From positions 2,106,636 to 2,170,635 of the forward strand of contig CBDFLI010000002.1 of assembly GCA_965249115.1 (NCBI GenBank): a stretch of DNA of 64,000 bases, read 5' to 3'. The position numbers and the translations under genes are program-made. The notes under the pieces are model-generated. The model worked only from the letters and a program-made list of their open reading frames with translations, made no database searches and had not been told where the DNA came from. Source of the DNA: Dehalococcoidia bacterium (GTDB lineage: Bacteria > Chloroflexota > Dehalococcoidia > Lucifugimonadales > QGNO01). Positions 1 through 64,000 of the stretch are shown piece after piece; positions within the stretch are counted from its first letter, which is position 1; the number at the start of each line of letters is the position of its first letter.

Positions 1-1
1 T

Positions 2-145
2 GCGGATGATGGCAACCGCATCAAGATGGAGGTCAAAAAGGGCGATCGGGTTGTCTATTCCAAGTACGCCGGTACGGAGTTCAAAGAGGATGATGAGGAG
101 TATCTCATCGTACGGGAATCGGACATCCTGGCAAAATTTGCCTAG
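2..145 (+). CDS. groES: Co-chaperonin GroES, 3' part (5' end outside window)
   Basis: Frame 2 reads [47 protein letters not shown], the typical GroES C-terminus; lies directly upstream of groEL. Absent from the ORF track. Confidence 0.97.
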
Positions 146-175
146 CAACATATCCGTGAACAGCAGCCATTTTAA

Positions 176-1801
<1,626 letters not shown>

Positions 1802-1822
1802 GCCACAGCCAGCGAAGCTAGA

Positions 1823-1862
1823 CATATTGGGCGCTCCTAACAAGAGCGCCCAATATGCTTTT
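1823..1862 (+). terminator. Intrinsic terminator of groESL
   Basis: Perfect 14-bp stem CATATTGGGCGCTC / GAGCGCCCAATATG with 7-nt loop, followed by CTTTT. Confidence 0.85.
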
Positions 1863-1964
1863 AATCCAGGACTTCAACGTACCCATTGAGCGGACTCCCC
1901 AGGTTTGCCCTTGGCGGCAGCAAGGCTGTATTCTTGTGCACGTATACCACTGATGAGGTTGAAA

Positions 1965-3131
1965 ATGAGCTTTGAACTTGTATGTACAGAATGCGGGGCC
2001 CGGCACGACGCGTCCAAGTATCGTATCGGCTGTGACGCTTGTGGGGGGCTGCTGGACGTGGAGTACGACACGCCGGCATCGGTGGATGGACGGACGGTGG
2101 CGGGAGCCACCGGCTTCGCAAGATACCTGCCGATGCTTCCGGTCCGGGACCTCGCCAACCTTGTCACCATGGGAGAGGGTGATACGCCCTTGATCCCCCT
2201 TCCTGGAGCCGGTGCGGCCATAGGGTTGAAGCGCCTGTACGGTAAGCTTGAAATGTGCAACCCTACTGGCTCGTTCAAGGACAGGGGCAACGCGGTCCAG
2301 GTGAGCGTGCTGAAGGAGACGGGCGTAACGCGGGTCGCGGACATAGCAGGCGGAAACGCGGGGCACTCCTTCGCTGCTTACTGCGCACGGGCAGGCATAA
2401 AATTTGTTGGGTTTTCGTATCGTGGAGGATATACCATTGATGGCCCCGACAACCGCAAAGTCCAGGCCATAGTACAGACCGGTGCCGAGATGCACTGGGT
2501 GGAGGGGGACCGCCAGGCCTGCCAGGAAGCCATAAACAGGTATTGTGAAGATACGGGCACCCTCAACATGGTCTACGGTAGGAACGCCTACTTTATCGAG
2601 GGCAACAAGACCATGGCCTACGAGATAGCCTCGCAGATGGATCCCTTGCCGGACCACATCATCGTTCCCGTGGGAAACGGCTCAACGTTCCAGGGACTCT
2701 GGTTGGGGTTCAAGGAGATGTTGGAGGACGGTCGGGTCCAGCGTATGCCCCGGCTCCACGGTGTCCAATCAGAGGCTTTTCAACCATTGATCCGTGAGTT
2801 GAACCACGGGGAAAGAAACGCCTCAACGGGTGGTTCCGATACCGTTGCCATAGGGATCAAGATACCGCAGCCGCCGCGTTTGCAGGCGCTGGTAAACGCG
2901 GCCAGAGACTCCGGCGGGCAACCGGTGGCCGTGACGGATACCGCGATAATCACGTGGCAGAGGCGTCTCAGCGAGTTGGAGGGCATTTTCGTGGAACCAA
3001 CGTCGGCTACGGTGCTGGCGGCGGCGGAGACCCTCAGGCAACGGGGTGTGATTGACGAGGCCGACCGCGTCCTGGTGTCGCTGACGGGGTCCGGGTTCAA
3101 GGAGCCCATACCTGAAGGCACGGCTATGTAG
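1965..3131 (+). CDS. Threonine synthase-like PLP-dependent enzyme (fold type II)
   Basis: N-terminal CxxC...CxxC, MGEGDTPLI, KLEMCNPTGSFKDRG (PLP lysine), VPVGNG, GIFVEPTSA, LTGSGFK. Start moved to ATG 1965, after GAGG. Confidence 0.85.
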   Translation: MSFELVCTECGARHDASKYRIGCDACGGLLDVEYDTPASVDGRTVAGATGFARYLPMLPVRDLANLVTMGEGDTPLIPLPGAGAAIGLKRLYGKLEMCNPTGSFKDRGNAVQVSVLKETGVTRVADIAGGNAGHSFAAYCARAGIKFVGFSYRGGYTIDGPDNRKVQAIVQTGAEMHWVEGDRQACQEAINRYCEDTGTLNMVYGRNAYFIEGNKTMAYEIASQMDPLPDHIIVPVGNGSTFQGLWLGFKEMLEDGRVQRMPRLHGVQSEAFQPLIRELNHGERNASTGGSDTVAIGIKIPQPPRLQALVNAARDSGGQPVAVTDTAIITWQRRLSELEGIFVEPTSATVLAAAETLRQRGVIDEADRVLVSLTGSGFKEPIPEGTAM

Positions 3132-3156
3132 TGGCCGTCGTGTCACAGGTGATCGA

Positions 3157-3573
3157 ATGACAAGCAAGAGACCTACCACTCACCCCAACGACATCCTGGC
3201 CCGGCATACGCCCCGGGTCCGGGAGCTTGTCCGGCGTCTGCGCGGGCTTGTTATAGCGACCGTGCCCGATGCCAGGGAGGTGGCGTACCCGGTGTGGAAG
3301 GGCCTGGGCTATCACCATCCGGAAGGCGGCTACTTCTGCGCCATTTTCCCGCATAGCGATGAGGTGAAGCTGGGCTTCGAGTACGGTGTGCTGCTCAACG
3401 ACCCGGACGGAGTCCTTGAAGGCACCGGAAAACAGTTGAGGTACGTGGTCATAAATGAGGGTCAGGCTATCCCTGGCGGTGCCATCAAGCGTCTGTTGGA
3501 GAACGCCGTGGATCTTCCACACCAACGAGGAGTGAAGCTGGGGCAAATCAAGAACCTCAAGGACAGTCCGTAG
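3157..3573 (+). CDS. DUF1801/YdhG-like protein
   Basis: VRRLRGLVIATVPDAREVAYPVWKGLGY...VKLGFEYGVLLNDPDGVLEGTGKQLRYV matches the family pattern. Confidence 0.75.
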   Translation: MTSKRPTTHPNDILARHTPRVRELVRRLRGLVIATVPDAREVAYPVWKGLGYHHPEGGYFCAIFPHSDEVKLGFEYGVLLNDPDGVLEGTGKQLRYVVINEGQAIPGGAIKRLLENAVDLPHQRGVKLGQIKNLKDSP

Positions 3574-3640
3574 CGGCAACCCGTCAGTCCACCTCTCGTG
3601 TCTGAAGAGCCTTGCTCTTACCCCCGGGGCCGGTGACTGG

Positions 3641-4165
3641 TTAAAGGCCTTCAGGGAGGTCTACCACCATACGGCCGCCTTCCACGTCCACCTCTTTCAC
3701 CACGTCTGCCAGGGCCGGGACCAGGGTCTCCTTTTCCGGTCCCTTCACCACGTAAACATCGTTGGCGCCGGTCTCCAGGACGTCGGTTATTACCCCAAGC
3801 TCCATGCCGGAGGCGGTGACCACCAGCATGTCCAGCAGCTGGTAGTGATAGTAGGTATCTGGTTGTGGAGGAGGAACGTCCTTCTCCGTGACGTAGATGG
3901 ACTCGCCTTGCAAAGTCTCCGCCGCGGTGCGTGAGTTCACTTCGCGGAACTTGATCAGGAGGTCACGGCGGACCGCACGCTTGGTGTCAACGCGATAGAC
4001 GGAACCACGGATGTGGACCACGTCGCCGGGAGCGAGCCTTTGGGGGATATCGGAAACAACGTTTACCCGGACCTCGCCCTGCATGCCTGCGGGACCGCGG
4101 ACATGACCGACCAGAACTAGGAGAGGTGCTTCATGGTTGCCCTGTGGACCGGGCTTCGGAGTCAT
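3641..4165 (-). CDS. rimM: 16S rRNA processing protein RimM
   Basis: VGHVRGPAGMQGEV, YYHYQLLDMLV, LETGANDVYVV, LVPALADVVKEVD; downstream of rpsP-khpA. Confidence 0.95.
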   Translation of the reverse strand: MTPKPGPQGNHEAPLLVLVGHVRGPAGMQGEVRVNVVSDIPQRLAPGDVVHIRGSVYRVDTKRAVRRDLLIKFREVNSRTAAETLQGESIYVTEKDVPPPQPDTYYHYQLLDMLVVTASGMELGVITDVLETGANDVYVVKGPEKETLVPALADVVKEVDVEGGRMVVDLPEGL

Positions 4166-4184
4166 GGAGAGGTGCGGGAACTGC

Positions 4185-4412
4185 TCACACTATTTCCAGA
4201 GTGGCCCGGGTGCCCTCTTTTACCGCCGCTACCCGGAGCAACACTCTCATGGCCTGGGCGACCCGGCCCTCGCGGCCGATGATCTTTCCCTTGTCTTCCT
4301 CCGCCACTTCCAGGCGGAACACCACCCTGTCCTCTTCCACCACTTCCGTGACCTTGACTTCCTCAGGTTTACTGGCAAGGGACTTGGCGATGTATTCGAC
4401 TAGTTCCCGCAT
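4185..4412 (-). CDS. khpA: KH-domain RNA-binding protein KhpA
   Basis: MRELVEYIAKSLASKPEEV...DKGKIIGREGRVAQAMR; conserved position between rpsP and rimM. Confidence 0.93.
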   Translation of the reverse strand: MRELVEYIAKSLASKPEEVKVTEVVEEDRVVFRLEVAEEDKGKIIGREGRVAQAMRVLLRVAAVKEGTRATLEIV

Positions 4413-4418
4413 CTTGGA

Positions 4419-4667
4419 CTAGTCCTCTCCGGCGGATTCCCTGTTGCGAATAATCCGCTGTACCGGTTCAGAAGGCTGGGCGCCTTTACTGATCCAGTCC
4501 TTTACCTTCTCGTCATCAAGGACAATGGTCGGAGGATCGGTCATGGGGTCGTAGTGGCCCACCTGGTCCACGAAGGAACCGTCCCGCGGGGCGCGCGAGT
4601 CGGCCACCACAATCCTGTAGGACGGGTGCTTTTTGGCACCGACTCTCCGCAACCGTATCCGTAACAT
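4419..4667 (-). CDS. rpsP: 30S ribosomal protein S16
   Basis: [30 protein letters not shown]...GAQPSEPV; start at ATG 4667 behind GGAAAGGA. Confidence 0.98.
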
Positions 4668-4857
4668 ATCTTCCTTTCCACTCTCCCTTGAATACGCCCT
4701 GGAATTGTAGCCCTGCCTAGATGCGTTGTCAACGAAGAGCCCTGCCCGAACCACGTTGCCCAAGCTCCAGGTAGTACGGTACAGTGTCCACAACGGCCTC
4801 GTCGCGCCGTTGACGCACCCAGGTCGATTTTACCGAGCGGCTCTTCAAGGGGGCTTT

Positions 4858-7746
4858 ATGACCACAGAGACCCGTGCGCTGGAAACGGAACTGAAACGCG
4901 GCGTCTCGGGAGAGGTGCGCTTCGACCCCTACTCCCGGGCTCTCTACAGCACCGACGCCTCCATCTATCAGATCGAACCCGTCGGCGTGGTCATCCCCCA
5001 CGACTCGGACGACGTGGCGGCCGTTGTATCCACCTGCGCCCAGGCCGGCGTGGCGGTCCTGCCCAGGGGAGGAGGTACCGGCTTGGCCGGTCAGACGGTG
5101 AACCACGCGGTGGTCCTGGACTTCAGCAAGTACATGCACCAGGTATTGGAGGTGAACCCGGAGGAGCGGTGGGCCAGGGCACAGCCGGGCATTACCCTCG
5201 ACGAGCTTAACCACCAACTACGGCCACACGGCCTGCATTTCGCTCCCGACCCCACCACCAGCAACCGGGCCACGGTGGGGGGCGCGATAGGCAACAACTC
5301 CTGTGGGGCGCACTCCGTCCTCTACGGCAAGACGTCCGACCACGTAAAAGAGGTCAGCGTTGTGCTGTCAGACGGCAACCTGGCGGGCTTTGGACCCGTT
5401 CAAGGCCCGACGCTGGAAGCCAAGCTGGCCCGAGAAGACCTGGAGGGACGCATCTACCGCGACGTGGCCCGCATAGCCCAAGATCAGAGGGGGGAAATAA
5501 AGCTGCGCTTCCCCAGAATAATGCGTCGGGTCTCCGGCTATAACCTGGACGTAATGCTGGAAGACGGTCCCACCAACCTGACCGGCATGGTGGTGGGGTC
5601 CGAGGGGACGCTGGTGGTGGCGACGGAGGCCAAGCTAAACCTGGAGCCCCTGCCAAAGATGAAGACCCTGGCCGTGCTCCACTTCAACGGCATCAATGAG
5701 GCTATGGAGGCCACGGTGGCCATACTGGAGCACGGCCCGTCCGCCGTGGAGCTGGTCGACAGGATGATCCTGGACCGGACGCGGGAATCGGTGGGGTTCG
5801 CCCGGCGGATGTCCTTCGTTGAGGGCCAACCCCAGGCGTTGCTGCTGGTGGAGTTCTACGGAGAGTCGGAGAAGGAGCTCCAGTCCAAGGTTGACGCCTT
5901 GAAGGAGGACATACTCCAGCGCAGGGGTCTGGCGTTTGCGTGCGTGACGGCGACGACACCCCAGGAGCAGGCCAACGTCTGGGAGGTGCGCAGGGCAGGC
6001 CTGGGCCTCCTTATGAGCGTCAAGGGAGACAGCAAACCCCTTCCCTTCGTGGAGGACACCGCGGTCGCTCCGGACAAGCTGCCGGCGTACGTCCGGCGGT
6101 TCGACGAGATAGTCCGGGAGCACGACACCGTGGCCGGTTACTACGGCCATGCCAGCGTCGGCTGCCTGCACATCCGTCCCCTGGTCAACATCAAGCTACA
6201 GGAGGGCCTGGACAAGCTGGTGTCCATAGCGTCGGACATCAGCGACCTGGTGCTGGAGTTCGGCGGGTCCTTGAGCGGCGAGCACGGCGACGGCATTGTG
6301 CGGGGCGCGTGGACCGAGAAGATGTTCGGCACTAGGTTGTACGACGCCTTCCGTGAGGTGAAGCGCGCCTTTGACCCCCAGGGAATTATGAACCCGGGTA
6401 AGATAGTTGACTGCCCGCCCTTCACCGAGAACCTCAGGATAGGGCCGGCGTATCAAGCATGGGAGCCCGAGACCATACTGGACTTTTCCGCCGATGGAGG
6501 GTTCGCCCGGGCCGTGGAGCTGTGCAACGGCGTTGGGGCCTGTCGCAAGACCCTGGGCGGCACCATGTGTCCCTCCTACATGGTGACCCGTGAGGAGGAG
6601 CACTCGACGCGTGGCCGGGCCAATGCCCTGCGCAGCGTGCTCTCCGGGACGCTGCCGCCGACGGAGTTCACAGGCAAGCGCCTCCACGACGTACTGGACC
6701 TGTGCCTGGAGTGCAAGGGGTGTAAGGGAGAGTGCCCCTCCAACGTGGACCTGGCGAAGCTGAAGTACGAGTTCCTGGCTGCCTATAACAAGCGCCACGG
6801 CGTCCCGCTGAGGTCGCGCGTCCTCGCCAACATCGCCAGGATCAACCGGTGGAGCGCGATGATAGCGCCCATCGCCAACCTGGGGACGGGAAACCCGCTG
6901 ACGCGGTGGCTATTGCACAGGTTCCTGGGGATTCACAAAAAGCGGAGGCTCCCTTCCCTGGCCGGGACTACCTTCCCCAACTGGTTCCACAAGCGTCGTA
7001 AGGCATCTATGCCTAAGGTGGCCGCCAGGGGACAGGCGGTGCTGTTTCACGATACGTTCATGGACTACAACGAGCCGCAGGTGGGCCGGGCAGCGGTGGA
7101 GCTGTTGGAGGCGGCAGGCTTCGAGGTGGTGCTGGCGGACAAGGTGTGCTGTGGCCGTCCCATGATATCCAAGGGGCTTCTGGAGCAGGCCAGGGAGAAC
7201 GCCAGGACCAACGTTGAGCGGCTGTATCCCTATGCTGAGGCGGGCGTGCCCATCATTGGGTGCGAGCCGAGTTGCCTGCTGACCCTGAAGGACGAGTACC
7301 CGGACCTCGTTCGCAGTCCGGAGGCCAACGTGGTGGCCGACAACTCGTACTTGTTTGAGGAGTTCCTGGCCAAGTTGCACGACGATGGACAGCTGTACCT
7401 AACCTTCAAGGAGACCCGTGACAAGGTGCTCCTCCACGGCCACTGCCATCAGAAGGCACTGGTGGGCAGCGCCGTATCGGCGGCGGCATTGCGGCTGGTA
7501 CCCGGGTTGGAGGTTGAGGAGATCGACTCGGGCTGCTGTGGCATGGCGGGTGCCTTCGGCTACGAAAAGGAGCACTATGATATGTCCATGGCCATAGGTG
7601 AGCAACGGCTGTTCCCGGCGGTGCGCAACGCTCCGGAGGCCAGGATAGCGATCACTGGCTTCTCATGCCGGCACCAGGTGCGGGACGGCACGGGCCGCCA
7701 GCCCGAGCACGTGGTGGAGATACTGCGTGGAGCGCTGGAGGAATAA
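4858..7746 (+). CDS. Fused FAD-linked oxidase + 4Fe-4S dicluster + CCG domains (D-lactate/glycolate dehydrogenase GlcD-GlcF/YdiJ-like)
   Basis: PRGGGTGLAGQ, GSEGTL, GHASVGCLH, SGEHGDG, CNGVGAC, CLECKGCKGECP, CCGRP, HGHCHQ, GCCGMAG. Confidence 0.9.
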   Translation: MTTETRALETELKRGVSGEVRFDPYSRALYSTDASIYQIEPVGVVIPHDSDDVAAVVSTCAQAGVAVLPRGGGTGLAGQTVNHAVVLDFSKYMHQVLEVNPEERWARAQPGITLDELNHQLRPHGLHFAPDPTTSNRATVGGAIGNNSCGAHSVLYGKTSDHVKEVSVVLSDGNLAGFGPVQGPTLEAKLAREDLEGRIYRDVARIAQDQRGEIKLRFPRIMRRVSGYNLDVMLEDGPTNLTGMVVGSEGTLVVATEAKLNLEPLPKMKTLAVLHFNGINEAMEATVAILEHGPSAVELVDRMILDRTRESVGFARRMSFVEGQPQALLLVEFYGESEKELQSKVDALKEDILQRRGLAFACVTATTPQEQANVWEVRRAGLGLLMSVKGDSKPLPFVEDTAVAPDKLPAYVRRFDEIVREHDTVAGYYGHASVGCLHIRPLVNIKLQEGLDKLVSIASDISDLVLEFGGSLSGEHGDGIVRGAWTEKMFGTRLYDAFREVKRAFDPQGIMNPGKIVDCPPFTENLRIGPAYQAWEPETILDFSADGGFARAVELCNGVGACRKTLGGTMCPSYMVTREEEHSTRGRANALRSVLSGTLPPTEFTGKRLHDVLDLCLECKGCKGECPSNVDLAKLKYEFLAAYNKRHGVPLRSRVLANIARINRWSAMIAPIANLGTGNPLTRWLLHRFLGIHKKRRLPSLAGTTFPNWFHKRRKASMPKVAARGQAVLFHDTFMDYNEPQVGRAAVELLEAAGFEVVLADKVCCGRPMISKGLLEQARENARTNVERLYPYAEAGVPIIGCEPSCLLTLKDEYPDLVRSPEANVVADNSYLFEEFLAKLHDDGQLYLTFKETRDKVLLHGHCHQKALVGSAVSAAALRLVPGLEVEEIDSGCCGMAGAFGYEKEHYDMSMAIGEQRLFPAVRNAPEARIAITGFSCRHQVRDGTGRQPEHVVEILRGALEE

Positions 7747-7753
7747 GATACCA

Positions 7754-7790
7754 TCTGGAGGGACTTTGCCCAAAGTCCCCCCAGACCCCT
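7754..7790. repeat. REP-like palindrome
   Basis: Nested inverted repeat TCTGG-AG-GGACTTTG...CAAAGTCC-CC-CCAGA followed by CCCCT, just after the stop codon. Confidence 0.45.
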
Positions 7791-8239
7791 TCAAACTTCA
7801 CGCTCTTCAGAACCACAGGTCAGGTGGCAGCTATATTTGAGAACGACAGGCCTCCTCCATGCATAATCTTACAACTGAACGCGCGCAATTCATTCTTCAG
7901 ACGGTGGCTCCCGGCTATGAACTCGTTTCTGTGCAGTCCGCTTTGGCAGCTTCGCCAACGACGTGCAAGTCACTTGGGGATTCTCCGGAGTAAACGCGGG
8001 AGATGACCGATTTTGGTCAGCTTTTGCGAGCTTGCCAGCACTTAGTCCATGAGCATCCACACCGTAGTGTGTTTGATAGTAATTTTTCATGAACAGGCCC
8101 CTTGCTGGGACCGGCCAGAGCATCAATAACCGGGAACCAATGCGTATCTGGGTCTTGTCATGCATCCAGTTAGGCGGTGTACTCCTATAGCAGTAGGGGA
8201 AGGCAAGGATGCTTGAGTTTCCATCCTGGAGACCGGCCT

Positions 8240-9403
8240 ATGCAGTTATCAAACAGATGGCACCGCGATCCCTGGTTCTGGGTTATTGTCTTGGGCGGCC
8301 TGGGCCACGTACTGACTCATTACGCCAGCTATATTCCGGCAGTCCGTCCAATAATAAGAGGGCTGCCATATTTCAACCTTCACGCTCTGCACGAGGCTGA
8401 GTTTCTGATTATCATAGCCCTGGCAGCCTATCGTTTCAGGCTCAAGGGTGGCCTCGCAACCATTGTGGGCACGGCTCTCGCCTCCATTCCCTTTGTTCTG
8501 ACACCATACATTTTCGGAAGGGATCCCAGGTCCGGAGAGGTCCGGGACCTGATTATTCAAACATTGCTCACCCTTGTTATTGGAGGCTTTATCGTCTTCC
8601 TGAACGAGCTTCACGCCCGGCAAAGGGAACGCAGCGAGAAGTTACTGAAGGACTTGCAGGACAAACAGGAACAGCTGATAAGGACTGACAGGCTTGCGAC
8701 GGCTGGTCGGTTAGCCGCCAGCGTAGCCCATGATGTGAGAACCCCCCTCATGGCCATCATAGGCTTTTCTCAACTGTTGTTGGAGAGGAACATGGACGAT
8801 GATGTCAGGAAAGACCTGACCGTCATAATGAACGAAGCAGAACGCGCTTCAACAATCACCGAAGGTCTGCTCTCCTTCTCCGGACAGCGACCAACCAGCA
8901 GGGCTTCCATGTCAGTGAACGAAGCTGTGGAAGGCGTTCTGAACCTGTGGTCTCCTCAACTCAAGGCCAATAATATACAGGTAGTTCTGAAACTGCATCC
9001 GGACTTACCCGGCACATGGGCCGATTACCAGCAGATTAAACAGGTGCTTTTAAACCTAGTGGTGAACGCAGAGCAGGCCATGACCGAGGCCCACAATAGA
9101 GGTAAGCTGACCGTATCCACCCAGCACGTGGACTCTGTCATCCGTACAACCGTATCAGACGACGGGCCGGGTATTCCAAAGCACCTGATATCCAGAATAT
9201 TTGACTCCTTTTATACCACCAAGCGGCCAGGGGAGGGGACGGGTCTTGGTCTCAGCATTTGCCACAGGATCATCACGGAACATGGAGGAGTCATTCAGAT
9301 AGAGGCTCAGGAGGACAAAGGAACAACCGTTGTCATTGACCTTCCTCTAAATAGTCAGGGTTTAGCTCTGTCGAACGGACGTCAGATACAGAGCGTGGCC
9401 TGA
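8240..9403 (+). CDS. Membrane-bound sensor histidine kinase (HisKA + HATPase_c)
   Basis: About 4 N-terminal hydrophobic segments; H box AHDVRTPL, N box LNLVVNAEQA, G1 DDGPGI, F box IFDSFYTTK, G2 GTGLGLSI. Confidence 0.92.
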   Translation: MQLSNRWHRDPWFWVIVLGGLGHVLTHYASYIPAVRPIIRGLPYFNLHALHEAEFLIIIALAAYRFRLKGGLATIVGTALASIPFVLTPYIFGRDPRSGEVRDLIIQTLLTLVIGGFIVFLNELHARQRERSEKLLKDLQDKQEQLIRTDRLATAGRLAASVAHDVRTPLMAIIGFSQLLLERNMDDDVRKDLTVIMNEAERASTITEGLLSFSGQRPTSRASMSVNEAVEGVLNLWSPQLKANNIQVVLKLHPDLPGTWADYQQIKQVLLNLVVNAEQAMTEAHNRGKLTVSTQHVDSVIRTTVSDDGPGIPKHLISRIFDSFYTTKRPGEGTGLGLSICHRIITEHGGVIQIEAQEDKGTTVVIDLPLNSQGLALSNGRQIQSVA

Positions 9404-9463
9404 TACCCTGTTCTTGTCGCAAGGTCGCCGACCCAGGGGGCCATGACCAGAGTCTTCCTATTG

Positions 9464-9877
9464 CTACTGCCATACCCCCAGGATGCTGCCGCCAATGGCG
9501 AGGACCACCACCGGGTATCCGGCGTTAATCAAGAAGAGCTTCGTTGGTCTTCCCTCGAATTCGTACTGGCCTGCCATGGCGCTGGCTATGAACCCGATTC
9601 CCACAATGACGCCTATCACCAGTCCGTCCAGTAGCTCATCTGCTCCTGTGGCCTGGATTATGATGGCCAGTCCAAACACGGTCAGTACGGAGGCCACCAG
9701 GGCCATAATATAGGCCCGCACTGCGCGGCCTCCTCCTGGAAGCTCTTCCCTAGTCTTGCCTATGAGCGCCATCCACGGGTCTGCCAGTACCATGTACCAC
9801 AAGGCCCCACCGACGTACTGGACTACTATAGCAACCAGTATAGCTAAGTAGTTGAGATCACCGAAATCAATGTTCAT
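9464..9877 (-). CDS. DUF1761 family membrane protein
   Basis: NYLAILVA...GALWY...PWM...KLFLINAGY; 4 hydrophobic helices. Confidence 0.8.
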   Translation of the reverse strand: MNIDFGDLNYLAILVAIVVQYVGGALWYMVLADPWMALIGKTREELPGGGRAVRAYIMALVASVLTVFGLAIIIQATGADELLDGLVIGVIVGIGFIASAMAGQYEFEGRPTKLFLINAGYPVVVLAIGGSILGVWQ

Positions 9878-10118
9878 TTACATTTCTCCTTCCAGGCAGA
9901 TTTCGCTACAAGTCACTGCGATGTCGGTCAGCGTACAGCGCCGACCGCGGCGAGTATAACGAGTCCCGCAAGGTTTAGGCAATATCGCGTATGAAGGGCG
10001 TTATGGTAGCAGTAGGCTATCATTGACCTGTTCAACCATCCCATCCACTAAAGGTAGCTATCCTATACCTCCAACCTGGTGTACCATATAGCCATATAAA
10101 GGCGCCTGATTTGATCAA

Positions 10119-10886
10119 ATGGTTAAGAAGGCAGACGTGTGGGACCTGAGCGGTAAAGCAGCGCTGATAACCGGCGGCAGCAGAGGGCTTGGAAAGGCCA
10201 TCGTTCTGGAGTTGGCCAGGATGGGAGCGGACGTGGCCTACTGCTACAAGAAGGACACCCAAGCGGCCAAGGCCGTGGCGGACCAGGTGGAGGAGGAGAA
10301 TGGACGCAGGCCCTTCTTTATCCAGGCCGACATCACCGACGAAAAGGACAGGGCGCGACTGATGAAAGAGGCCCCGGACCAGCTTGGGGGGCTGCACGTC
10401 CTGGTGAACAACGCGGGGACCAGGGCTGACGGCGTGGCCATTAGAATGAACAGCGCATGGGACCAGGTGATTGACCTGGACCTCAACGCGCCTTTTAGAC
10501 TGGCCCAACACGCCCTTCGAATAATGATGAAGCAGTCCTGGGGAAGGATCATCAATATCGGCAGCATAGCCTCTCGCATCGGGCTTGGCGGACAGGCCAA
10601 CTACACGGCGGCCAAGGCGGGACTGGAGGGCCTAACCAGGTCCCTGGCCCAGGAGTACGGCAAGCGGGGTATCACAGTCAACACAGTGAACCCCGGGTTC
10701 ATGGAAACGGACCTCACCGGGGATGCCAGCCTGGAATTCAGGATGTCACTGATTGCCGGCGCTGCTATTCCTGAAACGCTGACCCCGGATGCCATAGCCA
10801 ACGTCGTCGCCTTCCTGGCGTCGGATGCCGCGTGGGCGATTACAGGCCAGAGCATAAACGTGGACGGCGGGCTGGTAAAGCTGTAA
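10119..10886 (+). CDS. fabG: 3-oxoacyl-ACP reductase-like SDR (FabG paralogue)
   Basis: TGGSRGLG, NNAG, YTAAK catalytic motif, VNPGFMETDLT, GQSINVDGG. Confidence 0.85.
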   Translation: MVKKADVWDLSGKAALITGGSRGLGKAIVLELARMGADVAYCYKKDTQAAKAVADQVEEENGRRPFFIQADITDEKDRARLMKEAPDQLGGLHVLVNNAGTRADGVAIRMNSAWDQVIDLDLNAPFRLAQHALRIMMKQSWGRIINIGSIASRIGLGGQANYTAAKAGLEGLTRSLAQEYGKRGITVNTVNPGFMETDLTGDASLEFRMSLIAGAAIPETLTPDAIANVVAFLASDAAWAITGQSINVDGGLVKL

Positions 10887-10917
10887 CGGGTCTGGTGCCA
10901 AGGATCAAAGGGTTCAC

Positions 10918-12174
10918 ATGCAGAATGCTCGCAAAGTCGTAGTGACCGGATTGGGTACTGTTAATCCCGTTGGACTGGGCGTCCGGGAGACCTGGGAGAA
11001 CCTACTGGCGGGAAACAGTGGCATAAGACGTATCCAGGCCTTTGACCCCGAAGAGTGGGGCTTAAGCACACACATAGCCGGTGAGGTAAAGGGCTTTGAT
11101 CCTGAGGAGTATATGGACCGGAAAGAGGCTCGAAGGGTTGACCGGTTCAGTCAGCTGGCTTTGGCTGCCGCCAAGGAGGCCGTAGCCCAGTCACAACTGA
11201 AGCTGGAAGGCGAGACCCGGTACCAGGTGGGTACAATCATAGCCAGCGGAGTAGGTGGGATAAGTACCATCATAGACCAGTCTCACGTGCTCAGGGACCG
11301 GGGCACCAGGCGAGTGAGTCCCTTCACCGTACCCATGATGATGCCCAATGCGGCGTCGGGGATCGTATCCATACACATGGGCGCATGGGGCCCCAACTTC
11401 GCCACGGCATCGGCCTGCGCTTCGTCGGCGGACTCCCTCGGAATAGCGTTGGATATGGTCCGCAACGGACGCGTCAAGGCCATGATAGCTGGTGGAAGCG
11501 AGTCCACCATAGTTCCGATATGTATCGCCTCCTTTGAGCAGGCCCAGGCCCTTACCAAAAGCCACAACGCCGCTCCAGAGAAGGCCTCACGCCCCTTTGA
11601 CCTGGACAGGGACGGGTTTGTGTTATCCGAAGGCGCCGCTGTCCTGGTCTTGGAGGATGAGGAGTTCGCCAGGGCACGGGGCGCTCAAGTCCTGGCGGAG
11701 TTTTCCGGTTACGGAGCGGGGGCGGACGGATACCACATTACGGCGCCTGAACCCCAGGGCCGGGGGGCCGTCAAGGCAATGGCGGACGCCCTGCGAGATG
11801 CCGGTGAAAACGGCGACGCCGTGACCTACATAAACGCCCACGGCACGTCCACACAGCTCAATGATAAGGTGGAGACAATAGCTATTAACCAGGTATTTGG
11901 TGAAGCGGCTGCCGGGATTCCCGTGAGTTCAACCAAGTCCATGACAGGACACCTGGCAGGTGCGGCCGGCGCCCTGGAAGCAGTCGTCTCCGTCAAAGTA
12001 GTAGAGACCGGGTGGGCGCCACCCACTATCAACTACGATACCCCTGACCCGGAATGTTCCCTGGACTACATCCCCTGGAAAGCCCGCGAGATCAAGCAGG
12101 GACTGGCAATGTCCAACTCGTTCGGGTTCGGTGGGCACAGTTCGTGTCTGGTATTCCGTGGATACGAAAACTAG
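10918..12174 (+). CDS. fabF: Beta-ketoacyl-ACP synthase II
   Basis: Cys-His-His triad in TACASS, NAHGTST and KSMTGHLAGA; SNSFGFGG. Confidence 0.93.
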   Translation: MQNARKVVVTGLGTVNPVGLGVRETWENLLAGNSGIRRIQAFDPEEWGLSTHIAGEVKGFDPEEYMDRKEARRVDRFSQLALAAAKEAVAQSQLKLEGETRYQVGTIIASGVGGISTIIDQSHVLRDRGTRRVSPFTVPMMMPNAASGIVSIHMGAWGPNFATASACASSADSLGIALDMVRNGRVKAMIAGGSESTIVPICIASFEQAQALTKSHNAAPEKASRPFDLDRDGFVLSEGAAVLVLEDEEFARARGAQVLAEFSGYGAGADGYHITAPEPQGRGAVKAMADALRDAGENGDAVTYINAHGTSTQLNDKVETIAINQVFGEAAAGIPVSSTKSMTGHLAGAAGALEAVVSVKVVETGWAPPTINYDTPDPECSLDYIPWKAREIKQGLAMSNSFGFGGHSSCLVFRGYEN

Positions 12175-12246
12175 GCTGGTTGCGATAAGTCAGATGGATA
12201 GCATATTATGTCAGACAACCTGGGCCGCACAGGTGAGGATTATAGA

Positions 12247-13110
12247 ATGACGGTTCAAACGACAGAATTTCTCTATGAGCCGTTTGCCGAGACTGCAGAA
12301 TACAGAACGGTAAACGGGACCATAGTCCGTGCGTGGATAGAGTCCATGGTTAACAAAGGCTCCAAGGAAGTGGGCCGCCTGCTGGACATCGCTACGGGCG
12401 TAGGCACCATGGTCCAGATTTTCCTCGAAAACCTGCCCAAGCAGTGGAAACAACCAACGGTACTGTGCCTTGATCAGAGTGAGGAGGCCCTGCAGCAGGC
12501 GAAAGCGTCTCTGGAGCCGCAGGTAGAGAACCTGGAACTGGTCCTCGCTCAGGCGGAGAATCTGAAGCTTCCGGCCAATAGCGTTGATGTTGCCATATGG
12601 GGCAACGGCATTCATTACCTGGCTTCCGAAGGCCAGGAGAAGGCGTTGCGAGCGATAAAAAAGGCACTTAAGAAGGGTGGCTGGCTGTGTTTCAACTCCG
12701 CGTTTTACGCAGAGTCACGTCCACCGGAGACGCTACCGTTCTACAGGGCACAGATCAAGCATGCGGTTGAGTACTTGCACGCTCGGGGCCTGGTCAGAGA
12801 CCGTAGCGAGGCCCGGCCCGTGGCCAGTACCTTCATGCCCAGGGTACACTATGAGGACCTGCTGACACGGGTGGGGTTCAAGGTAGAAGAGGTCAAAGAA
12901 GTAGCCATACGCGTCAGGAAGACCGCATGGGAGCATATCAGCAGCTTTCAACATTATGCGGCCGGTGCTCTACACGGCTACCGTGCCGACGCCGCCGCAG
13001 AAGCCATGAGGGAGTCGGTGGTACCTGCCCTGGAGGAACACGGGAGCAGAGACGCCCAGGGTAATCTGACCATTTCCCGGAACTGGCTGGCCATCAGCGC
13101 TCGCGCATAG
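12247..13110 (+). CDS. Class I SAM-dependent methyltransferase
   Basis: Motif I LLDIATGVG, LCLDQS, AENLKLPANSVDV, ALKKGGWLCF; start after GAGGA. Confidence 0.82.
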   Translation: MTVQTTEFLYEPFAETAEYRTVNGTIVRAWIESMVNKGSKEVGRLLDIATGVGTMVQIFLENLPKQWKQPTVLCLDQSEEALQQAKASLEPQVENLELVLAQAENLKLPANSVDVAIWGNGIHYLASEGQEKALRAIKKALKKGGWLCFNSAFYAESRPPETLPFYRAQIKHAVEYLHARGLVRDRSEARPVASTFMPRVHYEDLLTRVGFKVEEVKEVAIRVRKTAWEHISSFQHYAAGALHGYRADAAAEAMRESVVPALEEHGSRDAQGNLTISRNWLAISARA

Positions 13111-13180
13111 CATACTCAGCCACCGCTAGGCGTATCAAACGTATGCTGGGTTCTCCGTTCGACATAATGGACGGGTCCCC

Positions 13181-14698
13181 CTATCCCCTCTGTCGATACT
13201 GCAACGCCTCCGCAAGGTGGACCACGCCTATTTTGTCCGAGCTCGCCAGGTCAGCTATGGTCCGGGCCAGCTTGAGCACGCGATGGAACCCCCTGGCAGA
13301 GAGCCCCAATTGACGCATCGCTGCCTGGAGGAGTCCACGTGTGGACTCGTTCAACGGACAATGGGTCCACACCTCCTGTGGGCCCATGTCAGCGTTGCAG
13401 GTCATGTCATGGTCGGGGAAACGCAGCATCTGGACTTCCCTGGCCTGCTTCACCCTCTGTCGTACGGCCTCGGACGAGTCAGCTGATGGGTCCTCCACCA
13501 GCTTCTCGTACTCCACCCGTGGCACGTCCACGAACATGTCCATACGGTCCAGCAGGGGGCCGCTTACCCGTTTCTGGTACCTGGCCACCATACCTAACGT
13601 GCACGTGCACTCCCGCTGGGTGTCTCCGTAAAAGCCACATGCGCAGGGGTTCATGGCGGCCACCAGCATGAAGTTGGCGGGAAAGGTCACGTTCCACTGG
13701 ACACGACTAATGGTGACCTTTTTGTCTTCCATGGGCTGGCGCAATACCTCCAGGACGTTGTGGCCGAACTCTGGGAACTCGTCCAGGAACAGCACGCCCC
13801 TGTGGGACAGGGTGACTTCGCCGGGATGTGGCCAGCGTCCACCGCCCACCAGCGCGGCGTGGGATATGGTGTAGTGAGGCGATCGAAATGGCCGTTGAAC
13901 AATGAGTGGCGAGTCTTGGGGAATGAGACCGCCAATGCTGTATATCTTGGTGACCTCCAGAGACTCTTCAGGGGTCAGGGGCGGCAGCACAGTGGGGAGT
14001 GCCCGTGCCAGCAGGGTCTTCCCACTTCCCGGCGGTCCGCTCATAAGGAGGTTATGGCCCCCGGCTGCGGCTATCTCCAGGGCTCGCTTGGCGTGTTCTT
14101 GTCCGCGGATGTGACTGAGATCAAGGCCGTCCACGGCCGGGTTGTCAGCCGGTGCGGGGTCGTTGGAAGAGTCGTAGGCTGAAAGTACCCCGTCGCCCCG
14201 CAGGTGATTGACCAACTCCGCCAGGGTCTGGACGGGAATAACCTGGATCCCGCTCACCAGGGCGGCCTCTCTAGCGTCCACGGCTGGGACGAACACCGTC
14301 TGAAACCCCTGCTGTCGTGCCAGGGCCACCATTGGCAGAACGCCGTTAGTGTGTCGCAGGTGGCCGTCCAGGGAAAGTTCCCCCAGGAAAAGGCTTGAAT
14401 CCGGGCTGGAGGGGACCTGTCCGGAGCTTGTTAGGAGGCCAACGGCTATCGGAAGGTCGTAGGTTGGGCCCTCCTTCTTGAGGTCCGCGGGCGCCAGGTT
14501 CACGGTGACGCGACGTAATGGGAACTCGTAGCCCGAGTTTCGGATAGCCGCGCGCACCCGCTCCCGCGCCTCCTGTACCGCCGTATCGGGCAGCCCGACG
14601 ACGTTAAAGGCAGGCAACCCTTGAGAGATGTCTACTTCAACCTCTACAACGGCACCGTCCAGCCCTATTACGGCACAGGTGTTGACCTTGGCGAGCAA
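13181..14698 (-). CDS. comM: ComM/YifB Mg-chelatase-like AAA+ ATPase
   Basis: GLPDTAVQEARERVRAA, NLAPADLKKEG, GPPGSGKT, LFLDEFPEF, AAMNPCACG, GLSARGFHRVLKLARTIADL; probable TTG start at 14698. Confidence 0.95.
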   Translation of the reverse strand: MLAKVNTCAVIGLDGAVVEVEVDISQGLPAFNVVGLPDTAVQEARERVRAAIRNSGYEFPLRRVTVNLAPADLKKEGPTYDLPIAVGLLTSSGQVPSSPDSSLFLGELSLDGHLRHTNGVLPMVALARQQGFQTVFVPAVDAREAALVSGIQVIPVQTLAELVNHLRGDGVLSAYDSSNDPAPADNPAVDGLDLSHIRGQEHAKRALEIAAAGGHNLLMSGPPGSGKTLLARALPTVLPPLTPEESLEVTKIYSIGGLIPQDSPLIVQRPFRSPHYTISHAALVGGGRWPHPGEVTLSHRGVLFLDEFPEFGHNVLEVLRQPMEDKKVTISRVQWNVTFPANFMLVAAMNPCACGFYGDTQRECTCTLGMVARYQKRVSGPLLDRMDMFVDVPRVEYEKLVEDPSADSSEAVRQRVKQAREVQMLRFPDHDMTCNADMGPQEVWTHCPLNESTRGLLQAAMRQLGLSARGFHRVLKLARTIADLASSDKIGVVHLAEALQYRQRG

Positions 14699-14893
14699 AG
14701 AGTCCGCCTTTAGGAGCGATATCTCCAATCTTAGCGGGCGGACGGTAAAGCGTCAAAAGATTACACGCCAGCACCTCCTCCACAGCATCAACACACAGCG
14801 CACTGGCTAGGCAGAATGCTAGTTCGGGTATTTGCATTAGGGGAGACCAGTTGGCTCATAAATGCGAGCCATATGGGTCAGCTGCCAGGCCGA

Positions 14894-14943
14894 GTTGATG
14901 CCTACACTGAGGCCAAGACACTCTTCATACGATCCGTGGAGGC
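14894..14943 (+). repeat. GrpB-like 3'-end fragment, copy 1
   Basis: Encodes VDAYTEAKTLFIRSVEA; 43/50 nt identical to 15713..15762. Confidence 0.7.
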
Positions 14944-15121
14944 CCTGACGTTATCAGGATGGCAAAGCTCTCTCCTTGACCTGATAAACGAAGACCTTTA
15001 CCCTTGCGGTGTCAGTGTGGCGGCCTACGGAGTTCCGGCCAGTTGGTGTGGGTTATCTCGGTAGGGACCACCTCTAAGCCGCATTAACTGGAAGCAACGG
15101 GACCCCCTTCCCGGCGCGAGT

Positions 15122-15541
15122 TTGAGACGAAAAGTGCACGCTCTCTTCAAAATCTTCGGTATCCTCTGGCTCATCGGGGGAGGTGTGGCTACCGTTGGTC
15201 TCTTAGCGCAGCTCTGGCTAATATGGAGAGACCCGGCTCTTCCTGTTGGAGTTCCTGCTGCCGTACCTTTCTTTGGTTCTTTGCCTTTTCTTGGGTTAAC
15301 TGGGGCAGCTGTTGCCAACGGATTAGGGCTGGTCACACGCAAACGTTGGTCCCGGTCCGTCACTACCATTCTGTCGACCATCCTGCTCTTGTTCAGCCTC
15401 GCCAGCCTGGTTCTTATCGGATCGGCGACCGGTATCATGCCGCTCCTTTTAATGGTGGTCCTGTTCTTGATCGGGATTTCTGGGCTCTGGGTCATGCTGT
15501 CAAGCAGAGGGAAACGCGCCTTTGAGGTGTATGTGTCCTGA
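15122..15541 (+). CDS. Hypothetical membrane protein (about 4 TM)
   Basis: Strongly hydrophobic 139-aa ORF; start uncertain (TTG 15122 or GTG 15134). Confidence 0.65.
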   Translation: MRRKVHALFKIFGILWLIGGGVATVGLLAQLWLIWRDPALPVGVPAAVPFFGSLPFLGLTGAAVANGLGLVTRKRWSRSVTTILSTILLLFSLASLVLIGSATGIMPLLLMVVLFLIGISGLWVMLSSRGKRAFEVYVS

Positions 15542-15617
15542 TTCATTGGAGATGCGAATTCCACTGGTCATATTGAGGAATAACATATCGGGGTCGAGAT
15601 GGAGTTGGACCCGGCCA

Positions 15618-15762
15618 CACCTTATTCCCCGTGACTACCTCCGAGCCCATCCCGACACGGCAAGGGAGTACCTGGTCCTCAGGAGGAGTTCACCGCAGCT
15701 TCCGGCGACTACGTTGATGCCTACGTCGAGGCCAAGACACCCCTCATACGGTCTGTGGAGGC
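15618..15762 (+). pseudogene. GrpB/UPF0157 family C-terminal remnant with frameshift (copy 2)
   Basis: HLIPRDYLRAHPDTAREYLVLR, then after a one-base shift in AGGAGGAG: EFTAASGDYVDAYVEAKTPLIRSVEA. Matches the GrpB tail pattern HLxFRDYLRxHP...AYxxAK. Confidence 0.7.
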
Positions 15763-15899
15763 TAGGCCGAGCCGGTGGGCGGGAAACCAACGGTCTGCCT
15801 GGTTTAGTAAACGACGGCCGCCACGGTCACGGGTTCGTGGAGGCTGACGGCGCTAAGTAAAAGACGACCCCTCTCGAGGATTTCGCGTTTGAGTCGTCA

Positions 15900-16365
15900 C
15901 TATGCGGCTGTCTGAGCTCCAACGACGCGGGCAATGGCCTCGCGCAATTGATAAGGGCTAACCGGTTTGCTGACCACCAGATCTACTGATTCGGGGATGT
16001 CCCCGGTAAGCGGCATGAGGTGACCAAATCCGGTCAACATGATGATAGGCGTTTTGGGCGCACGTGCTTTGATATGCGCTGCGAGTTCGTCGCCATTCAT
16101 CCCTGGCATCGCCCGATCTATTACCACCAAGTCGAATTGGTCCGTCTCGAAAGTCGCCAAGGCGGAGTCTCCAGTGCTTGCTACATTAATTTCATGGCCA
16201 TCTGCCCTGAGACAATCTGCCACAATCTTGAGAACCACTGGTTCATCGTCGACAGCGAGGATTCGCAGGGGGCCCGTCCTGACTGCTTGAGAAGCGTTCC
16301 CGTTCGCCGAGGATAGTGCGCCAGTAGAATCTATCGGAAGCTGGATGAAGAACGTGGTGCGGTGG
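15900..16365 (-). pseudogene. C-terminal remnant of a hybrid histidine kinase (last HATPase strand + intact receiver)
   Basis: TTFFIQLP linker then ILAVDDEP...DLVVIDRAMPGMNG...IMLTG...SKP; the phospho-Asp, Thr and Lys are present. It may still be translated as a stand-alone receiver. Confidence 0.7.
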
Positions 16366-16797
16366 ACCGTTGCTACATCGTTAGTATCTGTCCTGTTCAT
16401 AGTGGCGGTCTCCTCAGTTTTCGCCACCACTCACCTGTGGGAGAAAACTGTGGATGGCGTAGACTTGGACGCTCAGGCAAGCATACAGGACAATGGAAAT
16501 CGTTCCTGGGCTGGGGCCGCAGCTTCACATGCAAGTGAGGACATCGCCTCAATTGGGGCACATGTTAAGGGAATAGAGAAATGTTTCCTCTCGACCTACA
16601 CCCGTTTTAATCCAAGTTGGACATGGGACGCTGATTCGCAATGGGCTGTGTCGAACGGGAACGGCTCTTACTCAAGCACTGCAGGATGCCTTGGTTTCCA
16701 GCTCCTACAATCTAAAGGTAGTCATGATTTCTATGATGGAGGTCATGGAATTAACGAGTCACCGTCTACATTAAACGCGATAGTACTCGCCCCATGA
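16345..16797 (+). CDS. Hypothetical secreted protein
   Basis: Sec-type signal peptide ending VFA; S/G/N/W-rich mature part with two Cys; followed by a strong terminator. Confidence 0.65.
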   Translation: MKNVVRWTVATSLVSVLFIVAVSSVFATTHLWEKTVDGVDLDAQASIQDNGNRSWAGAAASHASEDIASIGAHVKGIEKCFLSTYTRFNPSWTWDADSQWAVSNGNGSYSSTAGCLGFQLLQSKGSHDFYDGGHGINESPSTLNAIVLAP

Positions 16798-16807
16798 TGT
16801 GATTGCC

Positions 16808-16848
16808 AAAGGCGTCCCTTTGCGTAGGCAGAGGGGCGCCTTTTTTTT
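16808..16848 (+). terminator. Intrinsic terminator
   Basis: GGCGTCCCTTTGC-GTAG-GCAGAGGGGCGCC stem followed by T8. Confidence 0.88.
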
Positions 16849-16892
16849 CTTGGAAGAACCCGAGATAGTGGTGGTACAATTTCCTAGTCAAT

Positions 16893-16990
16893 TCACGGCG
16901 TTCGGGCAGTTCTAGTCCGAATTAATTCCTCCAATGTCCCGGAAAGCCGAGCAGTATCCTCATGGGCATATCGTCCGAATTCCATCCAGA
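16893..16990 (-). pseudogene. Possible signalling-helix remnant of a histidine kinase
   Basis: YAHEDTARLSGTLEELIRTRTA resembles the LE.LV..RTAEL coiled coil that precedes HisKA; same strand as the other kinase remnants. Confidence 0.3.
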
Positions 16991-17104
16991 CGCGAAGCGT
17001 AACTTCCCAAGACAAAGGCACAGGCGAACGGGCGGAGGTGACGTTGTTTGTCGTTCTCATTGCAGAAGAGGGCCGACCCATTCTTCGTAAGATATAATTG
17101 GTGT

Positions 17105-17848
17105 ATGAGAGTCTCGCTCAACCTGATCTTCATCGCAGGTATATTTGCAACGTTGCTACTGGCCGCTTGTGCCCAGGTCGAGCCGACTGCCACACCTGCC
17201 CCGGCTGTTACGGGTATCATAGGACCCAAGTCCTTGCCTGGGCTCAAGACCGCGACTTTCGGTCCCGATGCAGAGTTACTCGTATACGCTCGCACACGTA
17301 GGTCCGAGTATCTAGAACTTCCGGGATGGGCGGCAGTACCTCCAAGTGGAAGATTGAACCCCCCGGTGACTATCACTGAAGCCTGGAGTCTCGTGGATGG
17401 AACGGGGTTGGTTTCTCGGGCACATGGGATTGTTAGCACACCTGATGGGGGCGTGATCCAAGAGAGTTTCTACGAGACCGGGGGACCGCTGGTCACCTTT
17501 ACTTCTGAGGGTACAGAATCATACCGTCCGCCAGGGGACATTCTGAGAGTGATTCTCGACCGGGGCCAGGACATTGAATCGGCGATCTTGGACCCGGACT
17601 GGATTGAGGTGTCCGATTCTACGACCGGCGGTATCAGAGTCTTTGAGCTTCATCGAGCTCCAACTGAATTCATTACCATTGGGACGATACTAGTCGCAGG
17701 GTACGACGCCACTGGCGCTATTGTGCAGACCACAATTACTGAGGCCGAATCCGGAATGCTGATAGAACGTATGACAATTGAAGTCTTTGACGTCAGCGTC
17801 TCATCAGGTCTCGATCCAAAGATATGGGAGGCAGTTGCTGAGTGGTGA
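17105..17848 (+). CDS. Hypothetical lipoprotein
   Basis: Lipobox LLLAAC, then a P/T/A-rich linker (EPTATPAP); TATAAT 6 nt before the ATG suggests a leaderless mRNA. Confidence 0.8.
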   Translation: MRVSLNLIFIAGIFATLLLAACAQVEPTATPAPAVTGIIGPKSLPGLKTATFGPDAELLVYARTRRSEYLELPGWAAVPPSGRLNPPVTITEAWSLVDGTGLVSRAHGIVSTPDGGVIQESFYETGGPLVTFTSEGTESYRPPGDILRVILDRGQDIESAILDPDWIEVSDSTTGGIRVFELHRAPTEFITIGTILVAGYDATGAIVQTTITEAESGMLIERMTIEVFDVSVSSGLDPKIWEAVAEW

Positions 17849-18013
17849 TGGAGTTGGACATGCTGCCACACCGACAACCAAAGTTATCAGTGCTCCGAAT
17901 GCTATTCAAATGGTCACTCTTGTAATGGCAGTTGTACAGGTGTCATCTGCTCAAGTTATACTGGGCTTGGCACATGCGGTGGTGGTGGACCAAATGGTCC
18001 TAGCAGTGGATAG
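17849..18013 (+). other. Startless Cys-rich reading frame in phase with the lipoprotein TGA
   Basis: WSWTCCHTDNQSYQCSECYSNGHSCNGSCTGVICSSYTGLGTCGGGGPNGPSSG*; 8 Cys in 54 codons. Confidence 0.5.
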
Positions 18014-18059
18014 CGGCGGGGTGAATAATTCGAATGAATACAGCGATGGCAACGCTGGC

Positions 18060-18246
18060 CAGGCATCATCGCTGTACCGTGTGCCTTGAGAAGGATGACG
18101 TTATTATCCAAGCTCGAATGGAGGAATAGCGAAATTCCTGTGGCGAGCACCAGCGCAACGACAAAGGTGGTGGCCGAGTACCAGAATAAGAGTCGATCCT
18201 TCAGGTGTCCCAAATTAGCCTCCCAAGAACGACGCTGTTTATTCAA
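18060..18246 (-). pseudogene. N-terminal membrane-anchor remnant, probably of a sensor kinase
   Basis: LLFWYSATTFVVALVLATGISLFLHSSLDNNVILLKAHGTAMM (one TM helix), after which the frame loses coherence. Confidence 0.4.
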
Positions 18247-18307
18247 ACAGCATAGCAGGGAACCGGTTACCGAGCCTGGGGGGCTGCACCACTTGGGGAG
18301 AAGAATT

Positions 18308-18475
18308 TCACGCAGCGGGGGCCTTCTTCATCAGCCTGCTGTAGATGAGCCATGATACGGCGCCGGCCTTGGGGGCGCTCCATTTCAGGCCCATGAGTGT
18401 CACCAGGAGGACCAGTAGCGGCGTCGAGGCCAAAAGCCCGTTGGCGAGGTTCAGCGTAGGGCCGGGTGATTCCAC
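18308..18475 (-). pseudogene. Truncated L-lactate permease-like N-terminus
   Basis: RBS AGGAGG + GTG; TLNLANGLLASTPLLVLLVTLMGLKWSAPKAGAVSWLI resembles the LctP N-terminus but stops after 55 aa. Confidence 0.5.
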
Positions 18476-18632
18476 TAATTGCGCCTCCTATTCGGCCTGG
18501 ACAAGTCCTTCGTGCGCCGTCGGCGCTAGCAAATATAGCAGCGACTCGGTAATGCAGCAATTGGCGTAGCCTTTTTAGGACCAGGCACACGGCCGGGCAG
18601 GTGCTCCCGTTCTGCTCCCTGGTTTTGACGGA

Positions 18633-18679
18633 TTGACACGTAATAATTCGCGCAACTATAATGACTAACCAGTTAGTCA
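18633..18679 (+). promoter_or_regulatory. Sigma70 promoter with TetR-type operator
   Basis: TTGACA(18633)-18 nt-TATAAT(18657); perfect inverted repeat TGACTAAC-CA-GTTAGTCA (18662-18679) over the start site. Confidence 0.8.
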
Positions 18680-18700
18680 GTTATTATAGGATAAACGGTA

Positions 18701-19294
18701 ATGCCGCGACCCGACGTCAGCCAGAAACGCACGGCCCAGATACTAGATGCCGCAACCGTCGTCTTCGCACGCTCAGGCGTCCACCAGGCCTCCATGGACG
18801 ACATCGCCCGGGAGGTCGGCTTGAGTAAGGGCTCCCTTTACGTCTATTTTGAAAGCAAGGACGATATCATCGCAGCCATCCAGCAGCGGTTGCTCAACGT
18901 GGACCTGGAAGCCCTGCGCTCCTTCCTGGCGGCCCCAGGACCGGCCAGCTGGCGACTCCTATTGCTCACCCAACGCATGGCCCAGGACGTGGAGCGGATG
19001 TCCCCTATGCTCTCCATCACGTATGAGCTGTACGCCGTGGCGGTGCGTAGTGAATCAGTGCGACAGGCGTACGAGGACTATTTCAAGGCCCATCGAGATA
19101 TACTGGCCGACCTGATCCGGCAGGGAATAAAGCGTGGCGAGTTTAGAGACGCAGACGCCCAGCAGTCGGCTATTGCCGTGATGGCCGTTTATCAGGGACT
19201 TATCCTGCTGAGCGCCATGGACCCCCACGTCGTCAAGTGGGAACAGGCCGGTAAGCTGGCGGTCGGTCTCCTGACCACCGGTCTGCGGCCATAG
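18701..19294 (+). CDS. TetR/AcrR family regulator
   Basis: QILDAATVVFARSGVHQASMDDIAREVGLSKGSLYVYFESKDDI HTH; TetR_C region GIKRGEFR. Confidence 0.95.
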   Translation: MPRPDVSQKRTAQILDAATVVFARSGVHQASMDDIAREVGLSKGSLYVYFESKDDIIAAIQQRLLNVDLEALRSFLAAPGPASWRLLLLTQRMAQDVERMSPMLSITYELYAVAVRSESVRQAYEDYFKAHRDILADLIRQGIKRGEFRDADAQQSAIAVMAVYQGLILLSAMDPHVVKWEQAGKLAVGLLTTGLRP

Positions 19295-19460
19295 GCCGGT
19301 ATCAGTCTCATAAGGGGGAAAAAATCAGTGCGTGGATTTCGCTGTGTTGGACTGGCAAGGACTGTTGGAAGGAGAAAAGTCTGCGTAGAACAACCTATGG
19401 ACACCTGGGATTACCCTGCTATCATTTGCTGACGACGGTGATTATCAAGGAGGGGTTGTC

Positions 19461-20111
19461 ATGGACTGCTGCCAGTGTGAGGGAATAGAGAGCGTCTTCG
19501 ACAAGAAGGTCGCCGCCAAGGACCTCAAGAAGTACCACAAAAAAGGCCCCACAGGGACCACTCGCGCACTCATCGAGGCTCTAAAGGCTGAGGGCATTGA
19601 GGGTCTCACACTGATCGACATGGGTGGCGGCATTGGGGTCATACAGCACGAGCTGATGGACGCCGGAGTAGCCAGTGCCACCAATGTGGACGCCTCCTCC
19701 GCATACGTCGAAACGGCCAGGGAGGAGGCCCAGCGCCGTGGATACGGGGACCGTGTCAGCTACAATCACGGCAACTTTGTGGATATGGCCTCGGAGCTGG
19801 AGCCGGCGGACGTTGTGACCCTGGACAAGGTGATCTGCTGCTACCACGATATGGATGCGCTGGTCGGAGCGTCGTCCAAGCTGGCGGGCAAGCTGTACCG
19901 CGTCATCTACCCCCGGGATACGTGGTGGGTGAAGCTGGCATTTCGGACGCTGATCTCCATGGCCACGCTGTACTTTATGATACGGCGCAACCCGTTCCGC
20001 GTTTACCTGCACCCTACCCGGGCAGTGGACGCCGTGGTGCGCGCGAACGGTCTGAAACAGCGGTCCTACAAGGCCAGTGGTGCATGGCAGGTGGTTGTAT
20101 ATTCCCGTTAG
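19461..20111 (+). CDS. Class I SAM methyltransferase with Cys-rich N-terminus
   Basis: MDCCQC start; LIDMGGGIG; NVDAS; DVVTLDKVICCY. Confidence 0.85.
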   Translation: MDCCQCEGIESVFDKKVAAKDLKKYHKKGPTGTTRALIEALKAEGIEGLTLIDMGGGIGVIQHELMDAGVASATNVDASSAYVETAREEAQRRGYGDRVSYNHGNFVDMASELEPADVVTLDKVICCYHDMDALVGASSKLAGKLYRVIYPRDTWWVKLAFRTLISMATLYFMIRRNPFRVYLHPTRAVDAVVRANGLKQRSYKASGAWQVVVYSR

Positions 20112-20150
20112 CTGGTGCCATGAAATAGTGAACACCGGGGGTGAAGAGCT

Positions 20151-20396
20151 ATGGAGTCAGGCAACGTGGAGTCCCACAAGGTAGCCATTCTGCCCTGTGG
20201 CCAGGTGGTGGAACAGTGGAACGGCACGCCGGTGGAGGGTACGCGCGGGCCCGGGCCGCTGGTGTTCATGGAGAAGAGACGCGGCGACCCCTGCGTGGAG
20301 ATATGGACCACCGGAATGGCCAGAATGACCGTTGACATAGACCGGTTGAGGCAGGGCCTGGACGCCCTGGAGACGCAAAGCCCTCACGAGCGGTAG
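20151..20396 (+). CDS. Small hypothetical protein
   Basis: 81-aa ORF with genome-like G/C third positions and a purine-rich upstream region. Confidence 0.6.
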   Translation: MESGNVESHKVAILPCGQVVEQWNGTPVEGTRGPGPLVFMEKRRGDPCVEIWTTGMARMTVDIDRLRQGLDALETQSPHER

Positions 20397-20729
20397 CGGG
20401 TCTGTGGCCCCACCACATCTTTGGTGACAAGCTTCGTGTGGGATACTTGAGCAAGAAAAACCCTGAGAAACTCCGGTTTCAGCTTTGCTTCGGCACGTGC
20501 CTTGCGACACCGTGACCTCTGCCATGCCACTCCTCGGTTGCTCAGGGCAAGCCGACTATATCATGGCTTCAATGGCGGCCTGTCAATAGGTGAACGGAGC
20601 GATTTTTGGGGCGTTTTTCGGAGATTTTATCTCGTTGCTTCTGCCGGTTAACGCCGGACTCAGGACACACCAAACGTGACCGATCTGAAACGGAATACCG
20701 TCGTAAGAAACCGTCGGAACTAGGACCCA

Positions 20730-20948
20730 ATGAAAGCGATGTCTTCGCGTAGGCGGGAACGGCTGGGTCGGTTACTTATCCTCGTGGGGGTGGCCACTTG
20801 GTTGCCCTACGGAGTAGTCAAATACGGCATGGGCCAGGAGGTGGCTATGTACCCCTTCCTGGCCGTCCACCTGCTGGGCGTGATACCCGGCTTCATACTC
20901 AGGCGTGAAGCCCTGTTGCGCCGCCTGTTTTCGAGACTGAGGCAGTGA
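20730..20948 (+). CDS. Small 2-TM membrane protein
   Basis: Basic termini flanking two hydrophobic segments. Confidence 0.6.
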   Translation: MKAMSSRRRERLGRLLILVGVATWLPYGVVKYGMGQEVAMYPFLAVHLLGVIPGFILRREALLRRLFSRLRQ

Positions 20949-20989
20949 TAACCTGGGCTTCGCCCAGCCCGGTCACAGCCAATCCCCCT

Positions 20990-22099
20990 CTACCGCAGGA
21001 CCCGTCGCAGATAGTCCAGGGCGTTGCCACCCGCTATCTTGGCCACGTCGGCGTCGGAGTAGCCCCGGGCGATTAGGCCCCGGATAATGTTCTTGCCGTC
21101 CGCCGTCGACTCCAGGCCATTCAGGTAGGGGGCATTGGGCACGTTGACAGTGATACCCCGGCTGGAGAAGGCGACGTGGTCACCTATGAGGGTGTCCGTG
21201 CCTATCCCAACGTGGTCAATCCCCACCAGCTTGACCATATAGTCGTACTGGTCAAGGACGCAGCTGATGTCCTGGTCCGGGTCGTCGCTCATTGAGTTGG
21301 GCACGGCGGTGATGCAGATGATGCCGCCCTTGTTTACGCACGAGGTCAGGGCTTCGTCCTTCACTGTTCGTTTGGTCTGTCTGAGGGTATAGGCCGCGTT
21401 GTGGCTGAAGATGACGGGCGCCTGGGAGTGTTCGATAGCCTCAAGGGCTGTCCTGTGGCCCGCGTGGGACAGGTCAACGGCCATGCCCAGGTCGTTCATC
21501 CGCGTTACAACCTGCATCCCGAACTCGCTTAGCCCGGCATCCGTGCGCTCATAGCAGCCGTCGCCTATGTAGGTCTTGTATGAGTAGGTGAGTCCCGCCA
21601 GACGGACGCCTATACCGTACAGTACGTCAAGGCGGTGTATCTGGTTGCCTATGCACAGGTGCTCCGCGGTGGGCAGGAAGCCCACTTTTCCCTGCTGCCT
21701 GGCCGACAGTATCTCGTCGGCGTTGCTCACCTTGACGGCGTCGGCGTCGTGGAAGCTGAGGTCCGTGACCATCATCCCTATCTCGTCCGCCAGCATTTCG
21801 AACTCGCCTGAGGCGCCGGTGGTGGTGCCCAGCCCCCCGCGGAAGCCGTTGGAGGTCCCGACGGCGGCCCAGCCGCCGTGCTTAACGGCCTCATATCCCC
21901 ACGTGTAGTCGCCTGCGTGCATGTACTCACGCAGCCTGTCCATGTCCTCGGGCAGGATCATGGGGTGGTCGTGGACGTTTACCATTACGCTCTCATCCAC
22001 CAGGCGTTGAAACCGTTTCTCCTGCTCATTGTCCAGGGGTACGGTCATGGACGGGACGCGTCCCACCTCTTTGGCCAAGGGTATTGCTGTGGGTGCCAT
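20990..22099 (-). CDS. Membrane dipeptidase family M19-like amidohydrolase
   Basis: GLSEFG...MNDLGMAVDLSH, PVIFSH, GIDHVGIGTD, KIAGGNAL; RBS AAGGAGG. Confidence 0.88.
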   Translation of the reverse strand: MAPTAIPLAKEVGRVPSMTVPLDNEQEKRFQRLVDESVMVNVHDHPMILPEDMDRLREYMHAGDYTWGYEAVKHGGWAAVGTSNGFRGGLGTTTGASGEFEMLADEIGMMVTDLSFHDADAVKVSNADEILSARQQGKVGFLPTAEHLCIGNQIHRLDVLYGIGVRLAGLTYSYKTYIGDGCYERTDAGLSEFGMQVVTRMNDLGMAVDLSHAGHRTALEAIEHSQAPVIFSHNAAYTLRQTKRTVKDEALTSCVNKGGIICITAVPNSMSDDPDQDISCVLDQYDYMVKLVGIDHVGIGTDTLIGDHVAFSSRGITVNVPNAPYLNGLESTADGKNIIRGLIARGYSDADVAKIAGGNALDYLRRVLR

Positions 22100-22113
22100 T
22101 GGAATATCCTCCT

Positions 22114-22175
22114 TTAGAACGCCGGTCTGGTCAGGACCGATGGGTCTACTTGCCGTCGGTGGCGCTGCCTTTTTT
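22114..22175 (-). pseudogene. Relic 3' end of a second dihydropyrimidinase paralogue
   Basis: KGSATDGK / VDPSVLTRPAF* parallels LGSPTDSK-LIPRK-IDPSVLTGPVF* of the adjacent gene; nucleotide similarity to 22181-22216. Confidence 0.7.
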
Positions 22176-22180
22176 AAACT

Positions 22181-23650
22181 CTAAAACACCGGTCCGGTCA
22201 GGACCGACGGGTCTATCTTACGCGGTATGAGCTTGCTGTCCGTTGGACTTCCCAGAAAATTTCTCTCCTCCAGCATCACCTTCCCGCGCAATAATACGGA
22301 GGTGGGCCACCCTGCGACCTCCCAGCCCACCCAGGGGTTGTAGTCCTTCAGGTGCAGGTCATCCATGCTCAGCCGTTTCTTCACCGAGGGGTCTATGATT
22401 GTGATGTCGGCGTCACTGCCCGCGGCGATGGCGCCTTTGCGAGGATAGAAGCCCAGAAGCTTGGCGGCGTTGGTGGAGGTGATCTCGGCGTACCGCTCCA
22501 GGGACATACCCTGTTTGACCACGCCCTCCGTGTAGGTGACGCCCATGCGTATCTCTATGCCGATGTTGCCACCCTGGGCGTCGGCCACGGTCTTGCCCGC
22601 TGTCTTGCCCTCGTATGTCGTGGCGATGCTGTCGGTGGCGACAAAGGCCAGGTCTCCGTTGCGCAGGCCTTCCCATAGGCGGAGACGGTCCTCCTCGTAT
22701 TTCTGGGAAGGGTAGGTGTGGTATATGGGCCCGCCGGGCTCTTTGTAGTTCTCGCTGGTAAAGGAGCAGTAGAGGAGAATGGTCTCTCCGTACACCGGCA
22801 GCCCTCTCTTGCGTGCCTCGGCAATGGCGTCCACCCCCTCCTTAGCGCTGGTATGGACAATGTACATCGCAGCCCCGGCGTGTTCCGCTATGCGTATGAC
22901 CCGTCTTACTGAGATGTCCTCCGATAGCTTGGAGCGGATGCGCGGGATGTTGTGAAAGTCCCAAAGCCCGCGCTCCCTGGCCATCTCGTAGTTGTACCTG
23001 ACTATCTCGTCGTCCTCGGCGTGGATGGCGGCGACGCCACCGTGCCTGGCCAACTGCTCCATCACCTCTGAGACCCGCCCCATGTCTATCATTGGGCCTG
23101 GTCGGACCGGTGTCTGGGGGGTCTGCCCTCTGACCGGTATATCCTCCTGGCGCAGTGGAGGACTCAGTATGAACAGCTTGAAGCTGGGGAACCCGTCGGC
23201 GATGAGGTCTTTAATCCCCGCCATGCCCTCGGGTGTGACGGCGCCCCTGTAGTTGCAGTGGGCGGAGTAGTCGGTATAGGTCTGGCCCTGAAAGTTAGCC
23301 ATGTGCTCTTGCACGGCACGCACCACGTCCGACTGCTCCGGTGTGGCGGCGGTGGCGAAGTCCACTATTGTGGTAGTGCCTCCCCAGATGGCGGCCCTGG
23401 ACTGCTCCACCGACCCTGCGTTCTCGGCGAACCACGTGTTGGGTATGTGGGGGAACCCTATATGAGCGTGGGCCTCAATACCACCGGGCACAACTATCTT
23501 CCCGGTGGCGTCCAGAGTTTTTTTCGTCTCCGGGGTGGTCGTTCCCGGCATCGCCAGGGCCACGGTCCGTTCGCCCTGTATCCAGACGTCCCACTCTCCC
23601 ACCCCTGTCGGGGTTACCACTCGACCGCCTTTGATCACAAGGTCCAGCAT
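22181..23650 (-). CDS. Dihydropyrimidinase/hydantoinase-like cyclic amidohydrolase (paralogue 1)
   Basis: MLDLVIKGG, GGIEAHAH, GGTTTIVDFA, SFKLF, IHAED, STNAAKLLGFYPRKGAIAAGSDAD. Confidence 0.9.
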   Translation of the reverse strand: MLDLVIKGGRVVTPTGVGEWDVWIQGERTVALAMPGTTTPETKKTLDATGKIVVPGGIEAHAHIGFPHIPNTWFAENAGSVEQSRAAIWGGTTTIVDFATAATPEQSDVVRAVQEHMANFQGQTYTDYSAHCNYRGAVTPEGMAGIKDLIADGFPSFKLFILSPPLRQEDIPVRGQTPQTPVRPGPMIDMGRVSEVMEQLARHGGVAAIHAEDDEIVRYNYEMARERGLWDFHNIPRIRSKLSEDISVRRVIRIAEHAGAAMYIVHTSAKEGVDAIAEARKRGLPVYGETILLYCSFTSENYKEPGGPIYHTYPSQKYEEDRLRLWEGLRNGDLAFVATDSIATTYEGKTAGKTVADAQGGNIGIEIRMGVTYTEGVVKQGMSLERYAEITSTNAAKLLGFYPRKGAIAAGSDADITIIDPSVKKRLSMDDLHLKDYNPWVGWEVAGWPTSVLLRGKVMLEERNFLGSPTDSKLIPRKIDPSVLTGPVF

Positions 23651-23840
23651 GGAAGCCTCCTGGCACGGGATTCCGTAGACTTTGAACCCTGGGATACGCT
23701 TCCCGCGCCGCCAAGATTGTATGCGCACACCCGTGATGACTCAAGTGCCTGTGTCCTCAGGACCCTTGATCCTCAGGGAATGAGCACGCATCTAGATCAA
23801 TCTTGAGAGGCGTAGTCCAGAGGCGAGGGGCGTGCAGCCA

Positions 23841-23869
23841 TTGGAAAATCCCTTGACCAAGAGTAGAAT
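23841..23869 (+). promoter_or_regulatory. Candidate sigma70 promoter of the MFS gene
   Basis: TTGGAA-17 nt-TAGAAT. Confidence 0.45.
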
Positions 23870-23896
23870 GCTCGTCACGTGAGCGAAATTTAACAT

Positions 23897-25177
23897 ATGG
23901 CAGTACACACACCCCCCACCGAGAATAGACAAGGCCCGGCGTTTCTGCGGGCCGGACCCCTGCGGGCGTTCGCGTACCCCCAGTTCTTCCTCTTATGGGG
24001 GGCCTCCATAGGCTCCGTTTCCGCCTTTTTCATGATGAACGTGGCCCGGGGATGGCTGGTCCTGGAGGAGACGGACTCCGCATTCATGGTTACGTCGGTT
24101 CAGGCCATTGGCATGGTCCCACTACTGTTGCTCTCCCTAGTGGGAGGCGCTGCTGCAGACCGGTTCAACAGAAGAAAGATCCTCGTGGGAACGGAGAGCT
24201 TTGCTCTGCTGGTCCTGCTAGCGTTGGCGTTGCTGGTCATAGCGGACGTGGTGCAGGTATGGCATGTGTTCGTCCTTTCCTTCCTCCACGGGACCACATT
24301 TGCCATCGGTATGCCCACCAGAACTTCGTCAGTGCCTCACCTGGTCGGCCGACGAGACATCGCCAGTGGAGTGGCGATGTTCACTACCATTTTCAGCGCC
24401 GGCCAGCTTGTGGGACCGGCCATAGGGGGAGTCCTCATAGAGACAATTGGAATCGGTCCTACTTTCCTGGTTTCCTCTGCAGTAATGGTTCCCGTCTTAT
24501 TGCTACTGATACCATTGAGAATCCCGGACGTTCCACGCTCCGACACCGCTGAAAGAATCTCATTCGTTGCCAGCATCAAGGAAGGCTTCGCTTACGTGCG
24601 CGGGGATAAGGTCATAATGGGCCTGATGGTCCTCGGCCTTGTAATCACCGTATTTGCCATGCCCTACATGAGCATCCTGCCCGTATTCGCCCGCGACGTC
24701 CTGGACGCTGGCGCCAACGGACTTGGATGGCTGATGGCCTTTGGAGGCGTGGGCGCTCTTATGGCATCACTGACCGTGGCTTCCATGAGGAACCCTAACG
24801 TCATCAGGTATATGATGTTGACTGGAGCAACCGGGTTTGGACTTCTGGTGGTACTGTTCTCCTACTCAAGCATATTCTATCTCTCCCTTGGTTTGGCCCT
24901 GGCTCTCGGCTTTCTCTTCCAGATTTTCATGACCAGCAACTTCACCCTTGTCCAGATCATAGTCCCTGACCATATCAGGGGGCGGGTGTTGAGCATTAGA
25001 ATGATCGTCGTTGGCCTTGGCCCGGTGGGCATGCTGATACTGGGCACAGCCGCCCAGGTCATGAGTCCCGTTCCCGCCACAGCCGGTATGGGAGCCATAG
25101 CCCTGGTGCTAGTGTTGGCCGTCGTATCGTTGGTCCCATCCCTGAGGAAGCTTCAGGTGCCCGCGGCTGCCGAGTAG
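23897..25177 (+). CDS. MFS transporter (MFS_3/macrolide-efflux-like)
   Basis: 12 TM pattern; GGAAADRFNRRKIL loop motif; GRVLS in the C-terminal half. Confidence 0.9.
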   Translation: MAVHTPPTENRQGPAFLRAGPLRAFAYPQFFLLWGASIGSVSAFFMMNVARGWLVLEETDSAFMVTSVQAIGMVPLLLLSLVGGAAADRFNRRKILVGTESFALLVLLALALLVIADVVQVWHVFVLSFLHGTTFAIGMPTRTSSVPHLVGRRDIASGVAMFTTIFSAGQLVGPAIGGVLIETIGIGPTFLVSSAVMVPVLLLLIPLRIPDVPRSDTAERISFVASIKEGFAYVRGDKVIMGLMVLGLVITVFAMPYMSILPVFARDVLDAGANGLGWLMAFGGVGALMASLTVASMRNPNVIRYMMLTGATGFGLLVVLFSYSSIFYLSLGLALALGFLFQIFMTSNFTLVQIIVPDHIRGRVLSIRMIVVGLGPVGMLILGTAAQVMSPVPATAGMGAIALVLVLAVVSLVPSLRKLQVPAAAE

Positions 25178-25432
25178 GCCTTCTTTCGGGGAGCGGCTGT
25201 TAGACGGCGGCTGTTCCGGGTAGTGGGACTCCAGTTTGATTACTGTCCTCTGCCAGGGAGACCCCTCCCAATGCGCTTTGAAGCAGCCTGGAGTCCCAGC
25301 GGAGGGCATGCCTGGACCCCTGTTACGTCAATGGTGTGCTGACAGGACCAAATGGCATATAATACGGCCGCCGAGGAGGCGTAGACCGGGACCAGGCCTG
25401 AGTTCAAGCAAGGGTGTATAGGAGGTGCCGTC

Positions 25433-26773
25433 GTGGCTACCACACAGACGTTTGAAGAGGCTGTAGCCGAGTTCATAGCGAAGTCAAAAGAGCTAATTGA
25501 TATCGAGTCGGATGAGAACCTTCCCCCAATCCCTCCGTCGCCCTACGACCAGTCGGGGCCTCCCTACGAGTACTCCCAGCGTCTGACGCCCAACTTCGTC
25601 ACCCGGTACGCCCTTTCCATAGGGGACGACAACCCGTTGTTTGTTGACCCGGAGTACGGAAATAGCACCAGGTACGGCAGCCAGCTGGCTCCAGGGCCAG
25701 TCATGGCGCTGATCAGGTACCCGTCCGTGCACGGAGTGGTGCGCGCCGGCGGATATCCCCTGGCCAACTTCATCTCCGGTGCGGCGTGGGAGTTTTACGA
25801 TGTGGTCCGCGCCGGCTCCAAGTTCCGCTCATCCAAGGTGACCAAGGAGATATTCGAGAAGCCGGGCTCCCGAGGGAACCTTGTGTTCATGATCTCGGAC
25901 AACCGCTACTGGGACTACCACGGCGACCTCATAGGCAAGTGCTACGGCACCCAGATCTACGTGCCCATAGAGACCATGGGCAGCACCCGTTCCATGCCGG
26001 TTGAGCGGCTTGGTGAGCACATGATGTACGAGCGCAAGGCCTCACAGTACAACAAAGAGATAGTGGAGGAGGTAAGGAGCCAGGTGGAGGGCCAGAAGCG
26101 CCGCGGCGCCCAGACCCTGTACTGGGAAGACGTGGAGGAAGGTGAGAAGATTGGGCCGGTGGTGTTCACGCCCTGGACCCTGCTGGACCAGATCTGCTAC
26201 CACTCTTTGGGGTATGCCTCCGTGTCCGGTCCTATGGCCCCAGGCAACGAGCTTGCCTTTGAGCCGGTTTACCGCCTGCTCAAACAGACCCAGAGAGGCC
26301 ATGTCCACCCCATTACGCGATGGCGTGGCCCCGGTAACGAGCATGAGGACGCCCTGACGGCGGCCTATCGCGGGCAGCCCGGCCCCTTCGACTTCGGGGT
26401 GCAGCGCACCCAGATGTGCGAGCAGCTCATGTCCAACTGGATGGGGGACAATGGCTTCATCCGCCGTCTCCAGATAGCCCTGAGGAAGCCGGTGTACTAT
26501 GGCGACATCACCACCTACACAGGAGAGGTGGTCAAGAAGTTCAAAGAGGTCCAGGGCGGAGAGAAGGGCGAAGGCGCCGTACCCGGCAAGCAAGACTACT
26601 ATGCCATGGGCGTCAAGTACCAGGGTCTCAACCAGGTAGGCGAGGCGCAGGTGATAGGCACGGCCACCGTTTATCTGCCGTCACGGGAAGCCGGCCCTGT
26701 GCAGCTCCCCATACCCCATCCCGCCCGGCCACCCTTTGTCAACTACGAGACCTTTTACAGGGACTGGTACTAG
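25433..26773 (+). CDS. Tandem MaoC/FAS1-like hot-dog dehydratase protein
   Basis: YALSIGDDNPLF..P.YG..TRYG..LAP, then LYWEDVEEGE...GPFDFGVQR...LRKPVYYGD; GTG start after GGAGG. Confidence 0.8.
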   Translation: MATTQTFEEAVAEFIAKSKELIDIESDENLPPIPPSPYDQSGPPYEYSQRLTPNFVTRYALSIGDDNPLFVDPEYGNSTRYGSQLAPGPVMALIRYPSVHGVVRAGGYPLANFISGAAWEFYDVVRAGSKFRSSKVTKEIFEKPGSRGNLVFMISDNRYWDYHGDLIGKCYGTQIYVPIETMGSTRSMPVERLGEHMMYERKASQYNKEIVEEVRSQVEGQKRRGAQTLYWEDVEEGEKIGPVVFTPWTLLDQICYHSLGYASVSGPMAPGNELAFEPVYRLLKQTQRGHVHPITRWRGPGNEHEDALTAAYRGQPGPFDFGVQRTQMCEQLMSNWMGDNGFIRRLQIALRKPVYYGDITTYTGEVVKKFKEVQGGEKGEGAVPGKQDYYAMGVKYQGLNQVGEAQVIGTATVYLPSREAGPVQLPIPHPARPPFVNYETFYRDWY

Positions 26774-26887
26774 AATACATAGAACGGCCCGGCGGGTTTT
26801 TTTCACCGCGCCGGAGCCCCGGCGGTTCCGGGCCCCAGTCCGCATAGACCCAATCGGGATAGGCCCAATAGGGATTAGGAGCGTACG

Positions 26888-27706
26888 TTGAGCGGTATCT
26901 CCACGCCAGGTGATCAGAGACTGTTGGCCGTATTCGCCCATCCCGACGACGAGATGGGAGTAGGCGGCACCCTCGCCATGTGCTCGGCCCGGGGCGTGAG
27001 GGTCCACCTCGTAACGGCCACGCGAGGCGAAGTGGGAATGATCAGTGACCCGTCACTGGCAACGCCGGAGACCCTGGGACAGGTGCGCGAGCAAGAGCTG
27101 CGGGAGGCGTGCCGTATCCAGGGCATTGAGGAGCCTATCTTCCTGGACTACCGGGACTCGGGCATGAAAGGCACGCCCGACAATGACCATCCGGACAGCC
27201 TCAATCAGGCAGATCCCGGGCAAGCGGTGAGCAAGCTGGTGGACCTCATGAAGGAACTGCGTCCAAAGGTGGTTGTGACCTTTGATGCCACGAGCTTCTA
27301 CGGGCACCCAGACCACGTTAAGGTCCATCATCTCACGACGGAGGCCTTCCACCAGCTAGCCAGGGGGAGAAAAAATGCGGCACGCTTGTACTATGCCATT
27401 ATGCCTAAAAAAGCCTTCCGGCGTATGGCGGAACAGATGCAGGCAACCGGCGCGGCCATGCCTTCCGATTTTCCACCCATCGACCAGATGGGCACGCCCG
27501 ATGAGAACGTGACCACTGCAATCGACGTGTCGCGTTACTGGGAGACTAAGCGCAAGGCCATGGCTGCTCACCGTACCCAGTTCGGGCCTGAGAACCCACT
27601 GCTTTCCATGCCTGAGGAAGCCCTTGCCTCCTTCTTCAGTACCGAGTATTTTCAGCGTGTTTTCCCGGCTTTCAAGGACGCCCAACAGGAAAAGGCGCTG
27701 TTTTAA
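26888..27706 (+). CDS. PIG-L/MshB family deacetylase
   Basis: VFAHPDDE, ATRGEVG, FLDYRDSGM, YGHPDH, AHRTQ. Confidence 0.9.
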   Translation: MSGISTPGDQRLLAVFAHPDDEMGVGGTLAMCSARGVRVHLVTATRGEVGMISDPSLATPETLGQVREQELREACRIQGIEEPIFLDYRDSGMKGTPDNDHPDSLNQADPGQAVSKLVDLMKELRPKVVVTFDATSFYGHPDHVKVHHLTTEAFHQLARGRKNAARLYYAIMPKKAFRRMAEQMQATGAAMPSDFPPIDQMGTPDENVTTAIDVSRYWETKRKAMAAHRTQFGPENPLLSMPEEALASFFSTEYFQRVFPAFKDAQQEKALF

Positions 27707-27755
27707 TCAGCGCCTAGTCCTCGTGTCCCATTGCCATGCCTGGTTATATCGCGTC

Positions 27756-28280
27756 TTAGAAGAGATCACCCAAGTACACTAGTGATAGGACCACTCCTAC
27801 CACAGCAAAAGCTATCAACTCCGCCGCAATAGCAGCGCGGAACCGGCCTACTATCTGTCCCACGGACGGTGAGCTGGCAAACCAGCTGGCGATCACTATC
27901 TCGGATGTAATGAACGCCCCGAGCACCAGGAAACGTTTTCCCCATTCGCTTTCAATAATCAACTGACCCAGAACGCTTACCAGGGCGGTTAAGCCTACTG
28001 CAATAATGAGGGACAGGAGCAGTATTGTCATCCGTCGGCCCGCGATCATAAGACCTCTCCCAGTCTTGTGGGTTGTGGCGTTTGCCTTGTGTGATCCCCA
28101 CCGGGCAGCTTGGTTCAGTGGTACAAGTAGCCAGTGAATAGATGCCTTGAATTTACCGTCCAGCCGTGTGATTTGGTGCCTGTAGGTTCGGTAGAAACGC
28201 TTGGCGTAGGCTGAGGTGCGTTGAGCCGCCATAGCCAGCGCAGCCAGGCCAGTGTTGTATGCATTGGCCATTCTATACAT
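27756..28280 (-). CDS. Hypothetical membrane protein
   Basis: Basic N-terminal half and three C-terminal hydrophobic helices; atypical codon usage. Confidence 0.5.
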   Translation of the reverse strand: MYRMANAYNTGLAALAMAAQRTSAYAKRFYRTYRHQITRLDGKFKASIHWLLVPLNQAARWGSHKANATTHKTGRGLMIAGRRMTILLLSLIIAVGLTALVSVLGQLIIESEWGKRFLVLGAFITSEIVIASWFASSPSVGQIVGRFRAAIAAELIAFAVVGVVLSLVYLGDLF

Positions 28281-28476
28281 CTCAGTCTCCCTGCCAGGCG
28301 TAAACAGGCCGCCGACTCCCGCATAATACGCCTCCCCGGTGGCAGGGACAAGGCTTGCCTGAACGCCTGAAACGTTGGCCTCGCGACGGCTGGAATTGGC
28401 ATGACAGCCGGTTACGCTTATACTCTCGTGCTAAGCCACACATAACAAAACGCATCTATTTGTGAGAGGAAGAAAA

Positions 28477-29523
28477 ATGGGTAAACGGATAGGCGTTATG
28501 GGCGCTGGAGCCGTTGGAAGCTACCTTGGGGCTTTCATAAGCCGGGCCGGGTATGACGTTACGCTGATAGACACGTGGGGCGCCCACATCGACAGGATAA
28601 AGGGCCGGGGCCTCCACGTCAGCGGGTTCCAGGGAGATTTCACCGTTCAGGTCAAGGCGCTGCACCTGGCGGAGGCCCAGCAGCTCACGGAGCCGTTCGA
28701 CGTTATCTTCCTGCCCGTCAAGTCCTACGACACGGAGTGGGCCGCCCACTTTGCCAAGCGTTTCCTGGCCGACAACGGGGTCATGGTCTCATCTCAGAAC
28801 TGCATGAACGACCTTCTCATCGCCTCCATCGTCGGGCATGAGCGGGAGGTCCCGTGCGTTGTGTCCGGCTTTGCCGTTGCGCTTTGGGAGCCGGGCCACG
28901 TGCAGCGCCGCAGCGAGTCCGAAGGCCCCGACCACAAGGTGTTCCGGGTGGGCGAGTTGCACGGCAAGGTTACGCCCCGTGTGGAGGAGTTGGCGGAGAT
29001 ACTCTCCTGCGTTGACGGGGCCTACGCAACGTCCAACATCTGGGGCGAGCGCTGGTCAAAGCTGACGCTGAACGCCGTGGGCAACCCGGTCTCCGCCATG
29101 ACGGGTCTGGGCAGCCAGGGTGTAGCCGAGGACGCCCGCGCCCGGCGGATCGAGGTCCACCTGGCCAAGGAGTGCATGCAGGTGGGGCTGGCCCTCACCT
29201 ACAACGTCGAATCGTACAAAGGCGTGGAGGCACGGGTGTGGGCCAGGGCCGACGAGGGCGACACCTTTGAAGAGTTGGAGGCCAGCTTCCGCTCGGAGCC
29301 GGGTCGCGAAGACTGGCAAGCCTCCATGGCCCAGGACGTCATCAAGGGGCGAAGGACGGAGATCGACCAGATGAACGGGTATGTTGTGGACAGGGGCCGG
29401 GAAACAGGCACGGCCACCCCCGTCAACGCCGCTGTCGTCCAGGTGGTCAGGGATATCGAGAAGGGACACCTGGCGCCTGAATCCGCCAACCTGGACCGTG
29501 TCCTGTCGATGACGGGCCTGTAG
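28477..29523 (+). CDS. Ketopantoate reductase (PanE/ApbA) family protein
   Basis: GAGAVGSY, VKSYDT, SQN, RWSKLTLNA, SMAQDVIKGRRTEIDQMNG. Confidence 0.88.
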   Translation: MGKRIGVMGAGAVGSYLGAFISRAGYDVTLIDTWGAHIDRIKGRGLHVSGFQGDFTVQVKALHLAEAQQLTEPFDVIFLPVKSYDTEWAAHFAKRFLADNGVMVSSQNCMNDLLIASIVGHEREVPCVVSGFAVALWEPGHVQRRSESEGPDHKVFRVGELHGKVTPRVEELAEILSCVDGAYATSNIWGERWSKLTLNAVGNPVSAMTGLGSQGVAEDARARRIEVHLAKECMQVGLALTYNVESYKGVEARVWARADEGDTFEELEASFRSEPGREDWQASMAQDVIKGRRTEIDQMNGYVVDRGRETGTATPVNAAVVQVVRDIEKGHLAPESANLDRVLSMTGL

Positions 29524-29598
29524 GCCGTTGGCATCAATCGCCTTTCTTCACTTCAGCAACATATCGGTTGGATGGCACCACGCCAAAAGGGGGCAGCC

Positions 29599-31026
29599 AT
29601 GATTGATCTGGTGGTTAGAGGAGGCCAGGTGGTAACGGCGGACCGGGTCGCGGAGCTGGACGTAGCGGTCCAGGGAGGACGTATCCTCGCCGTCGCCGAA
29701 CCCGGTGTCATAACGGAGGATGCCGGACGCGTCATCGACGCCTCGGGTAAGATCGTTGTCCCCGGTGGCATTGACCCCCACACCCATATAGCCTGGCCCA
29801 TACCCGAGACCTGGGCCAAGCGCGAAGGCGCGGAGACCCAGACTCCTGAGCCCGCCAGCATGGCCGCCGCCTTTGGAGGCACCACCACCTTCGTTGACTT
29901 CGCGGCTCAGGGACCGGATACGCTACCCCTGGACGCCCTGGACCAGCGCATTGCCCGGTTCCAGGGACACTCCTACGTGGACTTCACCTTCCACCTTACC
30001 CTCCGGGGCGAAATCCCCTTCGAAGCCCTTGACCAGATAGGTGATGTCATCGCACGTGGCGTACCCAGCTTCAAGATATACACCACCTTCGGACGCAGGA
30101 CCCCGTCCAGCAAGGTGGACGACGGTCACCTGTGGGCCGCTATGGAGGAGGTGGCACGCCACGGCGGTATCATGGTCGTCCACGCCGAGGACGACGATAT
30201 CGTGGAGTTCATGCTCAAAAAGCTGAACAGGGAAGGCCGCAACGGCGCCGAGAACATCCACCTTGTCCACAACAACCTCTCGGAGGACGTATCATTTCGC
30301 AACGTCATCCGCCTGGCCCGGCACACGGGCGTGGGCGTCTATTTCGTCCACGTGACCGCCAAGGAGGGCGTCGCCGCCATCGCCGAGGCCCGGGCGGATG
30401 GCCTGCCCATTTACGGCGAAGCGCTGCACAACTACCTGGCCTTCACCTCCGACGACTACTCGAAGCCCGAGGGCCAGCTGTACCACACCTACCCGGCGCT
30501 GAAGTTCGCCGACGACCGGGACGCGCTGTGGGAAGGCGTCCTTGGCGGCGGTGTCGCCACCGTTGCCACCGACGAGTACACGACGTACAAGTCCACGAAG
30601 CTGGCGGGCCAGACCATCGACGACGTATGCGGCGGGCACAACGGCATCGAGACGCGCATGCCCATTGTCTTCTCCGAGGGCGTGAAGAAGCGTGGCATGT
30701 CCCTGCAACGGTTTGTGGAGGTCACATCAACCAACGCAGCGCGCCTCATGGGTATGTACCCCCGGAAAGGTGTCCTGGCGCCGGGCAGCGACGCTGACAT
30801 TGTTCTTATCGACCCCAACGTCCGTAAGAAGCTGGCCCTGAACGACCTCCACGCCGATACAGACTACAGCATCTGGGAAGGGTGGGACCTGGAGGGTTAT
30901 CCCGTCACCACCATTCTGCGGGGTAAGGTCATTGTGGAGGATGGTCAGCTTAAGGGCAGCCCCGACGATGGCAAGTTCCTTGAGCGCGTAATCGCTGACG
31001 ACATTTTGAAGCGCCCCGCATGCTAG
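29599..31026 (+). CDS. Dihydropyrimidinase/hydantoinase-like cyclic amidohydrolase (paralogue 2)
   Basis: PGGIDPHTH, FGGTTTFVDFA, SFKIY, VHAED, STNAARLMGMYPRKGVLAPGSDAD. Confidence 0.9.
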   Translation: MIDLVVRGGQVVTADRVAELDVAVQGGRILAVAEPGVITEDAGRVIDASGKIVVPGGIDPHTHIAWPIPETWAKREGAETQTPEPASMAAAFGGTTTFVDFAAQGPDTLPLDALDQRIARFQGHSYVDFTFHLTLRGEIPFEALDQIGDVIARGVPSFKIYTTFGRRTPSSKVDDGHLWAAMEEVARHGGIMVVHAEDDDIVEFMLKKLNREGRNGAENIHLVHNNLSEDVSFRNVIRLARHTGVGVYFVHVTAKEGVAAIAEARADGLPIYGEALHNYLAFTSDDYSKPEGQLYHTYPALKFADDRDALWEGVLGGGVATVATDEYTTYKSTKLAGQTIDDVCGGHNGIETRMPIVFSEGVKKRGMSLQRFVEVTSTNAARLMGMYPRKGVLAPGSDADIVLIDPNVRKKLALNDLHADTDYSIWEGWDLEGYPVTTILRGKVIVEDGQLKGSPDDGKFLERVIADDILKRPAC

Positions 31027-31133
31027 GTGGGGCGTCCAGCTTCTTTCCGGAGTGGTTGGATGAGCACAACGTATCGAATCAGGGTAGAATGCCCAGAACA
31101 TGATGAGCCTACCTCAAAGAAGATGGTGTACTG

Positions 31134-31850
31134 ATGGATAGGGCACAGCCGACCATGCGGGGGCATTTGCGCGACCTGGGTGTGGAGACGGAGGTCATTC
31201 TCCAGGGGTCGTTGATGGAGACGCTGAAGGTGACTGACCGGAACTTTGAAGAGGTGAAGGTGCTGGCGCACAAGTTGCCGGCCAGCCGGTCCATAATGGA
31301 CGGCATCAGGGGCCCGCGTGGGTACCAGCACTACTATGAGGTCCATTACATTGTGAGGGGGTATCCCTTCACACAGGAGGAGCCTCAAGGAGACGGCACC
31401 GCCGGTCCTTCCTCTGGTCGGGTACCTTCACCGCGGTGGGCCTTTGCTCTGACACCCCTGGTCGCGCTTTTCCTGGGCATCATTGGCGCCGACTTTGGAA
31501 CGATAGCTCTGGCCGTTGCGACGGTGCTGGGCCTGGCGATAATCTATAAGTTGTGGCTGCGTCATGCCGATAAGGACTGGAGGGCCACGTCTATTAACGA
31601 TGGCACAGACGTTATATGGAAAGGTGGGGCCATATCCCGGGTCCTGAACCAGGAGACAGGGTTGAAGGCAGCGATGCCCACGGGAGAGCGGAAGAAAGTG
31701 ATCATATCTCCCAAGAGAAGCAAGGGGCTTGTGGAGGTACGCAGCGGCATCTTCGATTCAGTGCAGGAAGCCGTTTCATCCATAGAGGTGTTTGACGCCT
31801 ACGACGCGATAGCCGGGCATCTGCGGGACCTGAAGCGAGAGAGCGCCTAG
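31134..31850 (+). CDS. Hypothetical protein with central TM hairpin
   Basis: 238-aa ORF with genome-like codon usage; GHLRDL occurs near both termini. Confidence 0.6.
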   Translation: MDRAQPTMRGHLRDLGVETEVILQGSLMETLKVTDRNFEEVKVLAHKLPASRSIMDGIRGPRGYQHYYEVHYIVRGYPFTQEEPQGDGTAGPSSGRVPSPRWAFALTPLVALFLGIIGADFGTIALAVATVLGLAIIYKLWLRHADKDWRATSINDGTDVIWKGGAISRVLNQETGLKAAMPTGERKKVIISPKRSKGLVEVRSGIFDSVQEAVSSIEVFDAYDAIAGHLRDLKRESA

Positions 31851-31952
31851 CCCGGTAACTGGGCAAGTCTACTATCGGTTGGACTCTAGGGTGGGCATGA
31901 TCTGGCCAAGATGGAAGCTCCCACTGAACTGAGTCTCCAGGGAGGAATGGAA

Positions 31953-33053
31953 ATGGCAACTGACAGGCTTCGCGTCGGACTCATAGGTGCCAATGTAAAC
32001 TACGGCTGGGCGCCTCGTGCCCATCTACCCGCCCTGATGGCCCTGCCGGACATCGATCTGGTCGCGGTGTGCACGGCCCACGAGGATACGGCCAGGGAGA
32101 CAGCCGCTAAATTCGAGGTGCCCCTGGCGTTCCACAACCACCTGGATATGCTCCAACAGCCCGGGATTGACGCTGTGGCGGTACTTGTACGCGTGCCCAA
32201 CCACTACGAGCTGACTATGGCGGCGCTGGAAGCGGGCAAGCACGTCTACACCGAGTGGCCCCTGGGTGCGGACCTTCGAGAAGCAGAGGAGATGGCGGGA
32301 CTTGCACGGAGCAAGGGAGTTTGCACAATGGTCGGCCTCCAGGCGCGTTGCTCCCCGGCCCATCTTGCCATGAAGGAGATGGTCGAGGACGGATACGTGG
32401 GAGAAGTGCTTTCCTGCCACATGACCCAGTTTGGGTCGGGCGTGCTCAACAGGACATCGGACCGCACCTGGCAACGGGACAGGACATTGGGCGCCAATAC
32501 GCTGACCATTGCCTTTGGCCACACAATTGACGCGCTTTGCATGTGCCTGGGCGAGTTCAAGGACGTGTCCGCAGTGGTCAGCACCCGGGTGCCTCAGTGG
32601 CATGAGACGGACACTAAGCGTTCAGTAGACGTTACCTCCCCGGACAACATTCTCGTCTCCGGCACACTGGAAAGCGGAGCCGTCGTCTCAGCCCACGTTG
32701 CATCTCAGCCGTGGCACGGCAGTGGCTTCCGCTTGGAGGTGTACGGTAGGGAAGGCACGCTGGTACTCACGTCGCTGGATAACGCTCAGATAGGTTCCGC
32801 GCGGTTGGAAGGAGCGAAGGGCGCCGATTCTGCCCTGGAGACAATACCCGTCACATCCCAACACCGGTGGGTGCCCGGGTCCGTGCCCGAAGGTCCCCCT
32901 TACAACGTCGCCCAGATGTGGAGCCGCTTTGCCGATGCTATCCGTAACGATGGACCCGTGGAACCGGACTTCGACCTGGCCGTGAGGCGACACCGACTTC
33001 TGGACGCAATTCAGCGGGCGTCAGACACAGGGCAGAAGCAGACTGTGCAGTAA
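31953..33053 (+). CDS. Gfo/Idh/MocA oxidoreductase
   Basis: LRVGLIGA, AGKHVYTEWP, VGLQAR, GHTID; start after GGAGG. Confidence 0.92.
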   Translation: MATDRLRVGLIGANVNYGWAPRAHLPALMALPDIDLVAVCTAHEDTARETAAKFEVPLAFHNHLDMLQQPGIDAVAVLVRVPNHYELTMAALEAGKHVYTEWPLGADLREAEEMAGLARSKGVCTMVGLQARCSPAHLAMKEMVEDGYVGEVLSCHMTQFGSGVLNRTSDRTWQRDRTLGANTLTIAFGHTIDALCMCLGEFKDVSAVVSTRVPQWHETDTKRSVDVTSPDNILVSGTLESGAVVSAHVASQPWHGSGFRLEVYGREGTLVLTSLDNAQIGSARLEGAKGADSALETIPVTSQHRWVPGSVPEGPPYNVAQMWSRFADAIRNDGPVEPDFDLAVRRHRLLDAIQRASDTGQKQTVQ

Positions 33054-33121
33054 GGGACTTAGTCGTTGCCGGGCTGTTCTGGTGGTGGGCAGAGACCGGC
33101 TGCCACCATCGCCACCTGTCT

Positions 33122-33643
33122 CTAAGCCCGCCTGACCATGCGCCACTGGATGAGGCCCGTAGCATAGGTATCACAGCTAACAGTCTTGAAGGACGTAGTC
33201 GCAGCTCCGGGCGCAAAAAGGGGGATGCCCTTCCCCAGCACCAGGGGGAAGGCCGTCAGGATGATCTCGTCGATGAGGCCCGCATTGAGCATGACGGTGT
33301 TGACCTGCCCGCCGCCGATCAGCCATATATCCTTGCCCGGCTCCTCCTTCAACGAGCGGACGAAAGCGGCGATGTCCCCCGAAACAAAGCGCACGTGAGG
33401 CGTATTAGGGCCCGGCGTGCCTCTGGTGAAGACGTAGTTTGTCGTCTCAGGGTACGGGAACTGGTCAACGGTCAGGGTCAGGCCATACGTCGTGTTACCC
33501 ATAAGGGTCGTGTCTACGGACGAGTAGAACTCATGGTATCCGTAGTCCAGGTCTCCGGCGGTATCAAGCCAGTCAATCTCACCCTGTGGTCCGGCTATGT
33601 AGGAGTCCAGGGTCGTCGCTATGTAGAGCTTCAGCTTTTTCAT
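33122..33643 (-). CDS. Dihydrofolate reductase-like (RibD C-terminal domain) protein
   Basis: LYIATTLDSYIA, LMGNTTY, DIWLIGGG, LIDEIILTAFPLVLGKGIPLF. Confidence 0.9.
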   Translation of the reverse strand: MKKLKLYIATTLDSYIAGPQGEIDWLDTAGDLDYGYHEFYSSVDTTLMGNTTYGLTLTVDQFPYPETTNYVFTRGTPGPNTPHVRFVSGDIAAFVRSLKEEPGKDIWLIGGGQVNTVMLNAGLIDEIILTAFPLVLGKGIPLFAPGAATTSFKTVSCDTYATGLIQWRMVRRA

Positions 33644-33671
33644 GCAGGTCGCGTTCAGCCGAAAACCTGGA

Positions 33672-33866
33672 CTACTTGACACGGCCTCTGAGTCGAGTGG
33701 ATACGTACAGCGCAATCATCCCGCCCAGGAGCGTCACCAGTCCCGTCCATGCCCAGAAGGGCTGGCCTGTCATGAAGCTCCCGCCCAGCTGGCCGGTGCC
33801 CTGGAACAGCCATGTGACGCCTATTACCGACGCCAGACCGCCGACTATTCTCAGTGTCCATTTCAT
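33672..33866 (-). CDS. Small 2-TM membrane protein
   Basis: GVTWLFQGTGQLGGSFMTGQPFWA; ATGA overlap with the upstream stop codon. Confidence 0.7.
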   Translation of the reverse strand: MKWTLRIVGGLASVIGVTWLFQGTGQLGGSFMTGQPFWAWTGLVTLLGGMIALYVSTRLRGRVK

Positions 33867-34909
33867 AGCCCGCTGGTGTCTATCTCTCTGGTTACGGAGC
33901 GTGACGTCACACCGCCTCCCCACATGGGTATAACGGCGGCCCATACCCCGGCTTCACCGCCTGCGGGAACGACGACTATATCGTCAGGGACCTGGCAAAC
34001 GGGCACTTGCCGGTCCCCGTCGCCCTCCGCGCTATCCGGTTCCGCTTTGCTCACCTGTACCCACTCCTCGAACGTGCGCCGGGCGTGCAGGTGCAGGAAC
34101 TTCCTTACCCGGTCCTTGCTCCAGCCCGCTTCTTGAATCGGCCCCATCAACTCGCGGGCTATCACCACCATCATCTCGCCCTGGCCCGGGCCAAAGGCCA
34201 GCATCGTGTCGGCGACGCTCCTCAGTACGCTCTCCGGCGTGTTGCCTACCCTGTTCTCTACCTGAGCGGGGGCCATGGCTGCGAAGGCCGTCACGGCGCT
34301 GGTGCCGGTAGTCAGGCCTCGCTCCACGTGGAGCGGCTCCCACGGACTGGACTCTTCGTCCTCCGCAAAGCAGAAGGAGTATTTGCCTGGGTGGCCCAGG
34401 GTGGACTGGTCCATGACGCCGGGAGTGGCCCCACAAACGTTCATCAGGATCAGTCGCATGGCTCGACCAACAGTGGCGTTGGCCCGCCATCCGGGCCCCA
34501 GGGCGTTGCCACCGCTGTTGAAGTCCAGTCGCTCCCTCACCGGGCCGTTGACAACCAGGAGAACCGACGCTCCCATAGTGCTGGCGGTGGTCCCGTGCAG
34601 GTTGTAGGGGTCTTCGCAGATGGCCCGTACCGCCGCGGCTACCACGGGCATGTACTCCGGCAGGCAGCCGGCCATTACGGCGTTGATAGCCGCCTTCTCC
34701 GCGGTTATCACCCTGCCCCGCACCGGCACCACTCCCAGGACATCGGAAGGAGCCAGCCCTGCCCGTTCCAGGGCCGCATGCACCTTCTCCCGTGTGGGAG
34801 GCACCACCGGCAGGCCGTCGGTCCAGCCCTGCTGGTAGTAGAACTCGATGGCGTCATCCACACCGGGTAACCGGTGCTCCTGGGAGATAAGGGGTCGTTT
34901 GCTGCTCAT
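33863..34909 (-). CDS. Conserved hypothetical protein of the GWTDGLP family
   Basis: GWTDGLPVVPPT, KAAINAVMAGC, RANATVGRA, LGHPGK, EDEESSPWEPLHVERG, VPAGG. Confidence 0.8.
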   Translation of the reverse strand: MSSKRPLISQEHRLPGVDDAIEFYYQQGWTDGLPVVPPTREKVHAALERAGLAPSDVLGVVPVRGRVITAEKAAINAVMAGCLPEYMPVVAAAVRAICEDPYNLHGTTASTMGASVLLVVNGPVRERLDFNSGGNALGPGWRANATVGRAMRLILMNVCGATPGVMDQSTLGHPGKYSFCFAEDEESSPWEPLHVERGLTTGTSAVTAFAAMAPAQVENRVGNTPESVLRSVADTMLAFGPGQGEMMVVIARELMGPIQEAGWSKDRVRKFLHLHARRTFEEWVQVSKAEPDSAEGDGDRQVPVCQVPDDIVVVPAGGEAGVWAAVIPMWGGGVTSRSVTREIDTSGL

Positions 34910-35196
34910 GTGCGCTCCGTGAATGAACGGATTATACAGTGTTTGCTCAGGAGGAGCGCCGTTCACGGCACTGGCTCATCACCGGTGTGCATTCTACGAC
35001 CTGGGCACATTGCCCGGCCCTGATGACAATGACTGGGGACGTAGGAACAAGGTGGGTACACCTACAGGATTACAGGCCTTCCAGCATGCGTCGGGCGGTG
35101 CCCATCTGATACGTTGGACATTGCGCCCTGGATGCTTGATGTTTGCGCCCGTTATCCACAGTAGGTCCCTAAGACACATTTCTCAAAGGATGGCAG

Positions 35197-35670
35197 ATGA
35201 AAGAGGAATACATAAACCCTTTTCTTGTCCCGGCAAGGCTGGTGTGGAAGAAGGAGCTGGGTGTTGACCTGGAGTTAGCCAACGCCACCAAGGTCTCGCA
35301 TCAGTTCACCACCGACGACATAACAGCAGTTATAGGCGTTAGCGGCTCACTGGAGGGCAACGTCTTATACGGGTTCCATCAGGACACCGCCAAGTCCGTG
35401 GTCAGCAAGATGATGGAGAGCGTAGTCACCGAATTCGACGAGATGGCACTGTCGGCTCTGGGTGAGATCGCCAACATGATTACAGGCAACGCGGCTACAG
35501 GGCTGTCCAACGCGGGTTATCCGTGCCAGATCAGCCCGCCGGTCCTCATAGAGCCCGCCGGGAGCACGTTCACAACAATGGCCGGGCCACAGATACTGGT
35601 GGCGTTCACCAGTGAGCTTGGCCCGCTCCACATCCGGATTAGCCTTACGGAGAAGAGTGTCGGAGCGTAG
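35197..35670 (+). CDS. cheX: CheX-like phosphatase
   Basis: YINPFL start, AVIGVSGSLEG, catalytic SALGEIANMITGNA, ISPPVLI. Confidence 0.88.
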   Translation: MKEEYINPFLVPARLVWKKELGVDLELANATKVSHQFTTDDITAVIGVSGSLEGNVLYGFHQDTAKSVVSKMMESVVTEFDEMALSALGEIANMITGNAATGLSNAGYPCQISPPVLIEPAGSTFTTMAGPQILVAFTSELGPLHIRISLTEKSVGA

Positions 35671-35685
35671 CGCCGTACGCCTGTC

Positions 35686-36861
35686 CTACCGTATCCGTCT
35701 GCCCGCCTGGAATACCGACCATACGTTTCCCAGGGCAGCCGGGTCCGAGTATGGGTCGCCGTCTATCAGCACCATGTCCGCCACCTTTCCCACCTCCAGC
35801 GTCCCCACGTCGTCCTGAATACCCAGCAGCGTAGCCGCAACGCTGGTCGCCGACTCCAGCGCCTGGGGAGGCGTCAGGCCGTGCTCCACCATGAGCTCCA
35901 GCTCACGGTGGAGCATCCCGTGCCGTGCCGATGAGCCTCCCGCATCGGACCCCGGTACCACCTTCACACCCGCTTGCACGGCCCGACGGAAACTGGCCCG
36001 TGACTCCTCCGCACGCTGCTCCGTTGCGGCCAGTGTCTCCTGGCTCTCGCCCTCCATGTGGCCCTGCATCAGCCGGGCGTCCCAGGTGGACATGGTAGGC
36101 ACCAGGTACGTGCCCTTCCGGGCCATGAGCTGCGCCGTGGCGTCGTCTATAAATGTCCCGTGTTCAATGGAGTCGATGCCGGCCTCCACGGCCTGGTGTG
36201 TGCCTTCATAGCCGACGGAGTGGGCCGCTATCTTCAGTCCGGCCTCGTGGGCCGCCTTGACGGCGGCTTCCAGTACGTCCGGCCCCAGCGTTGGAAACTG
36301 CTCGCCGGACTCCGTAAACCCGGTGGAACCCACTTTGATGAGCCCCGCGCCACGCTGGACCTGGTCTTGAATTGCCAGGACCATCTCCTCCAGGGAATGT
36401 AACGTCCTCACGAAGGGCCCCCACGTCCCCGGGAAGGCCAGCCACTCGCCCGCCGCCAGGATGCGCGGCCCCATGACGCCGCCCGCAGCCACCGACTGAG
36501 CGAAGGGGATGTTGATGCCGTTCCGAGACCCCACGTCCCGTGCCGACGTAATGCCGGAGAGTAAGGCCCTCCTTGCGTTGCCCACCGCTTTGAGAGTCGC
36601 CACCTCCGGAGGGTCACCCGCCAGGATGGCAGCATTGCCAGGCCCGCCGTCGCTGGTGAAATGCTCGTGGCAGTCGATGAGCCCCGGGACCAGCGTGAAC
36701 CCCTGTCCGTTTATGTCTTCCCTGTGGACGTGGCTCCTGGGGTGGGACGCTTCGCTGCCTATCCACGTAATCCTTCCGTGCTCCACCTCCACGGTCACCG
36801 ACGGTACCGGCGCCGCCCCCGTGCCGTCTATCAACCGGACGTTACGTATGATGAGGTTCAT
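35686..36861 (-). CDS. Metal-dependent amidohydrolase (Xaa-Pro dipeptidase-like)
   Basis: PGLIDCHEH, SGITSARDVG, IKV, AAHS, SIEHG, GSDAG, GKVADMV. Confidence 0.9.
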   Translation of the reverse strand: MNLIIRNVRLIDGTGAAPVPSVTVEVEHGRITWIGSEASHPRSHVHREDINGQGFTLVPGLIDCHEHFTSDGGPGNAAILAGDPPEVATLKAVGNARRALLSGITSARDVGSRNGINIPFAQSVAAGGVMGPRILAAGEWLAFPGTWGPFVRTLHSLEEMVLAIQDQVQRGAGLIKVGSTGFTESGEQFPTLGPDVLEAAVKAAHEAGLKIAAHSVGYEGTHQAVEAGIDSIEHGTFIDDATAQLMARKGTYLVPTMSTWDARLMQGHMEGESQETLAATEQRAEESRASFRRAVQAGVKVVPGSDAGGSSARHGMLHRELELMVEHGLTPPQALESATSVAATLLGIQDDVGTLEVGKVADMVLIDGDPYSDPAALGNVWSVFQAGRRIR

Positions 36862-37067
36862 GGGATCCCTCCTGTTACTTGCCGCCGTCCACAACATTCT
36901 AACGAATGTGCCAGAAGCTACCACCCACTGGTAGTGGAGACCTTGCTTTACACTCGGTCTTATTGCTGGTCCACAGTCCATTTGTTGGACTCTACCTGCG
37001 TGTTCCCTCTACTGTCCAGGTGTGCGACGGTTGCGAAACCGCTGCGTTGCGCACTCACAGCCGTCCA

Positions 37068-38336
37068 TTACGTGGCCCTCCTCATAGGCACAAAGAGGGA
37101 TGCCACGGCCGTTGTGGTTACAATAATCGCAGAAAAGTAGAATACGCCGTCCGTTCCGTAGTTCTGGCGCAGCCAACCGGCTATGATGGGAGACAGGGAG
37201 CCGAATATGGCCCCACCGGTGAACACAAGGGCGGTGGCAGAGCCTTCCATTCCCTTTTGGGTTGCGTCCAACGCAGTGGCCAGCATGATGGGGTTCACGG
37301 AGTACAGGAACAACCCCAGCAGCGCCAGGATTACAGTGAAGCTGAACCCGTCGCCGAACACCAGGAGGGAAAACACCAGGACGGCTATGGCGCTCAGCCC
37401 CACGAAAATGACCGGGCGCCGCCCTATTCTGTCCGCGGTCCACCCCATTACGGGTGCGAACCCAATGCCGAACAACGTCAGCAGCGCCACGTGATACCCT
37501 ATTTTGAAATCGGAGAATGCCAGGTCCTCGGCCATGTAGATGACGATGAAGATATTCAGAGCGTTGTGGGCCATGGCGCGAACGGTAGCCAGCACCGTCA
37601 TGCTCAGCACGGCGCTGTTGGTCAGCAGAGGCTTCACCGCCTCCAGGTAGGTCCTGAAAGACGCGCCTTCACTATCGCCGCCGGTGGTCCCTCTGTATGC
37701 CAGGAATATTGAAGCGGCGCTCAGCAGCGCGGGTATCACCAGGAGGAGGGCCAGCGACTGCCACTCCAGGCCACCCCATTCCAGTCCCCAGAGAGTAAAA
37801 CCACCCAGTAGAACACCCACAACAATGGGCGAAACGCTGTCGCCTATGGAGCCTCCCATGCGGTGAACGGCCAACGCCGTCGCGCGGCGGCTTGGATACA
37901 CCGCCGCCAGCGTCCCGAACGCAGGGGCGTGCCAGAACGACGTGCCGATGCCGGTGGCGGCAACGCCCACCAGCAATACCCCGTAGCCGGGAGAGACGCC
38001 TATTATCAGGTAGCCAATGGCCAGGGAGGAGAGGCTCGCAGCCAGGATCAGGGCAACCTGGCTGCGCCACATATCCGCCACGATACCCGCGGGGATATTG
38101 ATGCCGGCGCTGAATATCGTGCGAGCCGAGCCTATGATCCCTATCTGTACGTCGGTGAGACCCAGGCTCGTCTTGATGGCTGGCAGCAACAGCAGGAGCG
38201 CCTGCTGATAGAAGTGCTTGACGGCATGCCCACCTGATAGGCCCAGCATGAACCCCAGCGACGGCTCTTGCGTCACCTGTCGCTGAAAATCCTGGGATCC
38301 CTCCGGGGGCTGGGCCGATGTTTTCGTCGTGTCCAT
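37068..38336 (-). CDS. MFS transporter
   Basis: 12 TM pattern; GWTADRIGRR motif; start approximate. Confidence 0.88.
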   Translation of the reverse strand: MDTTKTSAQPPEGSQDFQRQVTQEPSLGFMLGLSGGHAVKHFYQQALLLLLPAIKTSLGLTDVQIGIIGSARTIFSAGINIPAGIVADMWRSQVALILAASLSSLAIGYLIIGVSPGYGVLLVGVAATGIGTSFWHAPAFGTLAAVYPSRRATALAVHRMGGSIGDSVSPIVVGVLLGGFTLWGLEWGGLEWQSLALLLVIPALLSAASIFLAYRGTTGGDSEGASFRTYLEAVKPLLTNSAVLSMTVLATVRAMAHNALNIFIVIYMAEDLAFSDFKIGYHVALLTLFGIGFAPVMGWTADRIGRRPVIFVGLSAIAVLVFSLLVFGDGFSFTVILALLGLFLYSVNPIMLATALDATQKGMEGSATALVFTGGAIFGSLSPIIAGWLRQNYGTDGVFYFSAIIVTTTAVASLFVPMRRAT

Positions 38337-38441
38337 ACTGATACGGGGAGTGTTCACCATACTATAAGGGAACTCCCTGTCAAAACAACATGGGCGCACG
38401 TCCACGGTTGTATAATGCCCGTGGCTTAAGGAGGGTCACAG

Positions 38442-39317
38442 ATGGGGAATCGGTTCGATGGCAAAGTGGCGGTGGTCTCCGGTGGAGGCAGAGGAATAGG
38501 CAGGGCAGTCGCGCTCCTCCTGGCCGAGGAAGGGGCCTCCGTGGTGGTCAACGACCTGGGCTGTGAGACCGACGGGACCGGACACCAGACAGGTCCCGCG
38601 GATGATGCGGTCAGGGAGGTCCGACGCATGGGAGGCAGGGCCGTGGCCGACTACCAGGACGTTTCCACCCTGGCCGGCGCCGAGGCGCTGGTCCGTAAGG
38701 CCGTGGACGACTACGGCAGGCTGGACATCCTTGTCAACAGCGTCGGCGTCCGTCGTGACAGTATGATCGCTGAAATGGCACCGGAGGACTGGGACGCCGT
38801 CCTACGCAACAACCTCAAAGGGTTTTTCACTGTAACAAGGTACGCCTGTAGTCAGATGCGGCACCAGGGAAGCGGGCGTATTGTCAACATGGTCTCCGAC
38901 GCCGGTATAAGTTCCACTCGTATGTCCAACTACGCTGCCGCCACGGAGGGGGTCGTGGGTCTCACCAGGACGGTGGCCCTGGAAATGGAGAGATACGGTG
39001 TGACCTGCAACGCCGTCTCCCCCCTGGCAAAGACGCGCCTGTTCCCTGATATGGTGAACGCGCCCGGGCCCTTCGAAAAAATAGGCGCCCAAAACGGGTC
39101 TGAAACTTGGGACGCACCGGAGGCCGCCGCTCCTCTGATAGCGTACCTGTGCACCGACGGAGCGGCCGGCGTGAGTGGACGCGTCTTCGGCGTACGCGGT
39201 GGCGACGTCTACCTCTACTCCGGTCCCAGCGTACAACGCGCCATCTATGCGCCGGGCCTGTTCAGCCTGGAGCAACTGGGCGACATGGTGCCTGGCGTGT
39301 TGCTGAATGACGGATAA
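38442..39317 (+). CDS. SDR oxidoreductase (VVVNDLG subtype)
   Basis: SGGGRGIG, VVVNDLG, YAAAT (catalytic Lys replaced by Thr), CNAVSP. Confidence 0.9.
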   Translation: MGNRFDGKVAVVSGGGRGIGRAVALLLAEEGASVVVNDLGCETDGTGHQTGPADDAVREVRRMGGRAVADYQDVSTLAGAEALVRKAVDDYGRLDILVNSVGVRRDSMIAEMAPEDWDAVLRNNLKGFFTVTRYACSQMRHQGSGRIVNMVSDAGISSTRMSNYAAATEGVVGLTRTVALEMERYGVTCNAVSPLAKTRLFPDMVNAPGPFEKIGAQNGSETWDAPEAAAPLIAYLCTDGAAGVSGRVFGVRGGDVYLYSGPSVQRAIYAPGLFSLEQLGDMVPGVLLNDG

Positions 39318-39343
39318 TATAGCCTTGAAATAAGGGGGACAGT

Positions 39344-40273
39344 TTGAGCGGAAGATTGAAGGGTCTTGTAGCCATTGTGACCGGCGGCGGCGGAGGTATT
39401 GGCCGTGGTGTCAGTAAATGGCTGGCCAGAGAGGGCGCCTCCGTGGTGGTCAACGACCTTGGTGGCGCGCTCGACGGCTCCGGTGGTTCCCGGGGCCCTG
39501 CCGATACTGTGATAGCCGAGGTCAAGACCGAGGGCGGTGACGCCATCGCCAGCTACGATACTGTGGCCACCTTCCAGGGTGCGGAGAGGATAGTCCAAAA
39601 GGCGATTGACACCTACGGGCGTCTGGATATCCTGTGTCATGCTGCCGGCGTCCTCAGTGACCGCATGGTGTTCAACATGACGGAGGACGAGTGGGACACG
39701 GTGGTCCAGACCCACCTCTACGGTGCCTTCAACATAGTCCGTCACGCGGTGCCCCACATGGTGCGGCAGAGGTATGGCCGTATCCTACTATTCTCCTCCG
39801 TCTCGGCGCTGGGCAACGTGGGCCAGGCCAACTACTCGTCTGCCAAGGCGGGCCAGATCGGCCTTGCCAACGCCCTGGCCCAGGAGCTGGCCCCGCACAA
39901 CATCACCGTCAACGTTGTGTTTCCCGGAGGCGACACCAGGATGACCCAGGGCCTCCCGGAGACGTCCCAGGCGTACATTGCCCAGTGGGGAGCGCCTTCT
40001 GTGGGTGCGGCAGAAGTCACGGACCTGCGTGACCCCGAGCGTAACGCCCCCAAGGTTGCCTACCTGTGCACCGAGGCCGCCGCCAATATCACGGGCCGCA
40101 TCTTTGGGACCTTTGGCCTCCCCATGACCCTTTACTCACAGAGGCAGGCGATAAAGGTGCTCCACAAGGACAGCCCGTGGACGCTGGAGGAGTTGGAGAC
40201 GCTTATGCCTAACTCCCTGACCCAGGGCCTGGTAAGTACGGTGGCAGCTGACCATCAGGCTGAGGGACCATAG
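39344..40273 (+). CDS. SDR oxidoreductase (VVVNDLG subtype), tandem paralogue
   Basis: TGGGGGIG, VVVNDLGG, GNVGQANYSSAK; TTG start. Confidence 0.9.
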   Translation: MSGRLKGLVAIVTGGGGGIGRGVSKWLAREGASVVVNDLGGALDGSGGSRGPADTVIAEVKTEGGDAIASYDTVATFQGAERIVQKAIDTYGRLDILCHAAGVLSDRMVFNMTEDEWDTVVQTHLYGAFNIVRHAVPHMVRQRYGRILLFSSVSALGNVGQANYSSAKAGQIGLANALAQELAPHNITVNVVFPGGDTRMTQGLPETSQAYIAQWGAPSVGAAEVTDLRDPERNAPKVAYLCTEAAANITGRIFGTFGLPMTLYSQRQAIKVLHKDSPWTLEELETLMPNSLTQGLVSTVAADHQAEGP

Positions 40274-40333
40274 CGGACAGGCAGACGAAGCAGTTATATT
40301 AGCTGTCAAACCAAATTAGTGAGGAGGCAACTG

Positions 40334-41005
40334 GTGCCCATATATGACTTTCACACCCACACCTTTCTCAGCGACGGCGTCCTTTCCCCTATGGAGTTGA
40401 TACGCCGTGCGTATGACAAGGGGTATCGCGCCATCGCTATCACCGATCATGTGGGACTTGCGGGCCAGGAGCGAGTCATTCCTTTGCTTGTAGAGGAGTG
40501 TGCTCGCGCCATGCAGAGTTGGGACATAATAGCAATCCCCGGCGTGGAGATAACTCACGTCCCGTCTGGCCTGGTTGCGGAAGCCGCCGAAAAGGCGAAA
40601 TCTCTCGGCGCCAGGCTGGTGGCGGTCCACGGAGAGACCATAGTGGAGCCAGTGGAACCCGGGACCAATGCCTCGGCGGTGTCCGCACACCATGTGGATG
40701 TCCTGGCCCATCCAGGCCTGATATCGCTGGATGAGGCGCGAACCGCCGGTCAGCAGGGTGTTTTCCTGGAGGTGTCTGCCAGAAGGGGACACAGCTTCGC
40801 CAACGGACACGTGGTAAAGCAAAGCCAAACTGCCGGCGCAACCCTGCTCCTGGACTCCGATGCCCACAGCCCGGAAGACCTGCTTACTACTGAGTTGGCG
40901 CGGCAGATAGGAAAAGGGGCCGGGTTAGACGGGGAAGACCTGGAAGCAGTATTAGATACAAATCCTAAGAGTCTATTGAAGAAACTGGGATACCCTCTAA
41001 CCTAA
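40334..41005 (+). CDS. PHP-domain protein (histidinol-phosphate phosphatase-like)
   Basis: YDFHTHTFLSDG, AITDH, PGVEITH, VHGETIVEPV, LAHPG, DSDAH. Confidence 0.88.
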   Translation: MPIYDFHTHTFLSDGVLSPMELIRRAYDKGYRAIAITDHVGLAGQERVIPLLVEECARAMQSWDIIAIPGVEITHVPSGLVAEAAEKAKSLGARLVAVHGETIVEPVEPGTNASAVSAHHVDVLAHPGLISLDEARTAGQQGVFLEVSARRGHSFANGHVVKQSQTAGATLLLDSDAHSPEDLLTTELARQIGKGAGLDGEDLEAVLDTNPKSLLKKLGYPLT

Positions 41006-41050
41006 CCCCTGGGGTTCCAATGAAGATCGCTATCCGGTTTGCCGGACGAC

Positions 41051-41194
41051 CTAACCCCTGCCGATGCGGAAGACCTTGGTCCCGCAAACCGGGCACGTAC
41101 CCTGAGTGGCAGGCCGGCCATTCTTCAAGGTAACCACCTGTGCGTTCTTTATCTCTCTTTTAGCCCTGCACTTGAAGCAATATGCCTCTGCCAT
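41051..41194 (-). CDS. Small Zn-ribbon protein (DUF5679-like), 47 aa
   Basis: MAEAYCFKCRAKREIKNAQVVTLKNGRPATQGTCPVCGTKVFRIGRG*; RBS AGGAGGGAGG; TTGACA at 41247-41252 (minus strand). Missed by the ORF track. Confidence 0.88.
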   Translation of the reverse strand: MAEAYCFKCRAKREIKNAQVVTLKNGRPATQGTCPVCGTKVFRIGRG

Positions 41195-41293
41195 TAAGAG
41201 CCTCCCTCCTGAAATCGCAGCAACGATATACCGTAGCTAGCACAGTTGTCAAGTTTTGGTGGTGGCTAATCGGCTTCTGCCAGCCTTGCGCTC

Positions 41294-42226
41294 CTATATC
41301 AGTGGGTTTTCCTGACTGTAAATCGACGGTTTTCCTATCTGGAAGACCTTGAACGGCTGCCACATCTTCAGAGAACGGTTGAATCGTACCAGGGCCACAA
41401 ACCGGCCGTCGGGGCCATACGCCCGGCAATGCTGAAGGTGGGGTGCGTAGTGTGTGCGGGGGCTGAGAGGCACCGGCTGCCCGTTGCGGATCTGTTTCTC
41501 CTCTTTGCTGTCCAGCGTCACGGAAGTTAGTTTCAATACAACGTGGTCCGCGGGAAATAGCAACGAGTCTAGGGTGTCGTCGTCCCATGCGGCCTTCACC
41601 TGCTCAATGGTCACCGCCTGGTCCAGGTGAAACGGGCCCGTACGTATGCGGCTGAGGCCGGCCAGGTGCGCGCCGCACCCCAGTACCTGGCCCAGGTCGT
41701 GGGCGAGGGACCTAACGTAGAACCCCCGTTTACAGTGGACCGTTACCGTCGCCAGCGGTGGCTCCCACTTGATAAGGTCCAGCTTCAGCACTTCAACGGT
41801 ACGAGGCGCAATTTCCACCTTGACTCCGGCCCTGGCAAGCTCATGCAGTCGTTTGCCCTTGCTCTTTAAAGCGCTGAACATCGGCGGCGTCTGCTGGATG
41901 GTCCCCTGCATGGACGCCAGTGTGGCCTCTACCACGGACTGTGTCACTCCGGATGCGTCCTGTTCGTCCACAACTTGTCCCACGGCATCATACGTGTCCG
42001 TGGTTACGCCCAGACGGATGGTAGCCAGGTACTCCTTTTCGCCGTCAACCACATACTGCATAAGCCTTGTGGCCTGGCCCAGGCACACAGGGAGGACGCC
42101 TGCCGCTTCCGGGTCCAGGGTTCCGGCGTGGCCCGTATGACGTTGAGAGGTTAGCCGTTTGACCTGGCGCACCACATCCATGGAGGTGATACCCAGGGCC
42201 TTGTCTATGTTTAGAATCCCGTCCAA
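41294..42226 (-). CDS. truB: tRNA pseudouridine(55) synthase
   Basis: GHAGTLDPEAAGVL, TTDTYD, QTPPMFSALK, GFYVRSLAHDLG. Confidence 0.97.
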   Translation of the reverse strand: MDGILNIDKALGITSMDVVRQVKRLTSQRHTGHAGTLDPEAAGVLPVCLGQATRLMQYVVDGEKEYLATIRLGVTTDTYDAVGQVVDEQDASGVTQSVVEATLASMQGTIQQTPPMFSALKSKGKRLHELARAGVKVEIAPRTVEVLKLDLIKWEPPLATVTVHCKRGFYVRSLAHDLGQVLGCGAHLAGLSRIRTGPFHLDQAVTIEQVKAAWDDDTLDSLLFPADHVVLKLTSVTLDSKEEKQIRNGQPVPLSPRTHYAPHLQHCRAYGPDGRFVALVRFNRSLKMWQPFKVFQIGKPSIYSQENPLI

Positions 42227-42234
42227 GGTGTCCC

Positions 42235-42594
42235 TCAGGAAGATGGTCTTATGTGGTCATCAAGGCCGTCTATTTTCTGGAGCATACCGGTGCCTTGCTC
42301 TATGGAGTCATCCTGGCGGAACGTGAGTTGCGGGACGTATCTGAGGTCAAGACGGGGCTTCAGCTCCCGCCGTAGAAACCCTGTCGCTGACTTGAGCATC
42401 TCCAGGGTGGAGCCCTTCTCCTGGTTGTCACCCATGACGCTGATGAATACCTTGGCGTGGCGCAGGTCAGCTGAGACCTCCACCATTGTGATGCTTACCA
42501 GGGTTGGTAGCCTTGGGTCGTTCATCTCCTTGGCGAAGAGCCAGCTCAACTCCTTGCGCAAAAGCTCACTAACCCGCTGGGTCCGTCTGTTCAT
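42235..42594 (-). CDS. rbfA: Ribosome-binding factor A
   Basis: RTQRVSELLRKELS, VEVSADLRHAKVF, LRYVPQLTFRQDDSIE. Confidence 0.97.
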   Translation of the reverse strand: MNRRTQRVSELLRKELSWLFAKEMNDPRLPTLVSITMVEVSADLRHAKVFISVMGDNQEKGSTLEMLKSATGFLRRELKPRLDLRYVPQLTFRQDDSIEQGTGMLQKIDGLDDHIRPSS

Positions 42595-42760
42595 GGGATA
42601 TCCTTCTGTCAGGCGTCAGGGACGCACTCTCTTCTCCGACGGCGCCCTGGCCTAAATCTGAAGCCTGGTTGTGCCTAAAGAACGGGTGTACGCCGAGGTG
42701 GCGGTCAGAAGGTCTGATGCCTGTTGGAATAAGGTCCGTGTACAGGCATCCGGCCCGTTG

Positions 42761-44575
42761 TCAGGCTTGGGCCTCCTGCAGTCGGTGGACTTCCAGCACG
42801 TCGTCCTCCTGGAAGTCGTTGTATCCAACCAGGCCTATACCGCATTCAAAGCCCGTGGCCATTTCTCGTACGTCGTCTTTGAAATGCCTGAGGCTGGCAA
42901 TTTGCCCGTCGTATACAACCTGCCCCTCACGCAGCACCCTGGCTGAAGCGTTACGCAGGACGCGACCATCGGTGACATACACACCGGCGATCTTCGTCTG
43001 GCGGCCCCTGCTGAAGATTGCCCTCACCGTGGCATGGCCTTCTACGGTATCCCTCATCGTAGGTTCAACCAGGCCTTGCAGAGCATTGGCAATATCTTCC
43101 AGCAGATGGTAGATCAGACTGTAGAGCCTTATCTCTACGCCGTCGGCGTCCGCCAGACGCTTGGCACCTGACTCTACGCTAATGTTGAACCCCAAGATGA
43201 TGGCGTCTGAGGCAACGGCCAGGAATACATCCGACTCTGAAATAGCCCCGGAACCCGTATGAATGATGCGTACCTGGGTCTCATCTGTGCTCAAGCGGAC
43301 TAGGCTGTCACGCAGTGCTTCAACGCTCCCCTGAGTATCAGCCTTGATGACCAGGTTCAGCTCTTTGGACTCCCCTGCCCGGATGCGGTTGAACACCTCA
43401 TCCAGGGACACCTGGTGGCGTGACTCTCGTTGCCTTTGCGTTTCCTCCGCCAGGGTGCGGGCCTCCTTGTCACTGGAAACCACCTGAAAGCTGTCACCGG
43501 CGCCGGGAAGCTGGCCCAGCCCAAGTACCTCCGCCGGCATGGAAGGGGTCGCCATATGGATACGCTGGCCGCGATAGTCAATCAACGCCTTGACTCTACC
43601 CGAGGTAGACCCGGCCAGGAGATAGTCACCCACGTGTAATGTCCCGGTTTTAACCAGGACGGTAGCCACGGGACCGCGGCTCTTGTCCAGCTTGGCCTCT
43701 ACAACCACCCCCTTGGCAGCGCGGTCGGGGTTGGCCTTCAGGTCCGCTACCTCAGCCACTACTAGTATGTTCTGGAGAAGGTCGTCAATGCCCTCTCCGG
43801 TCTTGGCTGATACAGGCACCGCAATGACATCTCCACCCCACGCCTCAATCAGCAGGCCGTTCTCTGACAACTGGCGATTGACCCGGTCAATATCCGCATC
43901 AGGGAGGTCGGTTTTGTTAATGGCAACCACAATGGGGACATTCGCCTCCTTTACGTGGTTTATGGCCTCTACAGTCTGAGGCATTACGCCGTCATCAGCG
44001 GCCACAACAAGGACTGCCACGTCCGTAGCTTCAGCGCCCCTTGCCCTCATGGCGGTAAACGCCTCGTGACCGGGCGTGTCCAGGAATGAGATGATGTTGT
44101 TGTTGTACTCCGCCTGATACGCTCCAATGTGCTGGGTGATACCCCCGGCTTCCTGCTCCGCTACCTTGGTCTTGCGTATGTTGTCCAGCAGCGTGGTCTT
44201 GCCGTGGTCAACGTGTCCCAGGATGGTTACAACCGGCGGCCTGGCCGTGAGTACGTCTTCGTTCTCCTGTTCATCCTCCTCGGCATTCTTGGGGCCTTGG
44301 GTGGCATTATCCAGTGGCACTACCCTGAAGCCGAAAAGGGGTGCCACTGCCGATGCCGTCTCGAAGTCAATAGCCTGGTTAATATTGGCCATTATGCCTG
44401 CCCTCATAAGGTGCTTCATCACCTCTATGGGGCTGACGTCCATAAGGTCGGCAAGCTGGGCTACAGTGATCGCACTGGGTAGCCTGAGCACTTGGGGGGC
44501 TGCCGCACGCTGGCGAGGCTTGCTTTGCCCGGCTGTCGTATCCTTTTCAGCTTCCGTTGATGGGTTCGTTTGCAT
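42761..44575 (-). CDS. infB: Translation initiation factor IF-2 (short form)
   Basis: [42 protein letters not shown]. Confidence 0.98.
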
Positions 44576-44607
44576 ACTTGATGTCAGGTCCTACTCTTGG
44601 TTATCCC

Positions 44608-44895
44608 CTACTCATGATTATTCAGGGTCAAGGCGAACTGTCTCAGCGCCTCCACACTCTCTGCGGGCATACGTTCTCTGAGCGCCCGGTCCAGCTTGTT
44701 CTTTTTCAAGGCCTGGTCCCAGCACGTCAGAGACCTGCAGAGGTAGGCGCCGCGTCCGGGAGTCTTGTCGCCTTTCTGGTCAATCACCACCTCTCCTGAT
44801 GGTGTCCTGGTTATGCGCACCAGTTCCCTTTGCGGCGACTGAGTCCCACATGCTACGCACCGTCTCAGCGGGACGTGTCGTTGCTTTGCCGCCAC
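44608..44895 (-). CDS. ylxR: YlxR/RnpM (DUF448) protein
   Basis: [23 protein letters not shown]; between nusA and infB. Confidence 0.95.
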
Positions 44896-44932
44896 GTCTT
44901 CCTCCTAGGGCCGTTGAGTTGACGTCAGGGCG

Positions 44933-46525
44933 TTACGTCTGAACGCCGGTTGAGGCCCCTTTTCGCTTTTTGGCCGCTCTTTTGGCCTTGCCGGTCTCTT
45001 CCATGCTACCACGCCCTCTACCGCCTCGGCGACGGCCTTCCCCGCCTCTACCCGGGATTACCAGGTCTTCCGCGAACATGATCTGAGAGTCCCCACTGGG
45101 AACAAGCTGAGGCACCTGCCATACGTCGTCTGTGATGGGTATCCCTTCTTCCTCATCTTCCTCCACAACCTCTTCGTCCTCGGTTTCAGTCGTCGTTTCT
45201 CCCTCTTGCCAGGAGACGTCGGTCACAGACTCTTCGGCTTCAACGGTGGCTAATACAGGCTCCGGCGCCTCTTCGACTTCCGCCGGCGCCGCTTCAGTCT
45301 CGGTGACTTCAACAGCCTCAGCAAGCGGTTCTGCTTCGGCGGCCACAGGAGGTTCCGCCGGCTCAGTTTCAATCTGCGCCTCTGCCGCTACAGGCTCGTC
45401 CACTACCGCTGGTTCAGTGACAGGCTCCTCTTGGATGGTCTCCTTCTCAGTCCGGACCGGCGCGGTCCTCTTCAACCGTTCCATGTCCGCCTCAGCAGAG
45501 CTGAGGATATCTATCTTCCATCCCGTGAGCTTCGCCGCCAGCCGGGCGTTCTGTCCTTCCCTACCAATGGCCAGGGACAGCTGCTTCTCCTGCACCACCA
45601 CTGTGGCGTTGCCTTCATCATCCAGGCCTACGTGGATGGTCTGGGATGGGTTGAGAGCGTTGGAGATGAACACCGCTGGGTCCCGGTGCCACTGCACAAC
45701 GTCTATCTTTTCCCCCTGGAGTTCATTGACGATATTCTGAATACGGATGCCTCTTAGCCCCACGCAAGAGCCGACCGCGTCTACTCCTTCCTGCTTTGCC
45801 CACACGGCCACCTTGCTCCGTGACCCGGCTTCCCGGACGATGGCCTTGATCTCAACCATACCGTTGTAGATCTCCGGCACCTCAATTTCAAACAACCGGC
45901 GCAAGAGGTCCTTGTTTGAGCGCGAGAGGATGATCTCAGGGCCCTTGCCTGACTTGCTTACCTCGGCTATGTAGAACTTCATCTTCTGATTCGGCCGGTA
46001 CCTCTCCGTTGGCACCTGCTCTCGCTCCGGCAACGCGCCCTCGGCACGTCCCAGGTCAACGATGATCTGTCGTGGCTCCATACGCTGGATGGTGCCGGTT
46101 ACAACATCGTCGGCGCGGCCTGCGTACTCCTCGAAGATAAGGTCCCGTTCAGCCTCGCGCAACCGCTGCATGACTACCTGTTTTGCAGTCTGCGCCGCGA
46201 TGCGTCCGGCCAGGTATTGCGTTGACTCTAGCTCCACCGTTTCATCTACGGAGGCGTCTTTCTTGATCTTTTTGGCTGCGGCCAGGGTCATCTGCGTGAG
46301 GGAGTCCTCCACGTCTGCCGCCTTCTTCACCACATCCATCAGCACGAACACCCGCACGTCGCCCGTGCCGGGATTGAGCCGGACAGCTATGTTCTGTCCT
46401 GCTGTTGCGTTATCCTTTTTGTACGCAGACGCCAGCGCCGCCTCTATTGCGGACAGGACCATATCTCTGGGCAGGCCCCTCTCAGCAGCAAGCTGCGTCA
46501 AGGCAATCAGAAAATCGCTTTTCAT
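44933..46525 (-). CDS. nusA: Transcription factor NusA with long acidic and basic C-terminal tail
   Basis: [64 protein letters not shown]. Confidence 0.97.
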
Positions 46526-46571
46526 GGCCCTCACCCCTCCTTGGCCTCGGCAGTGATACCCTTTACTGAAC

Positions 46572-46594
46572 AAAAAAGTGGGACAACCCCACTT
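46572..46594 (-). ncRNA. rimP-leader-like hairpin/attenuator upstream of nusA
   Basis: Minus strand AAAGTGGG-TTGT-CCCACTTT followed by more T, in the 5' UTR of the nusA operon. Confidence 0.7.
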
Positions 46595-46636
46595 TCTAAA
46601 ACCACTCCTAGACCTGATGTCTTGAAATCCGCCCAT

Positions 46637-46645
46637 AGTATAGCA
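46637..46645 (-). promoter_or_regulatory. Extended -10 promoter of the nusA operon
   Basis: TGcTATACT on the minus strand, about 110 nt upstream of the nusA ATG. Confidence 0.55.
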
Positions 46646-46814
46646 CTTCAGCCCTTCCCTAACAACCGAGACCCGTTTGACCGACCTTACTCCGCTACAT
46701 TACGCTAACGCATCCGGCGGTATGTGCTGTACCACTCCGCTGGTCGCATTTACTACCCTGGTCTGCGATGTCCGCAACGGTGGCTGAAACGAGTAGTAGA
46801 AGGATGTTTGTGCC

Positions 46815-47477
46815 GTGAGTAAACGACTGGCGGTCCTGCTGGATTTCGATGGGACCCTTACCCAAAAAGACCTGGGAGAGCAGCTCCTGGAAGCATTTTC
46901 AGATTCCCAGTGGCGCGGGGAAGCCGCGGAATGGCGCGCGGGCCGCGTCTCCTTCAAGGTGATGAACGAGCGGGAGTTCGCCTACCTCCCGGCGGATAAG
47001 CGCCAGGAGATGGAGAGGTACGCCGCAGAGCACGCAAGGCTGAGGGATGGCGCCCTGGAGCTTGTCGGCTACTGCGAAGAAAAGGATATCCCCGTTGAGA
47101 TAGTCTCGGGTGGCCTGGACTTCTATATCCGGGCTGTCCTGACGAAGTTTGGCCTGGCGCACCTACCAGTTTTGTGCCTAAAGCAGGCCGACTTCACCCA
47201 GGGGAACGGTGTAGTTGTCAGCTACTCGGATGGCGTTGTGGTCTGCGAGACCACCGGGGCATGCAAGTGCTCACGACTGTGGTCTTATCAGGAGCGGGGG
47301 TACCGTGTGCTCTTCGTAGGTGACGGCTCCTCCGACCGATGCATTGCCGCCAAGGCCGACATTCTATACGCCAGAGGGTCCCTGGCCGAGTTCTGCCGCG
47401 ACCAGGGCGTTCCCTTCACCGAATACAAGTCCCTCAATGAAGTGGCTGACGGTCTTCACCGCATGCTGGAGACATAG
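46815..47477 (+). CDS. HAD-superfamily phosphatase (MtnX-like)
   Basis: LLDFDGTLT, IVSGG, CKC, FVGDGSSD. Confidence 0.88.
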   Translation: MSKRLAVLLDFDGTLTQKDLGEQLLEAFSDSQWRGEAAEWRAGRVSFKVMNEREFAYLPADKRQEMERYAAEHARLRDGALELVGYCEEKDIPVEIVSGGLDFYIRAVLTKFGLAHLPVLCLKQADFTQGNGVVVSYSDGVVVCETTGACKCSRLWSYQERGYRVLFVGDGSSDRCIAAKADILYARGSLAEFCRDQGVPFTEYKSLNEVADGLHRMLET

Positions 47478-47517
47478 GTTAGCAGTATCTGTGGGGGCCG
47501 ATGATACCAACCTTGGT

Positions 47518-47546
47518 GTAGCCGCCACTAATCTCTGCCCGTGCGG
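47518..47546 (+). repeat. comM-like att repeat, left copy
   Basis: GTAGCCGCCACTAATCTCTGCCCGTGCGG (VAATNLCPCG); 23/29 identical to 49401..49429. Confidence 0.65.
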
Positions 47547-47628
47547 GATGTAATTGAAACATCGGTTGAGGTTGGCGTAAAGCTACGCCGCAGTACCTGA
47601 ACAGCTTGTGTGCAACGAGCCGAGTAGA

Positions 47629-48297
47629 CTAGGACTCTTGCAATTGAGAGCGCAGTTCCCTGGACGGGTATAGCAACAACGCAACACCTATGACTAACGG
47701 GAGGATAACGAGCGTGGCCGGAAGGGTGATCGACGGAGTGAGGATTAGCCAACCCAAGCTCCACCCTAGGGTCCCCCAGCCGATCCATCGCGGCAGCACT
47801 TTCGTGCGAAGAAACGCCCAACCATAGAACACCATCGACACGTTGGCGAAGGTCACGTAGCGAAGCTGTATCGTGCCGTTTACCCATTCCCGGAGCGGCT
47901 CAAAAAACTCAGGGATGGTTCCTCTACGGGCCCATTCCTCCCCTGCCCAAGCCGTCAATTCGCTGTGAAACGTATCTTCAATAGCCGAGAGAATGAGGAA
48001 AACGATAAAAAGATTGAATGCCAGAAATGGTACGGCCTTGTCTCCGGACTCGTTCAGATAAACAGTCAGCAAGCCAAAACCCAAGAAGAGAAGGAGAATT
48101 TCAGGGCCCCTGAACACAGCGACCGTCCGAAATACAGAGGCTTTCTCTCCTATTTCCTCGACTCCTTCCCAAGCTGCCGGAATGCCCTCTATGTTCCCAT
48201 GGGCTATCACCATTATGAACTCCGCAGCAATGAATAACGTGTTGAAGACCAGCAGGGTGCCGGCTATGCGACCCGTCGTCCAAAAGCCCTTACTCAC
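47629..48297 (-). CDS. Hypothetical multi-TM membrane protein (DUF4386-like)
   Basis: GTG start overlapping the upstream stop region; about 6 hydrophobic helices; LPRWIGW motif. Confidence 0.65.
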   Translation of the reverse strand: MSKGFWTTGRIAGTLLVFNTLFIAAEFIMVIAHGNIEGIPAAWEGVEEIGEKASVFRTVAVFRGPEILLLFLGFGLLTVYLNESGDKAVPFLAFNLFIVFLILSAIEDTFHSELTAWAGEEWARRGTIPEFFEPLREWVNGTIQLRYVTFANVSMVFYGWAFLRTKVLPRWIGWGTLGWSLGWLILTPSITLPATLVILPLVIGVALLLYPSRELRSQLQES

Positions 48298-48940
48298 TCT
48301 TTGGCTCCTGGCCAGTGTCAATTTGGGTGCGCCTCCTAGCCCATCCGACGGCAAAGACGCTCACTCCCGCAGCAAGGAACAAAGACACCGGATACCACAT
48401 CCAGTAGAACAACACGGCAACCATCCAGATTCCACCGATAGCTAGCACCGCTCCGAGCCCTGGTGCTCGTTGGATCAACCCGAACCCGACTACCGAGAGT
48501 GCGAACCCAAGGAAGAGCAGTGAGAACCCAATAACGTACTTGAGCCACGGTACGATCAGCCGTCTGCTGGGGTCATCGTACTCGATGGTGTGCACCGCGA
48601 TGAGGACGATGGAAGCGACGACCAGCATCGCCATTAGGATCATCGTAGCCAACCCCAACGAGGATCGCACGCCGAACATTTGCGTCATTGGCCTCTCTTT
48701 CGTGAAGCTGCTCTGTATTCGAGCCTCAACGAACCGCCAAAGCAGGTCGGCCGGAATGCCGCGGAGACATCGAAGCAAGATGCTTGACTTATCGCCGGTC
48801 GCACCCGGTCCGTGTACCCCCAAAGCGTTAGTCTGGTCCCATAAGTCGGAGGCAATCTCTGCGCGACGGGCGTTCCTCATCTCGAGGGGCAACCCGAGAG
48901 TGTACAGCCACACCCAGCCTCGAACTACGCTAAGCCTCAC
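48290..48940 (-). CDS. PadR-associated membrane protein
   Basis: GTGA overlap with the padR stop; N-terminal WVWLYTLGLP...RRAEIASDLWD helix, followed by 4 TM. Confidence 0.72.
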   Translation of the reverse strand: MRLSVVRGWVWLYTLGLPLEMRNARRAEIASDLWDQTNALGVHGPGATGDKSSILLRCLRGIPADLLWRFVEARIQSSFTKERPMTQMFGVRSSLGLATMILMAMLVVASIVLIAVHTIEYDDPSRRLIVPWLKYVIGFSLLFLGFALSVVGFGLIQRAPGLGAVLAIGGIWMVAVLFYWMWYPVSLFLAAGVSVFAVGWARRRTQIDTGQEPKSE

Positions 48941-49296
48941 GGAGTTGCTCTCTTCCGGGTCAGGCCCGATAGACCCATTAACTCCTCCGCCTTGGCCCGA
49001 GCAAGCGCTCCCTCGCCTGCCGTGGTAACCTGATAGAACCGACGCGTGGGCCGGCCCTGCTCCAATGCGAGCCGCGGGTCCTCCCAAAAACTCTCCAGGA
49101 AACCCGCCCGCTCCAGCCGGTGCAACGCCCGGTAGAGTGTGCCATGTGCGGTCAGTTGCCGAGCACCTGTGAGGTCTTGAATCACTTTCGCGATGAGGAA
49201 GCCATGTGCAGCCTCGGTGCCGCTGGCCCGGAGACCCAGAGCGGCCTCCAGCACGGACAACTCCATGGGTATCAACGTCCCCTTTTTACGTCTCAT
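48937..49296 (-). CDS. PadR family transcriptional regulator
   Basis: HGFLIAK, GTLYRALHRLERAGFLESFWE, GRPTRRFYQVT. Confidence 0.92.
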   Translation of the reverse strand: MRRKKGTLIPMELSVLEAALGLRASGTEAAHGFLIAKVIQDLTGARQLTAHGTLYRALHRLERAGFLESFWEDPRLALEQGRPTRRFYQVTTAGEGALARAKAEELMGLSGLTRKRATP

Positions 49297-49302
49297 TGCG
49301 CA

Positions 49303-49331
49303 ACTATAAGCATATATATGCGTATAGTCAA
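49303..49331 (-). promoter_or_regulatory. Leaderless padR promoter with palindromic operator
   Basis: TTGACT-17 nt-TATAGT-6 nt-ATG; 26-bp palindrome ACTATAAGCATATATATGCGTATAGT (one mismatched pair) spanning the -10 and part of the -35. Confidence 0.8.
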
Positions 49332-49400
49332 GTGGGGCCTCTCTTGGCGGGCAAGACTTCGCCGCAAAGCTACACCGTAGCGCCTACACGAAGTGCGTGC

Positions 49401-49429
49401 GTGGCCGCGATAAATACCTGCCCGTGCGG
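49401..49429 (+). repeat. comM-like att repeat, right copy
   Basis: GTGGCCGCGATAAATACCTGCCCGTGCGG (VAAINTCPCG), continuing CYG. Confidence 0.65.
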
Positions 49430-49518
49430 CTGCTACGGCAAGTCTGATTGCCGTGACTTTCCAACATGTTGCTCAAACTAAGAACCCTTCCCTGCTCTGG
49501 GAAAAGTGTTCCTAAAGC

Positions 49519-50358
49519 TTAGCCCCGCGCCCTCCCGCGGCGCAGTCCCTTCTCCGTCCACCCCTGCGCCACGTCTATGCACCGCATGAACTCCACACCC
49601 GGGTGGGACATCATATACTGGATCATCCTCTCCAGGGCCATGATCCTTGCCAGGCGCCCGCTGGTGTAGGGGTGCATTGTGAGCATGAGAGCGCGCCCGT
49701 ACTTGTAGGCGCCGTCAAACTCCCACTGCCAGGCGTTGAACACCTCCTGAGGGCTGGCCAGGGGTCCCGTGCGGTTCATTATGGGGGCGTACACATAGTA
49801 TGGGACGTCGTCCAGGGACCAGTGGACAGGCAGTTCCAGTATGCGGCCCTTGGTCGCGTCGACGTAGTAGGGGATGTCGTTTCCCATGAGGCTGGAGTCG
49901 TAGATGAAACCCCGTTCCACCAGCAGGTCCAGGGAGTTTTCGCTCAACTCCCAGGAGGGTGACCTGTATCCCAGGGGTCGCTGGCCTGTGATGCCTTCCA
50001 ATATGCTGGAACCCTTGTCCAGGATATCGCCTTCGTCCTCGTCGGGTGTCAGGGAGCTGGGCGGCTCGTGCAGGTAGCCGTGATTGCCCACCTCGTGTCC
50101 CTGTCGCACTATGTAACGCACGTGGTCCGGATAGTGCTCCGCCACGTACCCCGGGACAAAGAAGCTGGACTTGATACGGTACTCGTCCAGAAGCCCCAGG
50201 ATGCGGTGCACACCCACATCAGGGCCAAACTGCCCCTGGGACATCATGCTGGGGTGTTTGAGCATCTCCGGGTTTCGCCTTACCGTACTGGCTATCCAGT
50301 CGAAGTCAAAGGTCAGCATTACAACGCATCGGGTCTTCCCCGGCCATAGTCCGGACAT
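49519..50358 (-). CDS. Polysaccharide deacetylase (CE4, PgdA/PuuE-like)
   Basis: MLTFDFD, FFVPG, NHGYLHE, GYRSPSW, YDSSLM, LTMHP. Confidence 0.9.
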   Translation of the reverse strand: MSGLWPGKTRCVVMLTFDFDWIASTVRRNPEMLKHPSMMSQGQFGPDVGVHRILGLLDEYRIKSSFFVPGYVAEHYPDHVRYIVRQGHEVGNHGYLHEPPSSLTPDEDEGDILDKGSSILEGITGQRPLGYRSPSWELSENSLDLLVERGFIYDSSLMGNDIPYYVDATKGRILELPVHWSLDDVPYYVYAPIMNRTGPLASPQEVFNAWQWEFDGAYKYGRALMLTMHPYTSGRLARIMALERMIQYMMSHPGVEFMRCIDVAQGWTEKGLRRGRARG

Positions 50359-50447
50359 CCTATTCCTCCTTGAGCTGGCTAGAGCCTCTGGTTGCGATCA
50401 TACCGACCCAGGTCCGACGACCTGAGCACATGCGGGCCCGATATACG

Positions 50448-51347
50448 CTACCTGACCTGTATGCTGGCCACTCCACCGTTAATATTCAGGTCAACCCTGT
50501 ACTGGGCCGTGTCGTAATCGGACGACTGGTTGTGGCCGTTGGTCTTGGGAAACCGCCCTTGGTCGATGCTGACGCTGGACAGAGCGGTGATGGTATCTAT
50601 TCTAGCCGCTACACCCCCGGGAACGGTCACTCTAAGGTCGGCGGCCCCGATGTTTATGGATGCGGATGTGAACTCCGTCCTGCCGGGGAGAAGCACCTCT
50701 ATGTCAGCCGCGCCTGCGTTCAGGTCCAGGTTGGTGACGTCCAGCAGTTCCAGGTCAAGGTCCATGTCGCTGGCGCCGGACTGAGCGATGAGCTTCACCG
50801 CGACACCCTGGGCAATCTTGATATCCCACTCGTTGCTTGTGGAGGGACGCCAGAACCCCCGGCTCACGTTTTCTATTACTAGGTCAACCCGGTCTCCGGA
50901 CCGGTCCAGCGTGTGGGTGGCGCCGCCTGAGGAGCCTGCGCCCCGGAACACCGCTTCCACAAGGTTGGGCGAGTTTGCCGGCAATTCCGCCAGTATGATT
51001 GTGCCTGCCCCAAACCTGATGGTAAGGTCAAGGGACCTGGCGTTGCCCAGCGGCTCCTTGAGCTCGGTTACGGTTTCACCGTCGTCCTGGTCGTATGTAA
51101 TCCAGGCCGCGCCTCCCACGGCGCCTACCAGCAGCAATGCCGCTATCGCGGAGGAGAGCAACGGCATACGCCGTCCCAGTAAGATGCCCACGCCAAGCAT
51201 GACCAGCAGCACCGGCCAAAAGCGCCAGATGTTCCACCAGATGCCCCAGGGCAGGACGTCCAGCATTTGCAGGAGCAGGACAACTCCCAAGACTATCAGC
51301 AGGATCCCGCCCACGGGCAAGCCCCTGCGCCTACGGGTCTCTGCCAC
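50448..51347 (-). CDS. LiaF-like membrane domain + DUF2154/toast-rack protein
   Basis: GGILLIVLGVVLLL...WRFWPVLLVMLG, then beta-helix repeats GAGTI/GASDM/GAADI. Confidence 0.82.
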   Translation of the reverse strand: MAETRRRRGLPVGGILLIVLGVVLLLQMLDVLPWGIWWNIWRFWPVLLVMLGVGILLGRRMPLLSSAIAALLLVGAVGGAAWITYDQDDGETVTELKEPLGNARSLDLTIRFGAGTIILAELPANSPNLVEAVFRGAGSSGGATHTLDRSGDRVDLVIENVSRGFWRPSTSNEWDIKIAQGVAVKLIAQSGASDMDLDLELLDVTNLDLNAGAADIEVLLPGRTEFTSASINIGAADLRVTVPGGVAARIDTITALSSVSIDQGRFPKTNGHNQSSDYDTAQYRVDLNINGGVASIQVR

Positions 51348-51350
51348 CGC

Positions 51351-51779
51351 CTACCTCCTCACCCGGTTCCAGACCAGGGACAGGCCGATTCCAACGATTA
51401 TCAGCGGCCACAGCAGGTCCCACCGCAGCCATCCAAAGAAGTCCAGTTGCTGGAACAAGAAGATCACGCCAATGGCTATGAGAATGCCACCTATGATGGT
51501 CCTGTTTCGCTGGGTCGAGGGCGAGAGGCCCGCAGGCAAGGAAGCGTCCGGCGTTTCCTCGGAAGAGGTCTCGCCGCTCCTTTCAGGCGCTTCCGGCATA
51601 ACCAGTGCCAGCGCTATGTAGGCGATTATCCCCAGGCCGCCGGCAAAGCAAAGCACTACTATGGCCACCCTAACCAGGACAGCGTCCAGTTCCAGGTACT
51701 CGGCCAGGCCCCCGGCAACACCGAAAAGCATCCTATCGGTCCTGCTCTTTTGGAGTTTTCTGGGTTGCGTTTCCGCCAT
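51351..51779 (-). CDS. PspC-domain protein with LiaF-like TM
   Basis: KSRTDRMLFGVAGGLAEYL...LVRV...YIALALVMP; C-terminal LWPLIIVGIG. Confidence 0.9.
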   Translation of the reverse strand: MAETQPRKLQKSRTDRMLFGVAGGLAEYLELDAVLVRVAIVVLCFAGGLGIIAYIALALVMPEAPERSGETSSEETPDASLPAGLSPSTQRNRTIIGGILIAIGVIFLFQQLDFFGWLRWDLLWPLIIVGIGLSLVWNRVRR

Positions 51780-52030
51780 CTCAGTCCTCCCGTGCTAGCC
51801 GGCTGTGAAGTTGGGCGTCAGGGGTTCCGGGGCCAGTGTACCATTTTTATGCCACCGGAACGGATTTAACGTGACTACGGGTCGCACGCGGGACAGATGC
51901 CGTACAATAGCTGACCAACGGCCCCATTATCATCGCCAGTCGCAGCTAACCGGTGAAATTGGGTACATTTGTACCTGGCGGTATCTCAACTAATGGGGCA
52001 TCATTCAGCCTATCAATGTGGAGGTCTAGT

Positions 52031-52948
52031 ATGAGACCTAGGGTCGCCTGGCTCCGCTGGTTGGTGCCTACCGTAGCGGTGCTGCTCGTCGTCATGTATG
52101 GCGCCGTATCCTGGTACCTGGCCTACCAGGTGACCGTGGCCGAGCGTAAAGAGTTGGAGGCCGCCCCAGAAGATTTTGGCCTCGACTACGAGCTTGTGGA
52201 GTTCCCGTCGCGCCTTGACGACGTGACGCTGACCGGGTGGTATATGCCCGTGTCCAACCCCCAGGCCACCATAATCATCTCCCACGGTATCAACGGCAAC
52301 CGTGCCGATACCGGCATCGGTCTGCTGGAGATAGCCATGGACATGGGTGAACGCGGCTTCAGCACCCTTCTTCTGGACCTGCGCGGGCACGGCGAGTCGG
52401 GGGGCACCCGGGTGTCCGGCGGGTACTTCGAGCGGTACGACGTCCTGGGAGCCTTCGACTTCCTGGTGGACCGGGGCGTGCCCCCGGACAAGATGGGCCT
52501 GCAGGGGTACTCAATGGGAGGAGGTATCGTGCTGCTGGCGGCGGCAGAGGAGCCTCGTATGCAGGCGGTGGTGGCAGATAGCCCCTTTTCCAACGTGGCG
52601 GACCTGCTTGTGGAGGAGGTGAAGAACCGTACCGATGCCCCAGGATGGGCGGTCCCGGTGCTGGTGCCCGGGATAACCCTGGCTGCCGACCTGTTCTACG
52701 GAATAGAACTGGGGGTGTTGACGCCCATCAACGTTGTGAAGGGACTGGAATACCCCGTCCTCCTTATCCACGGCACAGCGGACGACCGGATCCCGGCATA
52801 CCACTCGCAGCGCATGGAGCAGGCGTCAACCCATCCGGACACGGAGCTGTGGCTGGTTGAGGGCGTTGAGCACGTCAAGTCGTACCGCGCCGGACCTGAG
52901 GAGTACATAGACCGCGTGACGACGTATTTTGAGGGAAGGTTGAGGTAG
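52031..52948 (+). CDS. Alpha/beta hydrolase with N-terminal membrane anchor
   Basis: HGING, DLRGHGESGG, nucleophile GYSMGG, IHGTADD, GVEH. Confidence 0.9.
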   Translation: MRPRVAWLRWLVPTVAVLLVVMYGAVSWYLAYQVTVAERKELEAAPEDFGLDYELVEFPSRLDDVTLTGWYMPVSNPQATIIISHGINGNRADTGIGLLEIAMDMGERGFSTLLLDLRGHGESGGTRVSGGYFERYDVLGAFDFLVDRGVPPDKMGLQGYSMGGGIVLLAAAEEPRMQAVVADSPFSNVADLLVEEVKNRTDAPGWAVPVLVPGITLAADLFYGIELGVLTPINVVKGLEYPVLLIHGTADDRIPAYHSQRMEQASTHPDTELWLVEGVEHVKSYRAGPEEYIDRVTTYFEGRLR

Positions 52949-52973
52949 GTACTAAATATCTGCCGTCCAGTTC

Positions 52974-54671
52974 CTACTCCGCCAACATTCCCCTCACCGT
53001 TTCCACCACTTCACCCGTGTTCACCAGCCGGGCCTTCTCCTCACGGCGTCCCTTTACCTCCACGGCTCCCTGCTCCAGGTTGCGTGGCGACATCACCAGG
53101 CGCACCGGCAGCCCCAGCAGGTCGGCGTCGTTGAACTTTACGCCAGCCGTCTCTTCGCGGTCGTCGTACAGCACCTCCAGGCCCTCGCCTTGTAATAGGT
53201 CATACAGGTCATCCGACGCCTTGCTCACCTGGGCGTCCTCCGGCTTCAGCGACACCAGGTGCACCTGGTGTGGCGCGATGGGCGTCGGGAAGATGATACC
53301 CTTGTCGTCGTGGTTCTGCTCAATTGCCCCCGCCAGCAACCTGCCAACGCCTATTCCGTAGCAGCCCATGATGATGGGCCGTTGCTGGCCCTGGTCGTCC
53401 AGGTACCCCGCGTCCAGGCGGTCGGAGTAGAAGGTGCCCAGCTTGAAGATGTGCCCAACTTCAATGCCCCGGATGGCCTGTAGCGGCTCGCCGCACCGCG
53501 GACAGGCGTACCCCTCCTTCGCCAGGGCTATGTCCGCCACCATGTCGGCCTGGAAATCCCTGGGATGGTTGGCGTTACGCAGGTGGTAGCCGTCCTTGTT
53601 GGCCCCCACCACGAAGTTGGCGCCGCTGTTGATGGACTCGTCCGCGACGATGGTTATGCCCTTCAGTCCCACCGGGGACGCCGACCCCGCCACCAGCCCG
53701 GCCTGCGACACCTCCTCGTCCGTGGCCAGGCGCAGCTCCAAAGCGTGCAACAGGTTACCCAGCTTTATCTCGTTCACCTCAATGTCGCCCCGGACCACCA
53801 CGAATACCACCTTCCCGTCAACGTAGTAGAATACCGCTTTCAGGGTCGTGTCCTTGGGCACACCCAGGAATTCAGCGACCTCCGCTATGCTCTTGACCCC
53901 GGGTGTCGCCTCCTCCTCCAGAGGCAACTCCGCCTCTTCGGGCACCGGTGGCAACGTGAATGTCGCACGCTCGGCGTTGGCCGCATACCCGCATTTGGGT
54001 GAGTGGAGTACCGTGTCCTCGCCGGAGCCGGCGGGCAGGATGAACTCCTGGGAGTCCTTCCCGCCTATGGCCCCGCTGTCGGCCTCGACGACCAGGGTCG
54101 GCAGGCCGCAGCGCTGAAAAATGTTGCGGTAAGCCTGCTCCATGCTCTGGTACGACAGCGCAAGTCCTTCTTCGTCGGCGTCAAAGGAGTAGGCGTCCTT
54201 CATGGTGAACTCGCGGCCCCTTATCAGGCCGGCCCGGGGCCGTGTCTCGTCCCTGAACTTGGTCTGTATCTGATAGAGCGTCAGGGGCAGGTCCCGGTAT
54301 GAACCCACGTGGGCCTTGACCATCTGCGTTATGACCTCTTCATGGGTTGGCGCCAGCACCATCTCCCGGCCCCGCCTGTCTTTCAGGTGGAACAGGGTCT
54401 GTCCAAGGGCGGCGTCCCGACCCGTCTCCTGCCATATCTCCAGGGGGTGCAGCGCCGGCATGTGCACCTCCTGGCCGCCCGCTGCGTCCATCTCCTCGCG
54501 GATTATCTGTTCGATCTTCCTCAACGACCGGTACGCCAAGGGCATGTAGGCATAGACTCCGGCGGCGACCTGGTGTATCAGCCCGGCCTTGAGCATCAAC
54601 CGGTGGCTGGCCGTCTCCACCTCCGCGGGGTCCTGCCGCAGCGTCTTCCCGAACATCTTTGATACGCGCAT
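52974..54671 (-). CDS. proS: Prolyl-tRNA synthetase (bacterial type with INS editing domain)
   Basis: LAPTHEE, QTKFRDETRPRAGLIRGREFTMKDAYSF, GIEVGHIFKLG, MGCYGIG, GVKFNDADLLG. Confidence 0.98.
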   Translation of the reverse strand: MRVSKMFGKTLRQDPAEVETASHRLMLKAGLIHQVAAGVYAYMPLAYRSLRKIEQIIREEMDAAGGQEVHMPALHPLEIWQETGRDAALGQTLFHLKDRRGREMVLAPTHEEVITQMVKAHVGSYRDLPLTLYQIQTKFRDETRPRAGLIRGREFTMKDAYSFDADEEGLALSYQSMEQAYRNIFQRCGLPTLVVEADSGAIGGKDSQEFILPAGSGEDTVLHSPKCGYAANAERATFTLPPVPEEAELPLEEEATPGVKSIAEVAEFLGVPKDTTLKAVFYYVDGKVVFVVVRGDIEVNEIKLGNLLHALELRLATDEEVSQAGLVAGSASPVGLKGITIVADESINSGANFVVGANKDGYHLRNANHPRDFQADMVADIALAKEGYACPRCGEPLQAIRGIEVGHIFKLGTFYSDRLDAGYLDDQGQQRPIIMGCYGIGVGRLLAGAIEQNHDDKGIIFPTPIAPHQVHLVSLKPEDAQVSKASDDLYDLLQGEGLEVLYDDREETAGVKFNDADLLGLPVRLVMSPRNLEQGAVEVKGRREEKARLVNTGEVVETVRGMLAE

Positions 54672-54773
54672 TCTGAGTGTCCTGGGCTATGAAAAGATGC
54701 GGCTATTGTAGCGTGAACCTTATGATAGTGCACCGCCTAAACCCCACCTATGTCATTCTTGTATCTTCCCCCT

Positions 54774-54935
54774 GTCATTCTGAACCAAAGCCCTAAGAGT
54801 AGCGAAGGGGAAGTGAAGAATCTGGAGTGGGGCCATCGTTTGTTTAGAATGACCTCAGGTGATTAAACCCGTTCGTGGTGAGCGGCTGTGGCCCCCCCCC
54901 CGTTCGTGGTGAGCTTGTCGAACCATACGAACGGG
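54774..54935. repeat. Cluster of REP-like palindromic elements
   Basis: GTCATTCT...GAAGAATCT...AGAATGAC element (54774-54853); truncated CCCGTTCGTGGTGAGC copy, then CCCGTTCGT-GGTGAGCTTGTCGAACCAT-ACGAACGGG (54899-54935). Confidence 0.7.
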
Positions 54936-55020
54936 TTACTGTTGCATCTGGCTCCGTCTCTCTCTCTTGGCTCCCAGGGACCAACAGTCCGTGGCGTCAT
55001 TGATATAGTCCCCGGCTGAC

Positions 55021-55362
55021 CTATGGCGTAATGGTGTCCAGTTTTTCCTGAAGCTGGTCACTGAACTCCTTGAGTTGAGGTTGCAGCGACTCGGCGTAGG
55101 CGGCCATCGCCTGGCGTTGCTCCTCCGCTTTCTCGTAGTCGGGGTTCTCCAAGTGGGCCATCATGCCGTCGATAATTGAGGTGTAGCCCGAAAGGAACAT
55201 ATCCGCTGCCTCCTCGGCTGCTTCTACGTTGGACTGTTCGGCCTGGATAGGGTCAACTTCAAGGTCACTTGCTTCGCCGTCAAGGGTGGGGAAGCCCCCC
55301 AGGATACCCACAAGAAAGGCCAGGACCAGGGAGATTATGCATGTTGGGAGAAGAAAGCTCAT
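55021..55362 (-). CDS. Hypothetical acidic protein with N-terminal TM/signal
   Basis: Hydrophobic N-terminus followed by an E/Q/A-rich helical region. Confidence 0.45.
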   Translation of the reverse strand: MSFLLPTCIISLVLAFLVGILGGFPTLDGEASDLEVDPIQAEQSNVEAAEEAADMFLSGYTSIIDGMMAHLENPDYEKAEEQRQAMAAYAESLQPQLKEFSDQLQEKLDTITP

Positions 55363-55478
55363 TGTTCGTTACCACCTTTTTTGGACTGCACTTGATTCAA
55401 ATACAGCGTACGAAAACGGTGGTTTTCCCTGTAGGGAGTAACGGTCCTCATGGGACGGGCGTTAGTAACCTAATAGGC

Positions 55479-55515
55479 AGGGCCGAAAGACTCTGCACTA
55501 GGGTCTTTCGGCCCT
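55479..55515. other. Perfect 13-bp hairpin without T tract
   Basis: AGGGCCGAAAGAC / GTCTTTCGGCCCT. Confidence 0.5.
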
Positions 55516-55650
55516 CCTGGCCTCTAACCAAATCGGCGGTAGGGCAATAGGCCCAACTGCCGGTTAGGCAATATAGGCATATATTGGTGTCGGGACCCGT
55601 GTTATTGGGTACGGCACGGTTACTCGACTGCTTGCCCCGGACCAGGACAG

Positions 55651-56157
55651 CTAGTCCTTGGGCTTGCCGTACAGCCTATCGGCCACCTTTTGCAGCTTCT
55701 CCATCTCTCGGGGCGTCAGCGTGAACAGATTTGAGTTTGACTCCGGCGGCGCCATAAGCACACCCAGCAACTCCGGGTCAACGATCTTATGCCCTGCGGC
55801 CGCCAGAGAGAGCATCCTGCCAAGCTGCTCTATTGTGGTTACCGTATCTCCAAGAAGATAGGCGTAGCCCGCCGAGCCCCCACGAGAGAATGCACGTAGC
55901 GCCTCGATTCCCTTGGGGTCATAGCGCTCGAAGAGAAGGACAATGGCCACCTCCGGGTTCGTTTTCCGGATGACCTTCATCTTCTCCACGGTGTCGGTCT
56001 CAAGGACCTCAACACCCAGCAGGACCACGTCTGGCACAGCTTCCAGGACCCCACTCCTTAGTGACTCGAGACTGCTCCCGGTAACACCAGAGATGTCCAG
56101 GTCATCTGATTCTGCAAAACACGCCTTGTACAGATCAATCTCATCGGCTCGTTGCAT
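55651..56157 (-). CDS. Atypical (pseudo-)receiver protein with truncated LuxR HTH
   Basis: PDVVLLGV (Gly at the phospho-Asp position), AGYAYLL, IVDPELL, LTPREME then early stop; RBS GAGGAGG. Confidence 0.65.
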   Translation of the reverse strand: MQRADEIDLYKACFAESDDLDISGVTGSSLESLRSGVLEAVPDVVLLGVEVLETDTVEKMKVIRKTNPEVAIVLLFERYDPKGIEALRAFSRGGSAGYAYLLGDTVTTIEQLGRMLSLAAAGHKIVDPELLGVLMAPPESNSNLFTLTPREMEKLQKVADRLYGKPKD

Positions 56158-56726
56158 CAAATTCCTCCTCGGTATGTTTTTCATCAGCGGGGCTGCTGAT
56201 CTTGACTTGATAATACGAAGGTAGGTGGACGACGCAACAGAGCGCAAAGGCCGTGTTTGAGCGCCCCCGGAAGACCCTGGCAAAGGAGCAAAAGGCCGCT
56301 GCCTCACAGGCCATTGGACTCTTGACTGGTGGGACTGTTTTGTGCGCGTAGCCACTGGCAGGCAACTCCCCTGAGAAGGATTTCAAGGCACGCTATAGCC
56401 AGCAGACCTCACTCAACTGTGGTCTATTCATCACAGTGTCACGGCGACGGTGCGGGTTATCTCTCAGATGATTACATGCTAGCCCTAGAGCGTGCTCAAT
56501 CTTAGGCTGGTATGGTTTCAGGTAGTGTGGAGTGCGCTCCAATTCCCTCTTGGCCTCTTGGAGCACACGTACTTACGTTAGAAAAGTAGCTGTTGGACAT
56601 TAGGGTAGGAGGCCCGCGTTGGCGAAATGTCAGTGGTGGGTGGACCCTCAGCAACCCTTCCGGATAACCCTCTGCCTAAACAACCGTCCCGTAGGTACTT
56701 CGTAAATCAACAACGGTCCGCGAGGT

Positions 56727-57095
56727 GTGATGAAAACGATTCTCATTGCCGACGATGAAGAGGCAATCAGAGCGCTGGTGATTGCAACGTTAGGGAATAG
56801 CGACGCCTTTTCCCTGCTAACAGCCGGCGACGGAGAAACGGCGATTCAGCTTATCCGGAAGACCGTCCCGGACCTGGTTTTCCTGGATGTAATGATGCCT
56901 GGACGCAACGGGCTTGAGGTATGCCGGGAGATAAAGAGCGACCCGGCGCTCAAGCATATCAAAGTCGTTATGCTGACCGCTCTTGATGCCGAGGAGGACC
57001 GGCAAAGGGCGATGGACGCCGGGGCCAGTGACTATTTCACCAAGCCTTTCAGCCCAACAAAGCTGTTGCAGAAGGTCCGTGAGCTTTTGCCGTGA
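56727..57095 (+). CDS. Single-domain response regulator
   Basis: ILIADDE, PDLVFLDVMMPG, VMLTA, YFTKPFSP. Confidence 0.93.
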   Translation: MMKTILIADDEEAIRALVIATLGNSDAFSLLTAGDGETAIQLIRKTVPDLVFLDVMMPGRNGLEVCREIKSDPALKHIKVVMLTALDAEEDRQRAMDAGASDYFTKPFSPTKLLQKVRELLP

Positions 57096-57171
57096 GCGTT
57101 TAAATGAGTAGCAGTGGACCGCCCGTTCCGCACTACGTCGGGAGCGAGTCGTCAGGGCAGGGGAAGACGAA

Positions 57172-58557
57172 ATGAGCAGTGGCGTCACCCCGGTGAACGA
57201 CACAATAACGCGGACCTTTGATGACCTTGAACGGCGGCAACTGGAGATCTACGCCAGGGAGCTCCAGGAGCATTTTGACGAAGAACACCGTTTGCGGCAG
57301 GAGCTTGAAAAGCGCAATAGAAACCTGGAACAGCGGCTACGTGAAATCGCTGCAATAGAAGGAATGAATAAGACCATATGGCGACAGAACGAGAAACTTT
57401 CTCAAATTCACTCGCTGGCGCCGGCCACACACAACCAGACAGGGGACGCGGTTGCGGAGCTGTCCCTTACCCTGGTGTTGCAAAGAATAGTTGACCTGAG
57501 CCGCGATCTGGTGCCGGCGATGCACGGCGGCCTGATGATAGTGGACAACGGAAGGCGGTCATCCTTCGTCACATCCGGGCTCAACCCCACGGAGAAGTCG
57601 GCTTTGGAGGCCTATCTCAGGGACAGCGGAATTTCTGGGATCCTGGGCAATGAACTGAAGCCTACAGCGCAAATAGAAAGAGGCTCACCCCCTCGGGACA
57701 ACGAGACTCCATCGGACAAATTCCAAGTAACCGGTTTGCTGGGTATACCGGTGATTAACAGGGGCAAACACCTGGGGAACCTGTATCTCCTGAACAAGCC
57801 GGGTGACGATCCGTTCACCCAGGAAGAGTCAAGTCTGATGTCCATGTTTGCCACACAGGCGGCGGTGGCCATAGAGAACGCTCAAAACTACCGAAATATC
57901 CAGGTCCAGTCCATTGTGGAGGAGCGGGACCGTATAGGGAGAGACCTGCACGACAATACCATCCAGTCTCTCTACGCCCTGGGGTTGGAGATGGAAGACT
58001 GCGCCGAGGTTGCCGTTGACACGCCCCGGGAAGTCCAGACCCGTTTGCGACGGTCTGTGGGCAGGATCAATGAAGTTATCTCCAGTATCAGGACCTACGT
58101 GCTGGACCTGCGGCCCGATGACCTGGCCGAACGGAAGCTCCATGAGCATATGGAAGAGTTGGTGGAAAGTTTCAAGGGCGCTGGGATTTCCCGGCTTGAA
58201 CTGCTTTGGGACGTGCAGCAGGCTTTGGTCCTTTCTCCCAATCAGATATCTCACTTCATAGCCATAGCAAGAGAGGGGCTGGCCAACGTTGTGAAGCACG
58301 CCGGAGCCACCTCCGCCGTCCTCGGCTTCTCGACCGACGGCACATATTTTAAGCTATGGATAGAAGACAACGGCGTCGGGTTCGATACCAGGGCATCTGT
58401 TGGCAACCGGCACCAGGGGCTCAGGAACATACATGATAGAGTCCAAGCCCTTGGAGGGACCCTTCAGGTCCAAAGCAGGCCCGGGCAAATGACACGGCTG
58501 GATATAACCGCGCCCATTGGGCGTCACGCTCCGGTAACCGTCAGGAGTGGGCAATGA
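57172..58557 (+). CDS. Cytoplasmic GAF + HisKA_3 sensor kinase (DosS/NarX class)
   Basis: N-terminal coiled coil, GAF (GNLYL...FATQAAVAIENA), ERDRIGRDLHD, EGLANVVKHA, DNGVGF, GLRNIHDR. Confidence 0.92.
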   Translation: MSSGVTPVNDTITRTFDDLERRQLEIYARELQEHFDEEHRLRQELEKRNRNLEQRLREIAAIEGMNKTIWRQNEKLSQIHSLAPATHNQTGDAVAELSLTLVLQRIVDLSRDLVPAMHGGLMIVDNGRRSSFVTSGLNPTEKSALEAYLRDSGISGILGNELKPTAQIERGSPPRDNETPSDKFQVTGLLGIPVINRGKHLGNLYLLNKPGDDPFTQEESSLMSMFATQAAVAIENAQNYRNIQVQSIVEERDRIGRDLHDNTIQSLYALGLEMEDCAEVAVDTPREVQTRLRRSVGRINEVISSIRTYVLDLRPDDLAERKLHEHMEELVESFKGAGISRLELLWDVQQALVLSPNQISHFIAIAREGLANVVKHAGATSAVLGFSTDGTYFKLWIEDNGVGFDTRASVGNRHQGLRNIHDRVQALGGTLQVQSRPGQMTRLDITAPIGRHAPVTVRSGQ

Positions 58558-59198
58558 GGATATTGATAGTCGATGACCATGAAATTGTGCGTAACGGGCT
58601 GACCCTTCTCTTCAATCGGCAGAAGGGCTTTGACATTGTTGGCGAGGCTGGCTCGGTTTCCGAAGCGGTCCGGGTGGCCGCGGCTACCTCCCCGGACCTC
58701 GTGATAATGGACGTAAGGCTCCCCGACGGCACCGGGATTGAGGCGTGCCGGGATATCAGGTCGGCTAATCCCGAGACCAAAGTCGTGATGCTCACGTCCT
58801 ACTCGGACGATAAAGCGCTGTTTGACTCCATCATGGCGGGTGCCAGCGCCTACTTCCTCAAGCAGGTGGAAAGCAAAGCACTGGTCGCCGCCGTACAGCG
58901 GGTTGCCAACGGAGAGTCCCTCCTTGATCCGGCCGTTACGCAAAGGGTCCTCAACAAGGTGAAAGTCCTCATTTCAGACCCTTCTGCCGACAAACAGTCC
59001 GGACCCTCCCCCCAGGAGCAGGAAGTCCTGGCCCTCATCGCGGAGGGAAAGACCAACCGAGAGATCGGTCAGGAGATGTACCTCAGCGAGAAGACGGTCA
59101 AGAACTACGTGAGCAACATCCTGGACAAATTCAACCTGAGCAGGCGCTCCGAAGCGGCGGCCTACTACGTCAGGTCACAGGTTGGGGACAAGTCCTAA
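58554..59198 (+). CDS. NarL/DevR-type response regulator (REC + LuxR HTH)
   Basis: IVDDHEIVR, MDVRLPDG, MLTSY, LKQ, GKTNREIG...LSEKTVKNYVSNI; ATGA overlap with the kinase. Confidence 0.95.
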   Translation: MRILIVDDHEIVRNGLTLLFNRQKGFDIVGEAGSVSEAVRVAAATSPDLVIMDVRLPDGTGIEACRDIRSANPETKVVMLTSYSDDKALFDSIMAGASAYFLKQVESKALVAAVQRVANGESLLDPAVTQRVLNKVKVLISDPSADKQSGPSPQEQEVLALIAEGKTNREIGQEMYLSEKTVKNYVSNILDKFNLSRRSEAAAYYVRSQVGDKS

Positions 59199-59212
59199 AG
59201 TCTTACGCTGAC
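59138..59212 (+). repeat. 75-bp direct repeat, copy 1 (3' end of the response-regulator gene)
   Basis: First 44 nt identical to 62161-62204; overall 3 substitutions + 1 indel versus 62161..62234. Confidence 0.9.
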
Positions 59213-59474
59213 CAGCAGCCGTCATCTCCCTTTACTTCCGCCCGTACGTCAAGGCATGGACAGGCGTCAGGTCGTGAATGAAAGCCACGTCGGTAAGCCC
59301 TGCTGGCCATTGCGGGTGGCGGGCTTTCTCAGGTGGCCGGGCTGCTCCACCTAGCTCCTCCACCAGGGCCTGAAAAGCCTCAGGCCATAAGTCCCTTGTC
59401 CTCAAGCATCAGTCTGATCTGACCTCCGTCAAACCCGGAGCGAGGTCCCAGAAGTTCCAATCTGGTTCTGTCAG

Positions 59475-60041
59475 TTACTCTTGGACGTTCAGGTGGGAAG
59501 AGAAATTGACTGCCCTCAGAGAGTGTCGAGTAGGGGAGAGTTCTTCCGACATCTTGGCAAGCTGCTCCAGTTGCTCTCTGGGAGCGCTGCTCTTGACGTA
59601 GTAAGTAGCTCGGATATCCTGAAAGCCAGCGGCTACAGCCCCGGGCTCCGGCAGGCCCAGCATACCCTGGAGATCAATGTCGCCCTCGACCTCTATCCTC
59701 AGCCCTTCGATAGAAATACCCATACTCGCTCCATAAGTCGCCCAGCCTGATGCCAGGCAGTGACCCAAGGCTGAGAGTAGCACCTCCACCGAGGATGGGC
59801 CTTTGTCGGTTCCCAGGAGCTCCTGGGGGTGGTCTCCTACGATTGTGAAGGCCTTTTTGCGGGACGTGTCGTTTATAGCCCCGCCCATGGAGAACGGCTT
59901 GACTACGGCTTCGTTATGGAAGCCGCTCCTCCATATAGTGGTCGCATAAAAAGCAGCCTTAGCGACCTGGGGTTCTGCCTTCACCATCTCCACCATGTCC
60001 TGAATCCCCTGGACATTCAATCCATTAACATCCGTTGCCAT
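59475..60041 (-). CDS. OsmC-like protein
   Basis: VNGLNV, IVGDHPQELLGTDKGPSSVEVLLSALGHCL, VEGDIDLQGMLG, GFQDIR, SPT; RBS GGAGG. Confidence 0.85.
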   Translation of the reverse strand: MATDVNGLNVQGIQDMVEMVKAEPQVAKAAFYATTIWRSGFHNEAVVKPFSMGGAINDTSRKKAFTIVGDHPQELLGTDKGPSSVEVLLSALGHCLASGWATYGASMGISIEGLRIEVEGDIDLQGMLGLPEPGAVAAGFQDIRATYYVKSSAPREQLEQLAKMSEELSPTRHSLRAVNFSSHLNVQE

Positions 60042-60096
60042 TGTGGCACCTCCGTCTAAGATTGTCGCCATTATCCAGGGGATAAAGGCCCTCATC

Positions 60097-60114
60097 ATCT
60101 GACGAACGTCGGAT
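60097..60114. promoter_or_regulatory. Candidate activator site upstream of the OsmC-like gene
   Basis: ATCTGACG-AA-CGTCGGAT (one mismatch), just upstream of the expected -35 for a GATAAT -10 at 60070-60075 (minus strand). Confidence 0.45.
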
Positions 60115-60251
60115 TTAAGTGGACAGAAATTCCCAGAAGCCGGCCCTTTCTGTGAAAACGACAGGCCTGTCGATGTAATACAGGGCTTTGCTGAGAAATT
60201 GGATAGGAAATAGCTCTAACGGGAGAGAGGCTTCTTGAACGAGACGCCTGC

Positions 60252-61862
60252 TTAGGGCAGCAAGTCGTGTTCCACAGCAAAGAGAGCGGCCGCAGCCCGA
60301 CTCGACACACCAATCTTGCTGTAGATATGTTCCAAATGGGACCGGACAGTTCCTTCAGCTATGAAGAGAGCCCCAGCCACTTGCCGCCTATTGAGGCCTT
60401 TAGCTATGAGACGGAGTACTTCAACTTCTCGATCAGTAAGCCGGGCAGGCCATTCTTGTTGGCGGGTCCTCTGCCTGGGAGAGCTATCTACTCCACTCAG
60501 GTCCTCCGTCAGAGCCTGGAAAGCGTCGGGAGAGAGCCTACTTCCTACTTCTTGGCGCATCACATTGACCGCCTGGTCTAAATCGAGACCTGGGTTCTCA
60601 GGCGCATCATGAGTAAGCTCATCGAAGCGGTCGGCCACAGCGATAATTCGTGCCCCTAGCGGTATCTCGGAGCCCTTGATCCCACGATAATAGCCACGGC
60701 CGTCCATCTCCTCGTGATGTGCTGCCACGAGGGGAATAAGCGGCTCCAGAGCAGGGACTTTGGACAAGACTCGCTCCGAGTGGTAGGGGTGGAGTCGCAC
60801 TTGCTCTCGCTCGGCTTCGGTCAGGGTGTCCTGGGACTTGTTCAGCAGGAAGGACGGTACGGCCACAACCCCAATATCATGCACTAACGCCGCTTGATAG
60901 ATGATGGTTACCTGGGATCCTGTCAGCCCCATCCTCTGAGCGATGCGCTCTGCTAGATTGGCTATTCGGCGCGAACGGCCAGCCCAGAAAGGCAATTTCA
61001 GGTCGGCATAGTCGGCCATAGCCAGCGCCACGTCAACCACTTTCCCTTCTCCCATATACCGATAGGGAGACCGCTCTGGCTCCATGAAAATCACGCTGTC
61101 CCACACCCTTTCCTCTTCCAGTCCTCTCCAAAAGCTGTCCTTTTGGGCCACAGTGAGGAAGGCATCCACTACCGATGGATCGAAGGCTTTGCCGCGCCGT
61201 GCCAGGGCCACGTGCTTCGCGGCTTCACGACCGTCCACTCGATGGAAGACCTCCATGAAGCTCGTCATCAGCACGATACGAGAGATGATAGAGATGGCGT
61301 CGCTCTTGATACCGTACGGCATCCCGTGGCCGTCCCATTGCTCAAAAACTTGCATCAGCGCGTCCTGGACTGTTTCGGGCATACCTAATCGCTGAGCAAT
61401 GCGTGAGGCTACCTGGCAGGTGCTCTCAAAGCCTTCTTTCATGAACTTCCGCCCCTTTATCAGGAAGTCCAGAATATGAGTAGCACGGGTTGGAAAGGAT
61501 GCTCCAGCCGCTACATACTTGAAAAGCCATGAGGCCATATCCAGAGGGTTGCGGGAATTGCGGAAGAACTGGAGATCCCGCTTGGCAGCGAGTTCGTCCA
61601 CAAGCCAAGAACTGGCTAACTGGCTGGTCCAGGTAGTGCAGCCGGCGTCCTTCAACAACTCGGCGTAGTACAGGTCGGTGCGTTGGTTTAGAGGAAGCTC
61701 CATCTCCTGAGCGATGTGCATGCCAATGTAGCAGGAGCGCGCGCCGTGCTCCATATCCAACCCCATTGCCAGGTCGCTTGCCAGGGAGAAGGCCCCTAAC
61801 AAGTCGACTGTTCGAATTAGGTTCTCTTCTGGCGCTGTCGGCGGAGGTTCTGACATCAGCAT
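60252..61862 (-). CDS. Tandem HD/HD-GYP-like domain + C-terminal LuxR HTH regulator
   Basis: LLKDAGC, LVHDIG, HPYHSE, HHEEMDGRGYYRG, RIIAVAD; LTDREVEVLRLIAKG...TVRSHLEHIYSKIG. Confidence 0.9.
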   Translation of the reverse strand: MLMSEPPPTAPEENLIRTVDLLGAFSLASDLAMGLDMEHGARSCYIGMHIAQEMELPLNQRTDLYYAELLKDAGCTTWTSQLASSWLVDELAAKRDLQFFRNSRNPLDMASWLFKYVAAGASFPTRATHILDFLIKGRKFMKEGFESTCQVASRIAQRLGMPETVQDALMQVFEQWDGHGMPYGIKSDAISIISRIVLMTSFMEVFHRVDGREAAKHVALARRGKAFDPSVVDAFLTVAQKDSFWRGLEEERVWDSVIFMEPERSPYRYMGEGKVVDVALAMADYADLKLPFWAGRSRRIANLAERIAQRMGLTGSQVTIIYQAALVHDIGVVAVPSFLLNKSQDTLTEAEREQVRLHPYHSERVLSKVPALEPLIPLVAAHHEEMDGRGYYRGIKGSEIPLGARIIAVADRFDELTHDAPENPGLDLDQAVNVMRQEVGSRLSPDAFQALTEDLSGVDSSPRQRTRQQEWPARLTDREVEVLRLIAKGLNRRQVAGALFIAEGTVRSHLEHIYSKIGVSSRAAAALFAVEHDLLP

Positions 61863-62160
61863 GATCCTTACCGGAAGTAGCTCGTGAACCTTTCATGGTG
61901 AGTATGATCACCACCCCTCATGAACGTAATTATGCGGGCATTGCAGACGTTTGTGAAGCGGGAGTTCAATCTCACGGATGCGCCTCTAAGGGTAGTTCCC
62001 AAATTCTTGCGGCCCGAATCTAGCGCCCGGGCTCAGGCAACTGTTGGCACAGCGCTGCCATATGCGTATTTGCGTGCATTATCCACGCCTGACCTATCGG
62101 AAAATAGAGCCACATTCGACTACGACCGTCCATACTTTGGGTCTGTTCAGATCACCGCTG

Positions 62161-62234
62161 GAGCAGGCGCTCCGAAGCGGCGGCCTACTACGTCAGGTCA
62201 CAGGCCGGGGACGAGTCCTAAGTCTTACGCTGAC
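62161..62234 (+). repeat. 75-bp direct repeat, copy 2
   Basis: Encodes SRRSEAAAYYVRSQAGDES*, versus SRRSEAAAYYVRSQVGDKS* in the intact gene. Confidence 0.9.
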
Positions 62235-62580
62235 AAGCGCCCGGCAGGCCCTTGTAACTATGACGCGCGCCTGGGCCTCTTCGATGAGCCAGTAGCCGAT
62301 CTCGCATGAATGGTTGGGGAAGTTCAAGTCATGGAGACCAATGCTGCCTACCAGGGAGTCCTGGTACATGATGAGGAGTGGATACTCGTGACCTTCCGAA
62401 CCAGGCTCAAGGCGGTTCTCCAACCAGCGCCGCTCGTCTTCCACTGTGCGCATGGCATACACCCAGGGTAGCCAGCGACCCAGGTGCTCCCGGTTGGAGT
62501 CAAGGAGCGCAAACCCCTTCGGCGTCAGACAGCGAAGGCCGTCTCAGGACTATCTCGTCGTCGATTCTGATGGTGGTCAC
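62235..62580 (-). pseudogene. RimJ/RimL-type GNAT acetyltransferase, frameshifted and 3'-truncated
   Basis: VTTIRIDDEIVLRRPSLSDAEG, one extra base near 62515, then FALLDSNREHLGRWLPWV...LVGSIGL...EIGYWL...TRACRALV, ending exactly at repeat copy 2. Confidence 0.8.
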
Positions 62581-62616
62581 TGTTGCAGTAACAGGATGTG
62601 TGTGAAGGTCCACACC

Positions 62617-62994
62617 CTAGGCCTTCTCCCAGTCGGAAGCCATTAGCAGGCCATCTACAGGTACCACGCGCTCGTTCAGGGAGTCAACCGCTAGGCCGAG
62701 TTCTTCCAGGGATACCGCGCCCAAGACTGGCTCAGATCCCTCTTGGCCGAAGATAACAAGGGTGATCTCGCTGCTGCCATTGACCCGAATCCAGGTTCTT
62801 CCGACATCCCGCTCCACTCGTCTGCCGTCAGCTAGAATAAAGGTACGCTGAGTGTGTGGAGATACCCCCAGGTCTCGCAGGACCGTGGCAGGGATCTGGC
62901 TATAGCTGGCTCCCGTGTCAACTAGCGCGTGTACTTCATGGTACCTGGAACCAGATGAATCGCCGATTTCTATATTGATACGAAATATTCCCAT
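62617..62994 (-). CDS. Clan AA retropepsin-like aspartic protease
   Basis: ALVDTGAS, LADGR, PVLGAVSLEELGLAVD; starts 4 nt after the ispG stop. Confidence 0.85.
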   Translation of the reverse strand: MGIFRINIEIGDSSGSRYHEVHALVDTGASYSQIPATVLRDLGVSPHTQRTFILADGRRVERDVGRTWIRVNGSSEITLVIFGQEGSEPVLGAVSLEELGLAVDSLNERVVPVDGLLMASDWEKA

Positions 62995-62998
62995 GCCC

Positions 62999-64000
62999 CT
63001 AAACCTTCGCCACTTCCTCCATGAGGGCTGTGAGCATCTCGGCTTCGGGCACCACGCGTACTTTCTGGCCCTTGCGGAATATGACCGCACGGCCCGCGCC
63101 GGCGGCTATGCCCACGTCGGCGTCCTTGGCCTCGCCCGGCCCGTTGACCTCGCACCCCATGACCGCAACCTTGATGTTCTTGTCCACGTTCTTGATAAGT
63201 GCGTCCACCGCGTTGGAGAGCTTTATCACGTCCACGTCCGCCCTCCCGCACGACGGACACGCCACCAGGGTGGTCCCCTTCTGGCGCAGGTTCAGCGACT
63301 TCAGGATGTCGTACCCGGCGGCCACCTCTTCCCGGGAGTCGTCGCTCAACGACACCCTGATGGTGTCGCCGACGCCATCGTACAGCAGGACTCCCAGGCC
63401 AATGGCGCTGCGTATGCTGCCCGACTTGGCCGTCCCCGACTCTGTGATGCCCAGGTGCAGGGGATAGGGCACCAACTCCGCCAGCCTCCGGTACGCCTCC
63501 ACAGTCGTCGGAACGTCAAAGGCCTTCATGGAGATCTTGATCAGGTCAAAGTCCAGGTCCTCTAGTATCCCTATCTCCCATAGCGCCGTGTCCAGCATAT
63601 GGTCGACTATGGAGTACTCACCCTCGGCCTCGTCACCCGCCTTGGGCAGCAGGTTCACGCCGTCGGCAAGGCGACGCATGGCCCGCGTCCTGCCTATGCT
63701 CCCCACGGGTGGAAGGCTGCCGAAGTTCACGCCTATGCGGATGGGAATCTGACGCTCTTTGGCCGTCTGTACAACCTGCTTCACACGTTCAGGGTCGCGG
63801 ATGTTGCCCGGATTCAGGCGCAGGCAGTCCACGCCGCCCGCTATGGCCTCCAGGGCTAGCTGGTAGTGGAAGTGGATATCCGCCACCAGGGGAATGGATA
63901 TCCGTTTCTTAATCTCCGGCAGCGCCTTTGCGGCTTCCATGTCCGGCACGGCGCACCTTATAATCTCGCACCCCACCTCCTCCAGTCCCTTTATCTGGAC
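62999..64000 (-). CDS. ispG: HMBPP synthase IspG (5' end outside window)
   Basis: PLVADIHF, RLNPGNI, IRIGVNFGSL, YPLHLGITESG, GVGDTIRVSL, CPSCGR, VAVMGCEVNGPGE. Confidence 0.98.
   Translation of the reverse strand, partial: VQIKGLEEVGCEIIRCAVPDMEAAKALPEIKKRISIPLVADIHFHYQLALEAIAGGVDCLRLNPGNIRDPERVKQVVQTAKERQIPIRIGVNFGSLPPVGSIGRTRAMRRLADGVNLLPKAGDEAEGEYSIVDHMLDTALWEIGILEDLDFDLIKISMKAFDVPTTVEAYRRLAELVPYPLHLGITESGTAKSGSIRSAIGLGVLLYDGVGDTIRVSLSDDSREEVAAGYDILKSLNLRQKGTTLVACPSCGRADVDVIKLSNAVDALIKNVDKNIKVAVMGCEVNGPGEAKDADVGIAAGAGRAVIFRKGQKVRVVPEAEMLTALMEEVAKV

What the first reader, a model, noticed from the sequence alone, without database searches (positions are those of the whole stretch)
10119..13110. 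fabG-fabF-SAM methyltransferase operon lacking acpP: candidate modified-lipid pathway
Seen: three tightly spaced co-oriented genes. FabF has the full Cys-His-His triad. FabG is divergent (NNAGTRADG, GLGGQANYTAAK). Only 31 nt separate fabG and fabF, where acpP normally sits. Known: core FAS II clusters read fabD-fabG-acpP-fabF with no methyltransferase. Inference: a secondary elongation-reduction-methylation module for methyl-branched or otherwise tailored acyl chains, or a type II PKS-like product.
Basis: partly seen in the sequence, partly recalled or inferred. Interest (0 to 1): 0.55.

Follow-up and report, generated by a model that had tools for sequence, protein, structure and literature searches.

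The report
Conserved FabG-FabF-methyltransferase lipid gene cassette
An uncultured Dehalococcoidia bacterium carries an extra pair of fatty-acid chain-building genes locked to an uncharacterised methyltransferase, a cassette that recurs in several bacterial phyla and probably makes a methyl-modified lipid nobody has yet identified.

Summary
Three co-oriented genes encode a divergent FabG-like reductase (10119-10886), a bona fide KAS II FabF (10918-12174) and a class I SAM methyltransferase (12208-13110, likely true start 12247). No acpP lies in the 31-nt gap.

They are extra copies. The genome also has a canonical fabG beside plsX, a second fabF, and fabD-nusB-acpP. It has no FabH and no FabZ.

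The triplet is conserved in all informative genomes of the family, with different flanks. It is rare elsewhere in Chloroflexota (1 of 400). The same FabF clade with the same methyltransferase also occurs in Spirochaetota and Trueperaceae genomes. Variants keep the methyltransferase beside FabG2 alone, beside FabI alone, or beside an unrelated ketosynthase.

The methyltransferase belongs to a small family with no characterised member. Fold searches do not reveal its substrate. A BioC-like role is unlikely because there is no BioB. A type II PKS is unlikely.

Against a strict coupling, one derived clade (Dadabacteria) places the methyltransferase after queC-queE, and one CPR genome with it lacks FabF and ACP.

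Best reading (about 0.45): an accessory FAS II round whose beta-keto or beta-hydroxy acyl intermediate is methylated. The chemistry is not shown.

The parts
10119..10886 (+). fabG2: an accessory 3-oxoacyl-ACP-reductase-like SDR of 255 aa
   Evidence: Pfam adh_short_C2 and adh_short. TIGR01830 scores 246 bits, below the 298 cut-off, while NF009466 scores 227.5, above 222. Ser149, Tyr162 and Lys166 and the TGGSRGLG cofactor motif are present. It is 42% identical to the canonical FabG on C1. Orthologues at 64-71% identity occur only in the cassette-bearing family among 40 relatives.
10918..12174 (+). fabF of 'clade C': a KAS II of 418 aa, always found next to the methyltransferase
   Evidence: TIGR03150 scores 569 bits against a cut-off of 494. 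Cys167, His308, His345 and GFGG are present. The best solved relatives are all FabF. It is 54% identical to the genome's other FabF. It forms a separate clade with SH-aLRT 100, in which all 15 members are methyltransferase-adjacent.
12208..13110 (+). Class I SAM-dependent methyltransferase of an uncharacterised family. The ORF opens at 12208, but the likely start is 12247, giving 287 aa.
   Evidence: Only generic families match: Methyltransf_25, _11 and _12. BioC scores 36 bits and UbiE 47 bits, both far below their cut-offs. The SAM motif DIATGVG and the invariant WGNGIHY are present. The AlphaFold model has pLDDT 91. Only 18 representative clusters reach E<=1e-30 among 1.84 billion. The start at 12247 is supported by an SD sequence and by homologue lengths.

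Best explanation
The three genes form one accessory lipid-tailoring cassette that works on top of the organism's scattered, FabH-less housekeeping FAS II. It borrows the single AcpP, FabD, the MaoC-type dehydratase and FabI from elsewhere in the genome.

Proposed steps (all inferred):
1. The clade-C FabF performs a dedicated condensation on an acyl-ACP.
2. The methyltransferase modifies the intermediate that exists only between the KS and KR steps or just after them. This would be either C-methylation of the acidic alpha-carbon of the 3-oxoacyl-ACP, or O-methylation of the 3-hydroxy or enol oxygen.
3. The dedicated reductase FabG2 handles the unusual 3-oxo substrate.
4. The product re-enters normal elongation, giving a methyl-branched or methoxylated fatty acyl chain.

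Shown: the gene identities, their status as extra copies, and the conserved linkage across lineages. Inferred: operon expression, the ACP-bound substrate, and the kind and position of methylation.
For: - Extra copies. The genome has a canonical fabG (343 bits) next to plsX and a MaoC hotdog pair, a second fabF (605 bits), fabD-nusB-acpP and a FabI-like gene elsewhere.
- A second reductase is unusual. FabG2 orthologues occur only in the cassette family (12 of 12). The other 28 related genomes show only the canonical FabG.
- Conserved linkage. fabG2-fabF-methyltransferase is present in 11 of 11 informative family genomes from 3 genera, with different flanks. It is also in a second family of the order (G401).
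- The same FabF clade sits next to the same methyltransferase in two 'Spirochaetales' MAGs, another Spirochaetota MAG, a Trueperaceae chromosome and MAG GCA_041643295.1, there near plsY.
- The link holds when ascertained from FabF. All 3 informative metagenome loci at >=67% identity carry the methyltransferase, and 0 of 75 loci at <=56% do.
- The methyltransferase stays with FAS II genes when the cassette is rearranged: fabI<>fabG2-MT (L219, L222), fabI<>MT (L220) and fabI<>fabG2-fabF-MT (L066, L218).
- A 44%-identical family member sits 3 nt after a non-orthologous ketosynthase (L227).
- On the methyltransferase tree rooted on 30%-identity paralogues, the FabF-adjacent members are basal and the FabF-less Dadabacteria type is one derived clade.
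- The family is small, so it is not a universal housekeeping enzyme.
- Gaps to the upstream gene are short, from 2 to 72 nt.
- The fold is a capped small-molecule methyltransferase. Matches include the ACP-substrate enzyme BioC and PKS C-methyltransferase domains.
Against: - Orthologues at about 50% identity in 20 Dadabacteria/Thermodesulfobacteriota genomes follow queC-queE instead. The two such genomes searched have a single FabF at 50-51% identity beside acpP and no clade-C FabF.
- A 53%-identical orthologue sits in a 0.7-Mb CPR genome in which neither FabF nor any PP-binding/ACP gene was found. The enzyme therefore cannot strictly need this KS and KR, or even an ACP-bound substrate.
- Many of the 'independent' lineages may descend from one laterally spread block, so adjacency may be partly inherited rather than selected.
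- In the family, clade-C FabF mostly coexists with clade B only, while other families have A plus B. The KS may therefore simply replace a housekeeping paralogue.
- A promoter-like site lies just upstream of the methyltransferase gene.
- No fold or sequence match singles out a substrate.
- No fused KS, KR or ACP forms were found.
- No product is known.
Confidence: 0.45

Rival explanations
1. Housekeeping KS/KR plus a passenger gene. The whole order runs a FabH-less FAS II with two KAS II paralogues. In this family, the laterally acquired clade-C FabF (with FabG2) simply took over the job of the second paralogue, for example priming by malonyl-ACP decarboxylation. The methyltransferase came along in the transferred block and does something unrelated to lipids.
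For: - No FabH was found in 41 of 41 genomes of the order, and 39 of 41 have two or more FabF.
- Other families carry clades A plus B, while this family carries B plus C. Only G001 still holds A.
- FabF is entirely ordinary in sequence.
- Methyltransferase orthologues live without the KS and KR in Dadabacteria, and in a CPR genome in which no FabF or ACP gene was found.
- In G001 the methyltransferase carries an in-frame TGA at a conserved Trp codon, so it can be lost.
Against: - A second dedicated reductase is not needed for a mere KS swap, and no other family has one.
- Trueperaceae keeps its own acpP-fabF and still carries clade-C fabF with the methyltransferase.
- The methyltransferase stays beside FabG2 or FabI even where the KS is gone, and a distant member pairs with an unrelated KS.
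- Linkage is retained at 50-75% protein identity, with changing flanks.
Confidence: 0.3
2. BioC-like priming. The methyltransferase O-methylates the free carboxyl of malonyl-ACP so that the dedicated KS and KR can elongate it. The product would be a methyl-ester-capped dicarboxylate such as pimeloyl-ACP methyl ester, or another omega-carboxy lipid.
For: - The best Foldseek match is Acinetobacter BioC (8x8j, E 1e-15, TM 0.53/0.63).
- BioC is among the NCBIfam hits (E 7.6e-9).
- BioC is the one established case of a class I methyltransferase that feeds FAS II (general knowledge; papers listed).
Against: - TIGR02072 scores 36 bits against a cut-off of 185, and seven other loci in the genome score higher.
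- No BioB is found in this 96%-complete genome; the best score is 32 bits against a cut-off of 225.
- No esterase partner lies in the cassette.
Confidence: 0.06
3. A type II polyketide or aryl-polyene-like secondary-metabolite cluster.
For: A discrete KS, a KR and a tailoring methyltransferase sit together. The FabG-like protein gives a weak hit to the flexirubin FlxB reductase (194 bits against a cut-off of 340).
Against: - There is no chain-length factor, ACP, cyclase/aromatase, dehydratase, thioesterase or transporter within the conserved block, and the flanks vary.
- The KS passes the FabF equivalog cut-off, and its nearest solved relatives are all FabF. The actinorhodin KS is far weaker.
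Confidence: 0.03

Closest known systems
BioC (malonyl-ACP O-methyltransferase) working with FAS II enzymes in pimeloyl-ACP synthesis
   Same: It is a free-standing class I SAM methyltransferase whose action is tied to FabF/FabB, FabG and FabI cycles. It is the top Foldseek match, and the size and capped Rossmann fold are similar.
   Different: The score is far below the BioC family cut-off. There is no biotin synthase in the genome. BioC uses the housekeeping KS and KR, whereas here a dedicated KS and KR travel with the methyltransferase.
C- and O-methyltransferase domains of modular PKS (KS-MT-KR logic; e.g. the CurJ C-MT 5thy and the LovB C-MeT 7cpx)
   Different: Here the proteins are discrete type II enzymes, and the KS is a true FabF. 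No fused forms were found. The match is no better than to many O-, N- and S-methyltransferases. The catalytic residues of PKS methyltransferases could not be mapped with these tools.
Accessory FabF/FabG paralogues of proteobacteria (e.g. Pseudomonas putida FabF2, Ralstonia solanacearum FabG2; papers PMC8319022 and PMC4618531 listed)
   Same: These are extra KAS II and KR copies that sit beside a housekeeping set and adjust fatty-acid composition.
   Different: Those paralogues are not linked to a methyltransferase and are not part of a cassette shared between phyla.
Lipid methylases acting on finished unsaturated acyl chains (CFA synthase, BfaB/UfaA1 for 10-methyl stearate, UfaM)
   Same: They are SAM-dependent enzymes that make methyl-branched or modified fatty acids.
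   Different: They belong to the CMAS family, which did not match here. They act on phospholipid-bound olefins and do not need a dedicated KS and KR.

Membership tests
KAS II / FabF (TIGR03150) | Whole-protein score above the equivalog cut-off | tested here: met
   569.1 bits against a cut-off of 493.75
KAS II / FabF (TIGR03150) | Cys-His-His catalytic triad and GFGG gating loop | tested here: met
   Cys167, His308, His345 and GFGG at residue 403
FabG, 3-oxoacyl-ACP reductase | Score above the equivalog cut-off (TIGR01830) | tested here: not met
   245.9 bits against a cut-off of 297.75. The genome's other copy on C1 scores 343.5.
FabG, 3-oxoacyl-ACP reductase | FabG subfamily model, SDR Ser-Tyr-Lys residues and the glycine-rich cofactor motif | tested here: met
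   NF009466 scores 227.5 against 222. Ser149, Tyr162, Lys166 and TGGSRGLG are present. All top solved relatives are FabG.
Class I SAM-dependent methyltransferase | Rossmann fold with motif I (D-x-G/A-x-G-x-G) and an acidic residue at the end of strand 2 | tested here: met
BioC (TIGR02072) | Score above the family cut-off | tested here: not met
   35.7 bits against a cut-off of 184.95
BioC (TIGR02072) | A biotin pathway (BioB) in the same genome | tested here: not met
   The best TIGR00433 match scores 31.8 bits against a cut-off of 225 in a 96%-complete genome.
CFA synthase / mycolic acid methyltransferase (CMAS, PF02353) | Match to the CMAS family | tested here: not met
   PF02353 is not among the Pfam families at E<=0.001.
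Type II polyketide synthase | KS-alpha/KS-beta (CLF) pair with a dedicated ACP and cyclases in the cluster | tested here: not met
   There is a single KS of FabF type. No second KS, ACP or cyclase lies in the conserved block or its flanks.
PKS-type C-methyltransferase | Catalytic His-Glu dyad in the positions seen in solved PKS C-methyltransferases | not testable with these tools

The most novel reading that the evidence does not exclude
This is a free-standing, type II counterpart of the methylating PKS module. A mobile KS-KR-methyltransferase cassette inserts a methyl branch or a methoxy group during one dedicated FAS II elongation round. That would define a new enzyme family and a new route to mid-chain methyl-branched or methoxy fatty acids in marine Dehalococcoidia, Spirochaetota and Trueperaceae. 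The link to unassigned branched-lipid biomarkers rests on my own background knowledge and was not tested here.
Probability: 0.3. Interest if true: 0.75.

Novelty: new variant of a known kind. Interest (0 to 1): 0.55.

Why it matters
Methyl-branched and methoxylated fatty acids are widely used as biomarkers, but many have no known producer or pathway. All established bacterial routes use one of three strategies:
- branched primers;
- CMAS-type methylation of finished unsaturated chains;
- PKS modules.

A discrete methyltransferase acting inside the type II elongation cycle, with its own ketosynthase and reductase, would be a fourth route. The cassette is only three genes, which makes it readily testable. 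It could also serve as a portable tool for making branched oleochemicals.

The cassette also marks lateral exchange of lipid genes between uncultured marine phyla. It sits in a lineage whose whole FAS II is unusual, with no FabH, no FabZ and two KAS II paralogues.

Tried and rejected
- **BioC/pimelate reading.** Rejected as the main reading: there is no BioB, and the BioC score is far below the cut-off.
- **Type II PKS.** Rejected.
- **Substrate from sequence.** PDB sequence and profile searches matched only the Rossmann core. The protein-atlas feature search gave only unnamed methyltransferase clusters.
- **Fused forms.** A search for longer proteins joining this methyltransferase to KS, KR or ACP found none. 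This is weak evidence.
- **30%-identity paralogues.** Those in the same order sit after DHDPS-family genes and say nothing about this family.
- **Literature.** Searches found no description of this cassette or of lipid synthesis in these Dehalococcoidia. The ladderane paper mentions methyltransferases only in an unrelated Kuenenia operon.
- **Earlier scan notes.** None concern this locus.
- **Complex prediction.** Not run. I do not claim that the proteins bind each other, and neighbouring genes alone do not justify the job.
- **Short contigs.** Contexts of the more distant family members P0125 and P0130 lay on contigs too short to be informative.
Full report
**What is in the window**

ORF listing gives three co-oriented genes at 10119-10886, 10918-12174 and 12208-13110.

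- The first is an SDR. Its best models are all FabG. It scores 246 bits on the equivalog TIGR01830, below the 298 cut-off, but passes the FabG subfamily model NF009466.
- The second gene is a true KAS II. It scores 569 bits on TIGR03150 (cut-off 494), has Cys167, His308 and His345, and its best solved relatives are all FabF.
- The third matches only generic class I SAM methyltransferase families. UbiE and BioC score 47 and 36 bits, far below their cut-offs.
- Its real start is probably 12247. A GGTGAGGA sequence lies 8 nt upstream, and nearly all homologues are 285-300 residues long.
- The gaps are 31 nt and 33 nt (72 nt from the later start). No acpP lies in them.

**Are these the only copies?**

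No. The window lies in a 2.73-Mb, two-contig genome (96% complete). Close relatives are labelled Dehalococcoidia. Elsewhere the genome has:

- a higher-scoring fabF next to recJ (605 bits);
- a canonical fabG (343 bits) directly after plsX and a pair of MaoC-type hotdog genes on the smaller contig;
- fabD-nusB-acpP;
- a FabI-like reductase.

No FabH and no FabZ/FabA were found. FAS II genes are therefore scattered, and the missing acpP between fabG and fabF is not odd in itself. The real point is that the window's pair is a second KS and a second KR.

**Conservation of the triplet**

- Among 12 genomes of the same family (3 genera), all have the methyltransferase at 55-65% identity.
- All 11 informative genomes have fabF and the fabG 3' end immediately upstream. 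The twelfth is cut by contig ends.
- Full fabG-fabF-methyltransferase blocks are seen in the named Dehalococcoidia MAGs, while the flanking genes differ from those in the window.
- FabG2 orthologues (64-71%) occur only in this family. The other 28 genomes of the order show only the canonical FabG at 37-44%.
- In an even sample of 400 other Chloroflexota genomes, one has the methyltransferase. It carries the same triplet.

**The FabF tree**

Every genome searched in the order lacks FabH, and 39 of 41 have at least two FabF. A tree of 65 FabF sequences gives three clades:

- B, found in all genomes, including this genome's other copy;
- A, the second copy in other families, next to a Mur-ligase-like gene;
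- C, in which all 15 members are methyltransferase-adjacent (SH-aLRT 100, long stem).

Clade C contains this family plus two 'Spirochaetales' MAGs and a Trueperaceae chromosome. This family is B plus C, and one member (G001) still has A as well.

Clade C was found through the methyltransferase, so I also searched metagenomes with FabF alone.

- Five loci were at least 67% identical. The three with enough flank carry fabG-fabF-methyltransferase.
- None of the 75 loci at 56% identity or less has the methyltransferase.
- Two of the three informative loci appear to duplicate lineages already seen. L139 is the G401 contig. L141 gives the same identity values as L066, though its sequence was not compared directly. 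L140 matches L139 in the same way.
- The independent sample is therefore small.

**Wider contexts of the methyltransferase**

| Locus or group | Arrangement |
|---|---|
| Trueperaceae | ndk-fabF-MT, with a separate acpP-fabF elsewhere |
| Spirochaetota L066, L218 | fabI<>fabG2-fabF-MT, with a fatty-acid desaturase nearby in L218 |
| L219, L222 | fabI<>fabG2-MT, no KS |
| L220 | fabI<>MT only |
| L221 | plsY...fabF-MT |
| L227 | a 44%-identical member, 3 nt after a ketosynthase only 30-37% identical to any FabF here |

The fabI-like genes in these loci are orthologous to one another.

Against this:

- Twenty Dadabacteria/Thermodesulfobacteriota loci have queC-queE-MT and no cassette KS or KR. 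The two such genomes searched have a single FabF at 50-51% identity beside acpP.
- A CPR (Wildermuthbacteria) genome of 0.7 Mb has a 53%-identical copy, but no FabF or PP-binding gene was found in it.

On a methyltransferase tree rooted with 30%-identity paralogues, the FabF-adjacent members are basal and paraphyletic. The Dadabacteria type forms one derived, well-supported clade, and the CPR copy is a single tip. The simplest reading is that linkage to FAS II genes is ancestral for the family and was lost once or twice.

**What the methyltransferase is**

- The alignment of 32 members is 60% identical on average, with an intact SAM motif.
- The model is confident (pLDDT 91).
- Foldseek puts Acinetobacter BioC first (E 1e-15), but TM scores are only 0.5-0.7.
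- Profile searches of solved structures align only the Rossmann core.
- No member of the family is characterised.
- In a library of 1.84 billion representatives, only 18 clusters reach E<=1e-30. This is a small family, not a universal housekeeping enzyme.
- No fused forms were found.

**Weighing the explanations**

*BioC-like role.* This is the one textbook case of a class I methyltransferase coupled to FAS II. The genome has no biotin synthase, and seven other loci in the genome match BioC better. I give it about 0.06.

*Type II PKS.* It lacks every defining partner. I give it about 0.03.

*KS swap with a passenger methyltransferase.* This reading explains the A/C replacement pattern and the Dadabacteria and CPR copies. 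It does not explain:
- why a second reductase is present only here;
- why Trueperaceae keeps its own acpP-fabF as well;
- why the methyltransferase remains beside FabG2, FabI or an unrelated KS when the block is rearranged.

I give it about 0.3.

*Lipid-tailoring unit.* I favour this at about 0.45. The cassette holds exactly the enzymes that make and consume the 3-oxoacyl intermediate. It lacks a dehydratase and an enoyl reductase, which is the logic of a methylating PKS module. That analogy is inference. Whether the methyl goes on carbon or on oxygen, and on which chain, is unknown.

**Novelty**

I found no description of this cassette or family in the searchable literature or in earlier notes of this scan. 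It is best classed as a new variant of a known kind: accessory FAS II paralogues plus a tailoring methyltransferase. It could become a new route to branched or methoxy fatty acids if the chemistry is borne out.

Noticed in passing
Whole genome G000 and 40 relatives; L071:6993-9611: The whole order appears to run an atypical FAS II. No FabH was found in 41 of 41 genomes. No FabZ/FabA was found in this genome. Nearly every genome has two KAS II paralogues. A pair of MaoC-type hotdog genes sits directly upstream of plsX-fabG and is probably a HadAB-like dehydratase. How synthesis is primed is open.
   Followed up: partly
L007:6113-7909 (G000:C2:1869113-1870909): The gene order is fabD-nusB-acpP. 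The only good acyl carrier protein gene is separated from fabD by the transcription factor nusB and is not next to any fabG or fabF.
   Followed up: no
L029:1501-2358 (genome G001): The methyltransferase copy in G001 has an in-frame TGA exactly at the nearly invariant Trp67 codon. This is either a pseudogene or an assembly error. G001 is also the only family member that still carries a clade-A FabF.
   Followed up: partly
L046-L065 (Dadabacteria/Thermodesulfobacteriota MAGs): Orthologues of the methyltransferase follow queC and a QueE-like radical SAM gene on the same strand. Two methylmalonyl-CoA mutase genes lie upstream, and Sir2 and ThyX lie downstream. This conserved, non-lipid neighbourhood is unexplained.
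   Followed up: partly
L103, L105, L106, L114, L120 (other families of the order): The clade-A FabF of other families is always immediately preceded by a Mur-ligase-like gene (Mur_ligase_M and Mur_ligase_C domains) on the same strand. This is an unusual partner for a ketosynthase.
   Followed up: no
window 9464-9877 (- strand) and 8177-9403 (+ strand): A DUF1761 membrane protein is transcribed divergently from fabG2, and a histidine kinase lies upstream of it. Neither was found next to the cassette in relatives, so they are probably unrelated to it.
   Followed up: partly
L221:5972-6634: In MAG GCA_041643295.1, a second, shorter class I methyltransferase (220 aa) directly follows the cassette methyltransferase.
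   Followed up: no

Follow-up and report, generated by a model that had tools for sequence, protein, structure and literature searches.

How do small groups of genes come to lie between the 3′ end of a gene and a second, stranded copy of that end, with no recombinase of their own? The question is raised by a stretch of 64,000 nucleotides (the window) from a marine SAR202 (Chloroflexota) genome, in which a sequence-only reading had pointed to four duplicated coding fragments and taken them for a recurring signature. Three of these, the tails of a GrpB gene, of an amidohydrolase gene (called a hydantoinase in that reading) and of a LuxR-type regulator gene, are real and lie far beyond chance, whereas the fourth, a CPCG motif, is at chance level as DNA. 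The signature does recur, both genome-wide and in a relative, G008: repeats near genes form a pattern across this genome, made of a gene tail with its stop codon, a cargo and a stranded tail. This anatomy is directly observed, and in case 4 it is laid out as follows.

58554..59198, + strand: intact response regulator (receiver and GerE/LuxR HTH), the target gene (Pfam Response_reg 1.1e-27, GerE 2.8e-17)
59138..59224, + strand: gene-attached repeat copy 1, from 20 codons ahead of the TAA stop to 26 nt beyond it (direct-repeat search, sequence)
59228..59389, − strand: chimeric relic in the cargo (blastn and translation)
59475..60098, − strand: OsmC-like protein, cargo (Pfam OsmC 3.9e-15)
60252..61862, − strand: HD-domain (HD_5) protein with a C-terminal GerE/LuxR HTH, cargo (Pfam HD_5 3.1e-52, GerE 2.6e-17)
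62161..62246, + strand: repeat copy 2, orphan regulator tail (SRRSEAAAYYVRSQAGDES, then stop; direct-repeat search, translation)

The two copies of this 87-nt direct repeat are 3,023 bp apart. Their identity is 95% over 61 nt and 85% over 27 nt, and an indel of 1 nt follows the stop. Their ungapped score is 52, while at the 100-kb control distance a score of at least 22 is reached by one pair genome-wide. Regulator sequence is absent upstream of the orphan copy, and the junctions on both sides of this copy are covered by short-read contigs (61727-62190 and 62175-63126). G029 and G039, as well as six further SAR202 MAGs, have the same two-gene module of OsmC and HD-GerE in other genomic contexts. 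Part of the relic derives from a second HD-GerE allele, with 94% nt identity to the G029 gene, and to it are fused the last 18 codons of a methyltransferase, which in G039 adjoins OsmC.

Case 2 displays two tails of an amidohydrolase.

22179..22215, − strand: gene-attached tail (...DPSVLTGPVF, TAG stop) of the amidohydrolase/dihydropyrimidinase-like gene 22181-23728
22112..22148, − strand: orphan amidohydrolase tail (DPSVLTRPAF, TAA stop), abutting the RBS and start of a peptidase M19 gene (20990-22099)

The right copy of this 37-nt repeat (86% identity) is the true 3′ end of the gene, and the left one is an orphan whose TRPA residues agree with those of orthologues in relatives (ILTRPAV, then stop). 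The copies are 67 bp apart, and as the 30 nt that separate the tails could not hold any element, case 2 cannot be one; its interpretation as an integrated circle is impossible at this spacing.

In case 1, both tails have lost their gene.

14894..14943, + strand: short orphan GrpB-tail fragment (VDAYTEAKTLFIRSVEA), copy 1
15122..15541, + strand: ‘cargo’, a 139-aa predicted membrane ORF with a weak coding signal and no Pfam family
15601..15765, + strand: frameshifted GrpB C-terminal remnant of about 55 codons (Pfam GrpB positions 106-158 of 159), holding copy 2 (15713-15762)

This 50-nt repeat (86% identity, score 29) is real and far beyond chance, and the remnant matches PF04229 with E = 1.1e-8 when the frameshift is read through. 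It had been described as the duplicated end of a target gene, a part of the claim that falls, as no intact GrpB gene is present and both copies are orphans. The intact comM beside it, offered as a clue, is uninformative because comM, comEC and dprA are near-universal.

Case 3, the supposed comM/padR duplication, does not hold as DNA.

47518..47546, + strand: left copy, encoding VAATNLCPCG, a chance-level DNA match (score 12; tblastn E = 1.1)
49401..49429, + strand: right copy, VAAINTCPCGCYG, with sub-threshold likeness to ComM/Mg-chelatase (tblastn E = 0.008; Pfam PF01078 E = 0.079)

The pair covers 29 nt at 79% identity, and the 100-kb-distance control contains 1,360 pairs like it, or roughly 32 in every 64 kb. 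As a peptide, too, the comM-like motif is weak: the better of the two local tblastn values comes from a 3.5-kb search, and the Pfam Mg_chelatase hit stays under its cut-off.

We then surveyed direct repeats 150-6,000 bp apart with a score of at least 20 across the genome, using 100 kb spacing and inverted repeats as controls and gene calls from an in-house crude caller. The survey returned 483 HSPs in about 85 loci, against 2 at 100 kb and 12 in inverted orientation. Tandem-paralogue loci (29) and intragenic ones (20), together 49 of 91 nearby repeat loci, were removed before the 3′-end test. At 10 of the 41 orphan-type loci (13 by looser criteria) one copy lies across a gene’s stop codon and the other downstream; a shuffle of positions expects 1.6 such loci and reached 10 in none of 2,000 rounds. 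Eight loci end no more than 4 nt from the stop, where 0.34 are expected. The comparison with shuffled expectation gives a directly observed excess that is linked to gene 3′ ends. Apparent 5′-end analogues turned out to be IS copies or tandem repeats. The ten to thirteen cassettes, measured between the gene’s own 3′ end and the orphan copy downstream, span 0.5-3.3 kb; inserts range from 0.03 to 3.2 kb, and the repeats of 12 loci measure 37-126 nt, up to 218 nt.

These numbers bear on the suspicion that the repeats are chance similarities, assembly artefacts or tandem paralogues, in other words noise, collapsed strain variants or paralogue motifs. Case 3 is indeed at chance level, the paralogous and intragenic loci removed above are just of this kind, and the genome is a MAG in which an IS composite is surrounded by a suspicious, perfect repeat of 244 bp. 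However, chance does not square with the controls for distance and orientation or with the shuffled positions, orphan copies lie outside genes, and assemblers do not create diverged copies (86-97%). Independent short-read contigs span the filled structures, namely that of trpG and the case 4 junctions, and the depth of a repeat unitig is twice that of the flanks. Because of this spanning, the structures are not assembly artefacts, a possibility the sequence-only reading had itself raised, and their physical reality is a matter of direct observation. Such an origin is largely refuted already for cases 1, 2 and 4, and we consider it very improbable for the whole. In the Logan contigs of four runs, with a depth of 3-16x and k=31 contigs that cannot phase repeats >31 nt, no circular or empty-site joints were found.

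In 9 of the 12 cases, the homology of the copies reaches no further than the stop codon, and in 6 the stop codons differ between copies, for example TAG versus TGA after 48/48 identical bases. Differences are distributed over codon positions 1, 2 and 3 as 10, 6 and 21 (p = 0.003), and 65% are transitions. Given the different stops and the mostly third-position differences of this directly observed divergence, the pairs have the look of allelic versions of a single coding tail rather than of a fresh duplication.

Some pairs, such as those of trpG, SDR and the 126-nt case, are 97-100% identical, which also fits a duplication arising at insertion itself. According to such a scenario, breaks staggered by 35-130 nt would be filled in to leave a true long target duplication with tails identical at the start; addiction genes in the cargo, of the toxin-antitoxin or nuclease type, would perhaps cause these breaks. 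Besides the near-identical pairs (48/48, 125/126, 36/37), the toxin-antitoxin modules among the cargo of G000 and G008 are in line with it, and a published class was first framed in these terms (PMC2853133). Yet in 8-9 of 12 cases the distal boundary coincides with the stop, which random staggered cuts would not bring about; nor would they yield a different stop after a perfectly identical tail or enrich third-position differences, and most cargo is without nuclease or toxin. We hold this scenario to be improbable.

Empty sites, whose presence in relatives the sequence-only reading had proposed to look for, are directly observed for trpG and purH. The trpG tail of G004 and the DNA downstream of it align with the orphan copy and its downstream DNA in G000, and trpG adjoins trpD in five relatives; purH abuts a glycosyltransferase gene in at least 10 relatives, an empty site at order level. 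For the window’s own cases there is no close relative and no synteny among the relatives compared. In G008 the same anatomy occurs four times in 400 kb, including a HicAB cassette with TGA versus TAG stops. As the 400-kb samples of the other four of five relatives hold none or one weak case, the process appears patchy. No donor genome with the target orthologue natively ahead of the cargo was found.

The cargo is diverse: HicB, ParE with its antitoxin, DAHP synthase, FAA hydrolase, a TylF methyltransferase, cupredoxins, an alpha/beta hydrolase, a sensor kinase with its regulator, and OsmC with HD-GerE. Pfam detects no recombinase, integrase or transposase among the cargo proteins, and none of the genome-wide PF00589 or PF00239 matches falls inside a cassette, so that the reported lack of such genes in the 64 kb stands for the cargo genes tested. 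TIR-like scores at the cassettes equal the shuffled background, and no core motif is common to different sites. From these absences, all directly observed, it follows that one site-specific enzyme is unlikely. A DNA transposon or MITE was rejected on the same TIR-like scores and on repeat lengths that vary from 37 to 218 nt instead of being fixed; a diversity-generating retroelement was rejected since the cargo has no reverse transcriptase and the mismatches, with their share of transitions, show no adenine bias.

Over the whole genome we counted about four intact tyrosine recombinases (about two of them non-Xer), about nine large serine recombinases and copies of IS3/IS110. Large serine recombinases are not known to leave long repeats. 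The genome also holds a normal 47-kb island with an integrase and a 47-bp repeat, and one 218-nt repeat pair adjoins an integrase.

Could the cassettes then, as the main rival explanation has it, be left over from site-specific integrative elements, or be satellites of them (CIME-like or tycheposon-like)? Islands carrying an integrase would once have targeted the 3′ end of each gene, with a replacement tail in attP, and their integrase part would later have been excised or have decayed, leaving att-flanked cargo. A duplicated gene or tRNA tail that stops at the gene end and carries synonymous differences is the classical att footprint, and the tyrosine and large serine recombinases present and the 47-kb island also speak for this origin. 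In G029 the cargo of case 4 has an integrase fragment and an excisionase-like gene in its vicinity, and the 218-nt pair points the same way. On the other hand, none of about 12 cassettes has an integrase or a recognisable fragment of one, and about 12 targets without a shared core would need about 12 integrase specificities, where the genome offers about two non-Xer tyrosine recombinases. In relatives, the spacers at trpG and purH vary in size but would mostly not have accommodated an integrase, and the 67-bp case cannot be an element. We regard this origin as possible but rather unlikely.

The explanation that we prefer is that the repeats are, quite possibly, scars of a recombinase-independent, homology-guided capture of a relative’s downstream genes at gene 3′ ends. 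DNA of a related genome would bring that genome’s version of the gene tail with other genes behind it, pair with the resident gene via this short tail of about 35-130 nt, and have its far end, without homology, joined illegitimately. The intermediate could be a circularised fragment that integrates through one crossover of the Campbell type. Alternatively, a double-strand break could arise close to where the gene ends, and its repair would copy the foreign template before the other broken end is joined. Both intermediates would give the same topology, in which the gene ends in an imported tail and stop and is followed by the cargo, by the resident tail stranded with its own stop, and finally by the DNA that originally lay downstream. 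Long duplicated tails would be lost, since recombination between them would remove the insert, and only short ones would persist. The genome has no Ku gene, which leaves the illegitimate joint without an obvious enzyme. What we infer are the donor and the intermediate, the enzymes at work (host functions, with or without RecA) and the way in which the DNA entered. The homology-based uptake of cassettes first proposed for this window is retained in part: stop-codon boundaries and allele-like divergence fit it, while the circle is excluded for the 67-bp case.

Most accessory genes of streamlined uncultured marine bacteria have no visible vehicle, and a reproducible, countable scar would help here. 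It indicates that host recombination with relatives’ DNA can add genes cassette by cassette at the ends of housekeeping genes, provides a bioinformatic handle to measure homology-guided gene gain across genomes, and flags hotspots in SAR202 such as trpG-trpD and purH. As the orphan marks the ancestral junction, it also gives the polarity of insertion. The capture model is directly testable in competent laboratory strains. A more tentative, somewhat doubtful extension is that small cassettes, notably toxin-antitoxin ones, may spread in SAR202 and many other prokaryotes as enzyme-free mobile units, with nothing but a short tail copied from a conserved gene as their ‘integration module’, host recombination inserting them exactly behind the stop codon. 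If this is true, gene gain would have a further general route beside integrases, transposases and integrons.

Several known systems share parts of this anatomy. The duplicated gene tail left by e14 in E. coli icd is an att footprint. Together with phage 21 in the same gene, tRNA/tmRNA islands, CIMEs and tycheposons, whose footprint is a tRNA tail (bioRxiv 10.1101/2020.12.28.424599), it belongs to the elements that restore a 3′ end. As in our cassettes, the gene bears a replacement tail and the displaced one lies downstream, homology ends with the gene, differences are synonymous and the repeats (attL/attR) are the 3′ end of the target gene. These elements, however, encode or depend on an integrase specific for one att site, whereas the cassettes have no integrase in or beside them, about 12 unrelated targets without a shared core, and cargo of 0.03-3.2 kb.

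Homology-facilitated illegitimate recombination and insertion-duplication (Campbell) integration in natural transformation (PMC3240628, PMC3784515) likewise combine one homologous anchor with one illegitimate joint, host recombination alone adding DNA and making duplications. Those are laboratory phenomena, usually with deletion of recipient DNA or large merodiploids, while the cassettes are known from sequence. The H47 island of E. coli, recombinase-free, is also a small island between short direct repeats, excised by host functions only and independently of RecA (PMC5426353); its excision has been demonstrated, but its repeats are not gene tails.

The closest parallel in footprint is ‘insertion with long target duplication’ (ILTD), a class described for restriction-modification units (Nobusato et al. 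2000; Furuta et al. 2010, PMC2853133), with inserts <20 kb without mobility genes and direct repeats >30 bp that are single-copy at the empty site of a relative. ILTD repeats sometimes overlap a gene 3′ end, and the class is frequent in naturally competent species, its mechanism being given as unknown (PMC2853133). Our cassettes agree in insert size, in the lack of a mobility gene, in repeat length (87, 50 and 37 nt in the window) and in the flanks joined with a single repeat copy in a relative, at trpG (G004) and, at order level, at purH. They differ in their cargo, which is toxin-antitoxin, regulatory and metabolic, not restriction-modification, in their many sites within one genome, and in the stop-codon boundary and allele-like copies, which favour an imported tail over a duplicated target. 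The restriction-modification cargo of ILTD reflects how the class was discovered, not the footprint itself. The scope of ‘this lineage’ first given to the signature is too narrow, the footprint being published for other bacteria (PMC2853133); since it was described there for restriction-modification genes, the present cassettes extend a known class rather than found a new one.

Direct repeats lying close together are in large excess in the genome under study, a two-contig MAG of 2.73 Mb and 58% G+C in which the window occupies C2:2106636-2170635. Its self-comparison (12-mer seeds, ungapped extension) gave, at score ≥20:

483 direct pairs 150-6,000 bp apart
2 direct pairs 100 kb apart (control)
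12 nearby inverted pairs

At score ≥18, the nearby direct pairs merge into 91 loci; with genes called by an in-house codon-usage caller, these divide into 29 tandem-paralogue loci, 20 confined to a single gene and about 41 with an orphan copy. Ten orphan loci follow a strict 3'-end rule, one copy starting within a gene and reaching its stop codon while the second copy lies downstream, and they become 13 with a 2-hydroxyacid dehydrogenase, the amidohydrolase discussed below and one weaker case. Position shuffling predicts 1.6 such loci, and none of 2,000 shuffles reached 10; eight repeats end within 4 nt of the stop, against 0.34 expected from the same shuffling. Analogues at 5' ends were all spurious (IS copies, a tandem repeat, a paralogue), and, at spacings of 6-150 kb, the repeats were mainly those of paralogues, with one integrase island of the ordinary kind.

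The genes whose tails are duplicated include uvrA, an enoyl-ACP-reductase-type SDR and another SDR, purH, trpG, the 2-hydroxyacid dehydrogenase, a Ser/Thr kinase, a collagen-repeat protein and, in the window, a response regulator. The cargo between the copies measures 0.5-3.2 kb, is mostly lower in G+C, and encodes HicB, ParE with its antitoxin, DAHP synthase, FAA hydrolase, a TylF methyltransferase, cupredoxins, an alpha/beta hydrolase and a kinase-regulator pair. Pfam searches found no recombinase among cargo genes, the cassettes have no terminal inverted repeats, and no k-mer is common to the repeats in gene orientation, as a shared att core would require. Apart from STK-hydrolase paralogues and one 331-nt repeat, the cargo has no second genomic copy, which speaks against an intragenomic origin.

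Of 12 cases compared in fine structure, nine lose homology no more than 3 nt from the stop codon, and six have stop codons that sit at the same position but differ between the copies; in one SDR case, a tail identical at 48 of 48 bases ends in TAG or TGA depending on the copy, and unrelated sequence comes next. Differences fall 10, 6 and 21 times at codon positions 1, 2 and 3 (binomial p = 0.003), and 65% are transitions. The mismatches show no adenine bias, which argues against a diversity-generating retroelement. Given the stop-codon boundary, the differing stops and the third-position bias, the two copies appear from their sequence to be alleles: each is a whole coding tail, and they have diverged under selection. 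The gene-attached allele is followed by cargo and the orphan allele by the original downstream DNA; two orphan copies have since gained in-frame stops.

Comparison with relatives (SAR202/Dehalococcoidia MAGs, the best at family or order level and none of the same genus) provides empty sites for two targets, in the following spacers:

C2:1612039-1615207 (L016), trpG-trpD spacer; relatives' loci are L226-L231
C2:2087338-2092678 (L014), purH-GT2 spacer

At trpG, the same-family relative G004 has a real trpG tail that aligns, together with the DNA behind it, with the orphan copy and what follows it; behind the gene-attached copy comes unrelated cargo. The trpG-trpD gap is only 67-190 bp in five others (G039, G009, G002, G014 and G022). 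In order-level relatives, at least 10 of them, about 40-70 bp separate the purH 3' end from a gene for a GT2 glycosyltransferase; here the gap is 5.3 kb and includes a repeat-flanked 3.15-kb cassette. The expectation of empty sites thus holds for trpG and purH; none was found for the window's own cases, because the searches gave no closer relative of the regulator target. In other relatives, each of these spacers is a hotspot of variation and lacks repeats: the purH-GT2 spacer reaches 3.2 kb in G039 (L024, different genes, no repeat) and 1.2 kb in G029 (L025). The trpG-trpD spacer gathers toxin-antitoxin genes across the family, with ParE plus antitoxin and a MazEF-like pair in the genome under study, a MazEF-like pair in G008, two antitoxin copies with MazF- and HicB-like genes in G012 and a HicB-like gene in G010; it is empty in five other relatives.

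The same pipeline applied to 400-kb samples of five relatives found no 3'-end case in G004, G029 or G022, one weak case in G039 and four in the same-family G008, including a HicAB cassette with tails ending in TGA and TAG.

Assembly artefacts do not account for these structures. In four public runs of one sample, single contigs run from trpG tail through cargo and second tail into downstream DNA, short-read contigs cover both junction sets of the regulator case, and at another locus a 111-nt repeat unitig has twice the depth of its flanks. Only the filled form was seen, at a depth of 3-16x, and no joint of an empty site or circle occurs among contigs whose 31-mers cannot phase repeats longer than 31 nt, which limits that search.

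The clearest of the four repeats first noticed in the window is that of the regulator, organized as follows:

58554-59198, receiver-GerE response regulator, the target
59138-59224, gene-attached repeat, 87 nt: last 20 codons, TAA stop and 26 nt downstream
59228-59389, minus strand, chimeric pseudogene relic, an HD-GerE piece fused to a methyltransferase end
59475-60098, minus strand, OsmC (Pfam), cargo
60252-61862, minus strand, HD_5-GerE protein (Pfam), cargo
62161-62246, orphan repeat copy

The copies are identical over their first 44 nt and then differ by a few substitutions and one indel; no regulator-like sequence precedes the orphan copy. In the relic, 33 codons come from a second HD-GerE allele (94% nucleotide identity to the G029 gene, 69% to the resident one) and are joined to the last 18 codons of the methyltransferase that adjoins OsmC in G039; this is evidence that cassettes turned over here before. 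For the target itself, an exact-protein look-up was empty and a metagenome scan gave nothing above 59% identity; the region beside ispG has no synteny in relatives. The OsmC/HD-GerE module occurs in eight other SAR202 MAGs, in unrelated contexts and never beside this regulator, sometimes near transposases or adjoining an integrase fragment; direct repeats around it were not found in G029 and G039. In the four runs holding the genome, k-mer depth over 59300-61950 is 20-40x that of the flanks, with many 90-95% variants, so the module is common among other organisms of the sample.

Among the other three, the amidohydrolase (hydantoinase) tail of 37 nt (DPSVLTGPVF, TAG) is followed 67 bp downstream by an orphan tail (DPSVLTRPAF, TAA) directly adjoining the ribosome-binding site of a peptidase M19 gene. 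The orphan's TRPA residues match the C-terminus of family orthologues (ILTRPAV*), and in relatives the two genes show no synteny and lie at separate loci. The genome has at least eight dihydropyrimidinase/hydantoinase-type paralogues sharing a C-terminal RKIDxSVLxGP motif, in line with the expansions of paralogues reported in SAR202; they include:

window 22181-23728
C1:39841-43382
C2:1339283, 1559788, 1561299 and 2137299

The GrpB case consists of two C-terminal fragments, the right one within a remnant some 55 codons long that carries a frameshift (PF04229, E = 1e-8), around a doubtful 139-aa membrane ORF; no intact GrpB is left there. These three duplications stand, together with the genome-wide pattern. 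The fourth, a comM-like repeat around padR, is at chance level as DNA (score 12, with 1,360 such pairs in the distance control), and its ComM resemblance is sub-threshold in Pfam and tblastn, too weak to use. A 62-nt repeat at 38520/39422 (77% identity) is a conserved N-terminal motif of two tandem SDR paralogues (38442-40273) and does not belong to the signature.

About 37 kb before the window, at C2:2066400-2069746, a perfect 244-bp direct repeat encloses an IS3 interrupted by an IS110 (three genome copies, 99.6-99.9% identical). Target duplications made by IS3 are far shorter, and the repeat is either a further long target duplication or an assembly patching artefact. With this composite, purH, GrpB, the amidohydrolase and the regulator, five repeat scars fall within about 110 kb (C2:2.06-2.17 Mb), the genome-wide rate being about 4-5 per Mb, and this region, window included, looks like a local plasticity zone.

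How would such cassettes arrive? Their anatomy is compatible with pairing by homology next to the gene and illegitimate joining at the distal end. A circularised fragment could integrate by one crossover, or a break near the gene end could undergo one-ended repair with foreign DNA as template; by either route, only short duplicated tails would be expected to survive. The small circles initially proposed fail for the amidohydrolase, whose 67-bp spacing excludes a circle for that event and fits the repair version. Alternatively, individual loci could be relics or satellites of integrase elements. Recombinases are indeed encoded elsewhere, as had been suggested: about four intact tyrosine and about nine large serine enzymes, besides IS3/IS110 elements. 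The cassettes and their immediate surroundings contain none of these, the one exception being a 218-nt repeat pair that falls within a 47-kb integrase island of ordinary type, and about 12 unrelated targets without integrase trace make the integrase-relic reading less economical. Classical islands are also present, as illustrated by that 47-kb element (C2:1101907-1148979; perfect 47-bp direct repeats, tyrosine integrase at the right end). Ku is absent, which removes Ku/NHEJ as the joining enzyme. ComM, taken earlier as a hint of DNA uptake, is present along with ComEC and DprA; these genes are near-universal and therefore only permissive. The sequence-only view of cassette acquisition is thus partly supported, with homology-assisted capture preferred here.

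The footprint matches a published class, 'insertion with long target duplication' (ILTD; PMC2853133), and a recombinase-free, repeat-flanked island excising by host functions is already known (PMC5426353). Displaying the same footprint as ILTD, the cassettes described here extend a known kind of footprint rather than define a new one.

Follow-up and report, generated by a model that had tools for sequence, protein, structure and literature searches.

A cysteine-rich open frame behind a lipoprotein stop codon in a Dehalococcoidia genome is probably a stranded fragment of a WSWTCC-family gene

Within a 64,000-nt stretch of a Dehalococcoidia genome (hereafter the window), a lipoprotein gene ends in TGA and the same reading frame continues, open and rich in cysteine, for another 54 codons. 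This arrangement raises the question of what the frame behind the TGA is. An earlier note on this DNA offered three options: UGA recoding that adds a disulfide- or metal-binding tail to the lipoprotein, a recent TGG/TGY-to-TGA nonsense change, or the C-terminal relic of a Cys-rich secreted or RiPP-like peptide. The source genome is 2.7 Mb in size with a GC content of 58%. The two features at the centre of the question are as follows.

17105..17848, + strand: lipoprotein gene, 247 aa, lipobox LLLAAC, with its native TGA stop at 17846-17848
17849..18013, + strand: putative 5'-truncated fragment of a WSWTCC-family gene, 54 codons plus TAG, corresponding to profile positions 69-112 of 113

The lipoprotein ORF begins with an ATG at 17105, encodes a signal peptide followed by the lipobox (..LLLAAC), and has a C-terminus reading ..EAVAEW-TGA. 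The frame behind it (17849-18010) reads WSWTCCHTDNQSYQCSECYSNGHSCNGSCTGVICSSYTGLGTCGGGGPNGPSSG and closes at a TAG (18011-18013). It contains eight Cys residues but neither Lys nor Arg, Ser, Gly and Thr are abundant, and there is no ATG, GTG or TTG codon in the frame, the single near-start codon being one ATC; the description of an in-frame, Cys-rich stretch with no start of its own is confirmed from the sequence. In-frame post-stop extensions of at least 54 codons are found behind 19% of the genome's ORFs of at least 150 aa, so the length of the tail is unremarkable. Its Cys density of 14.8% ranks second among 523 post-stop extensions of at least 40 codons, and at least eight Cys occur in just 0.05% of stop-free 54-codon segments taken over all six frames; a match of this density by chance, which the earlier note had named among the findings that would count against it, is not seen. 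The surrounding DNA, described there as low-GC intergenic, is 49% GC and G+T-rich. Searches of Pfam, NCBIfam and PHROGs gave zero matches for the tail or the lipoprotein, and the sole Rfam match at E <= 1 between 16.7 and 18.8 kb was a sub-threshold P11 hit on the terminator-like hairpin of the upstream p150 gene described below.

The lipoprotein and its tail were searched together against 1.84 billion representative proteins using an exhaustive HMMER (phmmer) run, which identified three homologues of the lipoprotein (P0002, P0003 and P0004); the nearest relatives belong to Dehalococcoidia/Chloroflexi MAGs. The homologues end in ..IWEPVLD*, ..VWKPVIAK* and ..VWEPTLK*, compared with ..IWEAVAEW* in the window, all at most one residue from the stop. 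None of the three has an extension beyond this point, and none carries a Cys or Sec at the TGA-aligned position with a continuation beyond it. A pattern scan of genome contigs for the lipoprotein family re-found two already known loci and nothing further. A shared end among homologous lipoproteins had been named beforehand as an observation that would speak against an extension, and this is what was found. The comparison indicates that TGA 17846-17848 is the native stop of the lipoprotein.

The earlier note also called for a search for selA, selB, selC and selD, and the genome was found to encode the complete Sec machinery. A tRNA-Sec is located at C2:1306789, and selB, selA and selD score 362, 578 and 388 bits respectively, all above the curated cut-offs. 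The selD gene of this genome has its own in-frame TGA (..HCAG-U-AAKF..). A second in-frame TGA lies at the W-C-P-L-C motif of a full-length DUF3179 protein, which is a probable unannotated selenoprotein. These two genes are the only Sec sites accepted as controls, a naive genome-wide scan for TGA plus hairpin being too noisy for listing selenoproteins, and a SECIS was judged through folding energy against these internal controls rather than with a dedicated predictor. The 60 nt that follow the genuine Sec sites fold at -27.7 kcal/mol (selD) and -27.0 kcal/mol (DUF3179). For TGA 17846 the corresponding 60 nt reach just -9.1 kcal/mol. Dinucleotide shuffles of them fold better (z = +0.7 to +1.5), and a stronger fold follows 82% of the stops in 665 ordinary ORFs ending in TGA (with GC correction, the site stands at the 71st percentile). 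No SECIS-like hairpin was identified by folding directly 3' of this TGA, in keeping with the earlier caution that a SECIS was not established. Both strings of the weak hairpin that had been drawn there (GTTGG...CCGAC) are present, at 17853-57 and 17871-75, but the pairing is unused in the minimum-energy fold. The TGA-T context is common to 25% of ordinary TGA stops in this genome and is no rarer than other contexts.

The tail itself had a sole match in the same phmmer search, P0006, a protein of 118 aa with 52% identity over 46 aa and an ungapped alignment from WSWTCC onward. Composition-preserving shuffles gave z = 15.8 for the tail against P0006 and z = 12.3 against L027, a second family member from a metagenome contig. 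An HMM of P0006 and L027 alone gave one significant match in the six-frame genome, the tail (E = 1.4e-9). A 19-member profile matched the tail at positions 69-112 of 113 (E = 8.1e-11), the next-best six-frame piece having an E-value of 0.06; the possibility raised earlier that the tail has no homologues is not borne out. In the 20-row alignment (A3), all ten invariant positions fall in the C-terminal half, and the tail retains every one of them (W, S, W, T, C, C, C, E, C and C) together with four near-invariant positions. The C-terminal-half pattern WSWTCC ... C.E.Y ... C...C..V..S ... C is complete. Under a leave-one-out profile the tail scores ~45 bits, inside the range of the C-terminal halves of intact members (13.6-60.6) and above 6 of the 19, and it has zero internal stops or frameshifts. 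Profile positions 1-68, the N-terminal ~60%, have no match anywhere in the six-frame genome. The twin-arginine signal and the CC.LC...C block are absent from the tail frame, which is therefore taken as a fragment and not a complete family member. By these alignments, the tail is a genuine, undecayed piece (the last ~40%) of the WSWTCC Cys-rich family. Of the three options offered earlier the last, a C-terminal relic, is thus the one that stands, the tail being homologous to the C-terminal half of a family with a Tat signal.

This family is rare and unnamed, with members of 111-126 aa that carry a Tat signal and the signature C-x-WSWTCC. The overall pattern is ..SRRRFL.. followed by CC.LC.SP..CC..C-x-WSWTCC..RC.E.YC..C..C..V.CS..G.C, and in P0006 a twin-arginine signal (..SRRRFLAKAG..) precedes a 75-residue domain with 20 Cys. 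Approximately 20 members were identified by alignment-based search, all metagenomic and all annotated as hypothetical. The family was reached solely by the exhaustive HMMER run and the alignment-based search: a word-indexed protein search with the lipoprotein plus tail returned just the window's own protein, the same type of search with P0006 alone returned just P0006 and a frameshifted variant of it, and a pattern scan of genome contigs for the Cys-rich family gave zero matches. Pfam and NCBIfam contain no family for the Cys-rich protein, P0006 and L027 having no Pfam match at all, and a profile search of the PDB provided no relative, just chance lysozyme matches (E = 0.035). AlphaFold analysis from 20 sequences predicts a small beta-rich domain with a pLDDT of 70 overall and 77-90 in the mature part; a prediction from 3 sequences (pLDDT 41) was useless. 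Foldseek comparison of the 20-sequence model with the PDB gave no neighbour below E = 1, the best being E ~1.

All five WSWTCC loci examined contain a cassette that ends with the Cys-rich gene. The cassette order is a 147-170-aa protein, MauE, a redoxin, a polytopic membrane protein of 265-333 aa and the Cys-rich protein; the 147-170-aa protein is found upstream in four of the five, L024 beginning at MauE, and the membrane protein is split into two ORFs in L038. The cassette MauE matches PF07291 (E = 5e-29), and the best NCBIfam match of the redoxin is MauD. Transposases flank the intact cassettes in L038 and L039. Among 400 further genomes sampled from the same phylum (Chloroflexota), nine contain more divergent Cys-rich relatives with a Tat signal, and MauE and/or the redoxin lies within 1.5 kb in five of the seven such loci fetched. 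In the genome of the window (G000), tblastn with the partner proteins of L024 identified no homologue of MauE or of the 265-aa membrane protein, and for this reason the fragment is regarded as an orphan; the L024 redoxin exhibited just distant, generic thioredoxin-fold matches elsewhere in the genome. A role as a silent cassette for gene conversion was considered and ruled out, since the genome has no intact paralogue.

The closest published description of such loci is found among the predictions of decRiPPter, which lists Streptomyces mauE/mauD clusters with precursors of at least eight Cys as candidate RiPP families (Kloosterman et al. 2020, PMC7794033). Those clusters share with the WSWTCC family small Cys-rich proteins beside mauE/mauD-like genes; they are predictions only, and the likeness is one of description. 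Two points set the WSWTCC family apart from them, an evident Tat signal and a beta-rich domain that is predicted to fold, and these make it look closer to a small exported protein than to a leader-core peptide. In the window there is just a fragment and none of the cluster, and features of a RiPP precursor were not found at the fragment: leader and start codon are both lacking, as are modifying enzymes in the neighbourhood. MauE and MauD are described, as cited in PMC7794033, as accessory proteins of the methylamine dehydrogenase (MADH) small subunit MauA (van der Palen et al. 1997). The WSWTCC family resembles this system in placing a small, very Cys-rich protein with a Tat signal beside MauE and a MauD-like thioredoxin-fold protein. 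Unlike MADH, P0006 and L027 show neither a Pfam match nor a PDB sequence match to the MADH light chain, and the WSWTCC loci are without a large subunit or MauG; no methylamine dehydrogenase genes were found near the intact family members in their genomes or contigs. The likeness to MauA/MauE/MauD is one of context, not of sequence.

The DNA around the fragment carries several further features.

15598..15621, + strand: left copy of an imperfect direct repeat, GATGGAGTTGGAC(N3)GCCACACC
15900..16430, - strand: C-terminal remnant of a hybrid histidine kinase (last HATPase strand plus receiver; Pfam Response_reg)
16345..16797, + strand: p150, a 150-aa exported protein and conserved partner of the lipoprotein (tblastn), here upstream of the lipoprotein
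16808..16843, + strand: intrinsic-terminator-like hairpin plus T-run after p150
17847..17872, + strand: right copy of the direct repeat, GATGGAGTTGGAC(N5)GCCACACC, covering the lipoprotein stop and the first eight codons of the fragment
18039..18076, no strand assigned: 10-bp inverted repeat (TACAGCGATG / CATCGCTGTA) 3' of the fragment, its inner part terminator-like on the minus strand

A p150 homologue follows the lipoprotein stop by 33-60 nt in all three related loci (L003, L025 and L026; tblastn). The pair is permuted in the window, since the order here is p150-lipoprotein against lipoprotein-p150 in the three relatives, and the Cys-rich fragment occupies the place where p150 should begin. 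The only family match for p150 was one chance-level NCBIfam hit (E = 0.5). The terminator-like hairpin after p150 suggests that the lipoprotein gene has its own transcript. The kinase remnant aligns just to residues ~574-709 of the 780-820-aa hybrid-kinase open frames of its relatives, and no other piece of the ~570-aa kinase body was found within 14.5-19.5 kb. The GC content is low from ~14.6 to 18.2 kb, and GC3 is 0.39 in the tail (below 99.8% of genes), 0.49 in p150 and 0.54 in the lipoprotein, with a genome mean of 0.69. By GC3, gene order, the truncated kinase and the direct repeat, the block around the fragment is foreign-looking and rearranged.

The exact 13-mer GATGGAGTTGGAC has two occurrences in the 2.7-Mb genome, both at this locus, on the same strand and 2.25 kb apart, so that the repeats bracket 2.25 kb containing the kinase remnant, p150 and the lipoprotein. 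No similarity between the copies was found beyond ~26 nt, and when the junction 60-mer was compared with the whole window, 3 of 100 shuffles scored as well. The same window contains another segment of ~1.9 kb, at 47.5-49.4 kb, that is flanked by 29-nt repeats with 79% identity. The direct repeat at the fragment, of much the same scale as the 29-nt repeats at 47.5-49.4 kb, may mark a recombination event or be an att-like scar. The missing N-terminal half of the Cys-rich gene was sought to the left of the left repeat and in other frames under the 3' end of the lipoprotein, and both locations were ruled out. The search for an empty site or an orthologous locus, using the receiver remnant and a 139-aa membrane protein against 20-40 relatives, gave paralogue-level matches or nothing.

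The explanation that accounts best for this locus, with a probability of roughly 75%, is that the 54-codon frame is what remains of an independent Cys-rich gene, an orphan fragment without its 5' part, stranded by what we infer to have been a recent rearrangement and presumably not translated. The parent gene would have encoded a small, Tat-exported, disulfide-rich protein, and its native place would have been as the last gene of a MauE/MauD-like redoxin/membrane-protein cassette. A rearrangement in a horizontally acquired, low-GC3 accessory block would have cut this gene at its WSWTCC core, and the surviving 3' part, from WSWTCC to the stop, would have landed directly behind the TGA of the unrelated lipoprotein, in frame by chance (1 in 3). 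The fragment would be transcribed, if at all, as a 3' UTR, with no translation beyond background UGA leakage. Since start codon, signal peptide, N-terminal Cys block and maturation partners are all missing, it is most likely untranslated and functionless, and the truncation is probably recent because the fragment still scores like an intact member. Counting against a relic are the lack of decay, the retention of all invariant residues, the score above 6 of 19 intact members, and the position of the fragment, which starts in frame at the first base after the stop in an organism that decodes UGA as Sec. The absence of decay fits a recent event or continuing constraint alike.

Selenocysteine insertion at UGA 17846, with no recognisable SECIS, would produce a lipoprotein carrying Sec and then a Cys-rich redox- or metal-binding tail. 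The locus does share with bacterial selenoprotein genes, in which SelB reads a UGA followed by a SECIS hairpin, an in-frame UGA, an open Cys-rich frame and a full Sec machinery (tRNA-Sec, selA, selB and a Sec-containing selD), and the near-invariant Cys of the family two residues before WSW makes a Sec one residue before WSW chemically not absurd. It differs from such genes in that the tail has no SECIS-like hairpin of the kind that both verified Sec sites possess (-27 kcal/mol), no homologue has Cys or Sec there and the family of the upstream protein ends there; in the Cys-rich family, the column aligned to the TGA holds V, T, I, R or C and never Sec or a stop codon. Recoding and a nonsense mutation are both unsupported because the lipoprotein homologues end here and the SECIS-like fold is missing. 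Sec insertion is therefore very improbable, and the tail is most likely neither a selenocysteine nor a read-through extension. For a recent TGG/TGY-to-TGA mutation that cut a lipoprotein once including the Cys-rich domain, the continuity of the frames and the single-base distance of TGA from TGG, TGC and TGT speak in favour, but the tail belongs to an unrelated gene family, the three homologues are followed by p150 and not by a Cys-rich domain, and in each of the 19 intact members the domain comes with a Tat signal and an N-terminal half of its own; such a history is hardly credible. Practically no weight falls on a chance open frame in intergenic DNA of skewed composition, despite the frequency of post-stop frames of this length and the G+T-rich local DNA, as it is already refuted by the specific homology (E = 8e-11; shuffle z = 12-16), beside a Cys density second among 523.

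It is improbable, too, that the half-domain is still expressed and useful, whether displayed on the exported lipoprotein by low-level near-cognate UGA read-through or made from a start codon that has escaped recognition. Such expression would explain the absence of decay, with the invariant residues kept and a profile score like that of an intact member; the frame is shared with the lipoprotein from the first base after the stop, and the Sec-type signal of the lipoprotein would carry a fused tail outside the cell. Against it stand a frame with no start codon, a TGA-T context that is ordinary, a GC3 that is not host-adapted, the lack of any lipoprotein homologue with such a tail, and the absence of the N-terminal Cys block, Tat signal and MauE/MauD-like partners that every WSWTCC-type member examined possesses. 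A further proposal refines the explanation as a relic and does not contradict it: a small mobile cassette could have integrated into the Cys-rich gene and displaced its 3' part, which would be the fragment, with the repeats as attL/attR-like sites derived from the WSWTCC-coding core. The 13-mer is unique to its two sites, with GCCACACC 3-5 nt behind each, the right copy coincides exactly with the junction, the window contains the other repeat-flanked segment of ~1.9 kb, and transposases flank intact Cys-rich cassettes elsewhere. This is unlikely, however, as a simple insertion should have placed the 5' half of the Cys-rich gene to the left of the left repeat and it is absent there, the block contains no integrase, no empty-site relative was found, and the repeat is short with a junction score that shuffles can reach. 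Quite unlikely is the broader idea that the locus is the footprint of small integrase-less Dehalococcoidia cassettes that target short, conserved coding motifs (the WSWTCC core at this site and a comM motif at another place in the window) and carry pieces of former target genes, with the lipoprotein and p150 as cargo.

As a fragment stranded by rearrangement, the frame is ordinary in kind. Edge fragments of insertions or rearrangements in genomic islands, such as the displaced 3' ends of integration targets, are likewise 5'-truncated, partnerless and of atypical composition, and as with them a second truncated gene adjoins the fragment in the window and a short direct repeat lies across its junction. 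It differs from those cases in that no integrase, empty site or second half of a target gene was found, which leaves insertion as a candidate mechanism.

This locus is chiefly of value as a warning: where selenocysteine is in use, an open Cys-rich frame behind an in-frame TGA can be mistaken for an unannotated selenoprotein or a read-through product, and here the frame is probably a stranded fragment. The same genome yields a probable unannotated DUF3179 selenoprotein, and the locus documents what is probably a recent rearrangement in a Dehalococcoidia accessory region. The analysis also brings out an unnamed family of Tat-exported, Cys-rich WSWTCC mini-proteins encoded beside MauE/MauD-like genes, with no solved or named relative, and provides 19 members and a profile for a type of cassette that had been flagged before and never characterised.

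The lipoprotein and p150, an exported protein of 150 aa, are encoded by a conserved pair of neighbouring genes that only a few Dehalococcoidia/Chloroflexi MAGs are known to carry, and neither product has a significant match in Pfam, NCBIfam or PHROG. The features of this part of the window are as follows.

16345-17848, plus strand: lipoprotein and p150 genes, with relatives at L003, L025 and L026
15598-15621 and 17847-17872, plus strand: imperfect direct repeat, GATGGAGTTGGAC(N3-5)GCCACACC
15900-16430, minus strand: receiver-domain ORF
18308-18475 and 17956-18246, both minus strand: 55-aa and 96-aa ORFs, respectively, with hydrophobic N-termini

The gene order is lipoprotein followed by p150 in all three relatives, which is the reverse of that in the window, and at L003 (in genome G039) the pair is adjoined by an rve-type transposase. 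The direct repeat lies precisely where the lipoprotein stop meets the Cys-rich fragment that follows it. The exact 13-mer of this repeat occurs in the whole genome only within the two copies, which enclose 2.25 kb. The receiver-domain ORF is all that is left of a hybrid histidine kinase at this locus: its C-terminal part, with the receiver and the final strand of the HATPase domain, is retained, and approximately 570 aa of the kinase body are absent. The two short minus-strand ORFs lie between the fragment and a TetR gene, in a 0.7-kb stretch that has no other genes, and the 96-aa ORF extends across the fragment's 3' end. Neither has a family match, and both may be further gene remnants.

Intact genes of the WSWTCC family, to which the fragment is related, lie in a conserved cassette in metagenome contigs (L024, L027, L038-L041). 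The cassette encodes a 147-170-aa protein, MauE, a MauD-like redoxin, a 265-333-aa membrane protein and the Tat-signal WSWTCC Cys-rich protein. The 147-170-aa protein was not seen in L024, which starts at MauE, and the membrane protein of L038 is called as two ORFs (196 and 186 aa). Transposases are present on the cassette flanks in L038 and L039. The 97-aa P0007, from a Logan contig of 1729 nt, is identical over its first 55 residues to the intact 118-aa family member P0006 and diverges thereafter; here the P0006 gene recurs in another contig, either frameshifted or misassembled.

Elsewhere in the genome (G000), two genes outside the window contain an in-frame TGA.

C2:33705-34838: DUF3179 protein gene, TGA at C2:34125
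C2:67243-68166: selD

The selD product is itself a selenoprotein (..LAHCAG-U-AAKFSP..), and its TGA is followed by a hairpin of -27.7 kcal/mol. The DUF3179 protein is full-length (Pfam positions 1-292 of 292, E = 6e-91), with the TGA at the first Cys position of the WCPLC motif (W-U-P-L-C) and a hairpin of -27 kcal/mol 3' of it. This protein is probably a selenoprotein as well, and ordinary gene calling would split its gene.

Follow-up and report, generated by a model that had tools for sequence, protein, structure and literature searches.

A recombinase-less padR cassette between putative comM-derived att-type sites in a Dehalococcoidia genome

Gene content of the locus

The window, by which we mean the whole stretch of 64,000 nt of Dehalococcoidia genome G000 that was analyzed, contains a small cassette of genes, bordered by repeats, between a gene for a HAD-family phosphatase and a gene for a polysaccharide deacetylase, as well as an intact comM gene at a distance from them. 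The relevant features, with their coordinates in the window and their strand, are as follows:

46815..47477, + strand: HAD-IB (MtnX-like) phosphatase gene (Pfam PF12710), the conserved left flank
47478..47500, + strand: putative remnant of the ancestral HAD-deacetylase spacer, gttagcagtatctgtgggggccg
47518..47546, + strand: left comM-like repeat A_L with a putative attL-type core (12-nt core at 47535-47546)
47547..47622, + strand: cassette-side arm of the module, made up of X (GATGTAATTGAAA), a linker and B (GCGTAAAGCTACGCCGCAGTACCT plus a degenerate palindromic tail)
47629..48354, - strand: cargo gene 3, a 241-aa polytopic membrane protein without a Pfam family
48290..48940, - strand: cargo gene 2, a membrane protein of ~215 aa without a Pfam family (start inferred from the G039 homologue)
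48937..49296, - strand: cargo gene 1, a PadR-family regulator (Pfam PF03551, E 4.8e-13)
49303..49328, no strand assigned: palindrome ACTATAAGCATATATATGCGTATAGT upstream of padR, an inverted repeat that is kept in the G039 cassette
49362..49403, + strand: right inner repeat B_R, CCGCAAAGCTACACCGTAGCGCCT plus the tail ACACGAAGTGCGTGCGTGG (R2 model match at 49357-49403)
49401..49442, + strand: right comM-like piece A_R (core at 49418-49429), with the comM-like continuation CTGCTACGGCAAG (CPCGCYGK)
49443..49518, + strand: insert tail, in which a Cys-rich open frame ends (stop at 49479-49481) and 37 nt follow
49519..50358, - strand: polysaccharide deacetylase gene (Pfam PF01522), the conserved right flank
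13181..14728, - strand: resident intact comM, 515 aa, with the motif LVAAMNPCACGFYG at 13625-13678, which has 3 mismatches to the 12-nt att core

The cargo thus comprises a PadR-domain protein and two polytopic membrane proteins that match no Pfam family, and the palindrome at 49303-49328 is probably the operator of this regulator. The same padR cassette was identified at an unrelated locus in G039 with 75% nucleotide identity, a value that also applies to the homologue of cargo gene 3, and the degenerate B tail is retained there. No recombinase gene was found in the padR cassette or within 50 kb of it, which agrees with the original prediction that the element is non-autonomous.

Repeats and their likeness to comM

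Two pairs of direct repeats mark the ends of the cassette, and both pairs are real and beyond chance. The outer repeat (29 nt, 47518-47546 and 49401-49429) is identical at 23 of 29 positions and includes the 12-nt core CTGCCCGTGCGG, which occurs exactly twice when both strands of the whole 2.73-Mb genome are considered, these occurrences being the two outer-repeat sites. The inner repeat (24 nt, 47575-47598 and 49362-49385) is identical at 18 of 24 positions, and each of its copies, when searched for genome-wide with up to 6 mismatches, found the other copy and just one random match. The order of the repeats across the cassette is A-B ... B-A. On the + strand the left end translates to a frame terminating in TNLGVAATNLCPCGM and a stop codon, the right end translates to one terminating in CVAAINTCPCGCYGKSDCRDFPTCCSN and a stop codon, and the resident comM, on the minus strand, reads ANFMLVAAMNPCACGFYG at 13625-13678. 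These translations, the repeats and their order had all been described in the original prediction and were found exactly where it had placed them.

The original prediction had further read the two ends as attL/attR-like sites derived from comM, and this reading is supported. Compared with the resident ComM alone, the pieces give a weak match at the protein level (E 0.089), and the case for a comM origin rests on DNA-level and comparative evidence. A degenerate pattern, AAxNxCPCG, matched in 97 of the 401 genomes of the order that were searched, nearly always once and inside comM, and the reversed control of the pattern gave 2 matches in the same 401 genomes. G000 was the sole genome among them with two matches to the pattern outside comM. 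A_R resembles a complete attB, its 42 nt being comM-like to the left and to the right of the core.

The HAD-deacetylase junction in relatives

The junction was found in four states among genus-level relatives: occupied by the padR cassette (in G000), by an alpha/beta-hydrolase gene or by a membrane-protein gene, or empty, with a spacer of 27 nt. Orthologues of the HAD gene (85-90% nucleotide identity in L045, L046, L055 and L056) were located in the same infB-ylxR-nusA-HAD synteny, and orthologues of the deacetylase (96% amino acid identity) were present on contigs with the empty junction. In L045 the module is followed by the alpha/beta-hydrolase gene, which is frameshifted, and then by the right piece, and in L046 the module is followed by the membrane-protein ORF. 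Pieces orthologous to A_L were identified at the same place in both of these relatives, and the A_R orthologue in L045 is 86% identical. In L049, L048, L055 and L056 the junction is an empty spacer of 27 nt that lacks comM-like sequence, and its first 22 nt align with 47478..47500 of the window. The occupied and the empty states are found in sisters, given that L046 (occupied) and L056 (empty) share 95.5% nucleotide identity in the HAD gene.

Orthology breaks at both repeats. On the left side, identity between relatives was 0.84-0.86 at the end of the HAD gene, 0.78 from there to the core and 0.77 in X, and then fell to 0.53-0.65, which is background. On the right side, it remained at background (0.54) until 29 nt before the end of the core, after which it was 0.86 in A_R and 0.85 in the tail. 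Since the right repeat is as highly conserved between relatives as the flanks, these profiles fit an exchange at the core and one just beside it equally well. The insert tail as a whole was kept in L045 (identity of 0.85, then 0.68) and was missing in L049, L048, L055 and L056.

Two expectations had been attached to this junction by the original prediction. That relatives with an empty junction should exist was borne out, and other relatives were found to hold other cargo between the same pieces. The expectation of a pre-existing landing pad of ~70 bp that spares ComM was unsupported: the empty 27-nt spacer of the closest relatives carries no comM-like sequence, and no unoccupied single-copy att site or pad was found in any relative, the empty junctions being free of the repeat altogether. 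Because the empty junctions of the nearest relatives are without the pad, we assign it to the accessory insert rather than to the conserved features of the host. The companion idea of a decoy taken from a foreign comM was similarly unsupported and is at most possible.

comM as an integration target and the search for a recombinase

The view that comM is an integration target of mobile elements proved correct for Dehalococcoidia. In three other genomes of the class (G670, G019 and G648), comM was split at residues ~357-366, that is at the VAAMNPCPCG codons, and in G134 the gene was split by an IS. The comM of G670 contains a 47.5-kb element with a large serine recombinase gene reading across attL, and that of G019 contains an element of the same kind; both are large-serine-recombinase prophages, and their arms differ from the X-B arm. 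In G648, fragments were found on contigs C8, C85 and C87, and a 5' fragment of comM is fused directly to the X arm, AACGTAATTGAA.

The cognate recombinase of the cassette was not found in G000. Elsewhere in this genome there were 11 matches to PF00589 and 11 to PF07508, and the closest counterpart in G000 to the two serine recombinases that target comM was 28% identical. No PF00589 match was present on G726:C103, on G453:C16 or near the site in the window, and a serine integrase gene with Resolvase, Recombinase and Zn-ribbon domains adjoining attL, which is present in G670 and G019, was absent at the cassette of the window. Two candidate helpers were rejected. Int_A, a short tyrosine recombinase (G000 C2:2045604-2046356), has copies of 70-86% identity in G029, G072, G049 and G013 (nine in the last), those in G029 and G072 lying 6-13 kb from modules, and there was no module beside its other copies. 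A P4-like integrase 6 kb from the modules of G136:C6 had no counterpart seen in other genomes. Four runs yielded neither an excision joint at the repeats nor a circle, a result of little weight as these searches covered assembled contigs only, at a depth of 2-7.

A dispersed family of ~110-nt modules

By sequence comparison, the left repeat and the inner arm together are classed as a module of ~110 nt that belongs to a dispersed family and is not a unique scar. Covariance models matched at the left arm (R1 at 47501-47605 and R2 at 47509-47615), the arm itself (47547..47622) could be aligned with 16 other modules, and B_R aligned with B in the consensus of the modules. The inner repeats, which had been called arm-like, accordingly belong to a conserved att module; the membership of the left piece in this family had been overlooked.

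The module was present in about 4-8% of the sampled Dehalococcoidia genomes, sometimes in arrays bracketing single genes. Within the order, model R1 matched 16 of 401 genomes and found at most 3 copies in any one of them; within the class, R2 matched 31 of 401, and a part of these R2 matches is comM itself. An array on G726:C103 has the order module-gene-module-gene-module, with its three modules and two single genes co-oriented. Two modules on G453:C16 lie 5.45 kb apart and enclose cargo without a recombinase, and tandem modules were found on G136:C6. Among the module-associated cargo recorded to date are PadR operons, methyltransferases, hydrolases, peptidases and an OLD-family nuclease. Most of the dispersed modules are solo, and no partner site for these was found within 20 kb (G072) or 1.5 kb (elsewhere). 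Solo pieces of the right type, similar to A_R, were identified in G018 and G136, where they adjoin truncated genes and transposases in the manner of debris. Scans of sequence collections with a core+X pattern yielded one additional true module (L065); the left-arm pattern found G072 alone, plus two chance matches, in the genome contig collection, and the tail pattern had no match in the metagenome contig collection.

Several known types of element were considered for the module and rejected. An integron attC site was discounted given that there is neither a hairpin nor IntI, and a Xer/dif-like site given that G000 has no canonical dif and the module core is not dif-like. The core contains GTGCG, as would the 5' end of a group II intron, but there is a 29-nt duplication and no intron model matched. 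A MITE or other IS-derived miniature would not fit the lack of terminal inverted repeats and of a clear duplication where the insert meets the 27-nt spacer. A structured RNA was also rejected: Rfam covariance models gave no match at E<=5 on either strand of 47300-49700, folding z-scores were insignificant on both strands (-1.4 to +1.5, mean -0.2), and RNAalifold predicted no pairs for the module, so that the sole recurrent feature is a short 3' palindrome (CTGCACG-N4-5-CGTGCAG), seen in about half of the module copies and with paired changes in G029 and G049.

Interpretation of the locus

The reading that we favor, with a probability of roughly 0.6, is that comM-derived att-type sites flank a recombinase-less cassette within an accessory insert and that this cassette is exchanged by a recombinase acting in trans. 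The insert would correspond to 47501-49518 of the window and would occupy what was formerly the 27-nt HAD-deacetylase spacer, with the padR gene, the two membrane-protein genes and the putative padR operator at its center, between the two att-type sites. These sites would descend from an attB inside comM, namely the DNA coding for VAAMNPCPCG(F/Y)YG, that is used by a family of site-specific elements. The left site may be described as attL-like: the 5' side of comM leads into the core CTGCCCGTGCGG, and an arm belonging to the cassette (X-linker-B) follows. The right site may be described as attR-like, with comM-like sequence on both the 5' and the 3' side of its core and with arm B preceding the 5' side. 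We infer that circular cassettes are swapped or inserted at the core by a recombinase acting in trans, which would explain why close relatives have different cargo between the same two sites. Because the cargo of the relatives differs or is absent and comM is split at the same motif, we interpret the repeats as probable att sites belonging to small mobile cassettes of a family not previously described in Dehalococcoidia. More tentatively, the cassettes may belong to an integron-like system of Dehalococcoidia, likewise undescribed, in which modules of ~110 bp with a core from the comM VAAMNPCPCG motif accompany circular cassettes of one to a few genes that are inserted in tandem by a trans-acting recombinase, at comM or at ectopic comM-derived sites, to give arrays and exchangeable loci; we regard this broader proposal as possible but doubtful.

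The same phyletic pattern could also result if whole alleles were gained or lost by homologous recombination in the flanking genes, and this process is part of a rival explanation in which full-size comM-targeting elements, either prophages or islands that encode their own recombinase, integrated and decayed independently in each lineage, leaving att relics and a few cargo genes that do not move as small cassettes, with alleles spreading by homologous recombination via the HAD and deacetylase genes. The full-size elements in comM of G670 and G019 are of the expected kind, and the absence of a cognate recombinase from G000, the frameshift in the cargo gene of L045, the prevalence of solo modules and the lack of a comM-like pad in the empty junctions would all follow. 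However, three independent decays would be needed, each leaving one to three genes exactly between the same sites, the arms of the G670 and G019 elements are unlike the X-B arm, and the single-gene arrays of G726 and recombinase-less pairs of G453 resemble tandem small cassettes, not decayed prophages, so we judge this explanation to be rather unlikely.

Lower still do we place the idea that the host keeps the site as a selected decoy, through which cargo that targets comM can enter without disrupting ComM. In its favor are the complete-attB-like character of the 42-nt right piece, the use of the site by two or three different cargos, and the three mismatches (CACG) in the core of the resident comM, which could protect that gene. 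Since such a pad is missing from the 27-nt junction of the closest relatives, was found unoccupied in no relative and has its solo right-type counterparts in G018 and G136 amid apparent debris, the decoy is improbable. It is very improbable that the module is instead a host non-coding element (a small RNA, leader, terminator or regulator-binding region) whose resemblance to comM is due to chance and whose cargo differences are ordinary indels. Most modules do lie between genes of like orientation, at a distance of 15-140 nt from the preceding gene and 120-320 nt from the following one, and the 3' palindrome with its paired changes would suit such an element, but the adjoining genes are functionally unrelated, there is no Rfam match or consensus structure, and the mean z of -0.2 for whole-module folding gives no sign of one. 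Moreover, this same arm adjoins a genuine piece of comM in G648, and the A part of the module tracks the comM allele types (AAMN-like in the order of the window and ARN-like in G726 and G288).

Relationship to known systems

The closest parallel within the class is with the ssrA-specific islands of Dehalococcoides, which target a single-copy housekeeping gene, are flanked by direct repeats of a piece of that target, leave several repeats when in tandem and have a large serine recombinase adjoining attL (McMurdie et al. 2011, PMC3146451). The locus described here is alike in its direct repeats of a target-gene piece, and the G670 and G019 elements in having a serine recombinase at attL; it differs in that the target is comM, the units are 0.7-5 kb and have no integration module, the att pieces lie outside the target gene and a conserved arm of ~110 nt accompanies the core. 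Large-serine-recombinase prophages that split host genes include A118 in comK of Listeria and SPbeta in spsM of Bacillus. The elements in G670 and G019 similarly split comM at one precise site with an integrase gene across attL, whereas the cassette of the window has no integrase and its arms are unrelated to theirs. In addition, the attL and attR of serine recombinases usually share 2-12 bp, compared to the 29 nt of the repeats in the window.

Cis-mobilizable elements (CIMEs) and integrative mobilizable elements (such as those of the ICESt1/3 family of Streptococcus thermophilus) are flanked by the att sites of a helper ICE; CIMEs carry non-autonomous cargo between attL and attR, depend on a recombinase in trans and arise by tandem accretion. 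The cassette shares with them cargo between attL/attR-like sites and the lack of its own recombinase, although its units are much smaller, integron-like arrays are seen in G726 and no helper element was identified. Integron cassettes and clusters of attC sites without an integrase (CALINs) are alike in their one-gene cassettes, each with a site of ~100 nt, in arrays of one orientation, without a recombinase and with diverse cargo; co-oriented single-gene arrays were found on G726:C103 and not in the genome of the window itself. In contrast to these systems, the module has no attC-type hairpin or R''/R' core sites, no IntI lies beside the arrays and the site comes from a comM coding motif. Lastly, the AbaR/Tn6022-type islands in comM of Acinetobacter and Legionella are Tn7-like transposons that encode their own transposition and produce a 5-bp duplication. 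They use another position in the gene and occur in other phyla. Common to them and to our findings is that comM is a recurrent target of mobile elements (PLoS Biol 2024, PMC11472951).

Significance

The module of ~110 bp provides a simple search handle for listing cargo in metagenomes and for hunting the recombinase, a potential tool for site-specific integration. If the cassettes are immobile, the locus would still illustrate cleanly how the att remnants left by gene-targeting elements become dispersed in a genome. If they move as proposed, they would represent a second route of gene shuffling by small cassettes besides integrons, operating in slow-growing, streamlined Dehalococcoidia, whose accessory genes are relevant to bioremediation and to the subsurface carbon cycle. 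The traffic of cassettes would then be tied to comM, a gene needed for natural transformation, and the capture of cargo would be linked to loss of competence unless ectopic sites are used.

Repeats at the ends of the padR cassette

The genome that holds the window (2.73 Mb, two contigs, 58% G+C) carries an accessory block of roughly 2 kb between the genes for a HAD-IB phosphatase and a polysaccharide deacetylase, in the following arrangement:

Left of the HAD-IB gene, minus strand: infB, ylxR and nusA
46815-47477, plus strand: HAD-IB phosphatase gene, left of the block
47629-48354, minus strand: block gene, membrane protein, no Pfam family
48290-48940, minus strand: block gene, membrane protein, no Pfam family
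48937-49296, minus strand: block gene, PadR regulator
49303-49328: palindrome upstream of padR, probably its operator (putative)
49519-50358, minus strand: polysaccharide deacetylase gene, right of the block
Beyond the deacetylase gene: LiaF-like gene

The longest nusA frame (44933-46636, minus strand) encodes 567 aa versus the 518-522 aa called in close relatives, and because the extra length lies at its N-terminal end, translation probably begins further downstream. A 160-nt stretch elsewhere in the genome (G000:C2:376946-377105; L015) is 74% identical to 47864-48023 inside the 241-aa membrane-protein gene, a sequence likeness that suggests a paralogue of this cargo gene.

The original prediction had the cassette bounded by att-like pieces of a foreign comM with inner repeats; its translations of both ends were correct on re-check, and the repeat order across the cassette is indeed A-B ... 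B-A. The outer, comM-like repeat A (29 nt; A_L, 47518-47546; A_R, 49401-49429) has an identity of 23/29 and a 12-nt core, CTGCCCGTGCGG, which occurs at two sites only when both strands of the whole genome are searched. For the inner repeat B (47575-47598 and 49362-49385; identity 18/24), a genome-wide search at the same stringency returned the partner copy and about one random match. The resident comM is intact (13181-14728, minus strand), and its motif region, LVAAMNPCACGFYG, has three mismatches to the core. The likeness to comM was clearer in DNA than in protein, the right piece matching the resident ComM weakly (E 0.089). At the right end, the B part is followed directly by the A part, which continues comM-like as CTGCTACGGCAAG, as do solo pieces in two other sampled genomes, G018 (AARNRCPCGFYGS) and G136 (AARNLCPCGFNGE).

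The right piece also begins a short Cys/His-rich open frame (49401-49481, plus strand), VAAINTCPCGCYGKSDCRDFPTCCSN, which in the relative L045 (9829-9905) reads MNNCPCGHHGKSHCHDFPTCCSN; four of the seven codon differences exchange Cys, Tyr, Asp or Arg for His. Judged by its sequence, this frame might encode a small metal-binding peptide or be no more than a relic of comM.

Different cargo and empty alleles at the same junction

Genus-level relatives were found by protein searches with the genes flanking the cassette. In L045 (a 328.7-kb contig with identical synteny), the junction holds a complete A-X-linker-B module (X being the arm piece after A), a frameshifted alpha/beta-hydrolase gene on the plus strand and a right piece, KVAAMNNCPCGHHGKSHCHDFPTCCSN*, orthologous to that of the window. 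The hydrolase gene (8998-9771) lies in three frames, with three stops in straight translation, and is either decaying or affected by assembly errors. In L046, a complete module is followed by a membrane-protein ORF (plus strand) and then the contig end. Other relatives have an empty junction: in L049, L048, L055 and L056, the HAD stop, 27 nt and the deacetylase stop follow one another and comM-like sequence is absent. In the HAD-gene tree, occupied L046 is sister to empty L056 (95.5% nt identity).

Among the three occupied alleles, left-side identity was 0.84-0.86 at the end of the HAD gene, 0.78 from there to the core and 0.77 across X; beyond X it fell to 0.53-0.65 (unrelated cargo, 0.54-0.62). 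On the right, identity remained at background until 29 nt before the core end; past that point it rose, with values of 0.86 for A_R, 0.85 for the tail and 0.90 for the deacetylase gene. Since identity breaks at the repeats, the exchanged segment is bounded by them, and cargo and inner arms move together. G039 carries a further copy of the padR cassette (75% nt identity) in an unrelated setting, between ABC-2 permease and SCO1-like genes, without A pieces and with a degenerate B tail.

A dispersed module family

The degenerate pattern for AAxNxCPCG was matched in 97 of the order's 401 genomes, nearly all of which had a single match, located within comM (reversed control, two matches), and the window's genome was alone among them in having two matches outside comM. 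Three further non-comM matches were intergenic; in that of G072, similarity to the window's left end ran ~85 nt past the comM-like part and included the inner repeat. A sequence-only covariance model (R1) built from these two copies found modules in 16 of the 401 genomes, at most three per genome, and because its weakest matches were genuine comM genes, its 5' part is truly comM-like. Seventeen aligned copies gave the consensus parts A (GTGGCnGCnATGAATnnCTGCCCGTGCGG), X (AATGTAATTGAAC), a linker of about 20 nt and B (GCGCAAAGCTnnGCCGTAGTAnCTGCACGAnnTGCGTGCAG). The 17-sequence model (R2), used for a class-level search, matched 31 of 401 genomes of the class, part of the matches being comM itself.

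Modules also occur in series. On G726:C103, three of them alternate with two genes, the first for a zinc-ribbon protein of 144 aa and the second for a PD40 beta-propeller protein of 346 aa, with every part in one orientation. The A part there, GGCACGAATCCCTGTCCGTGC, is similar in DNA sequence to the comM allele of the ARNPCPC type, its frame being shifted by one base. Two modules 5.45 kb apart on G453:C16 bracket peptidase, SCP2 and ferredoxin-like genes; no recombinase was found between them, nor any large serine recombinase in the whole G453 genome at E<=1e-5. Tandem modules on G136:C6 have no cargo.

As a described RNA, the module was rejected: an Rfam search of the region gave no match, folding was no better than for shuffled sequence, and RNAalifold returned zero consensus pairs for the module copies. 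The sole recurrent fold feature was a 3' palindrome, CTGCACG-N4-5-CGTGCAG, in about half of the copies.

comM as a target, and recombinases

A ComM search of module-bearing genomes revealed comM genes split at residues about 357-366. In G670, the halves lie 47.5 kb apart (slashes mark junctions), with attL (...ATGAACCCCTGCCCGTGCGG/TTAACTG...) read across by a gene for a 570-aa large serine recombinase and a terminase-like gene near attR (...CTGCACGGA/TGTCCCTGCGGCTACTATGGAGAC). G019 has a comM element of the same kind, whose 532-aa serine recombinase is 40% identical to that of G670. In G648, a true comM fragment covering residues 300-363 runs directly into a module-family X arm at ...TGTGCGTGCGG/AACGTAATTGAA.

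The first cargo beside that arm is an OLD-family nuclease gene (AAA_15/AAA_21 plus TOPRIM; G648:C8:57008-58681, L073 7008-8681), a candidate anti-phage defence gene. In G134 (C4:19058-20585; L070 1560-3085), an IS3-family element (orfA, 125 aa; orfB, 330 aa; apparent 8-9-bp duplication) sits in comM exactly at the motif codons GCTATGAAC. This one comM spot is struck by several unrelated kinds of element. The ComM search detected none in G136 and G726 and fragments only in G018; these module-bearing genomes are 85-99% complete, with no comM found or N-terminal fragments only, and such insertions may have cost them ComM.

No recombinase gene was found within 50 kb of the cassette. Elsewhere, the genome has 11 tyrosine-recombinase and 11 large-serine-recombinase matches, none closely similar to the enzymes of G670 and G019, and no excision joint at the repeats was seen in low-depth contigs. 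Large serine recombinase genes are unusually numerous in these bacteria (Recombinase-domain matches: 11 in G000, the window's genome, 28 in G019 and 23 in G049). A short tyrosine recombinase (about 213-250 aa) at G000:C2:2045604-2046356, outside the window, with a fragment at C2:811004-811572, has copies 70-86% identical in other families of the order, nine of them in G013, and apparently belongs to a different element with high mobility.

Discussion

We favor, with a probability of roughly 0.6, the reading that both pieces are sites, of attL and attR type, of a comM-targeting family of site-specific elements, with the padR genes as a small cassette lacking a recombinase. Five parts of this reading were observed: the repeats, the replacement of cargo, the junction without insert, the modules as a family with arrays, and the split comM genes. 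A recombinase acting in trans would have inserted the cassette at the core or exchanged it there, with crossover on the left in the core or no more than 13 nt rightward of it, and on the right at or inside A_R; the cassette may still be mobile today.

The main alternative, that full-size elements decayed independently and the alleles spread by homologous recombination through the flanks, is possible and clearly less probable. The comM-like pad might instead be an adaptive decoy, which we consider improbable given that the nearest relatives lack it; the same absence weakens the original proposal of a protective, comM-derived landing site. As the empty junction has no pad, either the first insert brought the pad in or the empty alleles arose by precise loss of the whole. 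Least probable is a host regulatory or RNA element, a role that both the comM-X junction in G648 and the absence of structure in the module count against.

comM is a hot spot for mobile elements in Acinetobacter and Legionella, by a mechanism different from that of the elements described here. The recombinase-less units resemble cis-mobilisable elements and, in their array form, integron cassettes, although neither an attC hairpin nor an associated IntI was found. Within this class, the ssrA-specific genomic islands of Dehalococcoides are the closest described system, with direct repeats derived from the target gene and, adjoining attL, a serine recombinase (PMC3146451).
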